IMG/VR virus record: IMGVR_UViG_3300027971_000001
Reading direction: 5' to 3' (one strand)
Length of the DNA stretch: 64,000 nucleotides
DNA from: a virus
Taxonomy: Duplodnaviria > Caudoviricetes
This document shows, one piece after another, positions 1-64,000 of this stretch (the stretch's first letter is position 1; each line of letters opens with the position of its first letter). Below the pieces are notes generated by a model. That model was not told where the DNA came from. It saw nothing but the letters and a program-made list of their open reading frames with translations, and searched no databases. The position numbers were made by a program, and so were the translations under genes.

Positions 1-22
1 ATTAGTTGTAAATATATATGTT

Positions 23-508
23 ATGGATCAAAAAGTCGAAGTCAAGAATTTATTAGACCAGTTGAAGGATGTACAGGCATTGTCTGAATCGCCCAGACAA
101 CCCGAAATTAAACTGGAAAAAGACCAAGTTGAGGATTTTGTAATCCAGCAATCGTCTCGTTTGATAAAGGAAACAAATGAACTCATACTTTCAATGAAGG
201 ATTATATAGCCCACAGTCCTGAAAGCAAGGAAATACTAGCAATTTCTGAACTAATTAAAGCAAGTACAGCAGCAATAGACACTTTAAATAAAATTAATTT
301 GAGTGAAAAGAAAAATCAAAATGCCAAAGAAATCAAAAAAATGGATATTGAATCTAAAAAGGAACTTAAAAATACTGAAAATGAAAGTCGCATGACTTTT
401 ACACGGGAAGAAATTCTGAAACAATTGATGCAATCTTCTGTTTCAATTGAGAGTGTTACTGTTGATGCTAAGAAATCGGAACCGTATCCAAAGCTCGCCG
501 GTTCGTAA
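23..508 (+). CDS. Hypothetical late protein, possibly terminase small subunit (gp16-like)
   Basis: 161 aa, helical. The segment EILAISELIKASTAAIDTLNK and the C-terminal TREEILKQL loosely resemble T4-type small terminases. TAAATA at 9-14 precedes the ATG. Confidence 0.35.
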   Translation: MDQKVEVKNLLDQLKDVQALSESPRQPEIKLEKDQVEDFVIQQSSRLIKETNELILSMKDYIAHSPESKEILAISELIKASTAAIDTLNKINLSEKKNQNAKEIKKMDIESKKELKNTENESRMTFTREEILKQLMQSSVSIESVTVDAKKSEPYPKLAGS

Positions 509-1322
509 ATGATGTCAAAATATCTGCGGCACGGCTTTTGAGTTGTGTTTGATACTGAACTTGTCCTTCCACTAATGTTGTTACGATTGTTGGTGGTACG
601 ACTTGAACATTTGTGGATTGGCTGTTTGGATTGTAATTTGAATAAAATTCATTTACTCTGAAGAAATCTGAAAATTCTTGTCGCAATTTTTGCGTAACAT
701 CATTTATACTTTTCATCATTCTTTGATAATGGTTATAATCAGGAATCATATTTTGTCCGTGTGATAAAGTATTTTCAGAAACTTTTTCTTGAAGATTAAA
801 TGATGAGTAACGGAAAAGACTATTAGAAGATTTTGAAAAGCTGGAGTTAACAATTTTGGCATTGTTACTGAGAGTATTTTCCATACCAGCACCATATAAT
901 GCAGGAACAGGAAGATTTTCCATATCTCGATCAGAAACCAATTGAGTCGATGAATTCGTATAATTGCTCATTCGTGCCAATGATCCAACACAATCTGATG
1001 GATTTCTATTAATTGTGGCATTTGGTCCCATTTCTAATCTTACTTGGTCTTGTACTTCAGAATATGTTGTTTTGTATTGCTTCAACCAATGAACAACAAA
1101 ATCTGTTTTAAGACTTTTTAAATCAAGATTTTTAAAAAAGTCTGTTTTTGCTTTTATCGGATCGTTTGCATAATCTGTTTTCAACCACTCTAGATGAACA
1201 TCCAATTCTTTAGGAAGATTACCAATATAATCCAAATAATTTGATGCAGACTTGTAAAAATCTTTTTTAAAAAAAAGATTAACTGATACCATTTCTGGAT
1301 CTATTGTTTTAATATTATTCAT
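468..1322 (-). CDS. Hypothetical protein at the end of the baseplate operon
   Basis: 284-aa ORF overlapping the stop of the hub gene by 4 nt; no recognisable motif. Confidence 0.6.
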   Translation of the reverse strand: MNNIKTIDPEMVSVNLFFKKDFYKSASNYLDYIGNLPKELDVHLEWLKTDYANDPIKAKTDFFKNLDLKSLKTDFVVHWLKQYKTTYSEVQDQVRLEMGPNATINRNPSDCVGSLARMSNYTNSSTQLVSDRDMENLPVPALYGAGMENTLSNNAKIVNSSFSKSSNSLFRYSSFNLQEKVSENTLSHGQNMIPDYNHYQRMMKSINDVTQKLRQEFSDFFRVNEFYSNYNPNSQSTNVQVVPPTIVTTLVEGQVQYQTQLKSRAADILTSFTNRRALDTVPIS

Positions 1323-2929
1323 GATACTTTACTGGTAAATTTCGGATCTTTATAATTATAAGTTTTCACTGCAAAAATTTCATTGTAATATTTTTGATCC
1401 ATGAACACATGTTCAACCCGAATGACCAAATATATACCCAAATTTTTATCATCGAAATAATTATCTGGTACACTGTTATGTCTTTGTATGCTTATGAATT
1501 GTCCCGCTTGACGACTTGTAACACCTTTAGTTCTGAATTTTATACAATTATTTAAAAATAATGAAGAACGCAATATGGCATTACGACCAAAAGAATATCT
1601 TTGAGTTTGACTTTCGCTGCTGATAGTGAAAATATTTTGTATATTTTGTTGTTTGAGACGATATTGATTATTTGCAAGATTTGATGCGGGTGGTTTTCCA
1701 CCAGATCCTTTTAAATTCTTAACATAATTGTTAATATAGGTTTGTTGTGCTGATTCAATATCATTGTTCGAAAAGTCTATACGGAATGTGTTTGTGCTGA
1801 AATTATGACTATGTACGGGATGTGAAACAATCTTTTCTTGAGTATCCTTTCCTGAAATGTTGGTAAATTCATATTGATTTAATATACTGGAATCATTAAA
1901 AGTCATCATGTTTCCGGCAAAATCTGGAACTCTGGATTGAACTGTGGAGGTTGTAGAATCGTCCATAGGCATGCCAAGGAAAAAACTTTCGAGCAGGGAG
2001 GGTCCAGCCGATTCACTTAAACCAAATTGAGATAAAGAAGGAGAATTTATGAATGCGGAACTGAACAAATCTTTAAAACTTTGCAATTTCCATTCTTCAG
2101 TATATCTTTCCAATCGCAAATAACAGTTGTCATAATCAGATTCAGACGAACTTACATGATAATCCAACAGATAATTCAAATCATCTATTGCTTTATATTG
2201 TGCAGGACTGCTATAAAATAATGTGCTTCCTCCAACATCCCATTTTCTAGAAATTTTAGGATTATATCCTTCTTCTGCATTAAAAACCTTTTTGATAAGA
2301 TTTTGAATCGCAGTTCCTGTCGGTATTCCCCTATCCTGATTTGACAATTTAATAACTTCTTTGTTATCAAGATAATCGGATGTTGAAAAATATGCCTGTT
2401 TTTCATTCATTATTTGATAAGTCACATCATGAAAATAAAGCTTTTTATATTTTTCATTTAAAGTATTTCCCCGAATATCTTCAGAATTATAAATTGAAAA
2501 GGTAAAACGCATATTAAAAACAATTTTATCTTTTTCATTCATTTCACCTTTTTTAATTGTTCCAGGTTTAATTTCTGGCATGATATCAACAATTAGAAAA
2601 TCCCTTGCATCACCTCTATAACGATATCCTTTGCCTACTGTTCCATTTAATGTTCCATCAACTAATGATGGAGTTTGAGAATAGCCTGGTTGCAGTGAAT
2701 TTAATGATTCAATAACATCGAATTTATTATCGTAAATTAAATAACCTTCCTGATAGAAATTGCTGATATCGTCTTCAATATACAAAGTTTTGATTGCAGA
2801 TTGTTTGATGCGCACCACATCATAATCAGGATTAAACAATAAAATGTTATAATAATATAAAATATCATTGATCTGAACAACCTGATCATTATAATTTTGA
2901 AGGTTGCTAATCGGGGCGGGCAAACTCAT
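1319..2929 (-). CDS. Baseplate hub protein (gp27/VgrG-like)
   Basis: 536 aa. N-terminal LYIEDDISNFYQEGYL and C-terminal GQFISIQR...GIYLVIRVEHVF pattern typical of hub proteins; baseplate gene context. Confidence 0.6.
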   Translation of the reverse strand: MSLPAPISNLQNYNDQVVQINDILYYYNILLFNPDYDVVRIKQSAIKTLYIEDDISNFYQEGYLIYDNKFDVIESLNSLQPGYSQTPSLVDGTLNGTVGKGYRYRGDARDFLIVDIMPEIKPGTIKKGEMNEKDKIVFNMRFTFSIYNSEDIRGNTLNEKYKKLYFHDVTYQIMNEKQAYFSTSDYLDNKEVIKLSNQDRGIPTGTAIQNLIKKVFNAEEGYNPKISRKWDVGGSTLFYSSPAQYKAIDDLNYLLDYHVSSSESDYDNCYLRLERYTEEWKLQSFKDLFSSAFINSPSLSQFGLSESAGPSLLESFFLGMPMDDSTTSTVQSRVPDFAGNMMTFNDSSILNQYEFTNISGKDTQEKIVSHPVHSHNFSTNTFRIDFSNNDIESAQQTYINNYVKNLKGSGGKPPASNLANNQYRLKQQNIQNIFTISSESQTQRYSFGRNAILRSSLFLNNCIKFRTKGVTSRQAGQFISIQRHNSVPDNYFDDKNLGIYLVIRVEHVFMDQKYYNEIFAVKTYNYKDPKFTSKVS

Positions 2930-3297
2930 AAGTTAATATTTTTTTGTATTATATTTAAGACTGTTGCCAAATAATTTTTTCTAATAACTTTAAGTTCAGC
3001 TCCAGGTTCAACAAATTTTATAGGATTGTTTATTTTATTTACAAGACATATGAACCACCACAAGTCTATTGTTCCATATTGTTCATAACTTATGGTTGTC
3101 CACGGTATTTTTCGGTTTAATTTTATTATATAATAAAATTGTTGATCAATATTGTCTGGAACAATAATATTATTCAAAATATTATAAAAATAAATAGAAT
3201 TCGGATCTTTATACAATTTAAAAATATTTTCATACCGTGTTGAATCCAAAGGAAACAAATCCGGGATATCATTTTGTTGTTTTCCAAAATCTATCAT
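2926..3297 (-). CDS. Baseplate wedge protein gp53-like (LysM-like)
   Basis: WTTISYEQYGTIDLWWFICLVNKINNP...GAELKV matches the gp53/LysM pattern. Confidence 0.75.
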   Translation of the reverse strand: MIDFGKQQNDIPDLFPLDSTRYENIFKLYKDPNSIYFYNILNNIIVPDNIDQQFYYIIKLNRKIPWTTISYEQYGTIDLWWFICLVNKINNPIKFVEPGAELKVIRKNYLATVLNIIQKNINL

Positions 3298-3299
3298 AA

Positions 3300-4532
3300 T
3301 TATATTCCTCCTGTGGTAGTTACACTTACAGGATCTGCATTTAATGATGTGTAAAGGAAATTACGAGTTTCAGAAACCAATCCTTTAAGTGTGATTTGTA
3401 TGCTATAACCATCTGGAATAATTGTATTAACACTGTTTTGACCTTGACCCAGACTGCTTTCATCCTTGAATGTTATATTCATTGGACGGCGAGATCCCTG
3501 GAATTGAACTTCCAATCTGCTCACATAAGCATATGGCATATATTTTATACCTGGAAGTGAAACTTCATAAATTACAGGCGGTTCAATCAAATCTCGTGTA
3601 AAACGAATAGGACGGTTTTGATAAACCATAAGATATATGAATTGCCAATTTCTTACTACATCCTCATAAGTGGCATGACCAGTATTCAAAAGAGGAAATT
3701 GGATGGTAACCTCATCTCCGCTATCTTGGAATTGATAAAATTTAGGTTTTTCAATATATGTTCCTGGTTCCATTATATTGATTGCTCCGGCCATACTTTC
3801 AGCCAATGCCCGACTTCCTGCTACAAGTTCTGATGCTCCTCCTGCAAATATACCCTCTCCTATACCTCCTACATTTGCATCACCAAAGTCATTTGAAACA
3901 CCATTTTGATAATCTTCAAAATAAGGAAGAACGTATTCCCATCCTGTAGGTTCTGTAATATATAAACCTTCATAAACACGCAACACATTTCGAGAACCTT
4001 GATTTTGAGGAAGACTAAAAAGACCATCACCTCCTAAGAAATTATTGAATTTTTCTTTAGCTCCACCTATTAATGAACCGAGTTTGTCTATCGTACTTCC
4101 GGTAGGTCCAGATTGAAGAAAATTCTGAACTTTTTGAAGCTGTTCGCTCAATTGACCTTGTGTAACAGTATCCAAAGATCGTCCTGCCCTTTGCAACAAT
4201 CCAGTTTTATCAAACAAACCTACAGTCATTGAGTTATAAGCCGCTTGAGCAATAAGTGCATTCGTTTTTAGACGTTTTTCACTTAAAGCAATATAAGGAA
4301 CTTCTTCTCGCTTGGTTAAAGGGGTATGAGTCCAATATAAACCATTTATAACATCAACAAGAAATTTATCACCTATTCGAAGACGTTGTGAGGATCCTTG
4401 TGCAATCGAAGATCCTACAGAATAACCAGCTCCTACCAAAACAGGAGGAGCTGAATCGCCAGTAACATCCCTTCCTTCAAAATTGATGGGATTGTCTGCA
4501 AATTTCCAAATATCTCCTACAAAATCTGACAT
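3300..4532 (-). CDS. Baseplate tail-tube cap/initiator (gp48-like)
   Basis: Tube-fold C-terminal half (IQFPLLN...EPPVIYEVSLPG...AYVSRLEVQF); lies between tape measure and gp53-like genes. Confidence 0.55.
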   Translation of the reverse strand: MSDFVGDIWKFADNPINFEGRDVTGDSAPPVLVGAGYSVGSSIAQGSSQRLRIGDKFLVDVINGLYWTHTPLTKREEVPYIALSEKRLKTNALIAQAAYNSMTVGLFDKTGLLQRAGRSLDTVTQGQLSEQLQKVQNFLQSGPTGSTIDKLGSLIGGAKEKFNNFLGGDGLFSLPQNQGSRNVLRVYEGLYITEPTGWEYVLPYFEDYQNGVSNDFGDANVGGIGEGIFAGGASELVAGSRALAESMAGAINIMEPGTYIEKPKFYQFQDSGDEVTIQFPLLNTGHATYEDVVRNWQFIYLMVYQNRPIRFTRDLIEPPVIYEVSLPGIKYMPYAYVSRLEVQFQGSRRPMNITFKDESSLGQGQNSVNTIIPDGYSIQITLKGLVSETRNFLYTSLNADPVSVTTTGGI

Positions 4533-4534
4533 AA

Positions 4535-6421
4535 TTAATTACCTCTGTATCCTTTTCTCAAATCAAAAACTGAAGTTGATTGGGGAAAACTGTTTTGTGT
4601 GCTTTGGTTGATAACATTATTGACAACATTCTTTCCGTTTGCCAATTGTTCCATCAACATATCAAATTTTTGATTTAATGTTTTGAATTCACGCAATTGA
4701 TCTACTGCTATCTTGTTGTTAACAGTATTTGTTTTATTGAGATTGCCCATTTGATCACCAAACATTGAAAAAGCTTCAGACGGATTGTTTTCAATTTTAG
4801 ATACTAAATTTTCAAAATTAAACCCATTTGTTTTATTTAAATTATTCATTTCATCGGTGAACACTGAAAAAGGTTTTGATAAATCATTTAAATTTCTATT
4901 AGCCATATTTGTTTCTGAAGAAACATCAAATATAGGCGTTGTAGCAACTGCAGGTGTAGGCATTTCTGTTATTTGTGATTCTGATGCTATGGCTTTTAAT
5001 TCCTCACCTACTTTTTTCATGAAAGGAATCTGGGATATTTTGTCAGCCAAAGACTTTATACCATCCCAAATCATGACAAAAAAGTTCTTTATATAACCAA
5101 AGAATTTTGATGCCAATGATGCTATTTCTTTCATTAACGGTGCAATATATTCAAAGGTTTTTTTAAGAATATTAAACGCACCGACAACAGGACCGCCTAA
5201 AAGATTTAATATTGGAGTTATGTATGGACCAAATTTTTCCCCTATAGCTTTAAAAAGATTTATAATAGGATCAAAAATATTTCCTATTCTTTTTGCGATA
5301 GCTGTGTAAAATTTTCCTAAATCAAATCTATCAAAGAAATCACTAATTTTCTTTCCCAGATCTTTATCAAACCAACCTATAATCCAACCAACTATTTTTC
5401 CGGGTATGGAAATGATTACAGATGAAAGTTGATTTCCTATTTGTGACAATCCTTGTAACCATTTTCCTTCCCGAAACGGCTTAAATATCTCTTCTATCCG
5501 ATCCCTGATAGTTTCAAACTTAAAAAGATCCAAACCAAAAATTTCAAAGAAATCAAAAAAGTTTAACAATCCTTTTGTAAGACCTGTAACTACTTTTTGA
5601 AGAAATGATTTGTCTTTAAGCTTAGGATCATTAAATGCTTCAACCAATCCAACAATAACTTCAAAAAGAGCCAAAACAGGTCCTAAAATTTTACCAACCA
5701 ACCTTCCTATTTTGGATCCAACTTGAAAAACTTTAAATGCTATTCTTATATAATCTTCAAACAATCTAAAAAAGGTCGGAAATGCTTTCATCATAAGCAA
5801 AGGACCTTTTCCACCTTCAACTATTTTGAAAACTCTTCCTATAGTTTCAAACAATTTAGCTATAGGTTTAATAACCTTTTCTTTTAAAGCATCTTCAATA
5901 AATTTTACAAATTTTGTTTCACGTATAGGTTTTAACAATTCAAGAATTTTAAGTTTTATAGCAGAAAAAATTTCTTTTATGAATTTTCCTAATTTGGTTT
6001 CACTTAAAAATAATTTTAATCCTTTTAACATCTTTACTATTTCTGCAATAGCTCCGGATACAATACCAGCTAAAAGTGCAAGTGCACCTAAAAGTGCTTT
6101 TATCCACTTATTAGATTTTTCTTCAATTTTTGCCAATGTAGGTGAAAGAACAAGATCTTTAATTTCTTTTTGTTTAAATTCAGGTCTTCCCACTTTTTCT
6201 TCACCTTTGGGAAATACAATATCTTTGATTGATTTGGCAAGAATTTTCGACATTGTTTCCCACCGACGTTTTTCAGTAGTTGAAAGAGTAGAAGACAATT
6301 TATCGTCCTCATTTACTATAGTATCCCCCTTTTCATCCCCCTTCTTTCTGTCAAAAGAAGCCAATTTATCTACTGTTTGGGATAAGGTTTTTAAGAGATT
6401 GATTGTCTCTTCATTAGTCAT
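4535..6421 (-). CDS. Tape measure protein (gp29-like)
   Basis: 628 aa with long amphipathic helical F/I/K/G-rich repeats; baseplate context; TAAATA 6 nt upstream. Confidence 0.65.
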   Translation of the reverse strand: MTNEETINLLKTLSQTVDKLASFDRKKGDEKGDTIVNEDDKLSSTLSTTEKRRWETMSKILAKSIKDIVFPKGEEKVGRPEFKQKEIKDLVLSPTLAKIEEKSNKWIKALLGALALLAGIVSGAIAEIVKMLKGLKLFLSETKLGKFIKEIFSAIKLKILELLKPIRETKFVKFIEDALKEKVIKPIAKLFETIGRVFKIVEGGKGPLLMMKAFPTFFRLFEDYIRIAFKVFQVGSKIGRLVGKILGPVLALFEVIVGLVEAFNDPKLKDKSFLQKVVTGLTKGLLNFFDFFEIFGLDLFKFETIRDRIEEIFKPFREGKWLQGLSQIGNQLSSVIISIPGKIVGWIIGWFDKDLGKKISDFFDRFDLGKFYTAIAKRIGNIFDPIINLFKAIGEKFGPYITPILNLLGGPVVGAFNILKKTFEYIAPLMKEIASLASKFFGYIKNFFVMIWDGIKSLADKISQIPFMKKVGEELKAIASESQITEMPTPAVATTPIFDVSSETNMANRNLNDLSKPFSVFTDEMNNLNKTNGFNFENLVSKIENNPSEAFSMFGDQMGNLNKTNTVNNKIAVDQLREFKTLNQKFDMLMEQLANGKNVVNNVINQSTQNSFPQSTSVFDLRKGYRGN

Positions 6422-6448
6422 CCAAAATATTTATTAAAAAATATCTTT

Positions 6449-7225
6449 TTAGACGTTAGAGAAGAAACTTGTATCTAGGTTCAAATCAACAGTTTGCTCA
6501 CCTATTTTCTGGCTGGTTATATTATTTTCCAAATTCTTGATATTTGCAATAAATCCGAGTATCTTTTGAACCAAAGAAGCCGTTAAACTTTCAACTGTCT
6601 TTATATTTTGAGCCACTGTTTGACTTTTAAGATCAATAACAATCGGTTCTTTTTCTGTTAGTTCTATACTGGTTATATACTTGGCAATTTCCAGTATATA
6701 AATTTCACTAAGAAGCTTTTGAATCTTTGAATCATTTTCAAATTCTGCAGAACGATACTTCAGATAGGAATCCAAAGTCTTATTCTCATATTCAATTGTT
6801 GGTACCGAACAGTTAACTGTAATAGGACCTTGAGAAAAAGTTTCATTATATTTTACTTCAATATTTTTATCAAAATTATCCAATATGGTTTGAAGATTTA
6901 CCTCGATATTTTGACCATCCTTTTCAATCTTTTGATTAGGACCAAAAGAATGAACACGCAATGCCAATACAATCAATGCCCGGTCACTAACAAGCATGTT
7001 TTTATCCTCACCATTATCCAAAAGAATGCTGTTTACTGCTTTAGGATACAAGAAAGCTGCCTTAGAACCTGATGCAGCAGCTTCAATCAGATCCTTTTGT
7101 TGCTTGGCAGTAAGCGGTGTGAACTTGCGAGTTTCTTTTTTGCTCAATACAAGACAATCCACCTTGTCTGAATTGGAATACTCTTTTAATTTACTTAAAA
7201 CTTTATCTAAATTGACTTCTGCCAT
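6449..7225 (-). CDS. Baseplate hub assembly protein (gp26-like)
   Basis: KFTPLTAKQQKDL...DRALIVLALRVHSFG resembles gp26. The ATG at 7225 is preferred to the TTG at 7240. Confidence 0.55.
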   Translation of the reverse strand: MAEVNLDKVLSKLKEYSNSDKVDCLVLSKKETRKFTPLTAKQQKDLIEAAASGSKAAFLYPKAVNSILLDNGEDKNMLVSDRALIVLALRVHSFGPNQKIEKDGQNIEVNLQTILDNFDKNIEVKYNETFSQGPITVNCSVPTIEYENKTLDSYLKYRSAEFENDSKIQKLLSEIYILEIAKYITSIELTEKEPIVIDLKSQTVAQNIKTVESLTASLVQKILGFIANIKNLENNITSQKIGEQTVDLNLDTSFFSNV

Positions 7226-7253
7226 AAAATTAATTAGCAATCAAGCCTGTTTT

Positions 7254-8099
7254 TCAAGGGCTATTCTTTTTTTGCATCTCTTCTATTGTTTGTAATTCCT
7301 TTTTGTAAAGATTAAGATGCAATTCTGCTTCATTAATTGACATATTTTGTAAATCGGATAGAGAAAAACGCAGTCTTCTTATCAAAATATACTCCAATTC
7401 ATATATATTCATCAAATCATAGTTGAAAATGGCCAAAAGATATTGAATTACAGACTCATTATATGGATTTAATGTTATATTTTTAAAATCTTTTATTTCA
7501 ATATCTTCAAAAAGCTTAATTTGATCTAATAATTTTATTATTTTTTGATTATATTTTAATATTTCACCGGAAAATGATGCATCCAACATGCTTAATATGT
7601 TTTGTTTATCGGAACTTTTTATATTTTTAAAATCTATTTGTTCATGATCCACCCTAAGATACTTTATATTACGAGAAATTACATCGAAATCCTCGTCAGA
7701 TATCAAATTATAAGGAAGATCCACACAAAGTTCTATATTTTTATTATAAAAACATTCTTCTTGGCACTCTTTGATTGTACCGGAATAGTTTAGGATGCGA
7801 TTTATACGATGTTTGTATGTTACAGGCTGATCTTTTTCATTTTTTCCTGACAAAGTTATGGTATCACCATATGAATATGATCTTAATTGGCATAAAATAG
7901 CCAACATATCGATGATATTAAACCTTTTTTCGCCCTGAGAATTGGCTTCTATGATGCTTTCCATGCATTTTGAAAACCCCAACACATCATTATTCTGTAT
8001 GTATTTGCTGATGGTTTTGCTTGTGGAAAAGTCTATTTCCCGGAAATATTCGTATTTTCCAGTTGAAGGTATGAGCACCTTACAAAGAAAATTTTTCAT
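7254..8099 (-). CDS. gp26-like hub assembly protein with gp51-like C-terminus
   Basis: DMLAILCQLRSYSYG is gp26-like; YELEYILIRRLRFSLSDLQNMSINEAELHL is gp51-like. Confidence 0.55.
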   Translation of the reverse strand: MKNFLCKVLIPSTGKYEYFREIDFSTSKTISKYIQNNDVLGFSKCMESIIEANSQGEKRFNIIDMLAILCQLRSYSYGDTITLSGKNEKDQPVTYKHRINRILNYSGTIKECQEECFYNKNIELCVDLPYNLISDEDFDVISRNIKYLRVDHEQIDFKNIKSSDKQNILSMLDASFSGEILKYNQKIIKLLDQIKLFEDIEIKDFKNITLNPYNESVIQYLLAIFNYDLMNIYELEYILIRRLRFSLSDLQNMSINEAELHLNLYKKELQTIEEMQKKNSP

Positions 8100-8102
8100 A
8101 GA

Positions 8103-9026
8103 TTAAAAGAAACCTTGGAAATTCGTAGGCAGATTGGCAGATGTAAAGCTATTTCCATTTTGGAAAGGTGAAACATTCGGAATTGTTCCAGTACTGATTC
8201 GATTAATGATGTTTGGAAGCGGAATATACAGATTGGAATGCACAGTATAATTGGTATAAGTCCAATATGTGGCATATTTCTCATATTCAGTATCAGGAGA
8301 ATAGGTTAAACTTTGGTCAACAAGTCCGGTTGGAACACAATTATAGAATGTCCAAACTTTACGAGGTATTTGACTGACTTTTTGATAAGAACGTGTGTAT
8401 TGAAGAATTGTTACAGTACATTTTATGTTGCGTATATCGTTATCACCACCAGGACGTGCCACAAAACCATAATGACTGGCCAATATTACCCATGGACGAA
8501 TGACCATGTCCATAAAAGATGTGTTTGTTTCTCGAAATTCAATAACAAGAGGCAACCCAGAATACCCTGTTCGGTCACCAGCAATAAGACCTGGAACAAA
8601 TCCTCGATTATTTTTGATTGCTAGATTCTGAACATCATATTTTTCATTAGGAATATTAACTCCTTGAGCAAAAAGACAGCCCACCACCTTTTGGTAAAAG
8701 TAACTTGTTAATATTCCTTTTGGTTGAGAAACGTCCCAACCTTTTTTGTCTCCGCCTACATATTCAAGATTTTGAATAATGTCGGATGAAATAGCCCTTG
8801 GATATGTATCTATCAAAACAACCCATTGACTGTTTAAAGGAATTGAACTGAACCAACTCTCCATTTGTGTCAGGAAATATTCCTGTGCACTGATAAGGGG
8901 AACACCTGGTATATTGAAACCGAAAAGACTGCTTACTTGTGGAGCAAAAAGAGGATTTGTGCCAGTGGCCAAACCACGAATATTACTTCCTAAACTGCGT
9001 ATAGCATCTGTTACTGGATTATTGAT
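8103..9026 (-). CDS. Tail-tube-fold minor protein (gp54/gp19-like); start uncertain (ATC at 9026 or TTG at 8972)
   Basis: IEFRETNTSFMDMVIRPW...KVWTFYNCVP is a tube fold. The frame stays open to 9047, and GGAGG lies 8 nt before the ATC at 9026. Confidence 0.65.
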   Translation of the reverse strand: MNNPVTDAIRSLGSNIRGLATGTNPLFAPQVSSLFGFNIPGVPLISAQEYFLTQMESWFSSIPLNSQWVVLIDTYPRAISSDIIQNLEYVGGDKKGWDVSQPKGILTSYFYQKVVGCLFAQGVNIPNEKYDVQNLAIKNNRGFVPGLIAGDRTGYSGLPLVIEFRETNTSFMDMVIRPWVILASHYGFVARPGGDNDIRNIKCTVTILQYTRSYQKVSQIPRKVWTFYNCVPTGLVDQSLTYSPDTEYEKYATYWTYTNYTVHSNLYIPLPNIINRISTGTIPNVSPFQNGNSFTSANLPTNFQGFF

Positions 9027-9035
9027 ATGATTATC

Positions 9036-9056
9036 CTCCTCTAATATTTAGAGGAG
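9036..9056 (-). promoter_or_regulatory. Hairpin containing a late promoter core and sequestering a Shine-Dalgarno
   Basis: Minus strand CTCCTCTAA-ATA-TTAGAGGAG is a perfect 9-bp stem. TAAATA spans the loop and AGAGGAG is in the 3' arm. Confidence 0.6.
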
Positions 9057-9060
9057 TATA

Positions 9061-9612
9061 TTAACTTTGATAGGTTCTGCGGAAATATTGATAAGCAACA
9101 GTGACTGTGAATGTTACGAATTCACCACCATTGGTAATATCATATTCCAGAGGTCCAACATTACGAGGAGAAACACCGACCAACTGATATTGCGAAACGC
9201 GATTCAATTGGTTGTCTAATTGAACCAAATCAATGACGGCTGTTTGCTTGGCGGCAAAATAGTTACCAGTGCTTGTGACATCATCAAAAACATCTCGTGT
9301 CCAATCTTCAAACTTTTGACGAAGATTGCTCTTTTGATCGCAATAAAATTCCATTGCATAAGCTTCGGAGCCAGGATATTTTGCACTACCAGGAATATGG
9401 AAATCCAATCCCATGTAAGGAACTGTTACTTCAGTGATTTCACGGGCAGGAAGTGAAGCGGTACGAACATAAACCAAATCATCTTCGTTCCAAACTTGGC
9501 TGCTTGAGTCACCCGCATTAATATTAATAACACGGAAATTAAATTTACGTGAAAAATCACGTTCAGTTACTATACGGTAAAAATTCTGAATTGTTTGTTG
9601 TGTGGCTGCCAT
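9061..9612 (-). CDS. gp19: Tail tube protein
   Basis: RKFNFRV...YVRTASLPAREI..VTVPYMG...PG...MEFYCD...LRQKFEDW, a classic gp19 pattern; downstream of the sheath gene. Confidence 0.9.
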   Translation of the reverse strand: MAATQQTIQNFYRIVTERDFSRKFNFRVININAGDSSSQVWNEDDLVYVRTASLPAREITEVTVPYMGLDFHIPGSAKYPGSEAYAMEFYCDQKSNLRQKFEDWTRDVFDDVTSTGNYFAAKQTAVIDLVQLDNQLNRVSQYQLVGVSPRNVGPLEYDITNGGEFVTFTVTVAYQYFRRTYQS

Positions 9613-9622
9613 ATATTATTAT

Positions 9623-10021
9623 TTATTCTAAAGTTAACAAATACTTTAATTTATTTAGTTCTGCAACGATTTCTTCTACAATATTTTGTGCATCGGTGTC
9701 ATTTGCATTTAAGATTGGACATTCTTTATTTGTTAAAATTCCTATATATTGATTTATTTTTGCCAAAATATTGTCATTAGAATATGGCTCTATAGTCAAA
9801 TTTATGGGTTTATACTCGTAACTACGATAACGACCTAGTAAAGCTTCCACCAATTTATCAAAAGCTTTTGCTAAATCTTTTCCTATTTTATCAAACGCTT
9901 CGTGTTGGGCAAAGCTAAAAGTTTGCCAATGAAACAACTTTAACTGGGCACTGCATTCCAAAGCAAGAGTTATAATATATGAAGGATCGTAACTTTGTTG
10001 GATTTTAATTACTTTTATCAC
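9623..10021 (-). CDS. Ferritin/Dps-like four-helix protein (DUF5856-like)
   Basis: QLKLFHWQT...QHEAFD...DKLVE...KLKYLLTL. GTG at 10021 lies 5 nt after TATAAATA; the track start at 10054 falls inside the terminator. Confidence 0.7.
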   Translation of the reverse strand: MIKVIKIQQSYDPSYIITLALECSAQLKLFHWQTFSFAQHEAFDKIGKDLAKAFDKLVEALLGRYRSYEYKPINLTIEPYSNDNILAKINQYIGILTNKECPILNANDTDAQNIVEEIVAELNKLKYLLTLE

Positions 10022-10037
10022 GTTTATATTTATAACA

Positions 10038-10068
10038 AAACACCCCTCTTTCAATAAGAGGGGTGTTT
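10038..10068 (-). terminator. Intrinsic terminator after the sheath gene
   Basis: AAACACCCCTCTT / AAGAGGGGTGTTT 13-bp inverted repeat, T-rich on the minus strand. Confidence 0.8.
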
Positions 10069-10088
10069 CATAATTTTATATATTATTA

Positions 10089-12452
10089 TTAGGATACCAA
10101 TTCTTGGAAGTCCTGACCAGTTCGTGTGGCATAGAAGTTAACCAAGATGAATTCTGCGGCACGTACAGGTTTGATGTAGATGTCCACAACCAGTTCATTT
10201 TGGTCGATCACATCAGGTGTATTGTTTCTTTCGTCGCATATGATCAGATAGTCATATACACCTTGTGTGTTCTTGGCCAATTCGAATATCGGTGTAAGAA
10301 CGTTTATTACTTGCGTTCTTGTGAACAGTGTATTCGGTTCGAACAAGAAGAACTTGATGGTATTCCTTGTCGCGACTTCCAGATACAAGAACAACCGGCG
10401 TACATTGATACGATCAAATGCGCTTGGTTTCTTTAACAAGGTCTTTTGACCGAAGATTACAAATCCTTCAGCAGGGAAGAATGCAACCGGATTCAAATTA
10501 ACCTTATACAATTGATCACGATGTTTTTGTGTGGGATAGATCGGAAGATCATTCACACCAAGCAATACGCCCCGAGTAAATCCGGCAGGAGCGAACCAAG
10601 GTTGGAAGTTATCGTCAGTATTTGCCATTGCAGCACCTGCAAATCCTGAGAAAGGAACCCATGTTTGCTTGCCTAGACCATCATCAAATACCCTAGGGAA
10701 TGTGGCATATGTACATGCATAGCTTGTGTTCAGCAAGCTGTACAAGTGACGTAATGGCCAGTAAATGTGTTGATTAAAGTTCTTTGATGGATCATCAATA
10801 ACTTTGCTATTTTCACCTTGAACAAAGATGTTACGGAGAGGATCTGCAATGAATAGATGATCTTTGCGAACATTCTGGGCAAAGTTTGTGAATACGCTTG
10901 CCACAGTATTGTAATTTTCGCGAATATCAAGAGCATTTCCATTAAGACCTTCGTTATTAGTAATGAAGAATCCAGTCATATCAAGAGGAATAGTGTCATC
11001 GAACACGTCTGCACCGCTAAGAACATTCAGATTGTAACGGGCAGCTGAGAATATTGTTCCAAGACCACCTTCCAATGACAATGAAAGATTGTAAAGATCA
11101 GGATTTTCAAGCAATGTGAACACACGTTCCAGCTTTGTTGGAACGTTTCCGATTAATTTGGCAGTTGCAACTGTTGTATCGAAAGCACCGAAGCTATAAA
11201 GAGCGTCAATGCGACGAAGAGGACTTGCTACATTGTTGGCCAACCAACCCACAACTGCACTAGGAGCACCCACACGTGTTTCATATGTTGCATTTGTGTC
11301 AACAAATCCATCACTATTCAAAGGATTAGCCAGATTCGGATTCAACATACGAACCTTCTTGTTGGGATTTCCTGCACTATTCAACCATGTTTGTGTATTA
11401 CGATTGCTGATAAAAGGATTGATCAACAATGAAAGATTGGGACTATCATCTTCAACCGATCCTATAAAGAATGTTTGGGCTGGACCGCCGTTTTCGCTAT
11501 TGATTTGACGGAAATAATCAAATGAACCCACATAACTTTCAGACAATAGATAATCTAAACTGATAACATCAGGGGCAAACACGCTTTGGCGGAGTTTGAA
11601 CACACCAAGGATGATTGTATCATCAAACTGGCGTGTGCTGATATCAAAAGTAGGAATATTTTCCATTACTTCACTAACACTGTTTCCAAGACCAAACTGT
11701 GTTGCGCTTAATGGGAAGTTCAAACGAGTACGAGGAACATTCAGGAAGTTGTATGTGGATCCAGCTTTGGAATCAACACTGCGAACTTGACTGATACCAT
11801 CGAATTGTGTGGCAGGATTCAAATTAGTGTTATCAATCGCTCCTACATAATATCCTTCATATTTTTGATTGATGCTGGTTTGAGCTTTGTTAAGAACAAT
11901 CATTCCGGCATTGGCCAATTGTGTAAGTTTGCTGGCGCCTGTGCTGGTGAAGCTGAATTGTGTTGGTACATTTTTCCAACTTGAGAATGCATCACCATTA
12001 AGAATGCTTTGATATTCAGTTGCATTCAATTCAATCTGTGTGGGTTGACCGAAGAAATATGTGTTTGCACCAGAAAGACCAGTACCACCTGTGGCAGCAG
12101 TTCCTTCATATGCTCCATTATAACTGGTTACAGGATAAACAAGAGCAGAGTAAGAATCTGTGAAACCTGCACCGCTTCCGCTACCATATGGCATACGGCT
12201 GACAAGCACTTCTGCTTGGCTTTGGAACATTGCTTTAACAGTGTGATAAAAATAACGTTCAGCCGCATTGGTGGGCTTGCCATAAATTTGTTCAAATTCG
12301 CTAAGACTTGAAGGTTGGATAATTTCATCCAAAGGACCTTGAGGTGCATAACCAGGTATTAAAACCGTTGTGGGAACATTAATTACTGGACGTAATGAAA
12401 GATCTATTTCGTTAATTTCAACACCAGGACTCTGAATTGTACGCTTAGGCAT
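10089..12452 (-). CDS. gp18: Tail sheath protein
   Basis: SPGVEINEIDLS at the N-terminus; PWFAPAGFTRG, GQKTL...SAFDRINVRRLF and FEPN...TR at the C-terminus. Confidence 0.95.
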   Translation of the reverse strand: MPKRTIQSPGVEINEIDLSLRPVINVPTTVLIPGYAPQGPLDEIIQPSSLSEFEQIYGKPTNAAERYFYHTVKAMFQSQAEVLVSRMPYGSGSGAGFTDSYSALVYPVTSYNGAYEGTAATGGTGLSGANTYFFGQPTQIELNATEYQSILNGDAFSSWKNVPTQFSFTSTGASKLTQLANAGMIVLNKAQTSINQKYEGYYVGAIDNTNLNPATQFDGISQVRSVDSKAGSTYNFLNVPRTRLNFPLSATQFGLGNSVSEVMENIPTFDISTRQFDDTIILGVFKLRQSVFAPDVISLDYLLSESYVGSFDYFRQINSENGGPAQTFFIGSVEDDSPNLSLLINPFISNRNTQTWLNSAGNPNKKVRMLNPNLANPLNSDGFVDTNATYETRVGAPSAVVGWLANNVASPLRRIDALYSFGAFDTTVATAKLIGNVPTKLERVFTLLENPDLYNLSLSLEGGLGTIFSAARYNLNVLSGADVFDDTIPLDMTGFFITNNEGLNGNALDIRENYNTVASVFTNFAQNVRKDHLFIADPLRNIFVQGENSKVIDDPSKNFNQHIYWPLRHLYSLLNTSYACTYATFPRVFDDGLGKQTWVPFSGFAGAAMANTDDNFQPWFAPAGFTRGVLLGVNDLPIYPTQKHRDQLYKVNLNPVAFFPAEGFVIFGQKTLLKKPSAFDRINVRRLFLYLEVATRNTIKFFLFEPNTLFTRTQVINVLTPIFELAKNTQGVYDYLIICDERNNTPDVIDQNELVVDIYIKPVRAAEFILVNFYATRTGQDFQELVS

Positions 12453-12458
12453 ATAAAT

Positions 12459-12466
12459 TATTTATA
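12459..12466 (-). promoter_or_regulatory. T4-type late promoter TATAAATA (sheath)
   Basis: Exact TATAAATA ending 6 nt before the ATG. Confidence 0.75.
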
Positions 12467-12493
12467 TTTTTTGAGAATATTTTTTTCCTTTAT

Positions 12494-13063
12494 TTAGATC
12501 AAAGTAGCCTGAAACTGAAAGAAACTAAAGGTAAACGTACTTTCGGCTTCACTGCTATCCCTATAATTGTAATTAATACCACCCAGTTCAACAGGTACTG
12601 CCCCTGAGTATTCAAACTTTATTTTGTTATTATTATATTCATCCAAACCATAAACTGTTATGGTTGTACTATAATCGTTTAATTTAGGATCATCATTAGG
12701 GTTTCTAGCATTAGGAATACTAGCTTTATTGTCGTTAAGTGCTTTAAGCCAACTATATACAAACCAATAATTATTGTATAAATTATCCACTGTAAAATTA
12801 ACTGCAACATTTCCATAGCTTGGACGGGCATAACTGGTCACTTTCATGACTTGACCGGCATATTTGGTTTCCACTTCAGGAACACTCATTGTAGGAACCA
12901 CAATTCCATAAACAGAAAATTGAAAACTTTCCAAATTAACTTCACCATTATTTCGGGTATATTGATTCAAATAAGGACGCAAAATATTAGGAGGATTTAC
13001 CACCATTATAAATTTGTCGCGACGTGTCTTGTTGAGCATCGCCTGATTGTATAAACCTGCCAT
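12494..13063 (-). CDS. Tail completion/tube terminator protein (gp3-like)
   Basis: FSVYGIVVP...VNFTVDNLYNNYWFVYSWL tube-like fold. The start is refined to ATG 13063, 5 nt after TAAATA (13069-13074). Confidence 0.6.
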   Translation of the reverse strand: MAGLYNQAMLNKTRRDKFIMVVNPPNILRPYLNQYTRNNGEVNLESFQFSVYGIVVPTMSVPEVETKYAGQVMKVTSYARPSYGNVAVNFTVDNLYNNYWFVYSWLKALNDNKASIPNARNPNDDPKLNDYSTTITVYGLDEYNNNKIKFEYSGAVPVELGGINYNYRDSSEAESTFTFSFFQFQATLI

Positions 13064-13071
13064 ATTAGTAT

Positions 13072-14736
13072 TTAAAGAAGTTTCCAACCTTCTTTTCCGT
13101 AATAATCCATTTCTATATCTCTTTCATCCTGTTCCTGAGAACCAAACATAATAGGCATGTTTGGAAGCATGTCTTCATTACCCCCGAATTTATATGTCAT
13201 ATTTTCATTTTTTTTGAAAGGAATGATGCTACTGGGGCGATTGTTTGAATCACGAGAAACAACTTCATAATATTTTTCAACTAGTTCATCATTTAAAATC
13301 AAAAGCGCCATGGCCATGCTCATGACACAGTCATCAAAATTGTTTGCTCCTTTTCGTGCAGCCCATGTACCATTCGGATATCTAGTAAAAATTTTTAATT
13401 CATTTAATGTAACAATATCTCGAAACACAATTGATCTAAGTTCATTGATCCAGTATCGCATGTTGATAACTGCATGATATTTTGTGTTGGTGTTTGTGAA
13501 TACTCCTGGTTTTTCAAAATTTTTCCCATGACTATAACTGATCATAGGATCATAATTATAATTTTCAAAAAGAGAATCTGCTATCTGTGCCCCGCAATTA
13601 TTGCGCTCTATAAGTAATGGGGGATTACCCCATTGGTTCAATATCTCTAAAAGCTTTATTGTAAAATTATATGGAGTAATAGTATTATCACGAAAAACTG
13701 CAACCTGACGAATAGAAGATAGATCCGCCAAATCAAATATCTGAACTACACTACTGGCCTGACCAACACCTTCTGCCACATCCACACCTGCCACATATAC
13801 TCCATTTTTATGAGGTTGTTCCCAAATCTTATATTTTCCATCATCAAATTTGAAAAGAGGTTCACTGCATCCGCTTTTATATTTTTCAAAATCTTCTCCG
13901 TTTAACGCAGATTCCCCCTCTTGAAGAAACTCATTTCCGAATTCCTGATCAAAAAGTTCTCGACTACCTAAACTTCGTATTGTGCTATCTTTCCATTTTT
14001 CATCTCGACCAGGAACTTCCCACCAATCCACCCGTTCTGTTTTCCAATTGTTTACTCCTTGTTCACCATCAGTGTATAATTGATAAAACAGATTGCCTGT
14101 TCCATTCGGAGTGCTGGCCACAAAAATTTTACTTCGTTTGGATGATGAAATAATCGGATAAACTGCAGACCAAAATGTTTCCACCATGTTGTTGTCAATA
14201 TGAGCCAACTCGTCAATGACCAACACATTCACAGAACTTCCTCGACCTGCATCAGATGATGTGGTGCTGATGCTGATCCGACTTCCATTGGCAAGACCCA
14301 TTGCAGTTTTTCCATACTCAGTCACACCTGGTTTTAAAAAGTTTGGAAGATTTTCATAAGCAAGACGAACACGAGCAAAAATTTCTTTTGCTGTTTCCTC
14401 TTTGTTTGCCACAAGAAGAACACGTTGATCATTTTGAAAACATGCAAGCCAAAGACAATAAATGGTCATGACTGTTGTTTTTCCTGCCTGACGACTTGAT
14501 AACAAACAAACAAAACGATTGTCTCGAAGACTTCTTAAAATTCTTTTTTGATAAGGATGCAGTTTAATCTTTATTCTTCCTACATCCAAATTAATAATAT
14601 AAAAATAATTTTCAGCAAAATGCAAAATATTATTTTTGCACTTATCCATCTCTTTTATCATCTCTGGAGTATATTCAAACTCAGCCTGAGAAGTGGGTAA
14701 ATTTGGATTGCCCAAATACCTATCATTTGATTTCAT
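13072..14736 (-). CDS. gp17: Terminase large subunit
   Basis: YLGNPNL start; Walker A SRQAGKTT; Walker B VLVIDELAH; STPNG; nuclease motifs GVDVAEG and DDCVM. Confidence 0.95.
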   Translation of the reverse strand: MKSNDRYLGNPNLPTSQAEFEYTPEMIKEMDKCKNNILHFAENYFYIINLDVGRIKIKLHPYQKRILRSLRDNRFVCLLSSRQAGKTTVMTIYCLWLACFQNDQRVLLVANKEETAKEIFARVRLAYENLPNFLKPGVTEYGKTAMGLANGSRISISTTSSDAGRGSSVNVLVIDELAHIDNNMVETFWSAVYPIISSSKRSKIFVASTPNGTGNLFYQLYTDGEQGVNNWKTERVDWWEVPGRDEKWKDSTIRSLGSRELFDQEFGNEFLQEGESALNGEDFEKYKSGCSEPLFKFDDGKYKIWEQPHKNGVYVAGVDVAEGVGQASSVVQIFDLADLSSIRQVAVFRDNTITPYNFTIKLLEILNQWGNPPLLIERNNCGAQIADSLFENYNYDPMISYSHGKNFEKPGVFTNTNTKYHAVINMRYWINELRSIVFRDIVTLNELKIFTRYPNGTWAARKGANNFDDCVMSMAMALLILNDELVEKYYEVVSRDSNNRPSSIIPFKKNENMTYKFGGNEDMLPNMPIMFGSQEQDERDIEMDYYGKEGWKLL

Positions 14737-14740
14737 GTGA

Positions 14741-14748
14741 TATAAATA
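14741..14748 (+). promoter_or_regulatory. T4-type late promoter TATAAATA
   Basis: Exact motif 8 nt before ATG 14757, in the 20-bp gap divergent from gp17. Confidence 0.7.
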
Positions 14749-14756
14749 CTTAACGT

Positions 14757-15359
14757 ATGAATCAAAAGAGTAAATATATTAAGAAATACGGTATGCCTAG
14801 AAGTAACGCAAACACATTGGTTGATATAGGAGCAGTTTATCATAAAATGCTTCTGGAAAATGCTGCCCAACAAGAACAAGCAGTTATTGAAGAAAAAAAG
14901 ACCAAAAAGCTTGCGGATCCCAAAGCCAAATTTGGTACAAAACCAGGAAAAGGTGGAATACCTTTGGAGCTTGTAAAAGATAAAAAACCTGATTTGGATC
15001 CTGAATTAAAAGATTTTGCACATAAAGATAGCGGTCCTGATTTGAAACAATTGGCAGAACCTATTGATCCAAAAGAAAAGAAATTTAGAAAAAATAACTA
15101 TTTCAACCCGGAAGAACTCAGTTCTGCCAATGAAAGTGTTATTAATAATAAGAATGTATCACTTATTGCAGATGAGCTTACAAAAGAAGACAAAAATGAA
15201 GCTTATGAACGCCTTTGTGAATATAAAACACTATGGGGCAAAGATAACTTTATTAATCTTCTTACAGTAGCTGCTGTAAATGGCCACACAGAAGCACTTG
15301 AAGAATTTTTCAGTTTTGTAAATAAAAATACAAAAAATAGAAAGGATAACAATAAATAA
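14757..15359 (+). CDS. Hypothetical late protein (possible head-internal protein)
   Basis: 200 aa, charged, preceded by a late promoter. Confidence 0.6.
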   Translation: MNQKSKYIKKYGMPRSNANTLVDIGAVYHKMLLENAAQQEQAVIEEKKTKKLADPKAKFGTKPGKGGIPLELVKDKKPDLDPELKDFAHKDSGPDLKQLAEPIDPKEKKFRKNNYFNPEELSSANESVINNKNVSLIADELTKEDKNEAYERLCEYKTLWGKDNFINLLTVAAVNGHTEALEEFFSFVNKNTKNRKDNNK

Positions 15360-15364
15360 TCTAT

Positions 15365-15967
15365 ATGAGTAACTTCGATAAACTATATGAAGCCGTGATG
15401 TCCGAGGACGACGTTGAACTTGGTATCACTGGTGCTCAACCCGGCGTAGCTGAAGTCGCCCCAGCCGCCACTGGTGAAGAAATAGAGTTGACTCCTAAAG
15501 AGCACCTCGCAAAAGCAATCGAGCTTCTGCAAAAGCTACAAAGCTTGGATCTCATTTCTGATGAATCCGAAGCCGAAGCTGAAGTTGAAGGCGAAACAGA
15601 AGCCGGTTCTGATGAAGACGGTGAATATATGTCTTCTGAAGATAATGAAGAGATTGCCACAGAAGAAATCGAAGCTGAAGATATTGGCCATGCACTTGTT
15701 AACGCTAAAAAAGGTCAAGAACTCACAAAAGTTTCGTCTGGCAGCAACAAAGTTGCTAGCACAGCAACCTCCCTAGCCAAAACTGGTAAGGGTGGTGATG
15801 CCAAGGTAACTGACAAGGTAGGCACTGAAGGCGAAAAGGGCCATGCACTTGTTGGTAGTGGTGTCAAAGGTGGAGCACCCACAAGCACAAAAGGAAAAGC
15901 CAACGTCGTTTCCGGAGTGATTAAGGGTGGTGGAAAAGGTGATCAAGACTTTTTCCAATCCAACTGA
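15365..15967 (+). CDS. Hypothetical acidic, Gly/Lys-rich late protein (possible core/internal protein)
   Basis: Glu-rich middle; GHALV motif occurs twice; TAAATA 6 nt upstream; terminator follows. Confidence 0.65.
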   Translation: MSNFDKLYEAVMSEDDVELGITGAQPGVAEVAPAATGEEIELTPKEHLAKAIELLQKLQSLDLISDESEAEAEVEGETEAGSDEDGEYMSSEDNEEIATEEIEAEDIGHALVNAKKGQELTKVSSGSNKVASTATSLAKTGKGGDAKVTDKVGTEGEKGHALVGSGVKGGAPTSTKGKANVVSGVIKGGGKGDQDFFQSN

Positions 15968-15984
15968 TAAAAAAAGTTATAAAG

Positions 15985-16018
15985 AAAACCCCCGTTTAAT
16001 AGACGGGGGTTTTTTTTT
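15985..16018 (+). terminator. Intrinsic terminator
   Basis: AAAACCCCCGT / ACGGGGGTTTT stem followed by a T run. Confidence 0.85.
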
Positions 16019-16032
16019 GACTAAATAAGTAT

Positions 16033-17079
16033 ATGCCATTTGAATATCATAAAGATCTAAATTCAAAGTTTTGGAAAGAATTTAAACTGGACAAATCGGT
16101 ATCAGGTAAACTTGTTGATATTGCTTTGGATTTTTATCGAAATTTAAAAACAAATGCTCCCTTAGAAGACATTGAACTTACAGGTTCTTTGACCAATTAT
16201 ACATATACAAAAAAGAGCGATCTGGATCTGCATTTACGATTGGATTTTAGCAAGGTAAAAGCCAAACCGGATTTGGTAAAACAATTGTTTGAAGGTGAAA
16301 AGTACAAATGGAATTTGAATCATGACATTGTTATTCGGCAACATCCTGTTGAGATATACATTGAAGATATCAGTGTAAAACCTTATGCAACCAAACCAGT
16401 TTATAGTCTTTTAAAAAATAAATGGATTCAAAAGCCATCATATAATCCACCTGAAATAGACGAACAAAATGTTAATAAAAAATTTGAAGCTTATAAAAAT
16501 GAAATAGATTCTTTGGTTAAACTGCTGAACAAAAGTGATTGTCGTATCATTTTTCGTCAAATACACAATCGGGCCAAAGCATTACGGGAAAGATTGGCAG
16601 ATGCCAGAAAAGAATGCATGCAAGACAAAACAACCATATTTGATTTTTGTATTGAAAATCTTGTTTTTAAAAAATTACGGGATGCAGGATATTTGGATAA
16701 ATTAAATGATTTGAAACTGGAAGCTTATGACAAAATATTCACAGAACAAACATGGAACAGTGGTTTGCATACTCTTTTCATGAGTGATCTGATGGGTAAA
16801 CAAAAGAAAACAAAAGATCCTCGTCATATGAAACCTGTGATTCGTGATCCAGGAACACGTAAGCATGTGAGAACTGTTCCTAAAATGCACCAGAATTTGG
16901 ACACTTTTCCTGAAGTAGGAATGCTTAAAAAAGCCAAAGGTAGAAAGATTGTGAGTGAACCTAGGGCCATGCAAATTGCCGCATTTTATAATATAACTTT
17001 AGGAGAAAAACCTACCAAGCTGGGAAAATCACCTGTAAGTATAAGAAAAAAAAATAATATATATGTATTGGAGAGCTAA
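16033..17079 (+). CDS. Pol-beta superfamily nucleotidyltransferase with a basic C-terminal extension
   Basis: TGSLTNYTYTKKSDLDLH fits the GS-x(n)-D-x-D motif; third acidic residue in PVEIYIED. Confidence 0.7.
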   Translation: MPFEYHKDLNSKFWKEFKLDKSVSGKLVDIALDFYRNLKTNAPLEDIELTGSLTNYTYTKKSDLDLHLRLDFSKVKAKPDLVKQLFEGEKYKWNLNHDIVIRQHPVEIYIEDISVKPYATKPVYSLLKNKWIQKPSYNPPEIDEQNVNKKFEAYKNEIDSLVKLLNKSDCRIIFRQIHNRAKALRERLADARKECMQDKTTIFDFCIENLVFKKLRDAGYLDKLNDLKLEAYDKIFTEQTWNSGLHTLFMSDLMGKQKKTKDPRHMKPVIRDPGTRKHVRTVPKMHQNLDTFPEVGMLKKAKGRKIVSEPRAMQIAAFYNITLGEKPTKLGKSPVSIRKKNNIYVLES

Positions 17080-17849
17080 TGAGCGTTGATCGTTATCTAG
17101 GTCCAGGATGTGTATCGGTATATCCTTTCACATATACTCCAAGTGTTTTACGCTTTACTGACAAAGAAAACAATGAATGTGAACGGGAAGTTATAGGCAA
17201 TCAATTAAGAGAACAAATTGATCTTTTTGGTCAAAAAGTTAATTATTGGCAAAATCCTTACAGTACACTAAGTGCTGACAATATATACGGAGAAGATCCT
17301 ACAAGAAACTGGCCCGAACCTAAATCAATCATAATGGGCATAAAATTGGACGAGGATAACCTTACAATCAATCAATTTGGTTTTGATGCTCAAGACTACA
17401 TGACAGCAACAGTAGCCATAAGCAGCTTTTATTCAGTATTCGGACCGGGCCAAGAACCCAAAAGCGGAGATATTATAAAATTAACTGAATATGGTAATGA
17501 TCGTCCTGGTGATAGGGATGGAAAATTGTTTGAAGTAACTCAGCGGCTGGACAGTGAAAACAGCACCATCAATCCTTTGGCCAGTCATTATCTTTGGTTT
17601 TTGAAACTGAAACGTTTTGATTATTCAGAGGAAGTTAATCTGCCTAATGAAAAAGGTAATTTACAAGTAATGGACAATACAGGGTATGGAACCCTGTCTG
17701 CCACACTTAGTGGAAAACAACCAGACAAACCTCGTCCTGAAACACTAGGAAATAGTGCTCAAGAAGTCACTAAGCGGTTTGTTTTCGATTATTCAGGAAC
17801 CAGTAATGATAACGTGTATGGCACTTATGATGTGCATACTGGCGAATAA
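17079..17849 (+). CDS. Neck/head-closure protein (gp14-like)
   Basis: EQIDLFGQKVNYW...IYGEDP...EPKSGDII...LFEV matches the gp14 pattern. Confidence 0.7.
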   Translation: MSVDRYLGPGCVSVYPFTYTPSVLRFTDKENNECEREVIGNQLREQIDLFGQKVNYWQNPYSTLSADNIYGEDPTRNWPEPKSIIMGIKLDEDNLTINQFGFDAQDYMTATVAISSFYSVFGPGQEPKSGDIIKLTEYGNDRPGDRDGKLFEVTQRLDSENSTINPLASHYLWFLKLKRFDYSEEVNLPNEKGNLQVMDNTGYGTLSATLSGKQPDKPRPETLGNSAQEVTKRFVFDYSGTSNDNVYGTYDVHTGE

Positions 17850-18520
17850 CGCGGTTCAATTTCTTCCTCAGTTTCTGTTTCCACTTCTTCCATACGCTCT
17901 AAATTGCGTTTTTTCTTTAATATATCCATGTTTGCAGATTTGGTATCAATACCAAATTCATGATGATTGACTTCATCCATCATGGTTTCAAATCGGCTAT
18001 CCATGTATTTTTGCATGGCTATTGGTTGAATCCAAAAATCATCCGACATGGTCACGTTCATTTCTGAACATTTTTTTTCTATAAGATCAATTGATTCAAT
18101 CAAGCATAACCATCTGGCCATTTCCGCTTTACCCATTTCAACACGAGCAGGACGACTGTTAACACGCATTTCCATGGTAATTTTATCTTTGGTCTTTTTA
18201 GGATCGTTATAACCTGAAATTAAAATTGTTTCCTGTAGAATTTTATATTCTTTTTTGTTTAAATTTAATTGTGCGGGTCGTCCATGAAATATCATTGGAA
18301 GAGAAAACATTTGACCAGAAGATGAATTGGAAGCTTGTTTTGAAACGATGTTCTGAATGTCATACCATTCATCACTGCTCATTTCAATTCGGGAATTTCG
18401 ACCTTGCAGTTCCAAATCCAGAATGATGTTTTCGTTATTGCTGATTTCGTTGTTGGGTTTGATCGTGGATGTATTGTTGAACATATGCTGCCAAGATACA
18501 AAAAAGCAACGGTACGTCAA
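17825..18520 (-). CDS. Hypothetical protein
   Basis: 231-aa ORF with an internally repeated L/M-x-L/V-x-x-R-P/N-x-x-x-E-M pattern; start uncertain. Confidence 0.55.
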   Translation of the reverse strand: MTYRCFFVSWQHMFNNTSTIKPNNEISNNENIILDLELQGRNSRIEMSSDEWYDIQNIVSKQASNSSSGQMFSLPMIFHGRPAQLNLNKKEYKILQETILISGYNDPKKTKDKITMEMRVNSRPARVEMGKAEMARWLCLIESIDLIEKKCSEMNVTMSDDFWIQPIAMQKYMDSRFETMMDEVNHHEFGIDTKSANMDILKKKRNLERMEEVETETEEEIEPRYSPVCTS

Positions 18521-18872
18521 GCTTTATCTTCAGTTCACTCAGGATACTGAATCCTGCCGATACTGTTTCATAAATTTTATGCACTACAAAACTTTTTCGA
18601 TCTATGCCTTCTGGCTTTTGTATGCTCAATTTCTTATATTCTTGGAATATTTCATCAAATAAATCCATGAGGATCCTCTCCGAATCATTCAAATTTTTCT
18701 TTTTGGTTCGAAAGATTTTATATAAATTATAATATTCTGGACCTTTTTTAATAAAAAAATTACTCAATTCGGTATCAAATTCATTCATCCAATTTTCATT
18801 TTTTACAGTAGAAAGCGGAAGAATCGAACTGCTGTTTACACTTTTGGCTATCTGAAATAACAAATTACTCAT
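18435..18872 (-). CDS. Hypothetical protein
   Basis: 145-aa ORF coupled to its neighbours. Confidence 0.5.
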   Translation of the reverse strand: MSNLLFQIAKSVNSSSILPLSTVKNENWMNEFDTELSNFFIKKGPEYYNLYKIFRTKKKNLNDSERILMDLFDEIFQEYKKLSIQKPEGIDRKSFVVHKIYETVSAGFSILSELKIKLDVPLLFCILAAYVQQYIHDQTQQRNQQ

Positions 18873-19281
18873 TTAAATTAAGAGGTAGTGCTTCCAAGCT
18901 TTGTGTGACCACAGGTTCAGTGTTAAGGGCTGTTCCCAATTTGACATAAACAGAAACATTCTTTTCACATTTGGGACATGCATATGTTGTTCCTTCCTCC
19001 AAACTGACAGGAACAAAACATTTTGTTTTTTCAGCACAAGGGCATGTCAATTCTATTCCTCGTTTGTTGTATTCTTTTTCCAAATCTAAATTAACCTGTT
19101 TTATTTGCATGCCATAACGAATGATTGCAAATTTTTGAAATCCAAAATCTATGGCATATTGCAAGCCTACTGTGAATAAAATTGTAAACAAATATGTCCA
19201 AAATGAAGTTACACCGATAGAATAAAGCAACCCTGAAGCGGCTACTGGTAGACTTAAAAATAGAATTAATCGGTACAGCAT
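18865..19281 (-). CDS. Membrane protein with a Cys cluster (CPC...CPKC)
   Basis: Two hydrophobic N-terminal segments followed by a putative Zn ribbon. Confidence 0.6.
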   Translation of the reverse strand: MLYRLILFLSLPVAASGLLYSIGVTSFWTYLFTILFTVGLQYAIDFGFQKFAIIRYGMQIKQVNLDLEKEYNKRGIELTCPCAEKTKCFVPVSLEEGTTYACPKCEKNVSVYVKLGTALNTEPVVTQSLEALPLNLNE

Positions 19282-19282
19282 T

Positions 19283-19642
19283 TTATCCCTCTAAAATTTT
19301 ATTTAGAGGGTCTACTGTTTCTTCAAGTATCTTTTGTGCCTGATTGATCTTGGATATGACCTGTTCCAGTTGTGCTAATTTCTCTTTCTTGTTGCCTATA
19401 AGAGGGTTATTCTTGCTTATTTCACACAACATTTTACTGCTACTTAATTTTACAAAATTATCCGCTAAACTTTCAAAAATCTTGTCTAAAGGATAAGGAA
19501 GTATTTTAGGAGCTAAAGTTGCCCCTTCTGGACTAAATTTTTTAATTAAATCATCTACTGTAAGTGTTTGTCCTTTAAGCTCCCTACTGGCTATTCCTGA
19601 TACCCAACGGTTATAAATCATTTGTGTATCTTCATTAATCAT
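19283..19642 (-). CDS. Hypothetical late protein
   Basis: Start refined to ATG 19642 (MINEDTQ), 8 nt after TAAATA. Confidence 0.6.
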   Translation of the reverse strand: MINEDTQMIYNRWVSGIASRELKGQTLTVDDLIKKFSPEGATLAPKILPYPLDKIFESLADNFVKLSSSKMLCEISKNNPLIGNKKEKLAQLEQVISKINQAQKILEETVDPLNKILEG

Positions 19643-19676
19643 ATATAAATTATTTACCATTATAATAAATAATAAT

Positions 19677-20105
19677 ATGGCAGTATTCTCTAAATATTTT
19701 GCAAATATAATCAAAGAACAAGACGAAACTGATGTTGTTGTACCGGAACCAACAGAGGCTGAAGTTGATCGTACCAGCATGGAAGCAGAGCTGGACAAAG
19801 ATACTGCCCCTCAAGAATTCGATGTTAAAGCTGTTACACGTGAACAAATGGCGGCTCGTCAAACAAATTCCGCCCAAGCAATGGAATTGCAAACATGGGT
19901 AAGGAACATTGACAAGTTTTTGGAATATCTAAACAGCCCAGACACCAATTCAATTCAAACACAATTGCATGTGGCTCCTTGTGACAGTCTTTTTGAAAAG
20001 GTTGCCAAGAGTGAAACCAAAAAAATTGCTCGTGTTTGCGTTGAACTTTCTGGATTGAGTGAGCGTCTGAAAGCTTACCTTATCGCCAGCAAGAGCGAGA
20101 AATAA
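19677..20105 (+). CDS. Hypothetical late protein
   Basis: 142 aa; TAAATA (19666-19671) 5 nt upstream. Confidence 0.65.
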   Translation: MAVFSKYFANIIKEQDETDVVVPEPTEAEVDRTSMEAELDKDTAPQEFDVKAVTREQMAARQTNSAQAMELQTWVRNIDKFLEYLNSPDTNSIQTQLHVAPCDSLFEKVAKSETKKIARVCVELSGLSERLKAYLIASKSEK

Positions 20106-21074
20106 TCAACACATTTTCAATCGGGCTTTTGGTCCATTGAATGTATTTTTTAATATAAAGTCTGTTTCAATACCGTTGATTTTCTTATCCAGACACATTT
20201 CGTTAAGATCCTTATAATCTAAATCTTTCGGCCAAACAAAAACTTTTTGATTTATTTCAATTAATTGTTTCATTTTCTTGCGAGCAGTTTCATCTTTGTT
20301 TTGATTGTCCAAAACCCATATTTTGGTATGCAAAGGAAAGTTGTTCAATTGTGATTCTTGTTTATCTGTAAGACTGCTTCGGGATTTATTAATGCCAGAT
20401 ACTGCTACTCCATTTCGGCAAAAGCATGAATCGATTGGTCCTTCAAATATGAAAATGTATGGATAGTCGGTTATTTTATCTGCATTAAAAAGACTTCTAT
20501 CCCCACCGGATTTTGAAAGATAATTGGGCAATTCAGATTCATCGGAAGGAAGTTTACGACTTTGATAGTAAACAATCTTTCCGTCTAAATCGTAAAAAGG
20601 AATAATCAACCGATTTTTATGGATATAATCTACTGAAGAAAACCAAAAACTTTTAGGTCTGTTTACTGCTGAATGCAATCGACGGCTGCAAACATAACTC
20701 ACACACTCTTTAAAATACCGATTTTTCATGTTCTTAAAAACCTGAGTTGTATCGAAAATATTAATAGAGTCTTTTGGTAAGATTTCTGGTTCAATCACCT
20801 TTTCCTCTTCTTGCTGTTTGATTCGATCATTTATGAAGTTTTTTTCATTCATTGGCTTGCCTGTCAGATCATAATATAATTTGTATAATTTTGCGCTATA
20901 TCCGCAATTGAAACAATAACAGCTATTTGTTTTTGTATAAAAATAAAACCGTTTGCGTTTAAGCCAAGAATCACCTTCCCGGCATATGGGACAGCATGCC
21001 GTATAAGTTTGATTGTATTTGCTGTAACTTAATTTTGATAAATGACCACTAAGAAAACTATGCACATCAATCAT
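20106..21074 (-). CDS. gp61: DNA primase (T4 gp61-like)
   Basis: Zn finger CPIC...CFNC, RLIIPF, YQSR and TOPRIM FEGPIDS...VLDN...DLNEM. Confidence 0.9.
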   Translation of the reverse strand: MIDVHSFLSGHLSKLSYSKYNQTYTACCPICREGDSWLKRKRFYFYTKTNSCYCFNCGYSAKLYKLYYDLTGKPMNEKNFINDRIKQQEEEKVIEPEILPKDSINIFDTTQVFKNMKNRYFKECVSYVCSRRLHSAVNRPKSFWFSSVDYIHKNRLIIPFYDLDGKIVYYQSRKLPSDESELPNYLSKSGGDRSLFNADKITDYPYIFIFEGPIDSCFCRNGVAVSGINKSRSSLTDKQESQLNNFPLHTKIWVLDNQNKDETARKKMKQLIEINQKVFVWPKDLDYKDLNEMCLDKKINGIETDFILKNTFNGPKARLKMC

Positions 21075-21132
21075 TCGTTGTATTTTAACATTATTATTGA
21101 AATATCAAATCTTATGTTTAAATAAACGCATT

Positions 21133-22647
21133 ATGGATCGGGACAAGTATTTTGACATGGGAATGCAGTTCATGGGACATGGAGTTTTTGATAAAGCCAT
21201 AAAATATTTTGAAAAATGTTATGATTTATATGAAACAAAAGAACATAAAGCTCTTTGTTTGAATGCTCTTGGCAACGCTTTAGAAAAAGATGAACAAACC
21301 AAAAAAGCAGAGGAAACATATAAAAAAGCTATTGAAATGGATCCCGATCAAAAATTATTTTATAATAATCTTTTCAATCTGCACAAATTTCAACGCAAAA
21401 ACAAAGAAGCAATAGAGATCTTTACCAAACATTTGTACAATCCACAGGACCCAAATCAAAAAATCATGTTGGCAGAGCTTTACACCAATGTGGCAAAGTA
21501 TGAAGAAGCATATGATGCTTATCTGAACCTTATCAAACAATTCCCCCAAGAAGTTTCTTTTTATTGGAAAATTGCACTCAGTTGCAACAGCATGGGAAGG
21601 AATGATGAAGCTGTTATGTGGGTGAATAGGGGAAAACAAATAGATCCGGAAAATCATCATTGTAACATCGCTTTGGGTATTGCTCAATTGTTCAATAAAC
21701 AAATAATCCCCGCTAAAAAGACGTTTGAGAATTTGAAAGTGGATCTTTATAGCAAAAAATGGTATCTGGCATATCTAACATTTCTTAAAAAAGATTATAC
21801 AGAAGCATGGAAAAATTATGAAGTAAGAAATGAAGGAGTATGGGCAGTAAAACCTTTAAGGGAAAAGCCTATGTGGGACGGTACTCCCATGCCAGACAAA
21901 ACCATATTGGTGGCAGCTGAACAAGGGTTAGGAGACAATGTAATGGCAGCTCGATGGTTACAATTGCTTAAAAAACATTTTAAACACGTGAAATATTGGT
22001 GTAATCCCCGAATTTATGATGTAATGCTTCACTTGAAAGAAAAAACAGAAATTATTCAAAGTGCCAGTGATGCCACAAATTTTGATGTATGGATGCCCAT
22101 CATGAGCATTCCTCAACGGCTAGGTCTTACCAATGATGATATGCTTTTAGATGATCCGTATTTGATTGTGGAACCTAAAAAACTGGAAGGGTCCAAGAAA
22201 AAAATTGGAATATGTTGGGCAGGAAGTAATAACCATCAATATAACCGATATCGCACAATATTTGAAAAAGACTATGATTTGCTTCGCAATCTTATTAAAA
22301 AGAATGATAAGTTTGAATGGTATTCATTGATTAAGGATGAATATGAAGATGACAACGAAAAGTTGGGTATAACCAATCCTGTTAAAGATTTTAAAAATGT
22401 TTATGAAACAGCCCAATTTATAAAGGGATTGGATCTGGTCATAAGCATAGATACCTTACAGGCACATTTAGCTGGTGCAATGAAAGTACCCACTGTTCTT
22501 ATGCTTCCTTGGTTTCCTGAATGGCGTTGGGGTTTAGAAGGCGATACCACAGTTTGGTATCCTAGTGTGGAAATTATACGTCAAAATAAAGCTTTTGATT
22601 GGAAAAGCGTGATTGATCGTGTGGATGAAAGGTTGCAAAAACTATGA
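21133..22647 (+). CDS. TPR-repeat glycosyltransferase family 9-like protein
   Basis: N-terminal TPRs; EQGLGD, IGICWAGS, LDLVISIDT..AHLAGA, WRW...WYPS. Start refined to ATG 21133, 8 nt after TAAATA. Confidence 0.8.
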   Translation: MDRDKYFDMGMQFMGHGVFDKAIKYFEKCYDLYETKEHKALCLNALGNALEKDEQTKKAEETYKKAIEMDPDQKLFYNNLFNLHKFQRKNKEAIEIFTKHLYNPQDPNQKIMLAELYTNVAKYEEAYDAYLNLIKQFPQEVSFYWKIALSCNSMGRNDEAVMWVNRGKQIDPENHHCNIALGIAQLFNKQIIPAKKTFENLKVDLYSKKWYLAYLTFLKKDYTEAWKNYEVRNEGVWAVKPLREKPMWDGTPMPDKTILVAAEQGLGDNVMAARWLQLLKKHFKHVKYWCNPRIYDVMLHLKEKTEIIQSASDATNFDVWMPIMSIPQRLGLTNDDMLLDDPYLIVEPKKLEGSKKKIGICWAGSNNHQYNRYRTIFEKDYDLLRNLIKKNDKFEWYSLIKDEYEDDNEKLGITNPVKDFKNVYETAQFIKGLDLVISIDTLQAHLAGAMKVPTVLMLPWFPEWRWGLEGDTTVWYPSVEIIRQNKAFDWKSVIDRVDERLQKL

Positions 22648-23321
22648 AAACTGGTGCTGTGGTAGTTGAATATAAAAATCCTGAACAAACAAAAAAATGT
22701 AAGGATCATCTGAAAGATGTTGAAGTTTATTATCACGATAATACTAAACATAATTTGGGATTCACAAAAGCATACAATATGGGAGTTTCGTATCTTCGAA
22801 ACAAATATGAATATGTTTTATTGGTTAATAGTGATTGTTATATTCATCCGGGGTTTTTCCGCAATATTGAAATTTTCATGGATACTCATCCAAAGTGTGG
22901 AATCGTAGGGGTTAAACAAATTGCTTCAGATGGTGAAATGATAATCCATGGAGGTTGTACTCAAGCTTATCCATACGGCCAACATATAAGCGGAAAAGTG
23001 TCTTTGGGCATGTGCAATGAAAGCATGATGGTTCCATGGGTAAATGGTGCATGTTTTGTGGTCCGCAGCAAAATGATTGATGAAATAGGTCTGATGGATG
23101 AAAACATGTTTCTCATAGGTTCTGATAGTGATTGGTGTTTCACAGCAAGATCAAGAGGTTGGGAAGTGTGGTATTGTGCTGAAGCAAGCTGCACTCATGA
23201 TGGCGGTGCCAGCATGAAACCAGGAAATGAAGAAACACAAGATATTATGTTTTTGGATATGAAATATTGGGAAACTAAATGGGTTACCGGAGGATTGTAT
23301 AAAAATTTATGCGCATCCTGA
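22644..23321 (+). CDS. Glycosyltransferase family 2
   Basis: NLGFTKAYN, LLVNSD, WVNGACF, GLMDE...SDSDWC. Confidence 0.85.
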   Translation: MKTGAVVVEYKNPEQTKKCKDHLKDVEVYYHDNTKHNLGFTKAYNMGVSYLRNKYEYVLLVNSDCYIHPGFFRNIEIFMDTHPKCGIVGVKQIASDGEMIIHGGCTQAYPYGQHISGKVSLGMCNESMMVPWVNGACFVVRSKMIDEIGLMDENMFLIGSDSDWCFTARSRGWEVWYCAEASCTHDGGASMKPGNEETQDIMFLDMKYWETKWVTGGLYKNLCAS

Positions 23322-24709
23322 TGTTTAATCACCATCAAGATTGTCTTCTGTATCTATGGAAGGCATTCCGTGAGCTTGGTATTCAAGTTGATGTGGCCAG
23401 TGAAGAATTGGTCAAATATCTTGGATTTCCTCCAGGAGGTATAAGAAAAAACAAATTTGTTATTGCGAATATATCATTCGATCCGGAAATTGTTTATCCT
23501 GATTTTAAAAATATAAATTTTAGCAATGATTGGAATGGATATGACAAATATGTATCCATCATTCCTAACGATCTTTTTGCTGAAAAGACATGGTGGGATT
23601 GTCAAATGCAAAATGAATTGAAAGCATTTGGTCATTTGGATGTTCTGAAAACATGTAATCATCCAAATGCTGAAACTTTCGGATTTCAATTTTGCCCTAA
23701 TTGGGTGCCACATCAGACTGAACATAAAGAAAAGAAATATATAACACAAATAGTGTCACTTCCTGCTCTTGTTGAAGAAACGGGTGAACTCATGTATTTG
23801 AAGCATCACGGTTATGATGTAAAAATAGTGGGATCTCAGTTAGCTCCAGATGGTTTTTACAGGGATATTGATTTGCTTCCTTATACATCTCTTCTTGTTC
23901 ACAATAAAAAGGTAGGAATCAATTGTTATGCTGTATGCAAAGCATTGGATACTGGCATTCCTGTATATATGGAACGAAGCACCAAGGAACTTATAGGATT
24001 TGGTGATCTTCCAGATGAACTTTTCTTTTTCAAAGATGAAATGAGCATAGCTGAAGCTTTTGAAAAAAGTAAAGATATTGATAATAAAAAAATCCAGGAA
24101 ACTTATCGAAGCATCTATACATTGGAAAGAACAGTGAACGCAGTTAAAAATATTTTACAAACAAATTTAAAAATGCCGGAAACCATAAATGAATATCATT
24201 TAAAAAATTGCAAAACTCCGAGTGATATAAATGAACATCTGCAAATATTAGAAACTTATGCAAAAAAGTGTGATACCATTTGTGAAATGGGTGTTAGAAA
24301 AGGCATTTCAACATGGTCATTTTTGAATGCTCGGCCCAAAAAATTGGTTTCATATGATATTGAATATTCTCAGGATCTTGAAAAACATAAACAATATGCA
24401 AAAAATGAAGGTTTGAATTATGAATATATCATTCAAGATGTTCTTAAAACACAGATTGATGAATACGATTTTCTATTCATAGACACATGGCATACATATT
24501 CTCAACTTAAACAGGAACTGGAATTGCATGCAAATAAAGCCAAAAAATATCTGGGATTTCATGATGTATTCTCATTTGGTCAAAGGGGAGAAGATAATCA
24601 AGATTTAGGACTAATTCCTGCTATTATGGAATTTTTAAAAGACAACTCTCAATGGAAAATAAGTTATTATACACCTAAAAATAATGGCTTGCTTATATTA
24701 GAAAAATGA
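23309..24709 (+). CDS. Fusion of a putative glycosyltransferase and a class I SAM methyltransferase
   Basis: C-terminal EMGVRKGIST...FLFIDTWH...GFHD methyltransferase motifs; the N-terminal half is GT-B-like (weak). Confidence 0.65.
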   Translation: MRILMFNHHQDCLLYLWKAFRELGIQVDVASEELVKYLGFPPGGIRKNKFVIANISFDPEIVYPDFKNINFSNDWNGYDKYVSIIPNDLFAEKTWWDCQMQNELKAFGHLDVLKTCNHPNAETFGFQFCPNWVPHQTEHKEKKYITQIVSLPALVEETGELMYLKHHGYDVKIVGSQLAPDGFYRDIDLLPYTSLLVHNKKVGINCYAVCKALDTGIPVYMERSTKELIGFGDLPDELFFFKDEMSIAEAFEKSKDIDNKKIQETYRSIYTLERTVNAVKNILQTNLKMPETINEYHLKNCKTPSDINEHLQILETYAKKCDTICEMGVRKGISTWSFLNARPKKLVSYDIEYSQDLEKHKQYAKNEGLNYEYIIQDVLKTQIDEYDFLFIDTWHTYSQLKQELELHANKAKKYLGFHDVFSFGQRGEDNQDLGLIPAIMEFLKDNSQWKISYYTPKNNGLLILEK

Positions 24710-26175
24710 AAATTTACGATTTATTCACTTTTAATAATGAACTAGACCTGCTGGAAATCAGGTTAAATGAACTGAACGATGTTGTTGAGAGATTTGTTAT
24801 TTGTGAAAGCACAGTCACTCATAGCAATCAACCCAAACCTCTTTATTTTTCAAATAACCGGGAAAGATTCAGAAAATTTTTACACAAAATAGATTTGGTT
24901 ATTTTTGATAATGTAAAAAAGACTGATAGCTGGAGCATTGAAAATGATCATCGTAGGGCTTTGAGTGAGAAAATACCGTTTAATTTGAATGATGAGGATA
25001 TTCTTTTGCTTTCTGATTTAGATGAAATACCCAGCAAAAACATACTAGAACAATTAAAAACAAGGAATGAAAGTCAATTTCCTGTGACTCTTTGTTATAG
25101 CATGTATAGCGGGTCTTTTCATAATCGTGTCATTAGTCCGGAAAATCAGCTGCATAACGACAGCACAGTTGCAATAAAATACAGTCAATACAAAACAAAC
25201 AACGATCTGCAACATTACAGAAACATTCGATCACAAAGTCTTCCGCGCATATATGATGCAGGCTGGCATTTTACCAGTATGGGTGGACCCAAAAATGTTT
25301 TGAAAAAAATACAAAGTTTTGCTCATAATGAATATCGTGATTCTGGAATAGTTTTCACAGATGATGAAATCCAAGAAAACATAAAACAAGGCAAAGATAT
25401 ATTTGGACGGATGGGATACGTTATAGAAAAAGTTGAATTAAATGACACTTTTCCCAAATATGTATTGGAAAACAAGGATAAATTCAAAAACCTTATTGAA
25501 GGAAATGATGTCAAGGTTTCGTTGGAAACCAAACATTCATATTATCTTTTACAACACATGTTATATAGCATAAAAAATGCCGATTATCAAAGTTCCAAAA
25601 TAGATGGTCAATATATTGATCTTAAAGTCGAAGGTATGACCTGTTCTGCAACAAAACATCTGGCTAATAATCTTGCAAGTTTATATAAATGCAATTATCT
25701 GGAGGTTGGTGTTTATAAAGGTGCAACGTTTATTGCGGGATTATGGAAGAATACTCCAAATCTTTATGTGGGCGTGGACAATTGGAGTGAATATGGTGGT
25801 CAGGATGAGTTTCTGCAAAAATTAAAAAATGCAAACAAACCTAAGCCATCAGGAAGTCGTCGTATTGTTTTTGATCAAGACAGTTTTTCAGAAGGAATAT
25901 TGGACCATTTAAATGAAAAATTTGATGTGTATTTTTATGATGGTTGCCATTCAAGAGAAGCGCAAAAACTTGCTCTTACACATTATAAGAAATACATGAA
26001 AGAATATTTTATATATTATTGTGATGATTACTCTAACAGCATGGACGTGGTGTTTGGTACCATGGAAGGAATAGCTGAATCAGGTTTTGAGATAATTTAT
26101 GACAAAATTTTATTGCCACGAAGCAAAGATGCTTGGCGGAATGGAATTTATGTTGCTTTGCTTAAGAACAATTAA
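24706..26175 (+). CDS. Fusion of a GT17-like N-acetylglucosaminyltransferase and a SAM methyltransferase
   Basis: FNNELDLLEIRL, SDLDEIP and GWHFTS (GT17), then LEVGVYKG...FYDGCH...DD. Confidence 0.8.
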   Translation: MKIYDLFTFNNELDLLEIRLNELNDVVERFVICESTVTHSNQPKPLYFSNNRERFRKFLHKIDLVIFDNVKKTDSWSIENDHRRALSEKIPFNLNDEDILLLSDLDEIPSKNILEQLKTRNESQFPVTLCYSMYSGSFHNRVISPENQLHNDSTVAIKYSQYKTNNDLQHYRNIRSQSLPRIYDAGWHFTSMGGPKNVLKKIQSFAHNEYRDSGIVFTDDEIQENIKQGKDIFGRMGYVIEKVELNDTFPKYVLENKDKFKNLIEGNDVKVSLETKHSYYLLQHMLYSIKNADYQSSKIDGQYIDLKVEGMTCSATKHLANNLASLYKCNYLEVGVYKGATFIAGLWKNTPNLYVGVDNWSEYGGQDEFLQKLKNANKPKPSGSRRIVFDQDSFSEGILDHLNEKFDVYFYDGCHSREAQKLALTHYKKYMKEYFIYYCDDYSNSMDVVFGTMEGIAESGFEIIYDKILLPRSKDAWRNGIYVALLKNN

Positions 26176-26546
26176 GATGGCTTTACCGGCCAAACGATAA
26201 GACGAGGATCACTGGCATATGTCTGGGGAATGTCGCGTAATGTTTGACGATATGAAACCCATTGAGTGTTGTCTGGAAGGGAAACATCACGCAACTGGGA
26301 CCAATCGCTATCCACAAGAAGACCATTCCGTTTGATAATTACATCATTCCAATAAGCAGCAAGACGATCTGGAACTTGGGTAAGCTGAAGAACTTGAGCT
26401 TTACCTTCTGCAACCTGCTGATTGACATATTGTTCCCATGTTTGATTACCTCCACCAAAAGGATTATAAGGTTGATCTTTAGCCATACGGCATATCACCA
26501 CATCACCTGTTTCATAATAACTGCCGTAATCAATATAGGTTGTCAT
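26172..26546 (-). CDS. Phage tail assembly chaperone
   Basis: KRNGLLVDSDWSQLRD...WVSYRQTLRDIP...WP. Confidence 0.8.
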   Translation of the reverse strand: MTTYIDYGSYYETGDVVICRMAKDQPYNPFGGGNQTWEQYVNQQVAEGKAQVLQLTQVPDRLAAYWNDVIIKRNGLLVDSDWSQLRDVSLPDNTQWVSYRQTLRDIPQTYASDPRLIVWPVKPS

Positions 26547-26562
26547 ATAATATATTTATTCT

Positions 26563-27840
26563 TTATGCGTTGTTCAAAAGAGGACTAGTGCAAAGATTTA
26601 TGTTAAAATTATTGTTAAATCCGGGGTTCATGACCAAACCACTTCCTGCGTTAAGGGGTATAAAATATACTTTTCCATTAGGATGATTTATATAAAATCC
26701 ATATGGTGAAGAACCCCCCACACTAGGAACCCTTAACGTTGTTATTGATAAATCATCTGGATCGATCCAAGCAATCAATGTTTGAGAACCAGATGATGTG
26801 AAAATTTTTCCATTAGCTAATTTTGTTGGATGTTGGCAACCATTCAATCCTCCAGTTGAATAAGTGCTTATTGCATAATTATTATCGGGATCAACGACAC
26901 CTAATACATTTCCAATAACTGGAACAAATATTATTTTACCATTTTGTGCTTGTTCATATAAGGATGAACCAGCAAGTATTGACGTGTCGCTTATTCCATA
27001 ACTGCTGACACTATCATCAGAAGGATCAACAACCCGCATCAAAGTTATTCCGTATCCTGGAATAGGAGAGCTAAATACTCTTCCATTTCGTAATGTAATT
27101 GCTCGAGCATATCCTCCTGTTGATGGCAATGAAATGCTACTGATTGTGTCATTCGCGGGATTTATAACAAATATAAAATTATTAATATTTGTAGGGAAAC
27201 AATATATTTTTCCGCTTGAACCTAATGCACCTCCTGCACATTTGTCGGATCCTACAGGTCCTATTATGCTTGAGACTGTATTATTACTTGGATCCAATAT
27301 TGCTACAGCTGTATTACCATCAGGAATACAATATATTTTACCGTTAGGTGCCAACACACTTCCTTGATATTTCCCATTAGCATTTGCTTGAATAGGTCCA
27401 AACGTACCTATGGTATTATCTGAAGGATTTATAACATAACCAACTGTAGCCGTATAAGGTGCAAGATATATTTTTCCATTCGGTGCAATTGTTCCACCAG
27501 TAAATGCACTCGTTCCTGGGAAACTTCCAGAACCATAAATTTCAAATGTTGCGGCACTAATAGAAATATTTTTATTGCTTAATTGCAAACCTTTAATGTG
27601 TGAACTTATGCTTGAAAAATTGGTATATGATGCACCATTTGTCCAACCCGGAACTTGCATGTGTAAAAACTGATTAATCTGTTCAGCATTTCCTGTTCCG
27701 CTGCTGGTACGACCCAGAAACTGACTGTCCTGTAATTGCTGAATCTTATCGGTTGTGACGCTATTATTCGCCAATTTGACGGTGGGTACACCTAAATTGC
27801 GTCTCATCTTGGCAGCGGAAAGTGCGGGGGTTATTGGCAT
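26563..27840 (-). CDS. Beta-propeller repeat tail fibre/receptor-binding protein A
   Basis: About 41-43-aa repeats of APNGKIY...DP.....; C-terminal NNNFNINLC; own TAAATA promoter. Confidence 0.65.
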   Translation of the reverse strand: MPITPALSAAKMRRNLGVPTVKLANNSVTTDKIQQLQDSQFLGRTSSGTGNAEQINQFLHMQVPGWTNGASYTNFSSISSHIKGLQLSNKNISISAATFEIYGSGSFPGTSAFTGGTIAPNGKIYLAPYTATVGYVINPSDNTIGTFGPIQANANGKYQGSVLAPNGKIYCIPDGNTAVAILDPSNNTVSSIIGPVGSDKCAGGALGSSGKIYCFPTNINNFIFVINPANDTISSISLPSTGGYARAITLRNGRVFSSPIPGYGITLMRVVDPSDDSVSSYGISDTSILAGSSLYEQAQNGKIIFVPVIGNVLGVVDPDNNYAISTYSTGGLNGCQHPTKLANGKIFTSSGSQTLIAWIDPDDLSITTLRVPSVGGSSPYGFYINHPNGKVYFIPLNAGSGLVMNPGFNNNFNINLCTSPLLNNA

Positions 27841-27848
27841 AAAATTAT

Positions 27849-29147
27849 TTAACTTCTGTTATAGAAAGGACTAAGACAAAAATTTATATTAAAATTATTA
27901 TTTACTTGAGGAATCAATGCCAATGCTTGTGATGCATTATGAGGAATCAGATATATTTTTCCATTCGGAGCCTGTATACCTCCTATATAATCTGCATTTG
28001 TAGGTGTGGATCCTCCAGCAAATGATCCAAAAGTTAAAATTGTATTATTTGACGGATCAATTACAGAAGCTAATGTTGCGTAATAAGGTACACAGAGTAT
28101 TTTGCCATTAGACATTAAAGTTCCACCACCAAACTTAAGAGTACCGCCACTCGCTGAAAAATTTCCAAATGTTGTTATTGTGTTATTATTCGGATCTATT
28201 AAAGTGCATATTGTGGTAGCTGAAGGAATAGTATATATTTTTCCGTTAGGTGCCAATACAGCTGCTCCATAACTGTCTGCTAAGTTTATAAAAGTTCCAA
28301 AACTAGAAACTGTATTATTACTTGGATCAATAATATATACAACAGTTAAATTTCTAGGAATGCAATAAATTTTTCCATTAGGAGCCAAAACACCTGTTGC
28401 AAATTTATTTCCGGTAGCTGGTGCATTTCCAAATGTTGTTACACTATTGTTTGATGGATCAATATAAGCAAACACGGTTGCATCATAAGGAATCATATAT
28501 ATTTTTCCGTTGGGTGCAACGACACCTGTAGCATAATTATCTGATGCTGGCGCAGGAGGCAAAGTTCCAAAATTTGTTACAGTATTATTTGATGGATCTA
28601 TTACAACTGCAATACTATTTCTTCCAGGAGTAAAATATATTTTTCCGTTAGGAGCACATACACCACCACTATATTTATTTCCTCCTACAAATGCAGCAGG
28701 GAAAGAACCAAATGTAGTTGTTGTGTTATTATTTGGATTTATAATGACACAAACATTTCCATCATAAGGAGCACAATATATATTTCCATTAGGAGCCAAT
28801 ACACCACCATTAAGAGATTGAGTACCAGAAAAACTACCAAAATATTCAAAATAAACTGCAGTGGCTGGACTTGTATTTGTATTTATAACCTGATTAATAT
28901 ATGCACTCAAACTGCTCCATGCTGTTGTTGCATTATAAGGTGCGCTCAGAGGACTGGTCAGACTAATATCCGGATAGCTTTGTGTAGGGGTTACGTTTCC
29001 ATTTCCAGTTTGCAGATTATTCCGGCCTATAAATTCTCCTTGCCCTATTTGAAAAATTTTGTCGGTGCTAAAAGAATTATCCGCGAGTTTACGGGTTTCT
29101 ATTCCGTTATCTCGTGCCATTTTTGCCAGATCTGTTGCGTTGCTCAT
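27849..29147 (-). CDS. Beta-propeller repeat tail fibre/receptor-binding protein B
   Basis: Seven GVLAPNGKIY repeats; C-terminal NNNFNINFC. Confidence 0.65.
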   Translation of the reverse strand: MSNATDLAKMARDNGIETRKLADNSFSTDKIFQIGQGEFIGRNNLQTGNGNVTPTQSYPDISLTSPLSAPYNATTAWSSLSAYINQVINTNTSPATAVYFEYFGSFSGTQSLNGGVLAPNGNIYCAPYDGNVCVIINPNNNTTTTFGSFPAAFVGGNKYSGGVCAPNGKIYFTPGRNSIAVVIDPSNNTVTNFGTLPPAPASDNYATGVVAPNGKIYMIPYDATVFAYIDPSNNSVTTFGNAPATGNKFATGVLAPNGKIYCIPRNLTVVYIIDPSNNTVSSFGTFINLADSYGAAVLAPNGKIYTIPSATTICTLIDPNNNTITTFGNFSASGGTLKFGGGTLMSNGKILCVPYYATLASVIDPSNNTILTFGSFAGGSTPTNADYIGGIQAPNGKIYLIPHNASQALALIPQVNNNFNINFCLSPFYNRS

Positions 29148-29155
29148 GATTTTAT

Positions 29156-30400
29156 TTAATATTTGTTAAACATTGGATTAGTACAAACATTTATGTTGAA
29201 ATTATTGTTAAGAAGCAAGCATAATGCCCTACCCACTGTTGCACTGGATGGAATAAAATATATCTTTCCATTAGGATCCAACACACCTCCAACATAAGCA
29301 GCACTTCCTGGAAAACTACCATATGTGGTTACGGTATTATTCGATGGATCAACAAATCTACCCACTGTTGCATTGGTTGGAACAAAATATATTTTTCCAT
29401 TGGGAGCAAGTACGCCTCCTTCATGACCACCTCCTGGAAAACTTCCATATGTGGTTACGGTATTATTCGATGGATCAACAATAACACCCACTGTTGCACT
29501 GGTTGGAACAAAATATAGTTGTCCGTTAGGAGCCAACACACCTCCAACATAAGCAGCACTTCCTGGAAAACTACCATATGTGGTTACGGTATTATTCGAT
29601 GGATCAACAAATCTACCCACTGTTGCATTGTGTGGAACTAAATATATTTTTCCATTAGGAGCGAGTACTCCCCCTATATAAGCATCATTTCCTGGAAAAC
29701 TGCCATATGTGGTTACGGTATTATTCGATGGATCCACAAATCTACCCACTGTTGCAGCGCGTGGGAAAAAATATATTTTTCCATTTGGAGCAAGTGCACC
29801 TCCTTCATTAGAAAGAACCCCAGGAAAACTACCATATGTGGTTACAGTATTGTTAGCAGGATCAACAAATCTACCCACTGTTGCAACGCTTGAACAAAAA
29901 TATATATTTCCATTAGGAGCTAGTACACCTCCAACATAAGCACCACCTCCTGGAAAACTACCATATGTGGTTACGGTATTGTTATTCGGATCGATAATAG
30001 CACCTACTGTTGCAGTGCGTGGAACTAGATATATCTTGCCGTTTGGAGCTATCACACCTCCTTCATAAACACCACTCCCCGGAAAACTGCCATACTGTTC
30101 AACATAACTCGCATTCGCCGGAACCAGACTATTTGTTTCGGCCACACTGCTCAGATAATATTGCAATGTACTCCAGTTGGTTATGTGTGCTCCTGTGGTC
30201 CAATCCGGTACCTGCACATCATACCAAGGTTGTACTTGTTGTGAGTTGCCAGTGCCTGCTGACATATTACGACCCAAAAATCGGTCACTAGCTACTTGTT
30301 GTATCTTGCTGGTTGCAGCTACGTTAGATGATAAAAAATCACGGGTCACGCCCAGATCTCGGGCCATTTTTGCACCAGATAATGCAAGAGTAATAGGCAT
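29156..30400 (-). CDS. Beta-propeller repeat tail fibre/receptor-binding protein C
   Basis: Seven near-identical repeats GSFPG...GGVLAPNGKIYF.P..ATVGRFVDPSNNTVTTY. Confidence 0.7.
   Translation of the reverse strand: MPITLALSGAKMARDLGVTRDFLSSNVAATSKIQQVASDRFLGRNMSAGTGNSQQVQPWYDVQVPDWTTGAHITNWSTLQYYLSSVAETNSLVPANASYVEQYGSFPGSGVYEGGVIAPNGKIYLVPRTATVGAIIDPNNNTVTTYGSFPGGGAYVGGVLAPNGNIYFCSSVATVGRFVDPANNTVTTYGSFPGVLSNEGGALAPNGKIYFFPRAATVGRFVDPSNNTVTTYGSFPGNDAYIGGVLAPNGKIYLVPHNATVGRFVDPSNNTVTTYGSFPGSAAYVGGVLAPNGQLYFVPTSATVGVIVDPSNNTVTTYGSFPGGGHEGGVLAPNGKIYFVPTNATVGRFVDPSNNTVTTYGSFPGSAAYVGGVLDPNGKIYFIPSSATVGRALCLLLNNNFNINVCTNPMFNKY
29250..30100 (-). repeat. Tandem 126-129 bp coding repeats (7 units)
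   Basis: A 98-bp exact copy occurs at 29278-29375 and 29533-29630. Confidence 0.9.
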
Positions 30401-30451
30401 ATAATTTATTTATTCAAAACCCGCTTCAGAAACACTGAAGGATTTTTATAA

Positions 30452-30808
30452 TTATTGACCAGGAGGTGTGGGCCAAACAACATCATCAGGAGAAGGAAAT
30501 GCTTCTGTTATATCCCGGAGTTTTTGACGATATTCCGCCCATGTCTGGCGATTTACAGGACTATCTGCACTTTGAGTCCAATCACTCTCTTGTAACAGAC
30601 GATTCCTTTTTTCCCGTATTACAGCCCATTTAAAATTTGTTTCATCTTGCGATAACAAATTATAAATTTCCGAAGATGATGGACGTGCATCATTTAGCAA
30701 CCATTTTGTTACAATATATTGGTTATTATAAGGCGACAAAACAAGTTCATAATCCCCAGCTTTGATGTTGGGATATTTGCGTTGAAGGGCTAGAAGTATT
30801 TTGTCCAT
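30452..30808 (-). CDS. Phage tail assembly chaperone
   Basis: WAVIREKRNRLLQESDWTQSAD...WAEYRQKLRDI...VVWPTPP. Confidence 0.85.
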   Translation of the reverse strand: MDKILLALQRKYPNIKAGDYELVLSPYNNQYIVTKWLLNDARPSSSEIYNLLSQDETNFKWAVIREKRNRLLQESDWTQSADSPVNRQTWAEYRQKLRDITEAFPSPDDVVWPTPPGQ

Positions 30809-30813
30809 AAATT

Positions 30814-32184
30814 TTATAATTTAAATGCTGCAAATCTTACATTAAATGCTTGGCTGCTTTCACCACTATAAGCTTGTGCTTGATTCACCTGCATTTCAAC
30901 ATATTCTCCTACACCCAATCCTGTAAGGGCAGTTACACTCATGTAAGCATCAATTCCGTTAACTGCAACTGTTGAAGAAGATTGAGCAACAGGAACTGCT
31001 GTTACTCCATTTTTGATAATTCTAAGATTTGAGGGATAATATGCCTGATTGTTTAATGTTGCTGCGTTAGCAACAATAAGATAATTACCTGCTTTTCCGG
31101 ATGGTATGGTTATGCGTGAATTATTGGAAGCAGGATCATGATATCCTGCACTATCAAAAAGATCTGCACCTGTGAGAGCTATGGTTGCGAATACTCCGGT
31201 TCCGTAACTTATATATTGATTGTTTTCACGTGTGGCAATAACACCTTCTGAAACATAAGCAGCCAAGCTTGTGAGTGTGGCTACTGTTGTCTTTTTATTG
31301 TCTTTTGCAACCGAATCATAAATCATCACTTCATCGCCTGCTGCAGGTGATGCTTTAAGAGTACGCCCTTGAATATCTGCACTGAGTGTTACAACACCAA
31401 GACCACCTGTTGAACTGGTAGCAACACCATTTTGAGCAACAATACGGCTCACTCCTGCAAAAGCACTCAAACCATAAACAGCGCCGGTACCAACTGAACT
31501 GAGTGTTTGCACATCCACCACGTCGCCTGTGGCAACTGGTTCATTCAATGTGATATTGAAACCATCGGTTGCTGTAAAATCGTAACTGTTTACAAGATGA
31601 GAACCGTTAAGATACACTGCAAGATTAGGTGCAGCATAACGAAGAGATGAACCGAAATCATCATTTCCTGTTATCGTTGTTGCACCGTTTGCAATGGTTG
31701 TGGGAACTGTATAACGAAAATTTGATTGAATGATGGTACCAGAACCGGTTAATGTTTGATTGACTGATACACCAGTTGCACTAAGAGCAACAATTTCAAC
31801 ACTGTCCCCGACATTCAATGTGCTAAGATTTCTTACTTGTGTGCTGTTAGTGGCGAGAAAGTCTAAACCTTCAATAAGGTGAGCACCGTTCCGATAAACT
31901 TCAATTTGTCCAGGAGTGTATGTTAGTGTTAAACCAAAATCATCTGCACCGCTGACTGCATTTACAGGACTTCCAGTTCCAATTGTATACCGATAACTTA
32001 CACGGCGAACACTGCCCAAACTTCCACCCGGTGTGAATCCTTTGCTTATGAGAAGACCGCTTATAGCAACTGTTAAACTGTCCAGATCTGTACGAATTTC
32101 ATCTAGTGCACGATAACCTACGACAAAGTCAGTTGCGGATAGGACTGTTTGGGGGGTAAATTGAGTAAAATTTTTGAGTGCCAT
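30814..32184 (-). CDS. Tail fibre/virion structural protein
   Basis: Two copies of L.Y....I/L.VY.NG.HL....DF.AT.G/N...GD.V.I/V, plus a C1q-like C-terminal domain (SRITIPSGKAGNYLI). Confidence 0.7.
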   Translation of the reverse strand: MALKNFTQFTPQTVLSATDFVVGYRALDEIRTDLDSLTVAISGLLISKGFTPGGSLGSVRRVSYRYTIGTGSPVNAVSGADDFGLTLTYTPGQIEVYRNGAHLIEGLDFLATNSTQVRNLSTLNVGDSVEIVALSATGVSVNQTLTGSGTIIQSNFRYTVPTTIANGATTITGNDDFGSSLRYAAPNLAVYLNGSHLVNSYDFTATDGFNITLNEPVATGDVVDVQTLSSVGTGAVYGLSAFAGVSRIVAQNGVATSSTGGLGVVTLSADIQGRTLKASPAAGDEVMIYDSVAKDNKKTTVATLTSLAAYVSEGVIATRENNQYISYGTGVFATIALTGADLFDSAGYHDPASNNSRITIPSGKAGNYLIVANAATLNNQAYYPSNLRIIKNGVTAVPVAQSSSTVAVNGIDAYMSVTALTGLGVGEYVEMQVNQAQAYSGESSQAFNVRFAAFKL

Positions 32185-32222
32185 TCTTTTATTATTTATT
32201 CCAACGGCAACATTATTTTATA

Positions 32223-33356
32223 TTAAAAACCAATCCTTTTCTTTTCTTTTTCTTGTGACTTTTCCTCCATACCACCCTCTTCATTATATATTTCGGCAAG
32301 AGTCATGTTTTTATCCGCTTTTCTTTTGCTTCCTATTTTTTGCAAAATAATATTGGCTTGATCTGCTGTTAATTCATCAAAATGATGTTCTGCCACAAGA
32401 CGACCTTTTCGGATAAGAGCCTTGTCTATTTTTTCACGGGGCGTATTGAAAGTGGCTATGATAAAGAGATTTAAGCAATCTCCAAGAAAACCATCTGTAA
32501 GATTCAAAATATTGCTTACCCCTTCAGGATTGCTTCCTTCACCTTCCCTGCTCCGTATCACTTTTTCAGCATCTTCAATAAGCAAAATGCTGTTTTTATG
32601 ATCCAGCATAAAATTCAAAAATCCAGGTGTTGTGATAATATCTACAGTACCGGGTGGAACAAAAATAATCTTTTTATCAATATTCATTGCCAAATTTTTA
32701 ACAATTGTTGTTTTACCACTTCCTGGAACTCCTGAAAAAAGAACTAATCCGCTTTTTTTATCATTTCTTAATTTTTGCAAAATATTATCATATTTTTTTA
32801 CAAATTCTTTTCCATAATTCAATTCAATATCAATATCATGGTTTGGAAGTTTAATATCAAATTTTTTCAGATATGTTCCTTCAATTCCATCCTGACAAAT
32901 CAAAAACACATTTCCTTTTTTAATGTTTTCTTTATATTCAAACATTCCTCTAATTTCTTCCAATGTAGTAATGTCCGTATATAAAATCTGCACCCAAAAA
33001 CTTTTGTTCTGCATCTTTTCCTCAAACGTTTCATTGTTTGCAGTTGAAGGTATATAATCATCATCGTCATCTTTTGTGCAATCCAAACAAACCAATGCAT
33101 CTTTGTACACATAGTAAATCTGGGTTGTAAAAATGTCCCTTTTATCATTTTTTTTGCTACGATAATCCATTTTACTATCGAATATTTTTTCAGCCTTTTT
33201 CTTTTCCAATTTTTGAACAATAGTTTCATCCACCAATATGTTGTTGAGTTTAAAAACCAATGGTTGCTGTTTGAATCTGTGGGTATAATAATAAAACGCA
33301 TTAAATGGATTATATCCAGAATTGCTGCGTGAATATGGCTGATAAGATTCTGACAT
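32223..33356 (-). CDS. AAA+ ATPase (BCS1-like)
   Basis: GVPGSGKTT, LLIEDAE, NILNLTDG, IIATFN, ALIRKGRL. Confidence 0.9.
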   Translation of the reverse strand: MSESYQPYSRSNSGYNPFNAFYYYTHRFKQQPLVFKLNNILVDETIVQKLEKKKAEKIFDSKMDYRSKKNDKRDIFTTQIYYVYKDALVCLDCTKDDDDDYIPSTANNETFEEKMQNKSFWVQILYTDITTLEEIRGMFEYKENIKKGNVFLICQDGIEGTYLKKFDIKLPNHDIDIELNYGKEFVKKYDNILQKLRNDKKSGLVLFSGVPGSGKTTIVKNLAMNIDKKIIFVPPGTVDIITTPGFLNFMLDHKNSILLIEDAEKVIRSREGEGSNPEGVSNILNLTDGFLGDCLNLFIIATFNTPREKIDKALIRKGRLVAEHHFDELTADQANIILQKIGSKRKADKNMTLAEIYNEEGGMEEKSQEKEKKRIGF

Positions 33357-33540
33357 AACTGTATTTAACTATTGTAAATAGTTGTGTGAAAAAGTCAAAA
33401 AAGAAGCGCAAAATCGTGCCATTCAAGTATTTTGTAAAGAATAGAGGATTTGATGCAACCACCATGCCCAACACCGCATTTTTGCCTGCAGCTGCAGGAA
33501 GCATGCAACCTAGTCTTTAGTGTTGACAAAACTATAATTT

Positions 33541-33548
33541 TATAAATA
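33541..33548 (+). promoter_or_regulatory. T4-type late promoter TATAAATA
   Basis: Exact motif 9 nt before ATG 33558. Confidence 0.7.
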
Positions 33549-33557
33549 ATAACAAGT

Positions 33558-35261
33558 ATGCGTGGGGATTTACAAAATATAAAGGAAAGCTATGAGCGAA
33601 ACATATTGCGGGAAAATGTGGATCGTTTGGAATTCTTAAAAAACAAATATCTTCCATTATTTTACGCCAAGCTTTTGCACATATGGCCAGAAGAAAGCAA
33701 TCTGCCCAGCAATTATGAAGACTTCAAAAAAGGAACAGAAACAAATCCCAAATACAAAACTTATCTGGAATTTCTGAGTGAAACCATAGACAATCTGATA
33801 GGAGCAGATCCTTTCAGTAAAGTTGATATTGAAAAGGGTGCGGGTTATGCCGGTCAATATAGTGAATGGATTCTTAAAACATTTTTGAAAAAGTTTGATG
33901 AAAAAGGTGAAGGCGCAGGAAAAACCATCAATCATATTCGTCGTTTCATGAATGAAGATCTCTACAAACTAAACAGCGATCTGAAAATTTACGACAAAAA
34001 CAAAAGCAAAGTATCCTTGAATAAAAAGAATGTGCGAGATATCAATCAAGTTCCTGATTTCAATACTCTTTTTTATATCATCAAACCTTTCATTCCAAAA
34101 CATCAGGAAGAAGATATTAAAGACAAAAGCAAAGTGCGAATTCTTTTGGATAATAGCCAATATTTCGTAGGTGTTCCTTTGACACTTTCTGCATCACAAA
34201 GTCTAGGAAACAATACCCGTTGGTGTACGGCTGCTCGAAGTGATAATAATACATATTATGATTCATATACCAAGGACGGTCCTCTTTATATTGTATTCGT
34301 CAAAAACAAAGGTGAATTGACCAAATATCAATTTCATTTTCCCAGTGGTCAATACATGGACTCGGATGATCGATCTATTGATGTTTTTGAATTTTTTAGC
34401 AATCACCCCGTCATAGGAAAAGTCATATTGGATGATTATGAAAAAACAGATCCGGATGAAAACGATTTGAGAAAAGCAAAATTGTTAACAGGTGGATTGG
34501 ATATACTGGATAAAGAACCAGATGAATTTTTCCAGAATCTTTCTGCTCGAAACATTATCACCATGGTTGTTCAAGGACAATTGGATCTGGGAAGATTAAA
34601 CAAAGGATTAGGTATTCTTTCAAAAGCTTTTGATAACCAGGCAACATTCACAGATGAAGGATTGGAATTGACAATAATCAAAAATGAAACAGATGAATTT
34701 CTTGAGGATTTTTACAATTATGGAATTAACAGGGTAATTCAGGGTTTTCTTTACAACCCTGTCAGTGTATTTTTTGATGGTAACGAAGATCAGGAAATGG
34801 TTCCGTTTGTTTTAAACAGTATTTTAAGTCCAAAACAAAAACAAAATACAGAACGAGTGTTTTCGGATATTGGTGAAAATCCAGAATCATCTGATGAATT
34901 TTATAGTATTTGCAGAAATGTTTTGAATAGTCATATCAAAAAAACGGCATCTCAATATTTGAAAAATACAGTGCTTGATACTTTTAAAAGCCGAGGAATT
35001 ATTTTCAATAAAAAAGGAAGAAAGAATCAATTGATCATTCCTTTCGATTCTCTTCTTGATGTTTTTGAAGAAGGTGACACTGCTACCTTTTTCAATATAT
35101 TGGAAAATCCTTCATACTATGCAAAACTTGGGCAATTGATACCAGATGTTTCCAATGATCAAATTGAAGAAGAAAAGAATAACTTCATAGATTTTGTTTC
35201 GCAAAATATTGATCGTAAACAAATTGCAGATGATATTATTAAAAAGGTAGATAAACATTAA
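33558..35261 (+). CDS. Large hypothetical protein with a PcfJ-like W-C-T domain
   Basis: GNNTRWCTAA...YYDSY...GPLYI...KYQFHF...YMD. Confidence 0.6.
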   Translation: MRGDLQNIKESYERNILRENVDRLEFLKNKYLPLFYAKLLHIWPEESNLPSNYEDFKKGTETNPKYKTYLEFLSETIDNLIGADPFSKVDIEKGAGYAGQYSEWILKTFLKKFDEKGEGAGKTINHIRRFMNEDLYKLNSDLKIYDKNKSKVSLNKKNVRDINQVPDFNTLFYIIKPFIPKHQEEDIKDKSKVRILLDNSQYFVGVPLTLSASQSLGNNTRWCTAARSDNNTYYDSYTKDGPLYIVFVKNKGELTKYQFHFPSGQYMDSDDRSIDVFEFFSNHPVIGKVILDDYEKTDPDENDLRKAKLLTGGLDILDKEPDEFFQNLSARNIITMVVQGQLDLGRLNKGLGILSKAFDNQATFTDEGLELTIIKNETDEFLEDFYNYGINRVIQGFLYNPVSVFFDGNEDQEMVPFVLNSILSPKQKQNTERVFSDIGENPESSDEFYSICRNVLNSHIKKTASQYLKNTVLDTFKSRGIIFNKKGRKNQLIIPFDSLLDVFEEGDTATFFNILENPSYYAKLGQLIPDVSNDQIEEEKNNFIDFVSQNIDRKQIADDIIKKVDKH

Positions 35262-35273
35262 ATAATATATAAT

Positions 35274-35480
35274 ATGAAAATATTAAATGACTTGGCTAAT
35301 CTTGCTGACACAGTTCGTTGGACTATCGTTTGGAAGATCGAAGATCTGAAAAATGCTGTTCTCGCACTGATTCCTTCTAAAAAAGAATTAATCGACAATG
35401 ATTATTTCATTGATGAAGCACCTGTTAAAAAGACAGTCAAAAAGTCCACAAAAAAGAAAACTAAAAAAAGCAAGAAATAA
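35274..35480 (+). CDS. Small protein with a Lys-rich tail
   Basis: 68 aa ending KKTVKKSTKKKTKKSKK; TAAATA upstream. Confidence 0.6.
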   Translation: MKILNDLANLADTVRWTIVWKIEDLKNAVLALIPSKKELIDNDYFIDEAPVKKTVKKSTKKKTKKSKK

Positions 35481-35924
35481 ATGAATTTTCCGAATTTTTC
35501 GGAAGTTGTTAAAATTGCAAAACGCCGGAGTGCCGGTGGTATTCTTTTCGATAAGAACAAAAACATCGTTCTTGTGCAAGAACGGGATGGTTCGTGGAGT
35601 TTTCCTAAAGGTGGAATAGATGATGGTGAATCACCTATGAGTGCGGCTGTGCGGGAGATAAAAGAAGAAACGGGCATACGTTCCCTTTATCCTATCAGAT
35701 CTTTAGGACAATATTATCGACCCACACGCAAAGGAAAAAAGAGAATGGTGTTTATGTATTTGTTTCAAGTGGAAAATCAAAAACTTCAACCTTTGGACAG
35801 AAACAATCCTAGGGCAGAATTTTTTCCTTTTAATAAAGCCATAAACAAATTGGATATTCCTAGTGATAGTGCTTTTTTAAAAAATAATGAAATTGTAATA
35901 GATAATTATTTGAAAAATAATTAA
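35481..35924 (+). CDS. NUDIX hydrolase
   Basis: Nudix box GGIDDGESPMSAAVREIKEETG. Confidence 0.92.
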   Translation: MNFPNFSEVVKIAKRRSAGGILFDKNKNIVLVQERDGSWSFPKGGIDDGESPMSAAVREIKEETGIRSLYPIRSLGQYYRPTRKGKKRMVFMYLFQVENQKLQPLDRNNPRAEFFPFNKAINKLDIPSDSAFLKNNEIVIDNYLKNN

Positions 35925-35960
35925 ATCTTGATTTTATTTCTGTTTATATAAAATACTCTA

Positions 35961-36242
35961 ATGAAAATACTTGAGAAGAGTTTTGAGCGTAAGAAATTTC
36001 AATACGATCAAATTTATCGAAAAGGTAATTTGGCAATTTATACACAAAAAAATGTAGAATATGGAAGCTTGACATATGAAGCCATCATTATAAAATCACA
36101 TAATGGTTATGAAATTATGGGAACCAAGATTCCTCCTTCAGAAGTTTATCCTTGTGACAGTCAATGGGGTGATTTTGGATGGTCATACCAAACATTAGAA
36201 GAAGCAAAAAACAAAATAAAAGAACTGGAGGAAGCAAAATGA
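35961..36242 (+). CDS. Hypothetical protein
   Basis: 93 aa, EVYP.DSQWG..GW; TAAAAT 6 nt before the ATG. Confidence 0.6.
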   Translation: MKILEKSFERKKFQYDQIYRKGNLAIYTQKNVEYGSLTYEAIIIKSHNGYEIMGTKIPPSEVYPCDSQWGDFGWSYQTLEEAKNKIKELEEAK

Positions 36243-36439
36243 AAGTTGGTAAAATTAAAAAAATAACAATGTATCGGGTAGACTTTGACAATGTGTCACC
36301 GGAAGAACAAAAAACCATCACTGATTATGGTCGGCAAGTGATTACAGAAGAACAGTATTTTGAAATTGGCGCAGTAAAAGCATTGGAGAATTTCACGGCT
36401 GCCTCTAAGAAAAAGAAACGTACCAAACGCATAAACTAG
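36239..36439 (+). CDS. Hypothetical protein
   Basis: ATGA overlap with the previous gene (MKVGKIKK...). Confidence 0.5.
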   Translation: MKVGKIKKITMYRVDFDNVSPEEQKTITDYGRQVITEEQYFEIGAVKALENFTAASKKKKRTKRIN

Positions 36440-36463
36440 TATCTGTAATAGTCCTTATATAAA

Positions 36464-36500
36464 AAAATACCCAGATGGTTTTTTGCCATCTGGGTATTTT
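36464..36500. terminator. Bidirectional intrinsic terminator
   Basis: AAAATACCCAGATGG / CCATCTGGGTATTTT 15-bp inverted repeat between convergent genes. Confidence 0.9.
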
Positions 36501-36514
36501 CTTTTAGACTGATA

Positions 36515-36811
36515 TTACTGATTGAAATCGCCTAGATCACGGTGAAAGGTATATTCACCGGGCTTGGCAACCAGAACATCATAACCGGATTCAACTTCAT
36601 CAGCCATTGCCAGAAACGGAGATGCAACGGCAAAAAGACCGAAACCAGCGACGGTTCCAGCAACGCCAAGAGGACGCACAACCAAAAGATCGGCTGTGGC
36701 CAAGAAAGCGCCTTCTGCTGTCACTTCATCCGAATCGGTGGTACCATTGTCTGCATAAGACAAGGTGGCTGCAAGCATCAATACCGATACGAGTGTGAGT
36801 ACTTTATTCAT
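36515..36811 (-). CDS. Host-like small membrane/secreted protein
   Basis: Signal peptide, then DLLVVRPLG...SPF...LVAKPGEYTFHRDLG; start refined to ATG 36811. Confidence 0.6.
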   Translation of the reverse strand: MNKVLTLVSVLMLAATLSYADNGTTDSDEVTAEGAFLATADLLVVRPLGVAGTVAGFGLFAVASPFLAMADEVESGYDVLVAKPGEYTFHRDLGDFNQ

Positions 36812-36839
36812 ATAGATAATTACCAAACCAACAGCTTTT

Positions 36840-37217
36840 TCAACTGTATTTTTTAATACATTTACGAGCATCTTTTTCGTTGATTCCGCTCATATGACTC
36901 ATTATTTTATTAAAAGTTTTTATATTTTTTAAATAACGTTTGGCTTGGCTAAGTTTATATTTTTCAAAACTATCCAATTTCTTTTTTTGTTTTGACAATA
37001 AATCAGGAGCTTTTTCTGTTTTGGTTTCTTCAGACTCGTCTGCAAGCTTTCCATCACCGCCAGTGGCTTTATCTATGGCTTTTCCCCTGGCAATTTCATA
37101 ACCACTCAGTTTTCCGTCTTTGTTTAAATCGGATTTTTTTACATCAATAGCATCTTCATCAGTAGCTTTAACCGTCTTATATTTTTCCAAAATAAGATCA
37201 ATTTCGTTATTCAGCAT
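36840..37217 (-). CDS. Hypothetical late protein with an EF-hand-like DLNKDGKLSGYE motif
   Basis: 125 aa; TAAATA 5 nt upstream. Confidence 0.6.
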   Translation of the reverse strand: MLNNEIDLILEKYKTVKATDEDAIDVKKSDLNKDGKLSGYEIARGKAIDKATGGDGKLADESEETKTEKAPDLLSKQKKKLDSFEKYKLSQAKRYLKNIKTFNKIMSHMSGINEKDARKCIKKYS

Positions 37218-37283
37218 ATTATTATTTATAAAACATGGGTTTCTGTTGTTGATTTATGGCTTCATTATTTTATAAATAGTTGT

Positions 37284-38351
37284 ATGCCTTTTGGTCGTGA
37301 TCATCAACTTATTTTTGAAAAATATCTTACTCTGACAGAGAAGGTTACGTTGGAAAATATTCTTAACCTTTTACAGAATAAAAATGAAAAGATAGCGGCC
37401 AAACTGCTTGAAATGGATAAAACAGCAAGCAAAGGACATGTTCTTAAATTGGCAAAATTCTTTAATGAAACACAAAATTTGGATGTCTTATCCGAATATT
37501 ATAAAAAGTTTTTGGAACTGAAAAAGCGTAACCGTATAGAAGACATAACTCGTTTCAAATCATTCAGCGAAATGGAACATGCAATTGATGCAATGGAAAC
37601 AAAGGTTAATCTTTCCATGCCTGAAGAGGTTGGTGATGCTGAGAAACCTCTTTACGAGGATGAAAACATCAAAGTTTTTGGTGCAGAGAATCGGGCCAAA
37701 TGTGTAAAACTAGGAAGCAATTATAGTTTTTGTATCAGCCGTCCCGGATCAGGAAATCTTTATTCGAGTTATCGTTTAAGAGATCAATCAAGTTTTTATT
37801 TTGTTCGTTTGAAAAAACGCACTGATGAAAAAAAGAATAATGATTATGTTGATCCTGCACATTTGATGGTCATTGATGCTTTGCCTAAAGGTGAATATAA
37901 CTGGACATGGGCAGATAATGGTAGTCAGGGTCATGGAACAACAAGAGTTACCAAAGAACAGGCAATCAAAGAATTTCCAGAATTGAAACCTGCTTTTGAC
38001 AAAATTATAACTGCAAAACCTTTAACTCGGGACGAAAAAAGCAAAATCGAAAAATTTAATGAATTGGCGAATGACTTCGATGCAAATACTTTCAACAGTT
38101 TGAAATATCCTGAAAAAGAAGAATTCATACAACAAGGTGGTGCTAAACTTCCTTTTGATGCGTGGAAAACTCTTGATAAAAATCTTCGAAATGAATATTT
38201 GAAAGTTGTTGAAGATTTTGATTCAAAAATATTTCAGGATCTTAAAGAAAATGAAAAAAAGGTTTTTGAAAAACAAATTCAAAAAAGTGCAGAAGCTGCA
38301 TTCCAATATTTTCTTTATTTGGACGATTTAATCGAAAAAGATGAAAAATGA
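37284..38351 (+). CDS. Hypothetical late protein, related to the 33558 protein (FCIS motif)
   Basis: DITRFKSF, CVKLGSNYSFCISR...Y..Y; TATAAATA at 37271-37278. Confidence 0.65.
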   Translation: MPFGRDHQLIFEKYLTLTEKVTLENILNLLQNKNEKIAAKLLEMDKTASKGHVLKLAKFFNETQNLDVLSEYYKKFLELKKRNRIEDITRFKSFSEMEHAIDAMETKVNLSMPEEVGDAEKPLYEDENIKVFGAENRAKCVKLGSNYSFCISRPGSGNLYSSYRLRDQSSFYFVRLKKRTDEKKNNDYVDPAHLMVIDALPKGEYNWTWADNGSQGHGTTRVTKEQAIKEFPELKPAFDKIITAKPLTRDEKSKIEKFNELANDFDANTFNSLKYPEKEEFIQQGGAKLPFDAWKTLDKNLRNEYLKVVEDFDSKIFQDLKENEKKVFEKQIQKSAEAAFQYFLYLDDLIEKDEK

Positions 38352-39441
38352 TACACAACAGGATCTGCTTGATAGCATAGCAAAAGATCCTTATGTGGCC
38401 ATGCGTTTTGCCCGACGCATGCGTTCCCAAGGAAAATCAGTTCCGGATATTATTCTGAAATCAATTGTTAGTGAACCTGTGGCAGGATCTAATTTTGCTT
38501 TGGAATTGGCCATGGGTGATTACATTTTGGTGGGCCAATCTGTGCCTGAACTATTGTTGAATAAAATCGTTACAAATCCTAAAAATTCATATTATATTGC
38601 AAAATATTATAAAAAACATAATCAACAAATACCAGACAGAGTTTTAAAAAGCATACAAAAATCACCATTTGCAGGATTATCATTTGATGAAAATGAAGAA
38701 CAATCAAACGAACCTATCATTAAAAAACAATTGTTGCAAAAAATTCTAAACGATCCGAATTATTCCCTTCGATATGTAAAGGTTCTAGCTCAAAACGAAA
38801 GACCAATTCCTGCTAGTGTAGAAGATTCATTTGCCCAATTTCCTGTAGCTGCTACCGAATATGCAACAATAGTAGTCTCCAACGATGGAAAGGTTTCACA
38901 AAAAATATTAGATATTATAAAAAAAGATAAGGATCAAAGTTTTAATTTTGCTAATGGTATACTTGATGCAGCACAAAAGGTTGCTCCTTTGGAAATAATA
39001 AATTCCTTGGCAAGAGATTCATCTCTCGCAGCATCATATGGAATAAAATTTATAAAAATACACGAAAAAGATAAAAAAATTCTGGACATCCTGGAGAATG
39101 GAATTGTAAAAGGAAAAATATCTACTTATAAAAGTGTTGATGCGGAAAGATCTGAAAATGCGTCAAAATATGTTATGGCCTATGTGAATTCCACTGGTGA
39201 ATTGCCTGGAAAAGCTGTGCTTCAATTAACCAATCCAAGCTCTCTTGTTATTGTCAGTAATATGCTTTTGTCTCAAAACAAACAGATTCCACAGGAAATT
39301 ATAGATACAATTGCCAAAAATGGTACTGCATCATATGCATTTACTGCCCGATATAAAATGATAAAAGGTGGAAAAACACTTCCCAGCATTTATAAAAAAA
39401 TTCAGGATAGTGCTGACAAATACGACAAAGAAAGTATTTAA
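38341..39441 (+). CDS. Helical repeat protein (about 29-aa repeats)
   Basis: Repeated P..il.sI..dP..s..ya. Confidence 0.7.
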   Translation: MKNDTQQDLLDSIAKDPYVAMRFARRMRSQGKSVPDIILKSIVSEPVAGSNFALELAMGDYILVGQSVPELLLNKIVTNPKNSYYIAKYYKKHNQQIPDRVLKSIQKSPFAGLSFDENEEQSNEPIIKKQLLQKILNDPNYSLRYVKVLAQNERPIPASVEDSFAQFPVAATEYATIVVSNDGKVSQKILDIIKKDKDQSFNFANGILDAAQKVAPLEIINSLARDSSLAASYGIKFIKIHEKDKKILDILENGIVKGKISTYKSVDAERSENASKYVMAYVNSTGELPGKAVLQLTNPSSLVIVSNMLLSQNKQIPQEIIDTIAKNGTASYAFTARYKMIKGGKTLPSIYKKIQDSADKYDKESI

Positions 39442-39481
39442 AATAAATTGATTTTCCTTGGCAACCTGTAAAATAAGGGTT

Positions 39482-39991
39482 GTGAAAAGACTATCTTTGG
39501 AAAAGAATGTGGATCGGGATTATTTGTTAAACAATTATTTTTATAATCCCGATACAGGTAAAATTTGTCGTATATGTAATTTTTTTAATAATAAAATAAT
39601 GTATCCTATTAAGACATTGAATTCTTCTGGTTATTCAACCATTAAAGTTTGTGGTCAAAACTATCAAACTCATCATGTAGCATTTTATATGATGCATGGA
39701 TTTCTTCCTCGTTTACCTTATACGATTGATCATATTAATGGAAATAGATCTGATAATCGATTAAAAAATTTAAGAATTGCTAATAAAACTTTACAAAACA
39801 TTAATAGAAAAAAACAAAGAGGAGCACATTTTCACAAATCAAAAGGTGTTTGGATATCCCAAATACAAATTAATAGGAAAAAATATCATCTGGGATGTTT
39901 TATCACCAGAAAAGAAGCATATATAGCTTATAATAAAGCTTTGCGCATGTTTAAAATGCCCAGAGACTGTTTTAATAAAATAAAAAAATGA
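39482..39991 (+). CDS. HNH homing endonuclease
   Basis: IDHINGNRSDNRLKNLR with an AP2-like C-terminus; start refined to GTG 39482. Confidence 0.85.
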   Translation: MKRLSLEKNVDRDYLLNNYFYNPDTGKICRICNFFNNKIMYPIKTLNSSGYSTIKVCGQNYQTHHVAFYMMHGFLPRLPYTIDHINGNRSDNRLKNLRIANKTLQNINRKKQRGAHFHKSKGVWISQIQINRKKYHLGCFITRKEAYIAYNKALRMFKMPRDCFNKIKK

Positions 39992-40194
39992 AGAAGACAA
40001 TTGAATATGACAATTATGATTATGGTGTGATTCTATTATTACAATCATATTTGGAACGTCTTATGGAAGAACAGCCCAATTTGAATTCTTTAAAAAACAA
40101 ATATTACCAAGAACCTTATGAAAAAGGTCAACAAAGCATACTCAAATTCAATAAAGCATTCGGAGAAATGCTTGAAACCTTCAATACAAAATGA
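39988..40194 (+). CDS. Hypothetical protein
   Basis: 68 aa; ATGA overlaps on both sides. Confidence 0.45.
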   Translation: MKKTIEYDNYDYGVILLLQSYLERLMEEQPNLNSLKNKYYQEPYEKGQQSILKFNKAFGEMLETFNTK

Positions 40195-40379
40195 GCTTTT
40201 TTAAAAAATCAGATAGTGAATATAAAGAATTTATAAAAAAATACAGTAACGCTTTTAGTGCTACCATTGAGGATGTGGATAGGGATGCTAAAGCCAGCAT
40301 CAAATCAAACTATTGTTTGAATAAAATATATGATCTTTTTTTGGATTTTATAATTGATTCAAAAAGAATACTAAAATAA
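40191..40379 (+). CDS. Hypothetical protein
   Basis: 62 aa; ATGA overlap. Confidence 0.4.
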   Translation: MSFFKKSDSEYKEFIKKYSNAFSATIEDVDRDAKASIKSNYCLNKIYDLFLDFIIDSKRILK

Positions 40380-40388
40380 CTTTATATA

Positions 40389-41453
40389 TTAAAGTTTAAT
40401 ATCTGCAAAATCGTCATCGCTCAGATCTGTTTTCCTGGCACCAACCTTGTAGCTGCTGATTTCTGTTTCTTGCGGGGCCACTTGAACCTTGCTGCTATCC
40501 ATATAACTATCCAACCAACCTGATAATGGATTTTCTTTTTGATTAAAAATCTTTTTATATCCTATAGAACGAAGACGATTATCACAAAGCCATTTGCTGT
40601 ATCCACTGATAACTTCAGCATTTAGACCCAGAAGATTTCCTTTACTGAAAAGATAATTTGCCCATTCCATTTCATTCTTTGCGGCCTGTTCATAGAATGC
40701 ATAAATTTTATCTTCACTCTTTTTAACAATACTTGTAAATCCTTCCTTTTCTTCATCCCTTAATATTTTAATAAGATTCTGGGTAACGCCGAAATGCAAA
40801 GCTTCGTCTCGTTGAATAAACTTTATGATTTTGGCATTACCTTCCATTTTTCCCCTGTACCCAAAATAAAAGCTACAAGCAAAGCTCACATAGAATACCA
40901 AACCTTCCATCACATTAACTGAAAGAATACAATCAAATATTTTTTGTTTATTATCTTTTTTATCATCATCACCAAGAATTTTATCAAAATTATTCCGGAT
41001 CAATTCAGCCCGGGATACAATTTCCTTATCTTCCATGATGCTGTCAAAGAATTCAGTTGGATCTGGATATACATTATTGAGCAAATAACTGTAGCTATAA
41101 CTGTGTATTCCTTCAAACTGCGCCCATGTGTTCATGCATATTTCCAATTCAGGATTACTGACATATTCCTTTAATGAATGGATACTTCTGGAAAGCATGC
41201 TGTCTCCTAGTGTTTGAAATCTTAGATTGCTATCAAAAACAAAACGTTCTGTGTCTGTCAAATCCTTGTAATCGCTACGATCCTTGGCCAATGTGATTTC
41301 ATGTGGCCACCAAAAGTTTTCATTTTGCTTTTTAAACAATTCGAAAAATATGGGATATTTGAAACGATCATATCTTTGCAAATTCAGATCTTCACCAAGA
41401 AACAAAGGTTGCTTGGTGGTATCTACATTTTTAAGATTAAGAACGCTTTTCAT
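40389..41453 (-). CDS. nrdB: Ribonucleotide reductase class Ia beta subunit
   Basis: FWWPHEI, QTLGDS, EGIHSYSY, EGLVFYVSF, RDEALH, VAPQETEI. Confidence 0.97.
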   Translation of the reverse strand: MKSVLNLKNVDTTKQPLFLGEDLNLQRYDRFKYPIFFELFKKQNENFWWPHEITLAKDRSDYKDLTDTERFVFDSNLRFQTLGDSMLSRSIHSLKEYVSNPELEICMNTWAQFEGIHSYSYSYLLNNVYPDPTEFFDSIMEDKEIVSRAELIRNNFDKILGDDDKKDNKQKIFDCILSVNVMEGLVFYVSFACSFYFGYRGKMEGNAKIIKFIQRDEALHFGVTQNLIKILRDEEKEGFTSIVKKSEDKIYAFYEQAAKNEMEWANYLFSKGNLLGLNAEVISGYSKWLCDNRLRSIGYKKIFNQKENPLSGWLDSYMDSSKVQVAPQETEISSYKVGARKTDLSDDDFADIKL

Positions 41454-41476
41454 TGGTTTTATTTATATCAGCAGGA

Positions 41477-43750
41477 TCATAATTTGCAAGCACCACTGCT
41501 ACAATCCCGGTCTTCTTTTTGATTCATCAACTGTTCTTTATCTCCGTCATCTGTATTGTTATAATAAAGACTGATTAACCCAAGACTGTAAGCATACATG
41601 ATTTCCTTCATGACTATTGCATCAGGAAGAACATTATTTTCATAATGGCTGTAATTGTAATAAACATTGGTGCTTATGGCCATGTCTATGTATTTTTGAA
41701 TAATTGCATTAATGTTAAGCAAACCTTTATTGCTCCTAAGATCATAAGCCAGTTGATAATTCTTTTCATATTTTCCTATTCCAGGAACAAGCACAGGCAG
41801 TTTTCCCATTTTGCTCATTTTATATGTGATTAATGAACGAATAGGTTCAACACCATTTGTGCTGGATTGTATCACGCTACTACTTTCACACGGCATGCAA
41901 CTGCTGAGTGTACTGTGACGCAACCCGTATTTTTCTATGTCTTTTCGCAAACGATCCCAATCACATGAAAGCTTACGCTTAGTCAAACTTTTAATGCTGT
42001 CTTTGAATGTATCAATTGGCAATATTCCTTTGCTGTATTTTGTGTGATTAAACTTTTCACAAGAACCACGTTCTTCTGCCAGCTTGTTGCTGCTTTTCAA
42101 AAGATAATATTGGAAATATTCCATCCATTCATCCAACAAAGGAATGGCTTTTTCATCATCATAATTCACTTCATGCTTTGCCAGAAATGCAGCAAGATTG
42201 GTGATTCCAATACCAAGACTCCGGCGTTTGTGTGCAAAGTTCTTGGCAGCAACATTGAAGTAATCCTGCAAATCAATGATCTCCTCTAAAAATCTGACAG
42301 TCAAATCACAAACCCTTTCCAGTTCATTCCAGTTTTTTATTTCCAGCATGTTAATGGCACTGAGAATACACATGCCTATTTCAGCTTCAGGATCATGATA
42401 ATCCCGCATAGGAATGGTGGGATGAATGACTTCTGTACAAAGATTGCTCATGGTGATCTTGTCCAGCCATGCACCATGTTCATTTGCATTATCCACATTT
42501 AAAATATAAATTCTTCCTGTTTCCACTCGTTCTTTTATAATCGTACCAAAAAGCTTTCTGGCATTGATCTTCTTTTTTATCTTTAAACGACGACTTTCAC
42601 ATTCCTTGTAAACTTTATCAAAACTGTCCGTTCCCCAAGCTTCAAAAAGTTCAGGTACTTCATGCGGACTGAAAAGTGTCACATCCTCATTGTTGCGTAC
42701 CCTTTCATAAAACATTTTGCTCATTCCTACTGTATAATCCAGTTTGCGAACACGATTGTCATCTGTTCCTGCATTGTTTTTCAAAACAACAATATCTTCA
42801 ATCTCATAATGCCACCATTGAATGTTGCATGTGGCACTTCCTCCCCGAAGACCGTTTTGTTGCCATGCCTTCACACTAGCTTCATATATCTTCAAAAATG
42901 GAATAAGACCGGTATGAACCACTTCACCATTCTTCACAGCTGAACCTGCTGCACGAATGCGACTCACATCAATTCCAATACCACAACGATTAGCAGTGGC
43001 CATGCTGACGGCAGTGGCACTGCTGGTTATGCTATCCTTGGTGTCATCCACACCTATGAGACAGCAACTGGCATAATTGCGACTGGTGGTTCGAACACCA
43101 GCCATGACTGGAGTAGGCAAATTGATTTTGTGCTTGCTGATTGCATTATAAAATCTTCGAACATATTCCATTCGGGTTTCTTCTGGATAATTCATAAATG
43201 CTGTCATGCTGATCAGCATATAAGCAAACTGGGGAGTTTCGTGAATTTCTCCACTCACCCGATCTTTGATCAGATATTTGTCACAAAGCTGTTTGATGCC
43301 AGCATACGTGAAAAGATAATCCCGATCATGATCGATATCTTCTCCGATTTTGTTGATTTCAATATCACTATATTTTTCCAGAATGACCGGATCATAAATT
43401 TTCTTTTTTACACCGACATGCATAAAATCCTTCAAACGGGGTGGATGTTTTCCTCCCCAAACATCTTTTCGAAGTTGATAATTTAGCAAACGTCCTGCCA
43501 CAAACTGATAATTTGGATGTTCAACGCTGATAAGATTAGCAGCACTTTCGATGATCAATTTGTGAATTTCCTCGGTACTGATGCCATCATGAAAGTTTAT
43601 ATTTGCATTGATTTCAATATCGCTGGGACTGACACCTGTATAACCATTGATTGCCCATTCAATTACCTTGGTGATTTTGGTCAGGTCAAATTTTTCCGAC
43701 TTGCCGTTTCTTTTCTTTACGAGAATTTGTTTCATGGATAGAGTAGTCAT
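41477..43750 (-). CDS. nrdA: Ribonucleotide reductase class Ia alpha subunit with an ATP cone
   Basis: VKKRNG ATP cone, PTPVMAG, SCCL, SNLCTE, MPCESSS, ISLYY. Confidence 0.97.
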   Translation of the reverse strand: MTTLSMKQILVKKRNGKSEKFDLTKITKVIEWAINGYTGVSPSDIEINANINFHDGISTEEIHKLIIESAANLISVEHPNYQFVAGRLLNYQLRKDVWGGKHPPRLKDFMHVGVKKKIYDPVILEKYSDIEINKIGEDIDHDRDYLFTYAGIKQLCDKYLIKDRVSGEIHETPQFAYMLISMTAFMNYPEETRMEYVRRFYNAISKHKINLPTPVMAGVRTTSRNYASCCLIGVDDTKDSITSSATAVSMATANRCGIGIDVSRIRAAGSAVKNGEVVHTGLIPFLKIYEASVKAWQQNGLRGGSATCNIQWWHYEIEDIVVLKNNAGTDDNRVRKLDYTVGMSKMFYERVRNNEDVTLFSPHEVPELFEAWGTDSFDKVYKECESRRLKIKKKINARKLFGTIIKERVETGRIYILNVDNANEHGAWLDKITMSNLCTEVIHPTIPMRDYHDPEAEIGMCILSAINMLEIKNWNELERVCDLTVRFLEEIIDLQDYFNVAAKNFAHKRRSLGIGITNLAAFLAKHEVNYDDEKAIPLLDEWMEYFQYYLLKSSNKLAEERGSCEKFNHTKYSKGILPIDTFKDSIKSLTKRKLSCDWDRLRKDIEKYGLRHSTLSSCMPCESSSVIQSSTNGVEPIRSLITYKMSKMGKLPVLVPGIGKYEKNYQLAYDLRSNKGLLNINAIIQKYIDMAISTNVYYNYSHYENNVLPDAIVMKEIMYAYSLGLISLYYNNTDDGDKEQLMNQKEDRDCSSGACKL

Positions 43751-43965
43751 TTAGTTGTACCACACAATTCGTCAAATCAATATTTTTTCTTTTGATTCGA
43801 AAGAATTTTTTTCGATACATTTTTATTTAGAGTTGAACACGTAAAAATTTTTTTTGTGATGGTAAAAAAGTAAATACAACTGTTGACACACCATCAACAA
43901 CATATACAATTCGATAATCATGATAAAAAAAACTTTCAACAACGATATAAAGGAGTAACCTAAAA

Positions 43966-44148
43966 ATGAAACATATAGAACAAATAAAAGACGAATATGG
44001 AAATCTTATGCAGTTATGGGGTATATATGAACAAACCCAGCAGGTGCTTTTGGAAGAGGGAAAACGTATCAATATTAAAAAGAAATTGCTGGTTACATTT
44101 GAATCACTGGCAGCTGCAAATCATTTTTTGAAAAAACATGAATCCTAA
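43966..44148 (+). CDS. Hypothetical protein
   Basis: AAGGAG Shine-Dalgarno; TTGACA-16-TACAAT upstream. Confidence 0.55.
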   Translation: MKHIEQIKDEYGNLMQLWGIYEQTQQVLLEEGKRINIKKKLLVTFESLAAANHFLKKHES

Positions 44149-44242
44149 ATTGTTTGAATACTTTATTGTAATATTGGGTGTTATTGCAAATATTGTGCTG
44201 ATTGTTAATGCTCTGCATCATTGGTAAATTGTAAATAATTGG

Positions 44243-44989
44243 GTGACATTTGCTTTTTACAAAAAACTATTGTTGGGCGAGGAAGGTGGCTTTCAACAGC
44301 AATATCTAGGTAAATTGCTGGAACCAGGAGAAACCAGCCGAAATCATCGTTTGATTTATGCAACAAAGCTGGCATTGAGAGGTCGTCCTGTGCCTCAACA
44401 AATTCAGGACGTTATATTATCCTCTCCTTTTGAAAGTACTGTTTTTGCATATAATTTGAAAATGAATGATGTGGAACCAGAAGAAAAATATCTAAAGGTT
44501 ATTGCCCTTCAACCATCCAAATCCGAGCAATATGCCAAATTGGTGGTGGATAAAGGAGATAAAGTACCAGAAGTTATTTTGCAAAGCATAAGCAATGATC
44601 CAAAAACTTCAGAACGTTTTGCAAGTCATTTGAGCATGAGCAATGTAAGCCAGTATCATAAAAATGTGGATGGAAAAGAGGTGAGCATACGCAGGGCCAA
44701 AGCAGTGCCTATTCCTGAAATCATATTGAATGGAATAGCAGGTGATCCAGAAGTGGCATATGGATTTTTATATTATATTATAAAATACGACAAAAAGAAA
44801 GCTCCAGAAATTTTGATAAAAGGATTGGCAACTCGCCCTGATTTGGCAATCGATTTGGAAAAGCATTACCGCAATTTAAATTTAAGTGCACCAGACAGTT
44901 TGCATCAAATCATTAGCACCAGCAAACAATTGCAAAATGCTGTTGCAAACAAAAAGAAACGGGGAGGAAAGGGCGGGGCATTTTTGTGA
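44243..44989 (+). CDS. Helical repeat protein (paralogue of 38341)
   Basis: VPEVILQSISNDP, IPEIILNGIAGDP; TAAATA 5 nt before the GTG. Confidence 0.7.
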   Translation: MTFAFYKKLLLGEEGGFQQQYLGKLLEPGETSRNHRLIYATKLALRGRPVPQQIQDVILSSPFESTVFAYNLKMNDVEPEEKYLKVIALQPSKSEQYAKLVVDKGDKVPEVILQSISNDPKTSERFASHLSMSNVSQYHKNVDGKEVSIRRAKAVPIPEIILNGIAGDPEVAYGFLYYIIKYDKKKAPEILIKGLATRPDLAIDLEKHYRNLNLSAPDSLHQIISTSKQLQNAVANKKKRGGKGGAFL

Positions 44990-45723
44990 AAACCTACCGG
45001 TTCTTTATTGAGGACGTAAAGCAGAATTTATATGATCAAATAAAAAAGAATCCGTATTATGCAAGAAAATTGCTGGAAAAGCTTTGGCTGAACAAACGGC
45101 CCATACCAGATGATTTGTGGAATGTGATGTTGGAAGATCCATTATACATTCATCCAATTTTGGAACAAATGATTGCATATGCTGATTGGCAGATGTTGAA
45201 TCATCCTATTATTAAAAGAATAGTAAAAGAAAATGAAAATATGGCCTATGAGCTGTTTGAATTTTTGGTTCATCATCATATGGAGAAATTAAAGCAATTA
45301 ACAAAAGATAAAAATCCATTTTTATATTCATTATACAAAGGCATCAGCAACGATTCGGCATTATCTAAAAAATTGATGCAATATCATTCTTTGAATGTTC
45401 CAGAGATTCCTGGCATTATACTAAAATCAATCAATCAAGAAATGGCCACAGCATATAGTTATGCCCAAGATCGTTTGGACAATGGCAAGAAAGTTCCAGA
45501 GTCCACATTAAAAAAATTAACAGAAAGCATTGTTTACAGCATTCAGATTGCTTTGATTTATTTGAAAAAGGAATATCGAGTGGTTCCGGAAATAATTTTG
45601 CAAGCAATAGCCAATCATAAACAGGGCACCATGTCATTTTATAGAGATTTGATAGAAAAAAAGATACCTGTTCCTCGTATCATTATTGATGCTGTGGACA
45701 AATGGGGCGGTCCGGATTTTTAA
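44986..45723 (+). CDS. Helical repeat protein (paralogue of 38341)
   Basis: IPGIILKSI, VPEIILQAIA, VPRIIIDAV. Confidence 0.7.
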   Translation: MKTYRFFIEDVKQNLYDQIKKNPYYARKLLEKLWLNKRPIPDDLWNVMLEDPLYIHPILEQMIAYADWQMLNHPIIKRIVKENENMAYELFEFLVHHHMEKLKQLTKDKNPFLYSLYKGISNDSALSKKLMQYHSLNVPEIPGIILKSINQEMATAYSYAQDRLDNGKKVPESTLKKLTESIVYSIQIALIYLKKEYRVVPEIILQAIANHKQGTMSFYRDLIEKKIPVPRIIIDAVDKWGGPDF

Positions 45724-45762
45724 AAGATATTGTAAAAACGTTTTAGAGTGTAAAATAAAACT

Positions 45763-46245
45763 GTGAAGATTGGTTTTAATTGCAGCAGCTTTGATCTTTT
45801 GCATGCAGGTCATGTGACCATGCTGAAAATGGAAAAACAAATGTGCGATCATCTCATATCTGCACTGCAAGTGGATCCCACCATTGATCGGCCTGGAATA
45901 AAAAACAAACCGGTGCAAAGCATTTATGAAAGGTATGTGCAACTGCAAGCTTGCAAATATGTGGATGAGATATTGGTATATGATACTGAATATGATCTGC
46001 TGCAAATGCTCATGACACAGAAAATAAACATTCGATTTCTTAGCGAGGAATACAAAGATCGAGACTTTACTGGCAAACAATATTGCATGCAAAATGGCAT
46101 TGAGCTTTATTATCACAAACGAAGACATGATTATAGCAGCAGCGATCTGAGAAAAAGAGTATCCTCGCTGGAAAGTAAAAAAGGCGAAAGCAACATTGTG
46201 TTGCCTCAATATTCACCAGAACTGATTAAAACGCCCAGCGAATGA
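45763..46245 (+). CDS. Cytidylyltransferase (TagD/RfaE-like)
   Basis: FDLLHAGH (HxGH) and YSSSDLR (SSS-R) motifs. Confidence 0.88.
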   Translation: MKIGFNCSSFDLLHAGHVTMLKMEKQMCDHLISALQVDPTIDRPGIKNKPVQSIYERYVQLQACKYVDEILVYDTEYDLLQMLMTQKINIRFLSEEYKDRDFTGKQYCMQNGIELYYHKRRHDYSSSDLRKRVSSLESKKGESNIVLPQYSPELIKTPSE

Positions 46246-46619
46246 GCCGACCCGATCATGCTTTAACTGACCGGGCCAGCAGCAGTTATATAGCAGAACT
46301 TGGTGCGCCCAAGTTGGAATTGGAAAATGTGCATCAATTTAAAAATGATGCAAAAAATAACCTGAACAACAAAATCAAAGCCCGGTTGGGCGATCTGCAA
46401 AAAGAATATAATGAACTGGAGGAACTGTATCATTTCAATGTGATGGTGGATGGTTTTGAACATAATTTCATACCAGTATCTGGTCATGTTTATTTTTTAT
46501 ATGATCATGCGGGTCATAAATTCATGAGCCTTATTGAACCGGAAAATTTCCTGCTTTGTCGGGAAAGTTTTGTGGGCAAATGCAGATACAACGGATTGGG
46601 ATTTTTTGAAAAATGGTAA
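46242..46619 (+). CDS. DUF2452-like protein
   Basis: F.PVSGHVYFLY...FMSLIEP pattern. Confidence 0.55.
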   Translation: MSRPDHALTDRASSSYIAELGAPKLELENVHQFKNDAKNNLNNKIKARLGDLQKEYNELEELYHFNVMVDGFEHNFIPVSGHVYFLYDHAGHKFMSLIEPENFLLCRESFVGKCRYNGLGFFEKW

Positions 46620-46694
46620 TAGAGATTTCTGACAAATTGGTTAATATAATATGAAAAAATGGTTTTACATTGCCTTTAAAGCTTTTGTGAATGA

Positions 46695-47054
46695 TTGCAG
46701 CATTGGATTAACACTAATTATTATTGGCTTTATTGCCGGAGTATGTTACATAAACTTGTTTCATTTTTTACAAAATATTTTCAGAATGATGAAGTAAAAA
46801 GCGGTCCAAACAGCCTAGAGGAGCTGCTGACCCAATTTGATCAACCAATCATACCTAAAACAAAGGAACAAAACATACAGCATTATATTATATTGCAAAA
46901 AATGATAAAACTGGAAGGCGAATATCAACACAGCCTTCCTGAAGAGCTTTATGTTGGCATATACAAGGTGGAGGATGCAGAAAAGGTAAGAATAGCCCTT
47001 GTGCCATGCCTGACGCGTCCTGGTGTGTTATACGAATGTTTTAACCATAATTAA
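46695..47054 (+). CDS. Hypothetical protein
   Basis: ORF in a plus-strand run; start uncertain. Confidence 0.4.
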   Translation: MQHWINTNYYWLYCRSMLHKLVSFFTKYFQNDEVKSGPNSLEELLTQFDQPIIPKTKEQNIQHYIILQKMIKLEGEYQHSLPEELYVGIYKVEDAEKVRIALVPCLTRPGVLYECFNHN

Positions 47055-47097
47055 AAAGCTTATTGAATAAGCAACCGTTTAATATAATATAGGGATT

Positions 47098-47673
47098 GTG
47101 AAAGTATTGCAAAGAAGGTTCAGTGTGGATGATTTGAAAAATCTTTTTAAACCAGATTTTAGTAACGGCATATTATATTGTAAAAAAACCGGAAGGGCTA
47201 TATTAAACAAGCCTAACAAAGACGGTTATCTAAGAGTAGGAATTAAAGATGGCAAGAATGGAAAGTATAAACCTTATTATATTCATGACATTATTTTTTA
47301 CATGAAATACGGTTGGTTGCCTGAAGAGATAGATCATGTTAATCACGTTAAAAATGATAACCGGGATGTTAATCTGCAACCCAGTGACCACATCCTGCAA
47401 CAAGTAAACATGCCTAAAAAAAGTGAAACTAGCAGCATATACAAAGGAGTTTGTTATTATGCGCATAAAAAAAGCAAAAAATGGAGGGCCAGTCTTCAAC
47501 ACAAAGGAAAACATCTGAGTTTTGGTTATTATGAATCAGAGGAACAGGCAGCCCGTGCATATGACAAAGCAGCTTTTGATTTATGGGGAGAATATAGTCG
47601 CCAACATCTTAATTTTCCAAATGATATTAACAATAATATGGTGCAACAGTTATTGAATCTGGAACTTGCTTAA
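47098..47673 (+). CDS. HNH-AP2 homing endonuclease
   Basis: EIDHVNHVKNDNRDVNL; SSIYKGV...KWRA...G.YESEEQAARAYD (AP2). Confidence 0.88.
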   Translation: MKVLQRRFSVDDLKNLFKPDFSNGILYCKKTGRAILNKPNKDGYLRVGIKDGKNGKYKPYYIHDIIFYMKYGWLPEEIDHVNHVKNDNRDVNLQPSDHILQQVNMPKKSETSSIYKGVCYYAHKKSKKWRASLQHKGKHLSFGYYESEEQAARAYDKAAFDLWGEYSRQHLNFPNDINNNMVQQLLNLELA

Positions 47674-47685
47674 TATTTTGAAAAG

Positions 47686-47926
47686 AATAAACAAACAAAA
47701 AGGAGACATATGAAAGTAGAAGTAAATGGAAAATATACATATGAAACTGATCTGTCTGTTAATATAGGAGATAAAGTAGAATACCCTACAGTATCATGGT
47801 TAAGGGATGTTATGGGACCAACTCAGATAGGAGAAGTAACAAGCTTGCAAAGTGATTATTCTGGATATTGTGTAAAAATTATAAGGAAAATATAAAAAAT
47901 AAACAAACAAAAAGGAGACATATGAA
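47686..47926 (+). repeat. 29-bp exact direct repeat of a translation initiation region
   Basis: AATAAACAAACAAAAAGGAGACATATGAA at 47686-47714 and 47898-47926. Confidence 0.95.
47710..47895 (+). CDS. Hypothetical protein
   Basis: AGGAG Shine-Dalgarno within repeat copy 1. Confidence 0.6.
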   Translation: MKVEVNGKYTYETDLSVNIGDKVEYPTVSWLRDVMGPTQIGEVTSLQSDYSGYCVKIIRKI

Positions 47927-48245
47927 CGTAAATGCCATATCAAAACCAAAATATATAATGTACTTGCTTGAAAAAGGAATTCTGAAAATCTCAGAACATG
48001 GGGAATGCTGGGATGTTGATTATGGCAAAAAAGAACTTGCTTTTATTGAAAGCGGTTATCCTTTTGAAAAGGGCATAACCTTTGAACAGGCATTGGGTAC
48101 AGAAGCAAGATTTTTGGGATTTAGAAATGAATTCGGCGGAGGTGTTAAAGATCCGACCCTTTTTGAACAGGTAAAAGACATGGCAGATTGGAAACGTTAT
48201 CTTTCATTAAGTCAAATAAGATATGCTGTATGGGGCCGCCCATAA
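47922..48245 (+). CDS. Hypothetical protein
   Basis: Start refined to ATG 47922 within repeat copy 2. Confidence 0.6.
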   Translation: MNVNAISKPKYIMYLLEKGILKISEHGECWDVDYGKKELAFIESGYPFEKGITFEQALGTEARFLGFRNEFGGGVKDPTLFEQVKDMADWKRYLSLSQIRYAVWGRP

Positions 48246-48619
48246 GGAAGATATAAATATATTACACAATTATGAAATTTGATCAGCTAGTACATTTATA
48301 TGAAAAATGGAGCAAAAAATATAAAAAGAGTATAAATTGTAAAAATCCCAAAGGTTTCAGTCAACGGGCACATTGTCGGGGTCGAAAAAAGAGAAAAAAA
48401 TAATAAAAAAATTATAAAAAAAAATTTTAAAAAATTGTGGGCATGCGCCCCGGGTTTTAAAAAAAATCGGTTTTTGCATATTAGCGATTCTAATGCCACC
48501 CCCTGCAAAACAAGCCCCCTAATATAAAACAACCACCCTTTATAGAAGTGACCCCATTTTATATAACGACCCCTTTTGTTATTAACGACCCCATAATGTA
48601 AAAGACTTTATATAATAAA

Positions 48620-48653
48620 AGAAAAGGGCGGGGATGATTAGTCCCCGCCCCTT
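48620..48653 (-). terminator. Intrinsic terminator for the DUF932 gene
   Basis: GGGCGGGGA / TCCCCGCCC stem followed by TTTTCTTTT on the minus strand. Confidence 0.85.
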
Positions 48654-48675
48654 CCTGAACCTTTCCTGAACCCTT

Positions 48676-49668
48676 TTAGTTCAGTAGCATCTCTCCAAAC
48701 TCCATTGCCCGCCTATTCAGTTCAGCATCCCGTCCTTCAAGAATGCTGGTCAGGCGCAGGGTAGGATCATCCTTCTCACCTTTGATGGTGCGATGATGAG
48801 TGGTGTACTCTGTCACGGCATTATAGTTTGCCCAGAGTGTGCCCCGAATGGCACTATCCACTCCCCGACCATGAAGGGCGAGACCGCGAAGAGTATCCAG
48901 TTCGTTGATGCTCCTTGTGGAACGATCATCCGACTTGATCTCGTGGATATTGAGCACCCGCTCAAAATACTCCACGCCCTGCCTTTCACTCATTTTGGTA
49001 AGAAGCATGCGATCAAAGATGCGTTTCAGCACCTGCTGATTCAAACGCGCTTCACTGATCACTTCAGCAACGGCATCCAGTTTGCCTTCCACATTGCCAG
49101 AGTGACGAATCTTGTGATCCCGCTTGCCAGTTTCACCCATGGCCGCCGCCCAAGTGTTGGCACATACCACGCGGGTATTGATGCTTTTCACTTGCAGGTG
49201 GCTTTTACCATTGTGGCTGTTGAACAAACCAAGGTAGGTTTCAATCTTGTCACCTTGACCAATGGTGTAACCCAGTTCATCCAATCGGGCCAGCAACCAT
49301 ACCCGTTCACCCCGACCCAGCACTCCTGCTGTTTCGTAGGTTGCTTCACCCTCTTCGACCAGCTTGTCAAAGAAGTCAAGGGCATGACGGTTCTGAAGAA
49401 TGCTGTACCGTTCACCAACAATGCCAAGCGGTTCACCAGTGTCAGTCCGCACCGTGCTGTAAGCATCTGGTACCCGCACCATCTGCTCACCCACCCGTGC
49501 AAACACGGGCATTTTCTCGACCACAAAGTCGAGACCACCATCCACCAACGCCTGCAGTGCTGTCACTGCACCTTCCACCACCTTGCCTAACCGATGCCAA
49601 GGGGTAATGCCCTTGCCACTGATCATGCTGGCAGTGCCGTCTTTTCGTATGCATAGGTTATGTGCCAT
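48676..49668 (-). CDS. DUF932 family phage/plasmid protein
   Basis: TPWHRLG, LGIVGERYSILQN, YETAGVLGRGERVW, NSHNG, RVVCANT, GTLWANYNAVTEY; AGGAG Shine-Dalgarno. Confidence 0.88.
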   Translation of the reverse strand: MAHNLCIRKDGTASMISGKGITPWHRLGKVVEGAVTALQALVDGGLDFVVEKMPVFARVGEQMVRVPDAYSTVRTDTGEPLGIVGERYSILQNRHALDFFDKLVEEGEATYETAGVLGRGERVWLLARLDELGYTIGQGDKIETYLGLFNSHNGKSHLQVKSINTRVVCANTWAAAMGETGKRDHKIRHSGNVEGKLDAVAEVISEARLNQQVLKRIFDRMLLTKMSERQGVEYFERVLNIHEIKSDDRSTRSINELDTLRGLALHGRGVDSAIRGTLWANYNAVTEYTTHHRTIKGEKDDPTLRLTSILEGRDAELNRRAMEFGEMLLN

Positions 49669-49820
49669 AACTATCTCCTTTTATGAATTTTGGAAACAAT
49701 GTCCACCAAGTTTCCAAGAGGAAACCACTAGCGTCCAGTTGCCTATTCCAATCTTCATGAATCTATATGAGCAGAAAACTAGCCAAGTGTCCAGCTTTAT
49801 TTTGCATAAATTATCCAGCT

Positions 49821-50102
49821 TTATCTGCCATACTTGAACAAAAGATTTTCCATTTCATTTATCTTTCTTGTTAAAATATCTGCTATTTCTTCACTGCTAC
49901 ATGTTTCATCTGCCCACATTCCTTCATGAAATCTTTGCCAAGCATTACACTCATAGGTGTGATTATAATAGTAACTCCAATTAACAATCATGTGTATATG
50001 ATATGCCAAACCAAAATGATTCTCTTTGTCCTGGTCATATTCAGCTTCTGCAGTTTTTACAATCTCTAGTGCTTTTTCTTTTGTCATGTTTTCACCATAC
50101 AC
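49821..50102 (-). CDS. Hypothetical protein
   Basis: About 90-aa ORF; possible start at ATG 50087. Confidence 0.5.
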   Translation of the reverse strand: MYGENMTKEKALEIVKTAEAEYDQDKENHFGLAYHIHMIVNWSYYYNHTYECNAWQRFHEGMWADETCSSEEIADILTRKINEMENLLFKYGR

Positions 50103-50191
50103 TTTTTTTAAAAAGAATCGATCTTGTTTACTGAAACATCATTTCACTTTTCTTGCTTTACATTCTTTAAAAATTCTGATAGCTTCGAGCC

Positions 50192-50261
50192 ATGCTAGGC
50201 AGACACTATAAGCTGTGGCTGAATAGCCAGTCTCGAAGCTTCGAGCTGGAATCCCTAGCAT
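50192..50261 (+). ncRNA. Candidate structured small RNA upstream of tRNA-Gln
   Basis: ATGCTAGG/CCTAGCAT closing stem with two internal hairpins. TTTACA-17-TAGCTT promoter places +1 at 50192. Confidence 0.45.
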
Positions 50262-50338
50262 TACAATTTCATATCATTAAGAAAAGAATAGAAATAGAAT
50301 GGTGTACCATTAAATTATTCGTTATCAGCGGTATTTGA

Positions 50339-50409
50339 TGCCGGATGGTGTAATGGTAACACTGGTGACTTTGGATCACCCTTTCATGGTTCGAATCCAT
50401 GTCCGGCAA
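50339..50409 (+). tRNA. trnQ: tRNA-Gln (UUG)
   Basis: Acceptor stem TGCCGGA/TCCGGCA; GGTGA-CTTTGGA-TCACC; GGTTCGAATCC; no encoded CCA. Confidence 0.95.
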
Positions 50410-50693
50410 ATGTTAATGTTCAATGAGTTACTAACGCCCCATATATCCCCAAACGCAACTCATTACGAATTAATGATTTGCAGAATGTTAAATTTCAACA
50501 TCTGCAAATCCTTCTTTATCAAGGACTTATTTTTCGGTAATGTCGATTTTGCAAGTCTTTAAAAATCAGACACTTGCATTTCATCAAATTTTATATCAAG
50601 TAAGGAAGACTTATGAATGCGTGTTATGGAAAGGTTTGACCTTCATCCAGGTTTGTCTAATAGACAAGTTTTTTTATTTTACATATGAGAGTA

Positions 50694-50981
50694 TTAATTT
50701 GATAGTATTATGCTTCGGAATGTTTTGCCTTTGTAATTGCATATCCACCAGGGTTCACCATACATGTTTTCACCCTTGGGATATCTCACCTCTACCTTTT
50801 TAACATCAATACATTCCTTTTTAAACACTACATATTCTTTTATTCTTTTTCCCCGACTATCCTTTTCCTCTGGCCAATCATAAGCAGGATCCTTTTTCCA
50901 TGCTTTCTTTTTCATTTTAACAACCTTGGCATCCAACAAAATCACAATCACACTTTCTCTTGGCTTTATTTGATTTTTCAT
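50694..50981 (-). CDS. Hypothetical protein
   Basis: Lys-rich ORF in the early minus-strand run. Confidence 0.4.
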   Translation of the reverse strand: MKNQIKPRESVIVILLDAKVVKMKKKAWKKDPAYDWPEEKDSRGKRIKEYVVFKKECIDVKKVEVRYPKGENMYGEPWWICNYKGKTFRSIILSN

Positions 50982-51225
50982 TGATAACTTGCTTCACTCC
51001 ATATGTTTCAAGATAATCCTCTCCAATATCAAAGTCAGCAATCTCAACGATTACTCCGGCTGGCTTGGAAACAAGTTCTGCCATGCCTCGTTTGATTTCA
51101 ATTCGTACTATATTGTTTTTCTTTTTCATTATTTTTATTCTCCAGTTTTTCTATTTTACCTAATAGTTCCATCAGATTCTCCATTGCAATCTGTTCCATC
51201 ATAATCTTACGCCACTCGCCGTATG

Positions 51226-51780
51226 TCATGCTGTTACCATCTTTTTATGGCTATGCATATTGTCCACGATTGCTTTTGCTTCAAGCAATGCATCCTCGTA
51301 AGGATAACCTCCGCAACTATCCATCTCTTCATTATCTTTTAATATTGTATAACTATACACATTCCCGCTAATATAATTGTCATACGCTTTCACTTCGCTG
51401 CGAAACATATCCTTTACCTTTTCAATTAAGTTTTTAGTTACCTTTTTCACACCATACCAACTGCGGATTTTATTATAATCAGCATATATGCATCCTACCA
51501 ATCCACTATCCCAAGGACAACTAAACCCAGTGGTATTCATGGTAATACCGCTATGGTCATAAAGATAAAGCGGAAGGGCGACAACATCTTTCTTTTTTCC
51601 ATCCAACATGTCCAACACATCATGATATATTTGCTGGATGCTTATGTTGTTCTCATCGCCCAAGCTGTATCGGCGGTGCTTGCAAAGCATATTTCCTAGG
51701 TTGGAATTTTCCATTCTTGGATTGATGGGGTTATTGTCCTGCTCAATCAGTATTTCGTAACCTTTATGATTTGTTTTCAT
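51226..51780 (-). CDS. Conserved phage hypothetical protein
   Basis: LPLYLYDHSGITM...CPWDSG; start refined to ATG 51780 after AAGGAG. Confidence 0.7.
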   Translation of the reverse strand: MKTNHKGYEILIEQDNNPINPRMENSNLGNMLCKHRRYSLGDENNISIQQIYHDVLDMLDGKKKDVVALPLYLYDHSGITMNTTGFSCPWDSGLVGCIYADYNKIRSWYGVKKVTKNLIEKVKDMFRSEVKAYDNYISGNVYSYTILKDNEEMDSCGGYPYEDALLEAKAIVDNMHSHKKMVTA

Positions 51781-51782
51781 TA

Positions 51783-51938
51783 TTACTCCTTGTTTAAGTG
51801 ACTGCAAAGTTCTTGGTAGGTTGTTTCCATTTCAGCATCTGATAGGTCAAGTTCGTTTGCCAAGTAATTTCGATAGTCCATATCCTCAAGGGCAATCCTT
51901 GCCACTTCTTCAATAATAATTCGTCTTTCGTTATTCAT
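51783..51938 (-). CDS. Small acidic helical protein (51 aa; not in ORF track)
   Basis: MNNERRIIIEEVARIALED...; GGAGG Shine-Dalgarno; ATGA coupling. Confidence 0.55.
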   Translation of the reverse strand: MNNERRIIIEEVARIALEDMDYRNYLANELDLSDAEMETTYQELCSHLNKE

Positions 51939-52045
51939 TTGTCCTCCTCGTATTCTTTTGCCATAAGTTCATCATCTTCGCCATGAATAGTGGTGAAAAG
52001 CGGATTGTCCAACTTGTCCATGAAAGTATCCAATTTATTTTTCAT
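51935..52045 (-). CDS. 36-aa peptide (not in ORF track)
   Basis: MKNKLDTFMDK...; ATG exactly 6 nt after the -10 of early promoter copy 1. Confidence 0.5.
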   Translation of the reverse strand: MKNKLDTFMDKLDNPLFTTIHGEDDELMAKEYEEDK

Positions 52046-52051
52046 AAAATT

Positions 52052-52080
52052 GTTCTACCCAATTATTTTACAAATGTCCA
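52052..52080 (-). promoter_or_regulatory. Conserved early promoter, copy 1
   Basis: TGGACA-TTTGTAAAATAATTGGG-TAGAAC-N6-ATG. Confidence 0.75.
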
Positions 52081-52087
52081 GCTTTAT

Positions 52088-52279
52088 TTAAATTATTCCT
52101 AGGGACTCTGCAACATTCCAAGCATGGTCATAAGCTTTATCGCTAGGATTATTGTCGGTAATCTCAACATCCATTTCTCCGTCTCCGTAGTATCTGACAT
52201 ATGCATTATGCACTCGTCCTTCATGTTCAAATTGAAACTGCTTTGATTCTTTTACTGGTTCATCAAATTTATTTTTCAT
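52088..52279 (-). CDS. Hypothetical protein
   Basis: 63 aa, leaderless from promoter copy 2; shares the MKNK start with the 52045 ORF. Confidence 0.6.
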   Translation of the reverse strand: MKNKFDEPVKESKQFQFEHEGRVHNAYVRYYGDGEMDVEITDNNPSDKAYDHAWNVAESLGII

Positions 52280-52285
52280 AAAATT

Positions 52286-52314
52286 GTTCTATCGAATTAT
52301 TTCACAAATGTCAA
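52286..52314 (-). promoter_or_regulatory. Conserved early promoter, copy 2
   Basis: TTGACA-TTTGTGAAATAATTCGA-TAGAAC-N6-ATG. Confidence 0.8.
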
Positions 52315-52315
52315 T

Positions 52316-52606
52316 TCAATTCTTTTTAAAAGGATGTTTGGTATCGACAACCATATTATTCTTTGGATTATTCCTTATCTCTTTTTCACTTTGCCTATCT
52401 GGTGCTCCTATAAGATAACCCAATGCTCCACCGCCCACCATGGTAACTGCCCACATTCCTCCACCACCTCCGCACACGCTACCCACCACCATGCCCACCA
52501 CCACATCGTTCAATGCTTCACCATCCCAACTGAACAACTCCGTATCTGCCCTTAATGGTAAAGATATGGCAATTGTTGAAAAGATTATATATTTTAAGTA
52601 TCTCAT
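52316..52606 (-). CDS. Glycine-zipper membrane protein
   Basis: Signal-like N-terminus; VGMVVGSVCGG...VGGGALGYLIG. Confidence 0.55.
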   Translation of the reverse strand: MRYLKYIIFSTIAISLPLRADTELFSWDGEALNDVVVGMVVGSVCGGGGGMWAVTMVGGGALGYLIGAPDRQSEKEIRNNPKNNMVVDTKHPFKKN

Positions 52607-53094
52607 GGAATCTTGATGGGTTTGCCACAGATGGGGTCAAAGATAACTTCTCCGCTATCCATGTTCATGCTGGATGGGTCAAAGGTGAAACGGCTGTAAG
52701 GAGACTGAACCATCTTGCCCTTTTTGATTCCCAGCTTGGGTATGGTTTTATAATCCATGCCACTTGATGTATTCATGCTTGCCATCTGTTGTTGATACGC
52801 CATCTGCTGTTGCATCATTTGCTGATGATATGCCATTTGCTGTTGTTGCATCTTTGTATCCACCACCTGACCTTGTTGAGATTGGGCAGTTCCATATGCT
52901 CCACCTGCCATCGCTCCCAACAATCCTCCGACCAGCTTGGCATCGCTTCCTTTGCTGATCATGGGGGCAATCAATGCTCCCAACAATCCTCCCACCACCA
53001 TATCGGTAGGAGTTCCGCTTCCGCTTTGAATGTTAATCATTCCTTGGGCTTGAATTGAGGCGGGCAAAAGCAAACATAGTAGTAGTTTTTTCAT
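52603..53094 (-). CDS. Secreted glycine-zipper protein with a Gln/Met-rich linker
   Basis: Signal peptide; GGLLGALI...GGLLGAMAGGAYG; C-terminal VQSPY...DPICGKPIKIP. Confidence 0.7.
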   Translation of the reverse strand: MKKLLLCLLLPASIQAQGMINIQSGSGTPTDMVVGGLLGALIAPMISKGSDAKLVGGLLGAMAGGAYGTAQSQQGQVVDTKMQQQQMAYHQQMMQQQMAYQQQMASMNTSSGMDYKTIPKLGIKKGKMVQSPYSRFTFDPSSMNMDSGEVIFDPICGKPIKIP

Positions 53095-53100
53095 GCTTCC

Positions 53101-53129
53101 TTTCTATGGAATTATTTCACAAATGTCAA
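53101..53129 (-). promoter_or_regulatory. Conserved early promoter, copy 3
   Basis: TTGACA-TTTGTGAAATAATTCCA-TAGAAA-N6-ATG. Confidence 0.8.
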
Positions 53130-53159
53130 GAAAAAATATGGCATATCCCTTTTGGGCTA

Positions 53160-53855
53160 TTATGCATTCTCCCTACACATACGAGAGTCTTCATCTGCCT
53201 CATCATTTTCTCTTTTATCCTCTTCATATGTATTGATACCCAATTCTTCACAAAGTTCATCGGGAACATCTTTGTGTTCGGTATAACATTCATCATCAAC
53301 TTTACCATTTGGATAAAAATGGTAAGTGCCAAAGAATCCATATCCCTCATCCATATAAGTGAGCCGAACAATCTTATTCAGTTTTACTGCCAATTCCTGT
53401 AATGCTGGTTCGGGTGGACTCCACGCTGTTTGGAAAAACAACTGCTCGTTATCATCTTTGTCAACGCCACCCCAGCGTGTTTCATAAGTGTTCCATTTGG
53501 TTCCCCAGTATTTCACACTCCAGTCATACCATCCAGTCACACCATAAAGCTTCTTGCACTTGTCTGATAATTTCTTTTGTTTAATATCAATTTTCTTTCG
53601 TTCCTGTGCTGTGCGTTTCGTCATAAGAAAACCCACATCACTAAACTTTGATGTTTCCAAAATATATTTTGGCATAGGAACAATCTTGTTCAAATCCAAA
53701 AAGATGCTGTTTTGCAAATCCTCTTCATTCTCGGTTATCATCACCAATCCGTCCTTCTCACTTGTTGTGTTTTCAGTGGAAAGGAAAGGACGCAATAATC
53801 CTTGGATATGTTTTTCGCCCACGATGGTTAGTAGATTTGTTGTATGATTTGGCAT
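53160..53855 (-). CDS. YubB/DUF1281-like ferredoxin-fold protein
   Basis: MPNH, WYDW...WGTKWN, FQTAWSPP. Confidence 0.75.
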   Translation of the reverse strand: MPNHTTNLLTIVGEKHIQGLLRPFLSTENTTSEKDGLVMITENEEDLQNSIFLDLNKIVPMPKYILETSKFSDVGFLMTKRTAQERKKIDIKQKKLSDKCKKLYGVTGWYDWSVKYWGTKWNTYETRWGGVDKDDNEQLFFQTAWSPPEPALQELAVKLNKIVRLTYMDEGYGFFGTYHFYPNGKVDDECYTEHKDVPDELCEELGINTYEEDKRENDEADEDSRMCRENA

Positions 53856-53861
53856 AGATTT

Positions 53862-53890
53862 GTCCTAGAGAATTATTATCAAAATGTCAA
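53862..53890 (-). promoter_or_regulatory. Conserved early promoter, copy 4
   Basis: TTGACA-TTTTGATAATAATTCTC-TAGGAC-N6-ATG. Confidence 0.8.
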
Positions 53891-53893
53891 GCA

Positions 53894-54259
53894 TCATTTT
53901 ATAAATGTTTTTAGGAAAGTATAATCATCATCCCACTTCATTCGATATTCAGTGAATCCTTCATCATTTTCAGGAACCAACCACTCCCGCAAATCCTTCA
54001 CCACTTCATCATCAATTTTTGTTTTGAGCGGATAACATGTATCTGATTCTTTACTATCAACCCAATCGTTGCTATATAATTTTCCTTCGCCCAGAATCTC
54101 CCAGATATCATTATCCCCTTCCAGGTCACCTTTGCATAAACTTTCTTGATAATATTCTGATACTATATGGTCACCATTATGATGAGCACATGCCACTCCA
54201 CCATGTTCTGTGACAATGACACAATCCGTTTCCCCGCAATCAAACAACACATATTTCAT
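53894..54259 (-). CDS. Hypothetical acidic protein
   Basis: 121-aa ORF in the early run. Confidence 0.55.
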   Translation of the reverse strand: MKYVLFDCGETDCVIVTEHGGVACAHHNGDHIVSEYYQESLCKGDLEGDNDIWEILGEGKLYSNDWVDSKESDTCYPLKTKIDDEVVKDLREWLVPENDEGFTEYRMKWDDDYTFLKTFIK

Positions 54260-54319
54260 TTTATATTATATGAAATGGGGGTTAGTAACTTCCCCCCATC
54301 TCGTGTCGTGCCTCCGAGG

Positions 54320-54784
54320 TTAAACTTTAGTGAAGGTCAATGCCGTGGTCACCTTGCCACGAATCACCCTCTTCGTTCTTCCTTTCAAATCGGACACGAT
54401 CTGTTCGCAATCCAATTTGAAGTTTTTGACCTTGCTTTGGTCTTCGTCCATAGCCCGTCCAATAGCCCGTGTAAGAGCTTTGGGACTGACTTCTTGGGCG
54501 AGCTGATACACGATGCTAGCCCAAGGGATTTCCGCCACCACCATCTGTTCCTGCGGATTTCCTTTGCGAATCCCACCCTGCACACGCAGGGTAAAATCAA
54601 TGTTATAGTTTCCTGCTGGCACCAAATCATTGATATGGTCACTCAACTCCCTTGTGCTACCTTTCACAAGAGCCAGCAGTTCCACGCTGGACAGGTTTTC
54701 GTTGTTGCCTTCCCCACCATAGGGAATGTTGGGCATTTGCGGGGGAACTTCAATTCCGCCCACATTCTCGATTGCTTTTGCCAC
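54320..54784 (-). CDS. Hypothetical protein
   Basis: 154 aa, GTG start; GC-richer codons; hairpin at 54275-54299 downstream. Confidence 0.65.
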   Translation of the reverse strand: MAKAIENVGGIEVPPQMPNIPYGGEGNNENLSSVELLALVKGSTRELSDHINDLVPAGNYNIDFTLRVQGGIRKGNPQEQMVVAEIPWASIVYQLAQEVSPKALTRAIGRAMDEDQSKVKNFKLDCEQIVSDLKGRTKRVIRGKVTTALTFTKV

Positions 54785-54873
54785 TTGCCACCTACTTTCT
54801 GATCTCTGCTTTGGTCTGCTTGGGTTTGGCTATCGCCTCTGCCCTTTGCTTTCCTTTGCTTTGATCTTGCTCA

Positions 54874-54902
54874 ACGCTACTAAATTATTTCCAAAATGTC
54901 AA
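54874..54902 (-). promoter_or_regulatory. Conserved early promoter, copy 5
   Basis: TTGACA-TTTTGGAAATAATTTAG-TAGCGT, followed by a long purine-rich leader. Confidence 0.75.
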
Positions 54903-55255
54903 ACCTTTTTTTCCAATTCTTTTTCCAGCTTGGTTGGAGGTTGACCCATCCATCTTTCGGGTTTGATATGGCAGAACCAATCTTGGATAGTTGGTATGCG
55001 TCCCATATCTTCCAGCACATGCTGTTCGCCAATGAATCGGACTGGCACTTTGCGACCATCGCTATTGGTAATTGTCGTGCCAAAGATTCTTTCGCAAGTG
55101 AAGATTCCTTCGGCATGATGACGCAGGGCACGATGACGAAAATCCGCATACATCTTTTTGCTTTCATCAAACCAATCATGGATGGCTTGATAATCTTCGG
55201 GTTTGCCCCCGTATTTTCTTACACTACTTACTGAATGATGATAAGGATGAGCCAT
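54899..55255 (-). CDS. DUF6915-like His-rich protein
   Basis: MAHPYHHS.SS..KYGG..EDY..IHDWFD.SK...RHRALRHH.EGIF. Confidence 0.7.
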   Translation of the reverse strand: MAHPYHHSVSSVRKYGGKPEDYQAIHDWFDESKKMYADFRHRALRHHAEGIFTCERIFGTTITNSDGRKVPVRFIGEQHVLEDMGRIPTIQDWFCHIKPERWMGQPPTKLEKELEKKV

Positions 55256-55266
55256 TGTATTCTCCT

Positions 55267-55656
55267 TTATAGTTCGTGTTCGCTATATACAGTTTCTTGA
55301 ATATAGTTGTTATGTTCCATTTTGATGGTGCGTTCAGCCACATCAAATATGATTTCACCATATCCACCTTCATTGTTGTAGAAACCACTTTCTTCATCTT
55401 CAATCTTTTCCCAAGTGAAGGTATCAAGATAACTGCGTAATGTTTCTTTCTCATTTAATTGTTCATCCAACAATTTATGTAGCTTATCAGGTATGGTGGT
55501 CATATCATCAGTCTGACCACTATCTCCGCTACCACTATAATGAACCTTCAACACTTGGATTCCTAATGCTTTAAGGAAATCAAAAAGCGTCTTACGTTCT
55601 GCGGATTCCTGCGGTTCGGGTAACTCGACTGTTGCAACTTGTTTTTTCTTTCTCAT
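55267..55656 (-). CDS. DUF6878-like protein
   Basis: YSGSGDSG...NNEGGYG; start refined to ATG 55656 (TTGCTA-17-TACAAA-N6-ATG). Confidence 0.65.
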   Translation of the reverse strand: MRKKKQVATVELPEPQESAERKTLFDFLKALGIQVLKVHYSGSGDSGQTDDMTTIPDKLHKLLDEQLNEKETLRSYLDTFTWEKIEDEESGFYNNEGGYGEIIFDVAERTIKMEHNNYIQETVYSEHEL

Positions 55657-55721
55657 GTTTCCTTTGTATTGGATTTTTTTCAAAATAGCAAGATTTATTT
55701 ACAAAATCTTTTTCGACCAGG

Positions 55722-55744
55722 ATAGATTATTTGCAAAATGTCAA
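55722..55744 (-). promoter_or_regulatory. Conserved early promoter, copy 6 (poor -10)
   Basis: TTGACATTTTGCAAATAATC. Confidence 0.55.
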
Positions 55745-55825
55745 GCATATAATAAAAAGTTTTCATCAACTTTTTTTCTTTACATTTTTTTAAAAATATG
55801 TTATTTGGCAAATAAATAATCTTAT

Positions 55826-55930
55826 ATGCTAATGAGTATTATTGGATATGCATTGGCCGGTTACTTGGCCAGTGCTTTTGTTAGTGTGGCAATTGGTGTG
55901 ATCATGAATCGTAGTGAACATGAAAAATGA
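55826..55930 (+). CDS. 34-aa membrane peptide (not in ORF track)
   Basis: MLMSIIGYALAGYLASAFVSVAIGVIM...; TAAATA 7 nt upstream. Confidence 0.5.
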   Translation: MLMSIIGYALAGYLASAFVSVAIGVIMNRSEHEK

Positions 55931-56022
55931 TTGATTTGGTTTTTGCTATTACCATTTTCACATTAATTGTCTTGTTGTTTGCAAAATATTGATATCCTTC
56001 TCGGCCATGATAGAGTGGGTTC

Positions 56023-56202
56023 ATGATCAACAATCCGTGGGACTTGCCCGAACATGATGAATTGCCAGAGAATAAGTTTTATCTGGGCAGTATGAATGTG
56101 GACAAAGGCGACAAAGATGATGAAGTGACACCAGAAGAAATGGAAAAGATTAGCAAGTTTCTGGAAAGTATAAATCCATTAATAAATCCTCCCAATGATT
56201 AA
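56023..56202 (+). CDS. 59-aa acidic peptide (not in ORF track)
   Basis: MINNPWDLPEHDELP...; overlaps the next ORF. Confidence 0.45.
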   Translation: MINNPWDLPEHDELPENKFYLGSMNVDKGDKDDEVTPEEMEKISKFLESINPLINPPND

Positions 56203-56314
56203 TACAATAATCTCTGCAGTTCTGGGAATTATATTCAGTATTATTGTTCCAGTATCAGTATTGTTGTTTGGAATATTTTTTGTTTATGAAGTGTTCATAC
56301 GTTTTAGAAAATAA
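56195..56314 (+). CDS. 39-aa membrane peptide (not in ORF track)
   Basis: MINTIISAVLGIIFSIIVPVSVLLFGIFFVYEVFIRFRK. Confidence 0.45.
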   Translation: MINTIISAVLGIIFSIIVPVSVLLFGIFFVYEVFIRFRK

Positions 56315-56414
56315 TATACAAACACATGCATCAAGGGCAAACTTTTCTAATAGACCGGCAAGACGAATTTTTGGTCAGACCGCAAATTATTTTGATACTA
56401 TCCTTGGTAAGAAG

Positions 56415-56666
56415 TTAATAACTGAAGCACAACTCGTTGCTGATCCAAGGATGCTTTGTGATGATGTAGTTCATTCGGTTAACGATATGATAACCTGCAC
56501 CGATTCTCAACTTGCCATCACAATCCAGTAGTGTCCATATGTGGTTATGTTTTGTTTCTATAATCCTGTTCAGATCATCTCCATATGTTTCAAAAAGAAT
56601 ACTGCCATCATCCCGTGTTAAGGGTTGATAATGCTTTTCGAATGTGCTGTATCTACCCGCCCTCAT
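56415..56666 (-). CDS. Hypothetical protein
   Basis: FETYG, HIWTLLD, GYHIVNR; ATGA coupling. Confidence 0.6.
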   Translation of the reverse strand: MRAGRYSTFEKHYQPLTRDDGSILFETYGDDLNRIIETKHNHIWTLLDCDGKLRIGAGYHIVNRMNYIITKHPWISNELCFSY

Positions 56667-56902
56667 GAAGTGAACTCCGCATCTTCACACTGATCAACAT
56701 ATTGTTTGTTTAATGCCCAGTTTGATATGAACCGAAGACCACAACTATCCTCAAAAGTCTTCTTTAATTTTGAGATATGAAGGACGCTGTACTCACTTGA
56801 TTGAGCTTCTCTTCGTTGTTCCTCTGATTCAATCAGATAGATTTTGTGACATCCATCATAAGCAAAATGCTTTGCAGATATTTCTATATTATTGATCTTC
56901 AT
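56663..56902 (-). CDS. Hypothetical protein
   Basis: FAYDGCHKIYL...SCGLRFI. Confidence 0.6.
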   Translation of the reverse strand: MKINNIEISAKHFAYDGCHKIYLIESEEQRREAQSSEYSVLHISKLKKTFEDSCGLRFISNWALNKQYVDQCEDAEFTS

Positions 56903-56904
56903 GT

Positions 56905-57183
56905 TTAATTAACCCCCACGCCATAATAGTAATCGCTGGTCTTATCTCTTGCTATTTTAAGACGCTGGCGAACCACATGGGCATTGAGTTCCAGTCCACT
57001 GCTTTCAATAAGCTCATCCAACACGCAACTGCTGATGAGTTTCTTGGCGGTGGTATGTGCTTCTTTATCCACATACTGATTGGGTTCTACGATATCCATC
57101 ACAGCTTGCTCAAGGATTGCTTTAAGCAACAGCCCTGCTGGATCATCGACTACTCTTACTTGATTTGCTTGCATCATTTTCAT
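56905..57183 (-). CDS. Hypothetical protein
   Basis: LLKAILEQAVMD; downstream of promoter copy 7. Confidence 0.6.
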   Translation of the reverse strand: MKMMQANQVRVVDDPAGLLLKAILEQAVMDIVEPNQYVDKEAHTTAKKLISSCVLDELIESSGLELNAHVVRQRLKIARDKTSDYYYGVGVN

Positions 57184-57191
57184 ATGCGAGC

Positions 57192-57220
57192 AGGTTGCCG
57201 AATTATTTGCAAAATGTCAA
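57192..57220 (-). promoter_or_regulatory. Conserved early promoter, copy 7
   Basis: TTGACA-TTTTGCAAATAATTCGG-CAACCT-N8-ATG. Confidence 0.7.
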
Positions 57221-57239
57221 GATTATATTTTATAAAAAT

Positions 57240-57355
57240 AGTTCCTTCTCCTGCCAGACATTGTCTGACTCTGTTTCGGGAAACAAACACAACCCTCAAC
57301 ATGAACAACACATTCTGAGCCAACCACCACAGGTGATTGAACAGGAGAAAGAACT
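57240..57355 (-). ncRNA. Candidate 116-nt structured RNA (element B)
   Basis: 14-bp closing stem with one G-U, internal hairpins, own promoter, AUUUUU tail. Confidence 0.65.
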
Positions 57356-57394
57356 AAACTGATGTTAAAGTATGGCTAAAAGAAATCAAGTGGC

Positions 57395-57565
57395 TCAAAC
57401 CAAATCTGTCAGCTTTTCCAACAAAGTATCTGATGCACTATCTGCTTCAATGTCGAATGTATCAAGCAATTCCCGAAACACAATAGAACTCAAACGACTA
57501 TCATCCAGAACCAAATAACCAATGTGGATCAACAAATCTTTTTCTTTGTCTGTGAAATTTTCCAC
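57395..57565 (-). CDS. 56-aa acidic helical protein (not in ORF track)
   Basis: GTG start after AAGGA; FTDKEKDLLIHIG...ELLDTFD...LLEKLTDLV. Confidence 0.5.
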   Translation of the reverse strand: MENFTDKEKDLLIHIGYLVLDDSRLSSIVFRELLDTFDIEADSASDTLLEKLTDLV

Positions 57566-57718
57566 ATAAATAGTTATCCTTTTTCAAATCATTTTTTGAT
57601 TTTCTTAGTTCGGATAATCTTAAAAACAGCTTTGGGCTTCGGTTTAAAACGACAACGATTACATGGTCTTGGCATGGTACCTTTGTAACATCTGGGCACC
57701 AAGCGTCAACAGATTTCT

Positions 57719-57949
57719 TCAGAGCTCTAGAAACGAAATTTCGAAACCAAATCCCAGAATGCGTATGGTGAAAACTTTCCCATACTCATAAGTGTGATAT
57801 GTGATTGTGGTGCGCAGATCTAGATCCAGCCCGTAACTGCAGCCATCGTATTCTCCGTAATAGCGGCGTAACAAAATTTCAAACGGGTGAAACCATTTTG
57901 TCATGCGGCAGTAATTATTTTTTTTCATCCGGTTTCTCCCAGGGAACAA
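57719..57949 (-). CDS. Hypothetical protein
   Basis: C-terminal FTIRILGFGFEI. Confidence 0.4.
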   Translation of the reverse strand: MFPGRNRMKKNNYCRMTKWFHPFEILLRRYYGEYDGCSYGLDLDLRTTITYHTYEYGKVFTIRILGFGFEISFLEL

Positions 57950-58193
57950 TGTCTTTGTTTTTCAAATTCAGGTAAACATACTCAGGATTCAGGACCGGAT
58001 TACCATGTGGATCTGTGTATGTACGGTGTATCAAATCGTATTTGTATCCGTGGTCCGTGAGATAATCAAACACGTCTTGATTATATTTAAAACTATTCTT
58101 TTTTGTTTTTACTTCCTCGAAGTCTTCGTGTCCCCAGAATTTGGTGAAATATGTTTTGTAGATGCTGTCTACAATATCACCAAACTCGTCCAT
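57915..58193 (-). CDS. Hypothetical protein
   Basis: 92 aa; coupled to the upstream lipoprotein gene. Confidence 0.5.
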   Translation of the reverse strand: MDEFGDIVDSIYKTYFTKFWGHEDFEEVKTKKNSFKYNQDVFDYLTDHGYKYDLIHRTYTDPHGNPVLNPEYVYLNLKNKDIVPWEKPDEKK

Positions 58194-58666
58194 TATTTTA
58201 CGTAACTGGAGGTGGCGCTCACGCAGCCATCTGCAATCGCGTTAAGAACTTTGAGGGCCAGTGCTGGATCATTTCCAATTTGCCCGTAAAGATTGCGATA
58301 CACGTCGCTAAGACTGGCAGCGAAGTTTGTCCAATGTGTTTTCTCCGGGAGAAAATTAGCCACAGCTTCATCCAGGTCGTCTGCAGATGGTACAGATCCA
58401 CTGCTCAAACTACGAACCACATTAGCAACATCATGAATCATCTTGGCTTTGGTAATGCGATCTTCGGGGCTGACAGCTCCTTCAAGTACTGCTGTGCAGG
58501 CGAGGTTAACTGCAGGTTTCACATATGGAAGTGCCTGCTCGATCTTTTGTTGGACTGTGGTTCCGCCAGTTGATCCGGATCCACCTCCGCCGTTATTGGT
58601 GGCACAGCTGGATAGAAGCATTGCGAAGGGTAAAGGAAGTAACCATTTGAGTAGTTCATTAATCAT
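58193..58666 (-). CDS. Lipoprotein
   Basis: Signal peptide with lipobox LSSC, Gly/Ser linker; TAAATA 5 nt upstream. Confidence 0.75.
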   Translation of the reverse strand: MINELLKWLLPLPFAMLLSSCATNNGGGGSGSTGGTTVQQKIEQALPYVKPAVNLACTAVLEGAVSPEDRITKAKMIHDVANVVRSLSSGSVPSADDLDEAVANFLPEKTHWTNFAASLSDVYRNLYGQIGNDPALALKVLNAIADGCVSATSSYVK

Positions 58667-58927
58667 GAAAGTATTTACCGCCTGTCAGTCCAAAACAACA
58701 ATTCTTGCCAAAATAAAATATATAATCTTTTTTATTTGAATAAATCTTTAAGGGCTTCCATCCAATTGAACCCCACATCCCCTGCATTTTCCATCAACAA
58801 CAATTCCTCTTCACTTGGTGTGTGGTCTTCTCTCATCACCTTGTGTTTGGAATTTCTTTTGTCCACAACCATATGTATCTCACGGGTTATGGAAAAATCA
58901 ATTATTTTAATTATTTTTTATATTTTT

Positions 58928-59314
58928 TTATCGAAACATGCTGTTTCGGCTTCGTTTGCCATCAACCTTGCTGGTATCATAGTCATGACATCTGCTTGGA
59001 TTCAATCCCAGTGCCCGCATTACACTCTTCCATCCGTCTCCATGGCCATCGTCTCCGAAAACCTTATAAGCAACAAGATGTGCCACTTCATGAGGAATGG
59101 TATCATTCATGAAATCCTCAATATTCTCTTTGCATAGCTGTTCATTCAGTTGGATACGCCATTGCTGTAGCCATGCACGACCTGCAGTGCTGCCAATGAT
59201 TACCCATTCCAATTTGGGAAAATCGAACTCGGCACCATACTCCTCGTTCAGCTCTTCCAGAACCTGCCACACCCGATGAGTGGCTCGTTCTTTCATGGCT
59301 GTAACATCAAGCAT
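58928..59314 (-). CDS. SprT-like zinc metalloprotease
   Basis: GSTAGRA, LNEQL, TIPHEVAHL (HExxH), GHGDGWK.VM. Confidence 0.9.
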   Translation of the reverse strand: MLDVTAMKERATHRVWQVLEELNEEYGAEFDFPKLEWVIIGSTAGRAWLQQWRIQLNEQLCKENIEDFMNDTIPHEVAHLVAYKVFGDDGHGDGWKSVMRALGLNPSRCHDYDTSKVDGKRSRNSMFR

Positions 59315-59495
59315 CTGGCTTGTTTCCCCATTCTGGATTCCAGTCCGATTGAACCTGCTTGGTCTTTTCTTCCATCACCATCATTTTGTATCGGCATGTG
59401 GCTTCCACCAAGAATATCTCAATGGCTTGCATGGTTTCGCTATCCACATCTGATAATATTTCCTTCTCTAGTTTTTTGCTTAATCTGTTGTTCAT
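59307..59495 (-). CDS. Hypothetical protein
   Basis: Start refined to ATG 59495, 6 nt after the -10 of promoter copy 8. Confidence 0.55.
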   Translation of the reverse strand: MNNRLSKKLEKEILSDVDSETMQAIEIFLVEATCRYKMMVMEEKTKQVQSDWNPEWGNKPDA

Positions 59496-59501
59496 GTTGC
59501 T

Positions 59502-59530
59502 AGCTTGGTCAATTATTTCACAAATGTCAA
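59502..59530 (-). promoter_or_regulatory. Conserved early promoter, copy 8
   Basis: TTGACA-TTTGTGAAATAATTGAC-CAAGCT-N6-ATG. Confidence 0.75.
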
Positions 59531-59540
59531 TATTAAAAAT

Positions 59541-59754
59541 AGTTCTTCGACCCTCTACGCTCATGATTTCGTAAAGGAATATCCTGCTCCTCTTTCGCCT
59601 CTGACTCTGGGCGTTGGCAGGTTCATCCTCTTATGGGAGCTAGTCAGACTCGCCAAGAGAAGTGTTGGCGTTCCGTTATACATAACCAATGTCTCCATTG
59701 GAAACTTTCCAGAACTGCAACCTTTCGGTCAACCTTCTCCGATATCGAAGAACT
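59541..59754 (-). ncRNA. Candidate 214-nt multi-domain structured RNA (element A)
   Basis: Perfect 10-12-bp closing stem, GNRA-capped hairpins, possible pseudoknots, own promoter, AUUUUU tail. Confidence 0.75.
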
Positions 59755-59797
59755 ATACGCTTTGTATACTATCTGATTTTATTGTCAATAATAAAAG

Positions 59798-59870
59798 AGC
59801 CGGATGTCGGATTTGAACCGACGACCTGCGGTTTACAAAACCGCTGCAACTACCGCTGTGCTAATCCGGC
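59798..59870 (-). tRNA. trnT: tRNA-Thr (UGU)
   Basis: GCCGGAT/ATCCGGC; GCGGT-TTTGTAA-ACCGC; GGTTCAAATCC. Confidence 0.95.
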
Positions 59871-59872
59871 AT

Positions 59873-59955
59873 TGGGCAGAAGTGGATTCGAACCACTGAA
59901 GGCGTGAGCCAGGAGATTTACAGTCTCCCCCGTTTGTCCACTTCGGTATCTGCCC
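59873..59955 (-). tRNA. trnY: tRNA-Tyr (GUA)
   Basis: GGGCAGA/TCTGCCC; GGAGA-CTGTAAA-TCTCC; long variable arm. Confidence 0.95.
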
Positions 59956-59996
59956 ATGATTATTATATATTCTATTTTTTTAAAAATAAATGATTG

Positions 59997-60069
59997 TGGG
60001 CAAAGAGGGATTCGAACCCCCAACCAAGGCATTATGAGTGCCCTGCTCTAACCGTTGAGCTATTTGCCC
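59997..60069 (-). tRNA. tRNA with CAU anticodon (Ile2 or elongator Met)
   Basis: GGGCAAA/TTTGCCC; CTCATAA loop; paired 1:72, so not initiator; C4:G69 is compatible with Ile2. Confidence 0.9.
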
Positions 60070-60072
60070 AAA

Positions 60073-60163
60073 TACCTCCGATTGGATTCGAACCAATATT
60101 GCGCCCTCATCTAGGGCTTCACGAGTATAAGTCGTGGGTCTTAACCAGTTAGACGACGGAGGC
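60073..60163 (-). tRNA. tRNA with UAU anticodon (Ile?) and a 22-nt variable region
   Basis: GCCTCCG/CGGAGGT; CACGA-CTTATAC-TCGTG; GCCCT-AGATG-AGGGC variable arm; ATTGG-TTCGAAT-CCAAT; 91 nt. Confidence 0.85.
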
Positions 60164-60169
60164 AAAGCT

Positions 60170-60421
60170 CTACGCCGTCTTTTCTATTCGAGTCTGGTGT
60201 TTGAATGGGGGCTTCCATACATAACTGCCCCACATCTTCATCTTTAATTGTTGTTTGGCTTGCTTGAATGCTTTGGGCTTCATCTTCTTTGATCGCATTC
60301 GGGCTTCTTCAATCACACATTCTTCCTGCACTTTACCACTAAACTTTTTAAGACAACGAGCAAACGAATCGTTGCTTTGTCTTTCCCTTTCACTTACCTT
60401 CATGTTTACTCGGTCTACCAT
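60170..60421 (-). CDS. rpsU: Phage-encoded ribosomal protein bS21
   Basis: FARCLKKFSGKVQEECVIEEARMRSKKMKPKAFKQAK aligns with bS21 F..AL..F......V..E.R.R....KP....K.AK; small and basic. Confidence 0.75.
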   Translation of the reverse strand: MVDRVNMKVSERERQSNDSFARCLKKFSGKVQEECVIEEARMRSKKMKPKAFKQAKQQLKMKMWGSYVWKPPFKHQTRIEKTA

Positions 60422-60430
60422 ATTCTTAAC

Positions 60431-60459
60431 CTTATATACCTTTCTGGGTTGATTGTCAA
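60431..60459 (-). promoter_or_regulatory. Sigma70-type promoter for the bS21-tRNA operon
   Basis: TTGACA-17-TATAAG, 9 nt before the ATG. Confidence 0.75.
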
Positions 60460-60648
60460 TTAGTTTTTAAAATCAAACTCATATTGTTCAGCCATGTATC
60501 TGCCCCGCATCTTTTCATTCAACAATGCTTGTTCGGCTTCCAACATATTTACCATCAGTTTTTCTTGCCACAGATCATCGTTACCATGCATGACCAGTTC
60601 TTGATAGTCTTTTAGTATTTGTTCCAATACTTCAGTTGCTCTTTTCAT
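60460..60648 (-). CDS. Hypothetical protein
   Basis: 62 aa; ATGA coupling. Confidence 0.5.
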   Translation of the reverse strand: MKRATEVLEQILKDYQELVMHGNDDLWQEKLMVNMLEAEQALLNEKMRGRYMAEQYEFDFKN

Positions 60649-60839
60649 GCAATCTCCTTTTCTGTTGTATAGCTATCCTCATAATCGAATGCTTCATTTG
60701 CATCTTGAGGATGATTTCGCAAATAGTCAATCCTTTTCTGTGCCATGTTTAGCAGTTCGTCTACCGGTATATTATCAAAAGTTCCGATAGGTGTCTCCAT
60801 TTCAAACCGCATTCTTGCAACATAATTAACCACCATCAT
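60645..60839 (-). CDS. Hypothetical protein
   Basis: 64 aa; ATGA coupling. Confidence 0.5.
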   Translation of the reverse strand: MMVVNYVARMRFEMETPIGTFDNIPVDELLNMAQKRIDYLRNHPQDANEAFDYEDSYTTEKEIA

Positions 60840-61009
60840 TTGGTTTCCCTTTTATATTTTGTTATGAAGTCATGGGCAGTCATCATGCTTTCATCAAAGT
60901 GTCGGGTGCGATATTCATGTGGAGTATCCTCGTCAGCTTGGCTCATCAGTTCCGCAAGTATATCCACACTCTCGTTTAATAACTTTTTATATTTTATATC
61001 TTCTTTCAT
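60836..61009 (-). CDS. 57-aa hypothetical protein (not in ORF track)
   Basis: GGAGG Shine-Dalgarno; MKEDIKYKKLL...; coupled to the next gene. Confidence 0.55.
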   Translation of the reverse strand: MKEDIKYKKLLNESVDILAELMSQADEDTPHEYRTRHFDESMMTAHDFITKYKRETK

Positions 61010-61036
61010 TTGTCCTCCTATATGGAAGGTGGGGGA

Positions 61037-62098
61037 TTAAACCCCACCCTCCATTTGAGCACCACCTGCTTCACCAACATCATCTCCACCTTCCTCACCC
61101 TCACCCGCACCTTCCTCGTTGGCTTGGGCGAGACTAGCTTTGCCAGCATCGGTAAGTTTGTAGACTGCTTCCTCTCCTCGACCTTCCTTCATCACCTTGC
61201 CCTCCCGAATGAGTTGTCGGATGATGAGATAACCCCGCTGAACATTTCCATCTACAGCGTTGGTTACATCGGTTTGGGTCAATGGCTCGGCAAGCGAGAG
61301 AACCTTTTTCAAATCCTCTTGCCAACGCACTTTGCGAGGGTCAATTTGGGCAGGGGCAGTTCCATCATTCACCCGAATTGCATTATCCAAATCGAATCCG
61401 TTGTGTCCTAGACGAAGCTCAACATTATAGAGTCTGCCATAGCGATTCTTTGTGCTGTAAATCACACGCACATCTTCATCGGTCACGCTGGAACGCATCA
61501 TAAAGTTTGCGTCCACGGCGTGAGGAATGAGAGTCGAACCCCGATAGTTGTTGCTCTTTGTGACGTGAAGAATCAATCCAAGAACACACTCTGTCTTTTT
61601 GCTGGACTTAATCATTTCATGGAGACAATAGCTTTCCTTCTCCCTAGCATTCATCTTCTTTGCCGTGGTGAGACATTGAAAGCTATCCACTACCATCACA
61701 TCCACTTGGCTCATCATTTCAATTACCTTGTCTACATCAGTTTGAATTGCGATGTTCACATCCTTCAAACCGAGACGACGACAAGTATATGCCAACATCT
61801 CACGGCTTTCTTCGCCAGAGATATAAGCAGTTTTGATTCCTACCTTGGTCATGCAATTAAGCATTTGAAGCAGGAAGGTTGTCTTACCAAGACCAGCACC
61901 AGCCGCGAGTGTAAAAACTGTAGATGGTAACAAACCTTCGCCCCCGAAGATTTTATCCAACATCTCATTTCCAGTTTTCAAACGGCGGTTGAAAAGATCG
62001 GGGATAACGATCTCGCTAACCTTCGTAAGATTGGTTTCGTTGTGGGAGAGGTTCATCACCGCTCCGCTGTTAGGTGTAGTTGCTGTTGTGTTGCTCAT
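61037..62098 (-). CDS. RadA/Sms-like RecA-fold ATPase
   Basis: EMLDKIFGG.GL, AGAGLGKTT, YISGEES, VVDSFQ, HVTK, KNRYG; no N-terminal Zn finger and no Lon domain. Confidence 0.8.
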   Translation of the reverse strand: MSNTTATTPNSGAVMNLSHNETNLTKVSEIVIPDLFNRRLKTGNEMLDKIFGGEGLLPSTVFTLAAGAGLGKTTFLLQMLNCMTKVGIKTAYISGEESREMLAYTCRRLGLKDVNIAIQTDVDKVIEMMSQVDVMVVDSFQCLTTAKKMNAREKESYCLHEMIKSSKKTECVLGLILHVTKSNNYRGSTLIPHAVDANFMMRSSVTDEDVRVIYSTKNRYGRLYNVELRLGHNGFDLDNAIRVNDGTAPAQIDPRKVRWQEDLKKVLSLAEPLTQTDVTNAVDGNVQRGYLIIRQLIREGKVMKEGRGEEAVYKLTDAGKASLAQANEEGAGEGEEGGDDVGEAGGAQMEGGV

Positions 62099-62192
62099 AG
62101 GTTGGAGAGTGACAGATTTTGAAAATAATACAAGAAAATAATCTTATATTTTATGGGGGTGGGTGAGTTATTAAAACGGCTAATAACCAAGA

Positions 62193-62486
62193 TTAGCTCA
62201 CCTTATGCATGAAGATGGGCGTGTAATCACCCACATATGCACCTTCGGTGTTGTAGCTGAAAAATTCTTCAGCGTCATCGGGACTCATATCCTTCTCCAA
62301 AATCTTGATGCATTTGGCTCGGTCATATATCGCCACATTCTTTCCACCAAATGCACTTCCAATTCCAATGAATGCACCATCAAAATTATCTGCCAACAAT
62401 ATCTTGTTCGCTTCATCGGGATAATACTCCTCGATGAATTCGCTGATCATTTTACGATTAGGGTTTTTATTCTTTATTCTTTTCAT
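62193..62486 (-). CDS. Conserved phage hypothetical protein
   Basis: DGAFIG...AIYD..KCI...DAEEFF.YNT.GAYVG..TPIF. Confidence 0.7.
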   Translation of the reverse strand: MKRIKNKNPNRKMISEFIEEYYPDEANKILLADNFDGAFIGIGSAFGGKNVAIYDRAKCIKILEKDMSPDDAEEFFSYNTEGAYVGDYTPIFMHKVS

Positions 62487-62800
62487 TGTGCTTTCTCCTT
62501 TTTGCCAGTTATCAAGTATTGTTTGATATATTGGCCGTTTAGATTTTCTATATTCACTTCACTATACTTCCTGCGATATATGGTATCTGCAAGAAGAAGA
62601 GGATCTTTACAATAATAAGCATCCCCATTTCTGTTGAACACACGCCAAAGACCTTGGCCAATATTGACCAGATTCTTCAGCTTGCTTCTCAGCTTGTTTG
62701 TCATTCTCACTTGGTTACCCTCCTTTGTTTTAGGGTCATCAGAGGTAACCATATTCTTTTCTTTCTTGCAAGTCTTTTTTTGCAAAATCTTCTTCTTCAT
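62483..62800 (-). CDS. Basic hypothetical protein
   Basis: 105 aa, Lys-rich; TAAATA 9 nt upstream. Confidence 0.5.
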   Translation of the reverse strand: MKKKILQKKTCKKEKNMVTSDDPKTKEGNQVRMTNKLRSKLKNLVNIGQGLWRVFNRNGDAYYCKDPLLLADTIYRRKYSEVNIENLNGQYIKQYLITGKKEKAQ

Positions 62801-62979
62801 TACTTGATGTATTTATTTCAAAATAACAAAAAAGATTTTATATATTTTAAAAAAGAGATGTTGCCGGGGGATGGCAAGCTCCCGGAGAAGCTCCCGGCAC
62901 CACCCTGATCCGGTGGTGTTCAGTCGAGACCAGCTCTTCAGAAAAATTTCGAGGGAACAATAACACTGCAGTTGGTTGG

Positions 62980-63011
62980 AAAAAAACGGGACTGTAAGAC
63001 TCTTACAGTTC
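62980..63011 (-). terminator. Intrinsic terminator
   Basis: ACTGTAA/TTACAGT stem followed by a T run on the minus strand. Confidence 0.7.
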
Positions 63012-63034
63012 TGCTGCCGCTGCAGCGGCCCTGA

Positions 63035-63199
63035 TCACGCGTGAATGTCAACCAGGCGGCGGCATTTGGTCTTCAGGGCCGCGATGAAATCGTCACCCAG
63101 GTCATACTCCAGATGCAGCTCTTCCAGGAGCTCAGTGTTCTGCAGTGCAACCAATGCTGCATGCGCCAATACCAATGTTTCACTATCGTCGAAATGCAT
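63035..63199 (-). CDS. 54-aa acidic helical protein (not in ORF track)
   Basis: MHFDDSETLVLAH...; similar to the 57395 ORF. Confidence 0.55.
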   Translation of the reverse strand: MHFDDSETLVLAHAALVALQNTELLEELHLEYDLGDDFIAALKTKCRRLVDIHA

Positions 63200-63205
63200 T
63201 TTATA

Positions 63206-63445
63206 TTATTTTATTTTTGTTGATGTTTCTTCCACGAAATGAATCGCTTCTTTTCTCACGTACCATGGCCAGGGCCAACTGCAGTCAATCAACACGGTGT
63301 AATGCTCAGTGTTGCTGACACCGCTTATCTTGCCATATAAACGGTCCCCGTCATCGGTTTGAAATGTGACGCTGCGGCCCACATTCTTTTCCATTAGCTC
63401 CAGCTGCAGCTCTTCGTCTGTTATCATGGTATTTTCCTTTGACAT
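63206..63445 (-). CDS. Hypothetical SH3-like small protein
   Basis: VGRSVTF...YGKISGV...YTV beta-barrel pattern. Confidence 0.5.
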   Translation of the reverse strand: MSKENTMITDEELQLELMEKNVGRSVTFQTDDGDRLYGKISGVSNTEHYTVLIDCSWPWPWYVRKEAIHFVEETSTKIK

Positions 63446-63635
63446 GCTTTTTGGATCAACGTTTCTATTAGACAGGTTTGTCCATCAGACATGTTGTTCC
63501 TGGGTGGTACCGGTAAGGTTATGGTAAGGATATATTATCGTTCCGCCGGAGTGGAAAGAGATGTTCCGCTATCCAGGGTGGTCGGAATGCACGGGATATG
63601 AACCATGCACTCACGGAAGATAATAAATTAATATA

Positions 63636-63926
63636 TTATTTCTTGTGCTTGCCGTTAATGGTGATGGCGCTCTGAAGCACTTCCGGACTGATCTCGGGCA
63701 GACCGGCTGTTGCATTCAGTTGCTCGCGCACCTGCTGCACGTTCAATCCCTGGCGCAGCAGCTTGAGCGCAGGACGGCAAATGTATTGGCTCCTGAACTC
63801 AGCTGGCTTGGTGCTGAGATATCCGCTGCCTGCAGTGCGCGTGGCACCGGTAATAAGACATACCAGCTTGGCTGTTTTACCTTCACTCTTGCGGCCCCGA
63901 CGGGTTTCAGTGGTTGATGTATTCAT
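63636..63926 (-). CDS. Hypothetical basic protein, GC-rich
   Basis: RRGRK, LVCLITG, YICRPA.KLLRQG; possible DNA-binding protein. Confidence 0.6.
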   Translation of the reverse strand: MNTSTTETRRGRKSEGKTAKLVCLITGATRTAGSGYLSTKPAEFRSQYICRPALKLLRQGLNVQQVREQLNATAGLPEISPEVLQSAITINGKHKK

Positions 63927-64000
63927 ATTGTTTTCTTCTCCAGTATTATTCTTTTCAGAAATCTCCGGGACAGCAGCATCTGCCGCTTTCTTCCCGGGAA

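Follow-up and report, generated by a model that had tools for sequence, protein, structure and literature searches.

The 64,000-nt stretch of DNA analysed here (the window) belongs to an uncultured, T4-like phage with a genome of about 205 kb. The phage has sheath, tube, baseplate and gp61-like genes of the T4 type and a TerL 31–39% identical to those of T4-like phages; judging by these genes, it is a distant relative of T4. At 27 ATG or GTG starts in the window the hexamer TAAATA ends 5–9 nt upstream of the start codon, in the place usually taken by the ribosome-binding site (Table 1). All 26 starts listed in an earlier sequence-only reading carry the motif at this distance; the start of nrdB at 41453 (gap of 6 nt) had been missed. 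The start codon is ATG at 25 sites and GTG at two (10021 and 44243). The start calls are robust: at 22 of 26 no earlier start codon is possible in the frame, and a Shine-Dalgarno (SD)-like core precedes a downstream in-frame start at just 3 of 26.

Table 1. TAAATA sites and related features in the window (gap, nucleotides between motif and start codon)
Position	Strand	Motif and gap	Start	Gene or feature
9..25	+	TAAATA 9-14, 8	ATG 23	gene 23-508
2926..4532	-			operon-internal late genes without motif, SD instead: GGAGG before 3297, AGAGG before 4532
6419..6433	-	TAAATA 6433-6428, 6	ATG 6421	tape-measure-like gene 4535-6421
9020..9066	-	TAAATA 9050-9045, in loop region		second hairpin, dG -13.2; GGAGG in 3' arm; precedes tail gene ending 8103
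9610..9625	-	TAAATA, 7	ATG 9612	tail tube gene 9061-9612; motif TAA is upstream gene's stop
10019..10070	-	TAAATA 10032-10027, 5	GTG 10021	gene 9623-10021 (DUF5856)
12450..12464	-	TATAAATA, 6	ATG 12452	tail sheath gene 10089-12452
13061..13074	-	TAAATA, 5	ATG 13063	tube-like gene 12494-13063; motif TAA is TerL stop
14743..14759	+	TATAAATA, 8	ATG 14757	20-nt divergent spacer shared with TerL (13072-14736, -)
15353..15367	+	TAAATA, 6	ATG 15365	gene 15365-15967
15985..16035	+	TAAATA 16022-16027, 5	ATG 16033	gene 16033-17079; terminator and GAC before motif
19279..19318	-	TAAATA in 5' arm and loop		hairpin, dG -13.2, z -4.6; SD GAGGG in 3' arm
19640..19679	both	- TAAATA 19656-19651, 8; + TAAATA 19666-19671, 5	ATG 19642 (-); ATG 19677 (+)	back-to-back pair, 34-nt divergent spacer
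21119..21135	+	TAAATA, 8	ATG 21133	gene 21133-22647
26544..26558	-	TAAATA, 6	ATG 26546	tail-fibre assembly gene 26172-26546
27838..27851	-	TAAATA, 5	ATG 27840	gene 26563-27840; upstream stop inside motif
29145..29158	-	TAAATA, 5	ATG 29147	gene 27849-29147; upstream stop inside motif
30398..30412	-	TAAATA, 6	ATG 30400	gene 29156-30400
32182..32198	-	TAAATA, 8	ATG 32184	fibre-like gene 30814-32184
33354..33367	-	TAAATA, 5	ATG 33356	ATPase gene 32223-33356
33543..33560	+	TATAAATA, 9	ATG 33558	gene 33558-35261
35259..35276	+	TAAATA, 9	ATG 35274	gene 35274-35480
37215..37286	both	- TATAAATA 37228-37223, 5; + TATAAATA 37273-37278, 5	ATG 37217 (-); ATG 37284 (+)	divergent pair
41451..41465	-	TATAAATA, 6	ATG 41453	nrdB 40389-41453
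44232..44245	+	TAAATA, 5	GTG 44243	gene 44243-44989
55813..55930	+	TAAATA, 7	ATG 55826	34-codon ORF, small hydrophobic protein
58664..58677	-	TAAATA, 5	ATG 58666	gene 58193-58666
62798..62815	-	TAAATA, 9	ATG 62800	gene 62483-62800

The enrichment presupposed by the sequence-only reading is strong. TAAATA ends 5–9 nt before 25 of the 83 called starts, while an AT-matched null, in which the 25 upstream nucleotides of every gene were shuffled within that gene in 5000 rounds, gives 1.3 ± 1.1 (maximum 7), i.e. about 19-fold enrichment, and no hexamer scores higher in this position. Elsewhere the hexamer is avoided: both strands of the window hold 58 copies as compared to 89 ± 8.5 in dinucleotide shuffles, and yet TAAATA followed by ATG at a gap of 5–9 nt occurs 26 times against 10.2 ± 3.5 (maximum 19). 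Among the 15 A4T2 hexamers TAAATA is the least frequent in the window, and 45% of its copies are linked to starts; for the other hexamers this share is at most 20%.

Gaps at the 27 window starts are 5 nt (11 sites), 6 nt (about 7), 7 nt (2), 8 nt (about 4) and 9 nt (3). Over 63 sites of the lineage, gaps of 5 nt (54%) and 6 nt (27%) together make up 81%, and the longest gap is 9 nt. The hexamer is invariant at 64 sites and the two preceding positions are A or T in about 75–80%, giving the consensus wwTAAATA; the full TATAAATA is found at several sites, e.g. 12452, 14757, 33558, 37217, 37284 and 41453. There is no conservation in the −35 region over the 64 sites (no more than 0.35 bit anywhere between −40 and −1, counted from the box), and TTGACA with up to one mismatch is present at −35-like spacing in three of 64. 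An in-frame stop lies within the motif region at five of the 27 window starts, and about six of the 27 motifs contain the stop codon of the upstream gene. Moreover, divergent gene pairs 20–66 nt apart carry the motif on both strands.

Genes with the motif lack a Shine-Dalgarno sequence, as the earlier reading had maintained. Specifically, the SD core is found at 0 of 26 motif genes and at 24 of 58 other genes (Fisher 3.7e-5), the mean energy of the anti-SD duplex is +0.07 kcal/mol as compared to −3.7 kcal/mol, and the spacers between TAAATA and the start are 84% A+T. Early genes and operon-internal late genes of this phage are preceded by the canonical AAGGAG, and early genes have promoters of a distinct family with a perfect TTGACA. 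The idea that the motif might be a translation enhancer in an SD-independent host thereby loses its premise. Of the 50 genes in the late region, 24 carry the motif. A further 18 overlap their upstream neighbour or are coupled to it, 7 of these with an SD, and a single gene has an SD alone. The head closure Hc2-like gene 17079-17849, for example, is led by GGAG and overlaps the motif gene 16033-17079. The motif is confined to one temporal gene class, the late genes. It is not limited to virion genes: nrdB and the ATPase gene in the window and PhoH elsewhere in the lineage carry it too.

Terminators stand directly beside some of the motifs. Before GTG 10021 the T-tract of an intrinsic terminator (dG −22.1) extends to within 1 nt of TAAATA, and before ATG 16033 a bidirectional one (dG −18.3) is followed by GAC and then the box. 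These two strong terminators (at 10034 and 16018) end 1–3 nt 5' of the motif, leaving 12–14 nt to the start codon, and both are conserved in relatives. Two further copies of TAAATA lie in hairpins that mask an SD (Table 1); in the hairpin at 19279..19318 the masked GAGGG is 5 nt before ATG 19281 (gene 18865-19281). The layout is shared with T4 genes e, soc and 49, where the promoter box is found in an SD-masking hairpin. Such an arrangement can function only when the transcript begins a few nucleotides past the box. The hairpins count in favour of TAAATA being a promoter element and, with the adjacent terminators, give indirect support to a start about 6 nt after it.

Relatives whose TerL is 83–99% identical preserve the hexamer and the gap and differ in the letters of the spacer and in the upstream flanks. 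Outside the window, about 100 kb of the lineage contain 31 more motif sites, including those of portal, LCIB, fibre and PhoH genes. A more distant relative (L021, TerL 58% identical) has TAAATA-N16-18-ATG with AAGGAG in between, before an orthologous sheath gene (41% identity, same N-terminus). The box is thus separable from, and located upstream of, the ribosome-binding site. A search for a gp55 late sigma factor elsewhere in the genome had also been proposed. Neither in the window nor in relatives spanning some 100 kb around it was a gp55 found; a homologue is present on a 203-kb contig of the same lineage (L299:875-1396, 173 aa; phrog_234 E 6e-28, own HMM 3e-31), which chains of identical proteins connect with the window, and a second contig, of 98 kb, carries one as well. 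T4, P-HM1, Cr30 and phiM9 served to validate the phrog_234 search. The gene sits between UvsW and gp47 in the order UvsY-UvsW-gp55-gp47-gp46-gp43. Its product retains the pocket and RNAP-contact residues L54, E70, D74, F86, Y97 and T99, while T4 residues N13, R57 and E77 are changed; it lacks the C-terminal clamp-binding tail of T4 and has a basic extension at its N-terminus. With these differences start-site geometry could deviate from that of T4. Among ten unannotated neighbours of gp55, gp43 and UvsX there is no family match to gp33 or gp45.

Late promoters of T4, served by the sigma factor gp55, the co-activator gp33 and the clamp gp45, have the same A/T box core and likewise no −35 element. 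In T4 the octamer is TATAAATA, the first two positions of which are relaxed in our phage. T4-like cyanophages and environmental T4-likes (NATAAATA / CTAAATA) share the box and the gp55 family. As in T4, the boxes are placed right behind terminators, on both strands and in SD-masking hairpins. It is the distance to the start codon that sets this lineage apart, in agreement with the contrast to T4 drawn originally. In T4 the box is 20–29 nt before the start and an SD follows, instead of 5–9 nt and no SD. Taking T4 together with about 2.4 Mb of environmental T4-like sequence, the box is 15–40 nt from starts with the SD between; counts for gaps of 5–9 and 15–39 nt are 9 vs 138, 36 vs 135 and 21 vs 295 in three T4-like sets (about 2.4 Mb), as compared to 145 vs 68 in the TerL-flank loci of this lineage. 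Unlike T4, the phage has about one promoter per first cistron.

We consider it rather likely that TAAATA is the −10-like core of a T4-type late promoter, probably read by the host RNA polymerase carrying a phage sigma of the gp55 family, that this promoter has been shifted against the coding sequence and that the resulting mRNAs are leaderless. The absence of a −35 element fits a sigma factor having region 2 alone. The T4 late box TATAAATA spans −13 to −6 (PMC2988020). Together with the commonest gap of 5 nt this predicts the A of ATG as +1. At 13 T4 sites the sixth nucleotide after the box is a purine in 85%; at our gap-5 sites it coincides with the first base of ATG, and T stands before it in 79%, which would match a Y−1 R+1 preference. 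If T4 geometry holds, transcription would start on this A or 1–4 nt upstream of it, so that leaders of 0–4 nt are predicted instead of the 0–3 nt proposed earlier. Most late mRNAs are then probably nearly without a leader, in contrast to T4 and cyanophages. On such messages there would be no room for an SD; we infer that translation proceeds by recognition of the 5'-terminal start codon (70S/IF2 pathway), with downstream cistrons depending on an SD and/or stop-start overlap. As leaderless reading serves only the 5'-proximal cistron, almost every first cistron needs its own promoter. About 7 of the 27 window gaps are 8–9 nt, and the predicted 3–4-nt leaders fit leaderless initiation less well. 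GTG starts are poor for leaderless initiation in E. coli. On the whole, the original interpretation as promoters giving near-leaderless mRNAs is supported, the leaderless part by extrapolation from T4 geometry.

Tandem motif genes such as 26563-30400 are only 8 nt apart with no terminator between them. They will also lie on read-through transcripts, on which a different mode of initiation would be required or translation would be lost. One could suppose that protein is mostly made from such transcripts, the A/U-rich box and spacer being an S1-type, SD-independent landing site or allowing termination-reinitiation, with leaderless RNA a minor template. The A+T-rich spacers, the 8–9-nt gaps and the six motifs holding an upstream stop agree with this. 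We regard it as unlikely: many sites are located in divergent spacers or right after strong terminators, where there is neither an upstream transcript nor a stop, motif-free operon-internal genes have an SD, meaning that the phage does not generally dispense with it, and in the L021 relative the box is upstream of a normal SD and is no ribosome site. It is distinctly improbable that some factor different from gp55 reads a promoter placed at leaderless distance. A candidate would be an RpoD-like sigma (261 aa, regions 2 and 4), which the phage encodes about 200–1000 nt past the end of the window, and the lineage gp55 has altered pocket residues and lacks the T4 tail; however, the RpoD-like sigma retains region 4 while the TAAATA sites have no −35, the TTGACA promoters of early genes suit it better, and the box agrees with the gp55 consensus known from T4 and cyanophages. 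That the motif is a translation signal alone, or just arises from TAA stops combined with AT-rich spacers, is very hard to believe even though it sits where an SD would and some copies overlap stop codons, since such overlap concerns only about 6 of 27 sites, the AT-matched null falls far below the count observed, the hexamer stays unchanged in relatives as the letters around it drift, the motif is limited to one temporal class, two copies show a terminator-box-start layout, and the late promoters of the family to which the phage belongs have this very core, in a lineage possessing a gp55 gene.

If late promoters do abut the start codons, there may be two translation regimes in this phage, SD-led for early and operon-internal genes and almost entirely leaderless for the late proteome, with host initiation actively tilted late in infection towards 5'-terminal AUGs. 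We put this forward as a speculation that is unlikely to hold. If it is true, the tilt could be achieved e.g. via the IF2/IF3 balance or ribosome modification and late messages would gain the upper hand over those of the host and of early genes. The genome would bear the mark of this translation switch in its one-promoter-per-cistron layout, and the switch would have arisen within the T4 family once the lineage had separated from relatives keeping a minimal SD leader.

Leaderless middle and late transcripts are known from Thermus phage phiYS40 (and P23-45), and a shift of host IF2/IF3 in their favour has been reported (PMC3594737). phiYS40, a lytic phage, has most of its later mRNAs leaderless, as proposed for the present phage; it is not T4-like. 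Its promoters are read by the host sigma. Moreover, its host phylum uses leaderless mRNAs widely, whereas the present phage also has strong SDs on other genes. In Deinococcus-Thermus, a −10 box a few bp before ORFs has been found by experiment to be a promoter and not an RBS, and marks leaderless genes (PMC12340547). The signature is the same, a −10 box replacing the RBS just before the start; there it concerns cellular genes, a TANNNT box and the housekeeping sigma, here a viral, class-specific, gp55-type box. With no homology implied to poxviruses, which are eukaryotic viruses that have an RNA polymerase of their own and form a poly(A) 5' leader through slippage, their late promoters have a TAAAT initiator that overlaps the ATG, with one promoter per gene.

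Many start codons of this phage are preceded by TAAATA at a nearly fixed distance. The sequence-only reading had listed 26 starts with this hexamer (the box) ending 5-9 nt upstream, and all 26 indeed have it there, two of them being GTG codons (10021 and 44243). One box site was absent from its list, the nrdB start at 41453 (gap 6, counted in nucleotides between box end and start codon). The AT-matched background against which the motif was to be counted, a per-gene shuffle of each gene's own 25 upstream nucleotides, gives 1.3 ± 1.1 boxes at gap 5-9 with a maximum of 7 in 5000, as compared to 25 found at the 83 starts. TAAATA is the top hexamer at this position. On both strands of the window it occurs 58 times, against 89 ± 8.5 in dinucleotide shuffles, and is the rarest among 15 hexamers of equal composition; 45% of its copies have an ATG 5-9 nt downstream, while the other same-composition hexamers reach at most 20%. 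Mis-called starts were rejected as the source of the pattern: 22 of the 26 box starts are the earliest possible start codon of their frame, and only three box genes have a downstream in-frame start behind a Shine-Dalgarno (SD)-like core. A stop-codon artefact was rejected as well, as no more than about 6 of the 27 motifs share bases with the stop codon of an upstream gene. The plus-strand box start at 55826 opens a 34-codon ORF (55826-55930) for a small hydrophobic protein with a single hydrophobic helix and a charged tail, and contains a stable hairpin (55850-55882, about -17 kcal/mol).

Across 63 unique sites from the window and its lineage, 54% have a gap of 5 nt and 27% one of 6 nt. The spacers are 84% A+T, and T immediately precedes the start codon at 67% of all sites and 79% of gap-5 sites. 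In orthologous upstream regions of relatives the hexamer and gap are kept while spacer and flanks drift, for example AGTAT, CATAT, ACTAT, GATAT and AATAT before orthologues of the 16033 gene. Walking outward from the window through about 100 kb more of the lineage revealed 31 further TAAATA-N5-9-ATG starts, at genes including portal, an LCIB-type carbonic anhydrase, a fibre gene and PhoH.

Regarding ribosome binding, the starts fall into two classes. An SD core lies within 18 nt of none of the 26 motif genes, whereas 24 of the 58 other genes have one (Fisher 3.7e-5). The mean energy of pairing with the anti-SD is +0.07 kcal/mol for the motif genes and -3.7 kcal/mol for the others. The SDs are canonical (AAGGAG, GGAGG) and belong to the small genes of 44-64 kb and to operon-internal late genes such as 2926-3297, 3300-4532 and 17079-17849. 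Since the phage itself uses SDs, the alternative offered in the sequence-only reading, an SD-independent host, has lost its premise. Of the late region's 50 genes, the box precedes 24, another 18 are coupled to their upstream neighbour (≤10 nt apart or overlapping; seven of these with SD), one has an SD only and seven have neither box, SD nor coupling. Reading the upstream sequences of these seven by eye, we identified one-letter box variants at the same distance in three: TAATTA-N5 (7225), TAAAATA-N6 (21074) and TAAAATA-N5 (35961). The large terminase gene, TerL, has neither canonical box nor SD. Its 20-nt upstream spacer is occupied by its neighbour's TATAAATAC, whose reverse complement places TATTTATA 4 nt ahead of the TerL ATG, an arrangement conserved in relatives. 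In the region of small genes, one 24-nt stretch ending AAACAAAAAGGAGACAT occurs twice (47686-47709 and 47898-47921), ahead of the plus-strand genes 47710-47895 and 47922-48245; it is a duplicated ribosome-binding cassette.

The T4 late promoter is an 8-bp TATAAATA box with no -35 element (PMC2988020), and the cyanophage late box is NATAAATA (PMC2984593). No conserved element upstream of the box was found in 64 sites here (≤0.35 bit per position). We counted TAAATA followed by an ATG-initiated ORF at gap 5-9 and at gap 15-39. The counts are 24 and 6 in the window, 145 and 68 in relatives' DNA around TerL, 2 and 19 in T4 (73-122 kb), 1 and 7 in P-HM1, 9 and 138 in 80 cyanophage-like loci, 36 and 135 in 80 diverse gp55 loci, and 21 and 295 in 80 MCP loci. 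The full TATAAATA box occurs in T4 0 times at gap 5-9 and 11 times at gap 15-39. Control loci came from two gp55-alignment scans and one MCP-alignment scan of IMG/VR, which returned only other T4-like lineages. Leader collapse is therefore a lineage trait and not general to T4-like phages. A relative with 58% TerL identity (L021, IMGVR_UViG_3300035698_004529) has five genes with TAAATA-N16-18-ATG and AAGGAG between, one of them orthologous to the sheath gene here (41% identical, with the N-terminus unchanged). Its leader is very regular: TAAATA, ~6 nt, AAGGAG, ~6-7 nt, ATG. In L021 the box is upstream of the ribosome site and separate from it. This minimal leader resembles a half-way stage between leaders of T4 length and their absence, the comparative series being 20-29 nt in T4, 16-18 nt with SD in L021 and 5-6 nt in this phage.

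The T4 box occupies -13 to -6, as fixed by the variant "A(-13) in place of T" (PMC2988020), so five nucleotides lie between box and +1. The sixth nucleotide after the box is a purine in 85% of 13 T4 sites; at gap-5 sites here it is the A of ATG, preceded by T. By this analogy, leaders would be 1-4 nt long where the gap is 6-9, or 0 nt if the polymerase stretches to the purine. T4 analogy aside, four features fit a +1 shortly past the box. Two boxes follow, at a distance of 1 and 3 nt, directly on strong and conserved intrinsic terminators, which leaves 12-14 nt of room up to the start codon. Divergent gene pairs spaced 20, 34 and 66 nt have an own box for each gene. Two hairpins carry the box in the loop region and an SD in the 3' arm. 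T4 genes e, soc and 49 share this layout; in them late transcription begins within the hairpin and thereby frees the SD. The L021 leader is the fourth. Near one of these hairpins (TAAATA/GGAGG), no in-frame ATG is available to the minus-strand tail gene that ends at 8103; its candidate start is TTG 8972 or a near-cognate codon (region 8972-9066).

Coordinates of genes and sequence elements; positions are those of the window unless a locus is named
Feature	Position	Strand	Remark
Tape-measure-like gene	4535-6421		
Tail tube gene	9061-9612		
Sheath gene	10089-12452		
TerL	13072-14736		
Head closure Hc2-like gene	17079-17849		
gp61-type primase	20106-21074		
NrdB and NrdA	40389-43750		
Terminator	10022-10070	minus	dG -22.1
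Terminator	15985-16035		dG -18.3
Hairpin, box in loop region, SD in 3' arm	19279-19318		dG -13.2
Hairpin, box in loop region, SD in 3' arm	9020-9066	minus	dG -13.2
Leader examples of L021	L021: 4128-4153, 8572-8596, 8955-8981		
gp55 homologue	L299:875-1396 = L301:10001-10522	minus in L299	lineage loci outside the window

The box might instead double as an A/U-rich ribosome site on read-through transcripts. The A+T-rich spacers would suit such a site; beside the terminators abutting two boxes and the separation of box and ribosome site in L021, we consider it rather unlikely.

If the box is a late promoter, it would probably be read by a homologue of gp55, the late sigma of T4. No gp55 was found among the window ORFs (PHROGs), in the window and the relatives' TerL-flanking loci (own HMM) or in about 100 kb around the window in six IMG/VR relatives. 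The search elsewhere in the genome that the sequence-only reading had proposed did find a 173-aa homologue (phrog_234 E 6e-28, own HMM 3e-31), seen on two contigs of the lineage (203 kb, ENA; 98 kb, JGI), not on the window's own record; these contigs are joined to the window's twin contig through a chain of identical proteins. As a control, the phrog_234 search recovers gp55 of T4, P-HM1, Cr30 and phiM9. Its gene is flanked by UvsW and gp47, the gene order being UvsY-UvsW-gp55-gp47-gp46-...-gp43-...-UvsX-...-gp41. Compared with T4 gp55 residues forming base pockets or binding RNA polymerase (PMC7892883), L54, E70, D74, F86, Y97 and T99 are kept, N13, R57 and E77 (T4 numbering) are replaced, and H95 has given way to F, which other non-T-even homologues have too. 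A Lys/Arg-rich extension of ~30 aa, absent from T4, P-HM1, Cr30 and phiM9, precedes the rest of the protein, and its C-terminal tail is acidic, without T4's hydrophobic clamp-binding motif. Neither the co-activator gp33 nor the sliding clamp gp45 was found among ten candidate neighbours tested.

Another factor could read the box, e.g. an RpoD-like sigma encoded just past the window end. Such a gene is at hand there, and the lineage's gp55 has altered pocket residues; with no -35 element at the box and the box matching the gp55 consensus of T4 and cyanophages, this seems quite improbable. A box without any promoter function, which its location in the usual place of an SD might suggest, is hardly credible beside the shuffle counts, the constancy of the hexamer in relatives and the terminators ending at boxes.

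The sigma directly past the window end has regions 2 and 4 and 261 aa (L288:7073-7858, in a lineage locus). It is a candidate reader of a second promoter-like family, unrelated to TAAATA, before early-region genes (52280-59530, minus strand; sites 52314, 53129, 53890, 54902, 55744, 57220 and 59530). The pattern is a perfect TTGACA followed directly by TTT(T/G)(G/T)N(A/T)AATAAT. With one mismatch allowed it has 8 matches in the window and 0 in every other locus fetched. In three copies TTGACA is followed at 17 nt by a TAG(A/G)A(C/A) hexamer, which in turn lies 6 nt ahead of ATG; very short leaders are thus conceivable for some early genes too.

Returning to the late promoter, we infer that host RNA polymerase with the gp55 homologue would open the box and begin transcription at the start codon or directly ahead of it. 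Such an mRNA, having no SD, would be translated via recognition of its 5'-terminal start codon. Only the first cistron would benefit, which would explain the own box of nearly every first cistron and the reliance of the followers on SD or coupling. In this scheme the box, its place and conservation, the missing SD and -35, the lineage's gp55 and the restriction to the lineage are observed; which factor reads the box, the exact +1 and the way translation begins are inferred. A phage initiator tRNA aiding leaderless initiation was rejected, as the tRNA-Met at 59997-60069 looks like an elongator: in our own reading of the sequence its 1:72 end is paired and the three G-C pairs beside the anticodon loop are missing. 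There are precedents for parts of this scheme. In Deinococcus-Thermus a -10 box adjoining ORFs marks leaderless genes and has been shown to be a promoter, not a ribosome-binding site (PMC12340547), and middle and late mRNAs of Thermus phage phiYS40 are mostly leaderless, with a reported shift in IF2/IF3 (PMC3594737). Our literature search for leaderless mRNAs tied to gp55-type late promoters found no paper.

T4 late transcription is a textbook system, its mRNAs being SD-led and largely polycistronic. Here some 60 or more late genes of a T4 relative (27 in the window and 31 in another 100 kb) appear to have lost their leader. If this is true, a gp55 promoter can be fused straight onto a coding sequence, and a phage can rest its whole virion production on leaderless initiation though its host otherwise uses SDs. 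The series T4, L021 and this phage could be used to study leader loss and the needs of leaderless translation. It also raises the question whether phages separate temporal classes at the level of translation through leaderless initiation. In practical terms, gene callers with ribosome-binding-site models will mis-score starts in this lineage, and the box gives near-exact start-codon annotation.

The window (36% G+C) encodes a contractile-tailed phage; besides the genes in the table it has tail-fibre assembly genes, two HNH endonucleases and five tRNAs. Compared with its counterparts in T4-like phages (Cr30, phiM9, cyanophages, T-evens), TerL shows 31-39% identity, no isolates closer by TerL were found, and a nucleotide search of 26100-34000 against isolated phages gave 0 matches. 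The same phage is present in metagenomes as contigs of 199-205 kb, so the genome is ~205 kb; TerL identity of its relatives is 83-99%. On the minus strand at 26172-32184 there are three tandem genes of similar size (414-432 aa), spaced 8 nt and with one TAAATA box each. Two tail-fibre-assembly genes and a fibre-like gene flank them, so that the whole resembles a host-recognition cassette. Of the five tRNAs, those for Thr, Tyr, Met and Ile (UAU) are clustered at 59797-60164, and a tRNA-Gln stands apart at 50339-50409.

Follow-up and report, generated by a model that had tools for sequence, protein, structure and literature searches.

Comparative sequence evidence for a new family of small structured RNAs in freshwater T4-like phages

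Element B, located in the early region of a phage genome, appears on comparative evidence to be a small non-coding RNA gene with its own promoter and terminator, whose fold is kept by compensating mutations. The RNA is 116 nt long and is encoded on the minus strand of the stretch of DNA analysed (64,000 nucleotides, hereafter the window), from position 57355, the A of AGUUC taken as +1, to position 57240, the last base of its closing helix. These limits draw on the fold z score, on covariance models and on 13 homologues. Judged by sequence comparison, Element B would represent a new and well-delimited family of small structured phage RNAs, which has a narrow known distribution and matches no described family.

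Element B is carried by an uncultured T4-like phage from freshwater. Genes for a tail sheath, a T4-type large terminase and a class Ia ribonucleotide reductase are present in the window, and the best cultured matches, at ~50% identity, are Pelagibacter phage HTVC008M and T4-like cyanophages. Around Element B, small early genes form a block on the minus strand, and four tRNA genes are clustered 2.4 kb away. Element B comes immediately after the stop codon of an upstream gene for a 56-aa protein, and its downstream neighbour encodes a protein of 92 aa. Among the ten neighbouring ORFs, no Pfam or PHROG family was found for the small flanking proteins with the exception of one SprT-like protein. 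In one lineage (L072, L090 and L113; L090:4697-4770, minus strand) a tRNA-Leu(UAA) gene stands between the 56-aa gene and the Element B promoter. The window holds only the last nine bases of that tRNA (TTTGAGCCA, 57391-57399, minus strand), and a TGA inside this remnant (57397-57395) serves as the present stop codon of the 56-aa gene. Since a remnant is found in the window and the whole gene in relatives, a tRNA gene was lost or gained exactly at that spot.

The 13 distinct homologues come from more than 20 viral and metagenome contigs and belong to one clade of freshwater T4-like phages, within which they form two subgroups. Scanning viral contigs for the end motifs returned 66 loci, of which four were true, near-identical copies and 62 were chance matches. 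Using the 92-aa downstream protein as a lead gave five further, more diverged loci with Element B at the same place, and further homologues were obtained from one metagenome scan and one promoter-based scan. Measured from P1 to P1 (the closing helix), the homologues are 109-122 nt long. The same two small early genes flank the element in 12 of the 13, the downstream gene being different in one, and all five viral records that were searched over their whole length contain a single copy each. A blastn search of GenBank phages with 801 nt gave no match, so that no cultured relative with Element B was seen at the DNA level. In bacterial genomes (one per species) the motif scan yielded two short chance matches only, both rejected by the covariance model. 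As far as these searches reach, Element B appears to be confined to one phage clade. A 136-nt look-alike in another phage (L010, L027, L042 and L053) has an 8-nt start and an 11-nt end as in Element B and folds at -38.7 kcal/mol. It was judged a chance resemblance, having no promoter, coding-like flanks and no match to covariance model R1.

A reading of the DNA sequence alone had proposed a 116-nt structured RNA here, and the predicted fold is far beyond what chance would give. RNAfold assigns the minus strand (57355-57240) -50 kcal/mol, compared with -29.6 ± 3.6 for dinucleotide shuffles (z = -5.68; none of 200 as good), and the plus strand reaches only -33.9 kcal/mol. The RNA begins with AGUUCUUUCUCCUG and ends with CAGGAGAAGGAACU. 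RNAalifold and pair counts agree on a closing helix P1 of 15-16 bp around a tight four-way junction, P1-P4. The 14-bp terminal stem of the sequence-only reading is present within P1 with its single imperfection, a U-G pair at position 6; it is extended to 15 bp by U15-G and to 16 bp by the base that precedes +1. The 5′ strand of P1 (RNA positions 1-15, AGUUCUUUCUCCUGU; 57341-57355) and its 3′ strand (positions 102-116; 57240-57254) form 15 pairs which are 100% paired in 12-13 sequences. P2 (positions 17-35; 57321-57339) is a hairpin of eight pairs, four of them changed on both sides, with a UGU loop whose sequence varies among homologues and whose length is 3-4 nt. The P3 domain (57268-57320) consists of a GCUC/GAGU helix (positions 36-39 with 85-88) that encloses a small hairpin and a G/U-rich segment. 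P4 (positions 89-101; 57255-57267) is the hairpin CAGAC-AAU-GUCUG, with five pairs, covariation and a conserved AA in its loop. Of the internal pairings suggested earlier, the AAUCACC/GGUGGUU and CAGAC/GUCUG hairpins are conserved and covary in relatives, and GGCUC/GAGUC, offered as an alternative pairing, covaries as well and is in fact P3, which encloses the middle hairpins. The proposed CUCAG/UUGAG pairing is broken in relatives and has to be dropped.

Compensatory changes among homologues, which had been named beforehand as the check on the fold, are seen in P1, P2, P3 and P4 and in P3b, a hairpin of the P3 interior described below. In a model-based alignment of the homologues, standard pairs occupy 99.5% of 384 P1-P4 cells. 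Nine pairs are changed on both sides, compared with 4.2 ± 1.2 in shuffles (0 of 500) and 0-3 in controls slid by 1-3 columns, and the number rises to 13 when P3b is included. In P1, U10-A is replaced by C-G in five sequences and U6-G by A-U in one; in P3, relatives have CA/UG and CC/GG in place of UC/GA, and 100% of cells are paired; in P4, A-U becomes U-G in three sequences. The other feature of P1 is its constancy, 11 of its 15 pairs being without any variation. Four G-U pairs are conserved, which bears out the earlier assignment of the strand from a G-U pair; on the opposite strand they would be A-C mismatches. The covariance model scores Element B at 140 bits on the minus strand and at 21 bits on the plus strand. 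Together, the compensatory changes, the G-U pairs and the strand-specific score indicate that the RNA is read from the minus strand and that its fold is under selection.

The same observations bear on the proposal that the conserved unit is DNA, namely the boundary of an inverted-repeat cassette, a protein operator or a small mobile element. What speaks for it is the terminal inverted repeat AGTTCTT...AAGAACT, which Element B has in common with a different element of the window, Element A (59541-59754). We regard a DNA-level element as scarcely credible, given that the four G-U pairs would be mismatched on the other strand, that the strands differ by the above bit scores and by 16 kcal/mol in folding energy, that the element keeps a fixed place between the same flanking genes in 12 of 13 homologues, with one copy per record searched whole, and that no target-site duplication was seen.

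The interior of P3 is where the two subgroups differ. Its G/U-rich motif, GUGUUUG (positions 66-72; 57284-57290, minus strand), shows no change in 12 of the 13 homologues. In the diverged subgroup the motif lies inside the 10-nt loop of P3b, a 5-bp hairpin that covaries (CCCUG/CAGGG, CCCAG/CUGGG, UCCAG/CUGGA). The closer subgroup allows, around the motif, only a GG(G)/CC(C) helix of 2-3 bp or a UGUU/AACA helix, and forcing the P3b of the diverged subgroup onto these sequences turned the alignment inconsistent. The UGUUU/AAACA hairpin of the sequence-only reading holds to this extent: it is present in the closer subgroup and absent outside it, and hence it is not a feature of the family. One natural variant (L120:2997-3117, plus strand, and L121) has GUU inserted within the motif and is also the variant with a different downstream gene.

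The gene is bounded on its 5′ side by a promoter of the form suggested earlier, TTGATT-16-TAACAT-N6. The -35 hexamer TTGATT is at 57389-57384 and the -10 hexamer TAACAT at 57367-57362 (minus strand), 6 nt ahead of +1. Across the 12 aligned homologues TTGATTT is invariant, and the 16-nt spacing between the hexamers and the 6 nt to AGUUC are fixed, while the letters of the spacer diverge. The -10 hexamer occurs as TAACAT, TACTAT, TAATCT and TACCAT, with TAnnnT kept in every homologue. A working sigma-70-type promoter would be expected to keep its hexamers and their spacing in this way while its spacer diverges, and transcription is predicted to start at the first base of P1. The promoter is absent from the list of a simple promoter scan, which misses it because only 8 of 12 consensus positions match; we take it as real because of its conservation. 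The 3′ boundary is the AUUUUU tail proposed earlier (57239-57234), the presumed point of intrinsic termination. All homologues have a U run after P1, with at least four U within 1-2 nt of the 3′ side of the helix, and termination would occur at this run. The claim that no credible ORF occupies the interval also stands up to comparison. Open frames span Element B merely through its shortness, their positions shift between homologues, and neither a reading frame nor a start is conserved among them.

Beyond the tail, and outside the RNA, a copy of the early promoter core (TTGACATTTTGCAAATAATT; 57201-57220, minus strand) begins fourteen bases past AUUUUU and would drive the next gene, which is leaderless. 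In every homologue the early promoter of the next gene is found 4-25 nt beyond P1 and the U run. The core pattern has 10 matches in the window compared with 3.0 ± 1.7 expected, and nine of these are on the minus strand, between 50472 and 59530. The layout TTGACA-N29-ATG recurs in the window and in relatives, with leaderless genes downstream. It is a fixed arrangement at 52061-59530 of the window (minus strand) and in L089, L090, L111 and L120, and the resulting leaderless mRNAs mostly begin AUGAAAA. The -10 hexamers of these early promoters (TAGAAC, CAACCT, CAAGCT) are far from consensus, and a spacer segment, AAATAATT, is conserved.

Such tight packing between two genes raises the question of whether Element B acts mainly in cis, as a terminator or insulator of the upstream early gene that stabilises the 3′ end of its mRNA, in which case the small RNA would be a by-product. 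The position of the element right after the upstream stop codon and the conserved early promoter that follows the U run in every homologue are in keeping with such a role. We consider it unlikely, in that a simple hairpin would be enough for it, and yet the 85 nt of the interior have been kept, with their three further helices that covary and their invariant loop bases, along with a dedicated promoter with a fixed +1; moreover, the tRNA-Leu gene parts Element B from the upstream gene in one lineage. A riboswitch, which would need an aptamer in the leader of the gene that it regulates and an alternative expression platform, was rejected: a separate conserved promoter separates Element B from the next gene, and P1 has no alternative pairing partner and itself, at 15 bp, precedes the U run.

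Comparison with known RNA families, the Infernal and Rfam check proposed at the outset, left Element B without a family match. With the 4227 models of Rfam 15 at gathering thresholds, five tRNAs and nothing else pass in the whole window; at E ≤ 10 nothing overlaps Element B in the interval 56800-57800, and at E ≤ 1 four diverged homologous loci gave no match. The Rfam Y RNA models do not match Element B either. A retron msr-msd RNA was considered and rejected; a terminal helix is present, but no reverse-transcriptase domain was found in the ten neighbouring ORFs.

An origin among tRNAs deserves separate treatment in view of the surroundings. Element B could in principle be a degenerate tRNA-derived element or a mimic directed at tRNA-processing or tRNA-targeting enzymes, for example a decoy for an anticodon nuclease. 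The four-way junction and the tRNA-rich early region suit this idea, as do the tRNA-Leu directly upstream in one lineage with its 9-nt remnant in the window, and the sequence GGCUCAG, which occurs both in P3 and at the 5′ end of that tRNA-Leu. The features that define a tRNA are the cloverleaf, its acceptor stem of 7 bp, its anticodon arm and a T arm whose T loop has 7 nt. Element B has a P1 of 15 bp instead of 7, a P4 loop of 3 nt and a P2 loop of 3-4 nt, and there is no D-loop or anticodon-like loop, nor a T-loop, as the sequence-only reading had noted. ARAGORN and the Rfam tRNA model (RF00005), which detect the five real tRNAs of the window, give no score at Element B. Identity as a tRNA or tRNA-like RNA was therefore rejected, and we find a tRNA-derived mimic very improbable.

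The closest parallels in genomic position are the T4 genes rnaC and rnaD (species 1 and species 2), which are likewise genes for small RNAs (119-139 nt and stable in T4) in an early tRNA region. The RNAs of rnaC and rnaD are cut from a tRNA-Arg precursor. These genes adjoin tRNA-Arg in the tRNA array with no annotated promoter between, whereas Element B is served by a promoter and a terminator of its own; rnaC has a tRNA-like T arm and Element B has none. Homology was rejected, since covariance model R2 with filters off gave no match at 2909-3172 of L067 and the folds differ. To our knowledge, the T4 RNAs beside its tRNAs have been left without a known role after fifty years. The prohead RNA (pRNA) of phi29 offers another comparison. 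Its functional domain is ~120 nt and it is transcribed early from its own promoter; like Element B, it is phage-encoded, holds its 5′ and 3′ ends in one helix and has a multi-way junction. It differs in its three-way junction, its two mutually complementary loops and its ring on the portal, whereas Element B has a four-way junction and no complementary loop pair was seen in it. We know of no T4-type packaging motor that uses RNA. GOLLD, ROOL and other large ornate phage RNAs are similarly orphan structured RNAs, often beside tRNA genes; they are several hundred nucleotides long, unlike the 116 nt of Element B, for which Rfam gives no match.

For function, the reading we prefer, with a probability of roughly one in three (about 0.35), is that Element B is a stable trans-acting early RNA whose G/U-rich loop base-pairs, wobble allowed, with C/A-rich host RNA. 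Host RNA polymerase would make the RNA early in infection and stop at P1 and the U run. P1 would then hide both RNA ends from 5′-end-dependent and 3′ exonucleolytic decay, and the RNA would act in trans through its sole long conserved exposed segment, the GUGUUUG loop atop P3, which would pair with a C/A-rich stretch of a host RNA in the manner of GcvB. It is the combination of early synthesis, locked ends and one long exposed segment, each of them inferred, that makes us favor a stable trans-acting RNA. In GcvB, a G/U-rich single strand pairs with C/A-rich mRNA sites. Element B resembles base-pairing sRNAs of this type in its conserved, presumably exposed G/U-rich segment and in its 3′ helix followed by a U run; it differs from them in having no sequence or structural homology or Rfam match and in having its ends locked in one helix. 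As far as we know, base-pairing sRNAs seldom take the form of a compact closed junction, and this counts against the base-pairing reading. The exposure of the loop is also open to objection, in that the motif may be partly paired (UGUU/AACA) in the closer subgroup.

Candidate targets in the phage were looked for in two ways. Complements of GUGUUUG occur 52 times in the window compared with 38 ± 6.6 expected, and 3 of 100 shuffles reach 52, which is no clear enrichment; enrichment of CAAACACAA in the window was marginal at best. Nor was there support for the idea that Element B masks the leaderless early mRNAs at their 5′ ends, AUGAAAAA. In some phages these ends pair better with Element B than with shuffles of it, and they are no better as partners than random genomic 25-mers, which implies that any target would be in the host. 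Two further complementarities were observed. The segment UGUUGUUCAU of Element B (57301-57310, minus strand) is a perfect 10-nt complement of AUGAACAACA (59486-59495, minus strand), with which the leaderless gene behind Element A begins. This match is probably due to chance, being absent from L102, where the Element B segment is the same and the gene start is different. Complementarity to AUGAA is seen in a shorter motif, UUCRU, which 12 of the 13 homologues retain.

It is nearly as likely that the G/U-rich loop binds a protein as that it base-pairs. In its wider form, this alternative makes Element B a decoy, a sponge or a subunit of a ribonucleoprotein, with the G/U-rich tract and/or the base of P1 being recognised by a host or phage protein and the junction merely presenting them; we consider it possible, if somewhat doubtful. 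The 3-nt insertion in the motif of one variant is easier to reconcile with a low-complexity tract that a protein binds than with a precise seed. The sequence of P1 is conserved beyond the needs of pairing, as its 11 invariant pairs indicate, and its first 9 nt are found again in Element A and in the short form of that element, A′, which are otherwise unrelated to Element B, suggesting a shared recognition element. The lack of an RNA target in the phage, among motif complements and leaderless mRNA 5′ ends, points the same way. On the other hand, no candidate protein is linked to the element, the small flanking proteins being without a Pfam or PHROG family, and the common start of P1 could equally come from the initial transcribed sequence, from duplication or from gene conversion. 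A trans-acting, base-pairing RNA is kept as the preferred, tentative reading.

What is most unusual about Element B is the closing-helix module that it has in common with Element A and A′. The nine bases with which P1 begins, AGUUCUUUC, are common to Element B and, in the same phages, to the otherwise unrelated A and A′; in the window, Element A shares with Element B its first seven bases, their complement and the tail only. A′ is 129-130 nt long and lies directly after the tRNA cluster in relatives (L089:6367-6495, L111:5653-5782 and L090:6925-7053, all minus strand). It starts with AGUUCUUUCCGC, in which the first nine to ten bases are as in the Element B of those phages, and ends with their complement, GCGGAAAGAAU. 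Its loop is UAUAUA, there is no U run after its P1, and an early promoter follows immediately downstream. The likeness of A and A′ to Element B extends to the promoter geometry, the first 7-10 nt (AGUUCUU(UC)), the closing helix with the 3′ end, the multi-branched interior and the early promoter copy directly after; Element B has no self-complementary loop, unlike A′. Homology beyond the terminal helix was rejected, R1 giving no match at 59541-59754 of the window and R2 none to A′ in L089, L090 and L111 nor to A in L001. The lineages of L109 and L102 have Element B and neither A nor A′ after the tRNA cluster.

For two folds set in one terminal helix and one promoter geometry, three explanations can be offered: a recognition element common to both, an initial transcribed sequence that is favoured, or a duplication long ago. 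A bolder proposal, which we think unlikely to be right as a whole, is that Element B and A/A′ are different 'payload' folds in one shared shell, and that Element B founds a class of early riboregulators which reprogram the host through the G/U-rich loop. The shell would consist of the promoter, the +1 sequence AGUUCUUUC, the complementary 3′ strand and the gene end, and it would be read by a common factor or confer extreme stability.

Few phage-encoded small RNAs are known to us, and most of them are uncharacterised. Element B, which comes from abundant uncultured lake phages, adds a compact RNA that is well supported by sequence comparison and clearly delimited as a gene, and it is small enough for synthesis, probing and structure solution. 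The common start and closing helix of two unrelated folds hint at a module for recognition or stability in the early RNAs of these phages.

Follow-up and report, generated by a model that had tools for sequence, protein, structure and literature searches.

Two segments on the minus strand of a phage genome fragment, which share their first and last nucleotides, raise the question of whether they belong to one family of small-RNA cassettes, as a first-pass annotation proposed, or to distinct types of RNA, and what such RNAs might do. The window, i.e. the whole 64-kb stretch of DNA analysed here, comes from an uncultured freshwater T4-like myovirus (its TerL protein is T4-like), and both elements are present in it as described. 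We call the 214-nt RNA (element A of that annotation) LONG and the 116-nt RNA (element B) SHORT. They are independent structured RNA genes, which is backed by covariation and by in-register promoters. With moderate confidence, we regard them as representatives of two RNA families that have only a closing helix in common, the LONG one being most likely a self-associating RNA.

Two independent structured RNA genes

The SHORT transcript, running from position 57355 to 57234, starts with AGUUCUU and ends with GGAACUAUUUUU. Its 5' and 3' ends pair over 15 bp (P1, RNA positions 1-15 with 102-116), and the RNA is predicted to fold into a four-way junction with a single unpaired base, made up of P1, hairpin P2, helix P3 with two hairpins inside it, and hairpin P4 (fold z-score of -5.6). 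A covariance model (R1) scores 14 homologous loci at 86-131 bits. The fold is well preserved among homologues, with 99.1% of cells paired and 12 pairs showing compensatory changes; none of 500 shuffles was as good, and slid controls reached 35-54% pairing. The stem under the invariant loop of hairpin P3b (Table 1) covaries, as GGG/CCC, CGG/CCG, CCCUG/CAGGG, CCCAG/CUGGG and CCUG/CAGG.

The LONG transcript, from 59754 to 59535, also begins with AGUUCUU and terminates with AGAACUAUUUUU. Its ends form an 11-bp helix (P1, RNA positions 1-11 with 204-214), its fold has a z-score of -3.9, and its homologues, 88-100% identical, are found in two phage clades.

Table 1. Positions of the two RNA elements and of neighbouring features in the window
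Feature	Position	Strand	Remarks
Early promoter core copy	57201..57220	-	13 nt past the SHORT U-tract
SHORT RNA	57234..57355	-	122 nt including U-tail; fold, homologues and covariation
Invariant GUGUUUG, loop of SHORT hairpin P3b	57284..57290	-	RNA 66-72; unchanged in 11 homologues
SHORT promoter	57356..57389	-	TTGATT (57389-57384), 16 nt, TAACAT (57367-57362), 6 nt, +1 at 57355
Early promoter core copy	59511..59530	-	4 nt past the LONG U-tract
LONG RNA	59535..59754	-	220 nt including U-tail; arm-bearing allele of the MID/LONG family
Hairpin Hd	59552..59577	-	Stem covaries, with compensatory pairs; loop palindrome UCAUGA at 59561-59566
Hairpin Hc: GCC, 10-nt loop CAGAGUCNGA, GGC	59597..59612	-	Invariant (except N) in 30/30 unique members
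Ha loop UGACU	59642..59646	-	RNA 109-113; invariant in 30 unique members; stem covaries
5' arm, LONG only	59657..59740	-	RNA 15-98; long helix and two hairpins with GNRA loops; none in MID alleles
LONG promoter	59755..59788	-	TTGACA (59788-59783), 16 nt, TACAAA (59766-59761), 6 nt, +1 at 59754
tRNA cluster Ile-UAU, Met, Tyr, Thr	59797..60164	-	Directly upstream of LONG, same strand; gap of 43 nt

Both elements have the common promoter geometry initially noted, a sigma-70-type promoter in register with the RNA start. SHORT homologues retain the -35/-10 pair in the same register. Similarly, in 75 distinct contexts upstream of LONG and of its shorter alleles (called MID, see below), a -35 box and a TAnnAT -10 box always lie in register before the A of AGUUC. 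The promoter plus AGTTC pattern is weak evidence when taken alone, as it is found at these two sites alone in 64 kb but two or more matches also turn up in 12 of 100 shuffles. A generic promoter and terminator scan flagged neither the promoters nor the closing helices, and its sites were no more numerous than in shuffles.

A repeated early promoter is represented by eight good copies on the minus strand, a count that none of 100 shuffles reached, and one copy follows each RNA gene, in agreement with the first-pass annotation. A clear U-tract is missing in 40 of the 141 copies of the MID/LONG RNA, many of them MID; their 3' ends may therefore arise by processing.

Transcription, presumed at the outset, is supported for LONG, which is covered in RNA libraries, with contigs in four lake metatranscriptome runs from four studies. 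Their depth reaches thousands, against 0-9 on flanking genes, although the depth of assembled contigs is a poor measure of expression. One RNA-library contig corresponds exactly to positions 59537-59755, with unrelated flanks. Another, from an RNA run, overshoots both ends of LONG by 26-34 nt, as would be expected of read-through or of carried-over DNA but not of a clean primary transcript. For SHORT, the RNA libraries contain a single contig, of low depth, that spans the predicted start.

The elements were proposed to be new, and indeed neither matches any Rfam family. In a search of the whole window with Rfam 15 at the gathering score, tRNAs alone pass the threshold, and a search of positions 57150-59830 with E values up to 10 yielded only noise at 12-19 bits. 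BLAST against public phage genomes returned tRNA and SprT matches only, with no cultured phage carrying SHORT or LONG.

The MID/LONG family and its genomic slot

Exact substrings of LONG retrieved only members at least 87% identical to it, and the family was opened up by MID, an RNA found at the orthologous slot. Using a search anchored on hairpin Hc, we recovered the family in two phage clades, from 38 viral contigs and from freshwater metagenomes, in which at least 119 contigs carry it. The 104 MID (129-138 nt) and 38 LONG (214-216 nt) occurrences correspond to 85 unique sequences, all closely related, so that these counts do not represent independent events. We defined the core of the family by the Ha loop UGACU, hairpin Hc (GCC-CAGAGUCNGA-GGC) and hairpin Hd, within helices P1 and P2. 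Among MID sequences, 92.5% of the cells are paired and 15 pairs show compensatory changes; none of 500 shuffles did as well, and slid controls gave 40-52% pairing. LONG contains this core: it was aligned with 21 MID sequences, and its 3' core is matched by the MID-only covariance model (R2) at 43 bits (E value of 1e-9).

LONG is a MID RNA with an additional 84-nt arm, found at the same locus with an identical promoter upstream. The loops of the two arm hairpins vary but remain of the GNRA type (GAAA, GCAA or GUAA in one; GAGA, GAAA or GCAA in the other), and the second hairpin shows three independent compensatory pairs. The idea of a scaffold carrying a payload, put forward for the two elements together, is therefore literally correct within the LONG family, but SHORT falls outside that family. 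Two other interpretations of LONG were discarded. A coding role is not retained, as its internal 45-aa and 21-aa ORFs are preserved neither in the second clade nor in MID, and a CsrA-type sponge would require a GGA motif that varies in the LONG hairpin loop (GAGA, GAAA, GCAA).

The core pattern was also sought in bacterial genomes. Two matches were found, with spacers longer than those of the family; they probably arose by chance, and they give no pointer to a prophage or a host.

The RNAs of this family tend to be encoded close to tRNAs. A same-strand tRNA gene is present within 2 kb in 105 of the 142 occurrences, and within 50 nt in 42 of them. The same genomic slot is empty in some genomes and contains MID or LONG in others, and close relatives are devoid of the RNA. 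A direct repeat, which comprises the -35 box of the repeated promoter, lies on either side of the cassette, homology to the second clade ends exactly at the RNA ends, and there is one copy per genome.

Loops that may pair between molecules

The loop of hairpin Hd has 7-10 nt, with a mismatch (A-G or G-A) closing it, and contains a 6-nt palindrome. Across the family it reads UCUAGA, UCAUGA, UCCGGA, GUCGAC or GUGCAC; double substitutions thus keep it self-complementary. The single exception, UCUAGG, can still self-pair via G-U. That this loop changes only from one palindrome to another points to self-pairing between molecules. In addition, the UGACU loop of Ha and the AGUC of the Hc loop are complementary to each other. 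Both loops are invariant, which places their pairing beyond the reach of covariation. A longer, 7-bp helix considered earlier (UCUGACU/AGUCAGA) was rejected, since GACU/AGUC alone is invariant and its flanks change without compensation. Taken together, the covarying palindromic loop and the complementary invariant loops suggest that MID/LONG molecules pair with each other. The Hd palindrome may also act at the DNA level.

The dimer initiation site (DIS) of HIV-1 is a hairpin whose loop carries a 6-nt palindrome, including GUGCAC, that occurs only as self-complementary variants and mediates homodimerization. The Hd loop of MID/LONG resembles it in carrying a 6-nt palindrome, GUGCAC among its variants, but the dimer is a predicted one here and the context is unrelated. 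Motifs of RNA dimers have been reviewed (PMC7357161).

The following mode of action can be proposed. The two separate small-RNA genes lie in the variable early/tRNA region, and a sigma-70-type promoter of its own would drive each of them, with the A of AGUUC as the first nucleotide. Each RNA would end after the closing helix formed by its 5' and 3' ends, which may hide the ends from nucleases, such that the RNA accumulates. MID/LONG molecules would then, most likely, self-associate as kissing homodimers and possibly as higher assemblies. This would make them abundant and dispensable structured RNAs of the ROOL/GOLLD kind.

ROOL and GOLLD are phage RNAs encoded near tRNA islands that are abundant, non-essential and homo-oligomeric; they have no known protein partner, and loop contacts mediate their self-association (PMC12286853). 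MID/LONG is likewise phage-encoded, adjacent to tRNAs and found at high depth in RNA libraries, and its conserved 3' region with a variable 5' region recalls GOLLD (PMC12286853). However, ROOL and GOLLD range from ~580 to >800 nt, against 129-216 nt for MID/LONG, which has no Rfam match and, unlike them, possesses its own promoter and a closing helix. Their oligomers have been observed, whereas that of MID/LONG is predicted from the palindromic loop.

Paired ends are also a feature of another phage RNA. The pRNA of phage phi29, of ~120 nt, has 5' and 3' ends that form a helix, and it multimerizes via intermolecular loop-loop pairing that covaries; small podoviruses cannot package their DNA without it. 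In contrast, the phage analysed here, a T4-like myovirus, has a normal large terminase, and close relatives lack the RNA.

A more elaborate version of self-association is conceivable, although we consider it rather unlikely. MID/LONG might form an RNA-only ring or cage, made in abundance during infection of lake bacteria, and, as a separate matter, the closing helix shared by the two unrelated RNA families might be a common end-recognition element for a phage or host factor. The Hd palindrome would join two molecules, the UGACU/AGUC contacts would link molecules hand in hand instead of forming within one, and the GNRA arm of LONG would provide an additional docking contact.

ROOL, GOLLD and RNAC/RNAD of T4 are abundant, conserved phage RNAs of tRNA islands whose function has remained unexplained for decades. 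MID/LONG would be a much smaller RNA of that kind (130 nt) and hence easier to study. It forms a clean promoter-to-terminator unit with natural alleles that have or lack the arm, the covariation of its loop predicts a specific dimer interface, and its size is suitable for cryo-EM, crystallography and synthetic genetics.

SHORT compared with LONG, and competing readings

The first-pass annotation had placed both elements in a single family. Our covariance models argue against this: the SHORT and MID models do not detect each other's RNAs, and their distributions differ. The SHORT model (R1) gave no match to LONG or MID with E values up to 10, and the MID model (R2) did not match SHORT even with filters off. 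SHORT was found only among close relatives of the window phage. Two pattern scans of viral contigs, the first of which returned mostly chance matches, yielded further members in the window clade alone, and SHORT is missing from a complete 172-kb genome that has LONG.

The AGUUCUU start and the GAACU end are found in both elements as announced (the ends being AGAACU and GGAACU), and GAACTATTTTT occurs exactly at the SHORT and LONG sites only. Since the shared ends pair together, the 5' 7-mer and the 3' GAACU represent one feature and not two. SHORT and MID have almost the same closing helix, with 11 of 12 bases shared (AGUUCUUUCC with GGAAAGAAYU) and the outer nine bases invariant in each family. 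As for the internal 10-mer said to be common to both, CAGAGTCAGA is indeed present exactly at 57264-57273 and 59600-59609 and nowhere else; for two RNAs of such lengths, our own arithmetic predicts ~0.02 10-mers in common. It does not hold up as a common motif, however. In LONG and MID it forms the invariant loop of hairpin Hc, but in SHORT it extends over parts of P3 and P4 and differs between homologues (CAGGGUCGGU, CUGGGUCAGU and others).

The closing helix is nevertheless an argument for the original proposal, i.e. one family of early small-RNA cassettes in which a protein-binding closing helix carries varied payloads that counter host defence by acting as decoys, sponges or guides. We regard this as doubtful. 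The addition of an arm to MID to give LONG would agree with it, and accessory or counter-defence genes typically show such presence or absence at a single slot. However, in addition to the failure of the models to cross-detect, one relative has the full MID/LONG core on a different, unrelated closing helix, and thus the core does not require the shared helix. Reading of the SHORT and LONG sequences revealed no tandem repeat units like those of RNA anti-CRISPRs or ToxI mimics, and no partner protein co-occurs with the RNAs in the neighbourhoods inspected. In five related records, further RNAs with the same ends were no more numerous than in a reversed-pattern control. Regarding complementary targets in the window, the best is a 12-nt match between a SHORT loop and the ORF at 8103-8972; chance alone would give ~0.1 matches of this kind, and the loop bases concerned are not conserved.

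Another explanation concerns the DNA around the RNAs. T4-like phages have PeSLs, stem-loops that precede repeated early promoters, flank variable genes and mediate insertions and deletions (PMC2839356, PMC4122927). The shared ends might then be a stem-loop of this terminator/promoter type homogenized by recombination, and the RNAs by-products, elaborate terminators or insulators. Both elements directly precede one of the early promoter copies and coincide with an indel boundary, the phage belongs to the group known to have PeSLs (PMC4122927), and the repeat that bounds the cassette contains the -35 box. We nonetheless find this improbable. Neither element is the usual short hairpin, as the stem-loop encloses a conserved structured RNA of 100-200 nt with its own promoter upstream in every copy. 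Such a stem-loop is present at only two of the eight early promoter copies, the other six being devoid of it, and in the second clade no early promoter follows the RNA. Moreover, the internal helices covary, the internal loops are invariant, and depth in RNA libraries is well above that of the neighbours.

T4 itself encodes two small stable RNAs, RNAC and RNAD (species 1 and 2; 139 and 119 nt, respectively), at the downstream end of its tRNA cluster. They are cut from the tRNA precursor. The elements described here could be divergent relatives of RNAC/RNAD or tRNA-like RNAs processed in this manner; their position matches that in T4, the phage is T4-like and sizes are similar, the four-way junction of SHORT is reminiscent of a cloverleaf, and a tRNA-Leu gene lies immediately upstream of SHORT in relatives. 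This nevertheless appears very unlikely. The SHORT and MID models give no score on rnaC and rnaD of T4, and neither of them detected any similarity in sequence or structure; T4 rnaC ends with a tRNA-like T-arm that is absent here. Both SHORT and MID/LONG have their own promoters, whereas RNAC and RNAD are precursor-cut. Finally, ARAGORN and the Rfam tRNA model (RF00005) called neither element, and neither has the T-loop and anticodon loop of a tRNA cloverleaf; the P4 loop of SHORT has 3-4 nt.

The least credible reading is that of MITE-like DNA elements whose RNA fold is incidental: terminal inverted repeats of 10-15 bp, a homology to the second clade that stops exactly at the ends and a variably occupied slot are in line with it, but the closing helix contains G-U pairs that work only as RNA of this strand, compensatory changes affect the inner closing helix and all internal helices, there is no target-site duplication apart from the promoter repeat, and with a single copy per genome, neither dispersed copies nor a transposase for these ends were seen.

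The cassettes probably move between genomes via recombination at the repeated terminator/promoter units, in a PeSL-like manner. In the variable regions of T4-like phages, cassettes that are shuffled include RNA genes in addition to ORFs, and phages that are otherwise alike but have an empty, MID or LONG slot could readily be compared to find the function of the RNA.

Two RNA families with a common closing helix

The first-pass annotation had presented SHORT and LONG, RNAs of 116 and 214 nt, as one undescribed family of phage small-RNA cassettes. Its observations were confirmed, and its interpretation is partly right: SHORT and MID/LONG, the latter uniting LONG with an armless 129-138-nt form that we called MID, are two RNA families with a closing helix in common. 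The promoter geometry is borne out on the minus strand, with TTGATT, 16 nt, TAACAT, 6 nt and AGUUCUU for SHORT, which ends with GGAACUAUUUUU, and TTGACA, 16 nt, TACAAA, 6 nt and AGUUCUU for LONG, which ends with AGAACUAUUUUU. In the 64 kb, the shared 10-mer CAGAGTCAGA has exact copies at these two elements only, as does the 11-mer GAACTATTTTT, and a copy of the early promoter (20-bp core) indeed follows each RNA. The 5' and 3' ends pair together and thus constitute a single feature, a closing helix of 15 bp (SHORT) or 11 bp (LONG). With z-scores of -5.6 (SHORT) and -3.9 (LONG), the two RNAs are better folded than shuffled controls, and neither matches any Rfam family, even at E values up to 10.

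The single-family claim does not hold. The SHORT model scores neither LONG nor MID, the MID model gives SHORT no score, filters off included, and the distributions of SHORT and MID/LONG differ. Nor is the 10-mer a common motif: in MID/LONG it forms a hairpin loop that never varies, but it is variable in SHORT homologues, where it corresponds to the 3' strand of helix P3 and the 5' strand of P4. The shared termini are real, as the closing helices of SHORT (AGUUCUUUCCCC) and MID (AGUUCUUUCCGC) have 11 of 12 bases in common and their 3' strands match, which holds even where the two RNAs are on a single contig. In either family, the nine outermost bases never vary, and the inner pairs covary. Candidate explanations for this identity are an expression platform inherited from a common ancestor, recombination between cassettes that homogenised the helix, and a factor that binds the ends of both RNAs. 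In a distant member, the complete MID core is closed by a longer helix of unrelated sequence; therefore, the core does not depend on the shared helix sequence. This copy (L120) lacks the AGUUC start, has no obvious promoter in register and is placed among protein-coding genes of another phage type.

Relatives of SHORT were collected via the neighbouring SprT-like gene, and the RNA is present in twelve of these loci at 71-99% identity. In its curated structure, the closing helix P1 joins P2, P3 and P4 in a four-way junction that leaves one base unpaired; pairing holds in 99.1% of cells, with 12 compensatory pairs (reached by 0 of 500 shuffles; slid controls 35-54%). P3 encloses two hairpins, one variable and the other with a covarying stem and a loop containing invariant GUGUUUG. 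SHORT is confined to the clade of the window phage and was not found in a 172-kb complete genome from a second clade. Its support in RNA libraries is thin: one low-depth contig from one run, which spans the predicted start. A 12-nt complement of a SHORT loop occurs in the window, with ~0.1 expected by chance and the loop partly non-conserved; the complementarity search within the window yielded nothing convincing as to RNA targets, and no recurrent partner protein was seen in the neighbourhoods read around either RNA. These results neither favour nor contradict the decoy or sponge role suggested in the first-pass annotation. In relatives L010 and L011, a tRNA-Leu(UAA) lies upstream of SHORT, its end 34 nt away. 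At the corresponding position the window retains just the final bases of this tRNA (uuugagcca), joined to the end of a small ORF, apparently a remnant of a tRNA gene since lost or replaced.

Locations of the RNAs and associated features
Feature	Location	Strand
LONG	window 59535-59754	-
SHORT	window 57234-57355	-
Early promoter core TTGACATTTnnnAAATAATT, eight copies flanking small ORFs	window 52061-59530	-
tRNA-Ile, anticodon UAU, 93 nt (ARAGORN)	window 60072-60164	-
83-aa ORF just upstream of the tRNA cluster	window 60170-60421	-
Last bases of tRNA-Leu	window 57372-57400	-
12-nt complement of the SHORT loop UGUGUUUGUUUC	window 8520-8531, inside ORF 8103-8972	-
tRNA-Leu(UAA) upstream of SHORT in relatives	L010:5926-5999	
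MID and SHORT in one relative	L140 (OGWG01000160.1) 6700-6900 and 10797-10908	+ and -
MID core on a different, longer closing helix (GGUGAACAAUCCUACCCG...)	L120:112-256, IMGVR_UViG_3300022752_000063	-
ORF insertions in the tRNA cluster	L006:2706-3283, L007:2849-3423, L014:3062-3604, L019:2168-3283, L015:2022-2744	

Extent and organisation of MID/LONG

LONG first appeared limited to near-identical relatives. Contigs on LONG were found in four lake metatranscriptomes from four studies; one corresponds exactly to 59537-59755, with unrelated flanks and 11 differences, among them a compensatory pair and loop changes from one GNRA to another. In one run, the depth of a 60-nt contig on LONG was 1680 and 5527 versus 0-9 on the flanking genes, these being assembled-contig depths, a measure on which the tool itself cautions. 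A scan of viral contigs revealed LONG in a second phage clade at 88-96% identity, at another locus and with a different promoter. Some relatives of the window phage harbour in the orthologous slot, behind the same promoter, a 129-131-nt RNA, MID, that has the 3' two-thirds of LONG in common; in others the slot is empty. LONG is thus MID with an 84-nt arm (RNA 15-98), a long helix bearing two hairpins, placed between helix P2 and hairpin Ha. The two loops remain GNRA (GAAA/GCAA/GUAA and GAGA/GAAA/GCAA), and the distal stem of the arm has three independent compensatory pairs.

A scan anchored on the invariant core extended the family to 38 viral contigs and, in freshwater metagenomes, to at least 119. 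Among the matches listed, 142 occurrences have resolved ends (104 MID and 38 LONG; 85 unique sequences). In the curated MID structure, 92.5% of cells are paired, with 15 compensatory pairs (reached by 0 of 500 shuffles; slid controls 40-52%). A MID-only model detects the LONG core of the window at 43 bits (E 1e-9) and, in four related records, finds a single copy per genome. The core pattern has two matches only in 185,579 bacterial and archaeal genomes, both probably due to chance since their spacers are longer than those of the family, and BLAST searches of public phage genomes found MID/LONG in no cultured phage. The MID/LONG phage RNA is self-complementary and widespread, and has no Rfam match.

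The 75 distinct upstream 45-mers have a TTGACA- or TTGCAC-like -35 box, a 17-nt spacer and a TAnnAT -10 box spanning -12 to -7 relative to the A of AGUUC, often with a TG extension, and identical promoters precede MID and LONG alleles. A U-rich tract lies past the closing helix in 101 of 141 copies among the matches listed. In some of the other copies a tRNA begins 8-10 nt downstream, and hence some 3' ends may be processing products; both RNA termini are deduced positions.

Conserved loops and putative self-association

Three loops of MID/LONG hold conserved information, those of hairpins Ha, Hc and Hd. The Ha and Hc loops are invariant (UGACU and CAGAGUCNGA, respectively). Since GACU and AGUC are complementary, a loop-loop contact between them is possible, within or between molecules; as neither loop ever varies, covariation gives no signal on this pairing. 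Hd has a covarying stem, and its A-G or G-A closing mismatch swaps along with the closing pair. Among 47 distinct Hd sequences, the loop contains a 6-nt palindrome, UCUAGA, UCAUGA or UCCGGA, with GUCGAC or GUGCAC in a subgroup with an enlarged loop; the lone exception, UCUAGG, keeps self-pairing through G-U. At the palindrome centre, all four self-complementary dinucleotides are found, and the other twelve are absent. A 6-nt loop is unable to pair within its own hairpin, and a DNA-binding protein would not demand a self-complementary centre. The simplest reading of these sequences is therefore a kissing homodimer, in which two RNA molecules would be joined via the Hd palindrome. The two GNRA loops of the LONG arm could supply additional docking contacts.

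Genomic setting, mobility and related phage RNAs

The window, which comes from an uncultured freshwater myovirus, has genes for a tail sheath protein, a ribonucleotide reductase and a large terminase 32-39% identical to those of the T4-like phages Cr30 and phiM9 and of cyanomyophages, and both RNAs are present on one 205-kb metagenome contig. When empty and filled slots were compared, a direct repeat, CTATTTT(T)AWTATTGACA, was seen at both boundaries of the cassette; it is made of the tail of the previous element and the -35 box of the repeated early promoter. This repeat matches PeSLs, composite terminator/promoter units that shuffle genes in T4-like phages (PMC2839356, PMC4122927), and such boundaries account for the early promoter following both RNAs. 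Eight good copies of this promoter are found on the minus strand, a count reached by 0 of 100 shuffles, and they flank small ORFs in a layout reminiscent of the hyperplastic regions that PeSLs mediate in T4-like phages. In one relative (L140), MID and SHORT are 4 kb apart on opposite strands, unlike in the window; the two cassettes have thus rearranged independently.

LONG is found 43 nt downstream of a four-gene tRNA cluster on the same strand, and a same-strand tRNA is present within 2 kb in 105 of 142 MID/LONG occurrences among the matches listed. ROOL and GOLLD are phage RNAs near tRNA islands that reach rRNA-level abundance, are dispensable and form homo-oligomers (PMC12286853). By analogy, we regard MID/LONG as an object of the same kind, the likeness lying in its proximity to tRNAs and in a contig depth in RNA libraries far over that of its neighbours. 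RNAC and RNAD of T4 have the same genomic position in T4-type phage, and the SHORT and MID models each detect no similarity to them.

The tRNA-Ile(UAU) of the cluster, adjoining a tRNA-Met(CAU), is unusually long for an Ile tRNA, and a length of 91-94 nt is kept in both phage clades. The 83-aa ORF, initially annotated as bS21, has only a weak S21 match (TIGR00030, E 0.002, 17.9 bits, under the 28.95 cutoff) and no Pfam match; it may code for a divergent S21-like protein. In relatives, the tRNA cluster is broken by inserted ORFs of 150-240 aa, several of them Cys-rich (CKECG...CxxC), which recall the segB homing endonuclease within the T4 tRNA cluster. The tRNA set also differs among relatives, with Glu, Asn, Lys and Leu tRNAs gained or lost.
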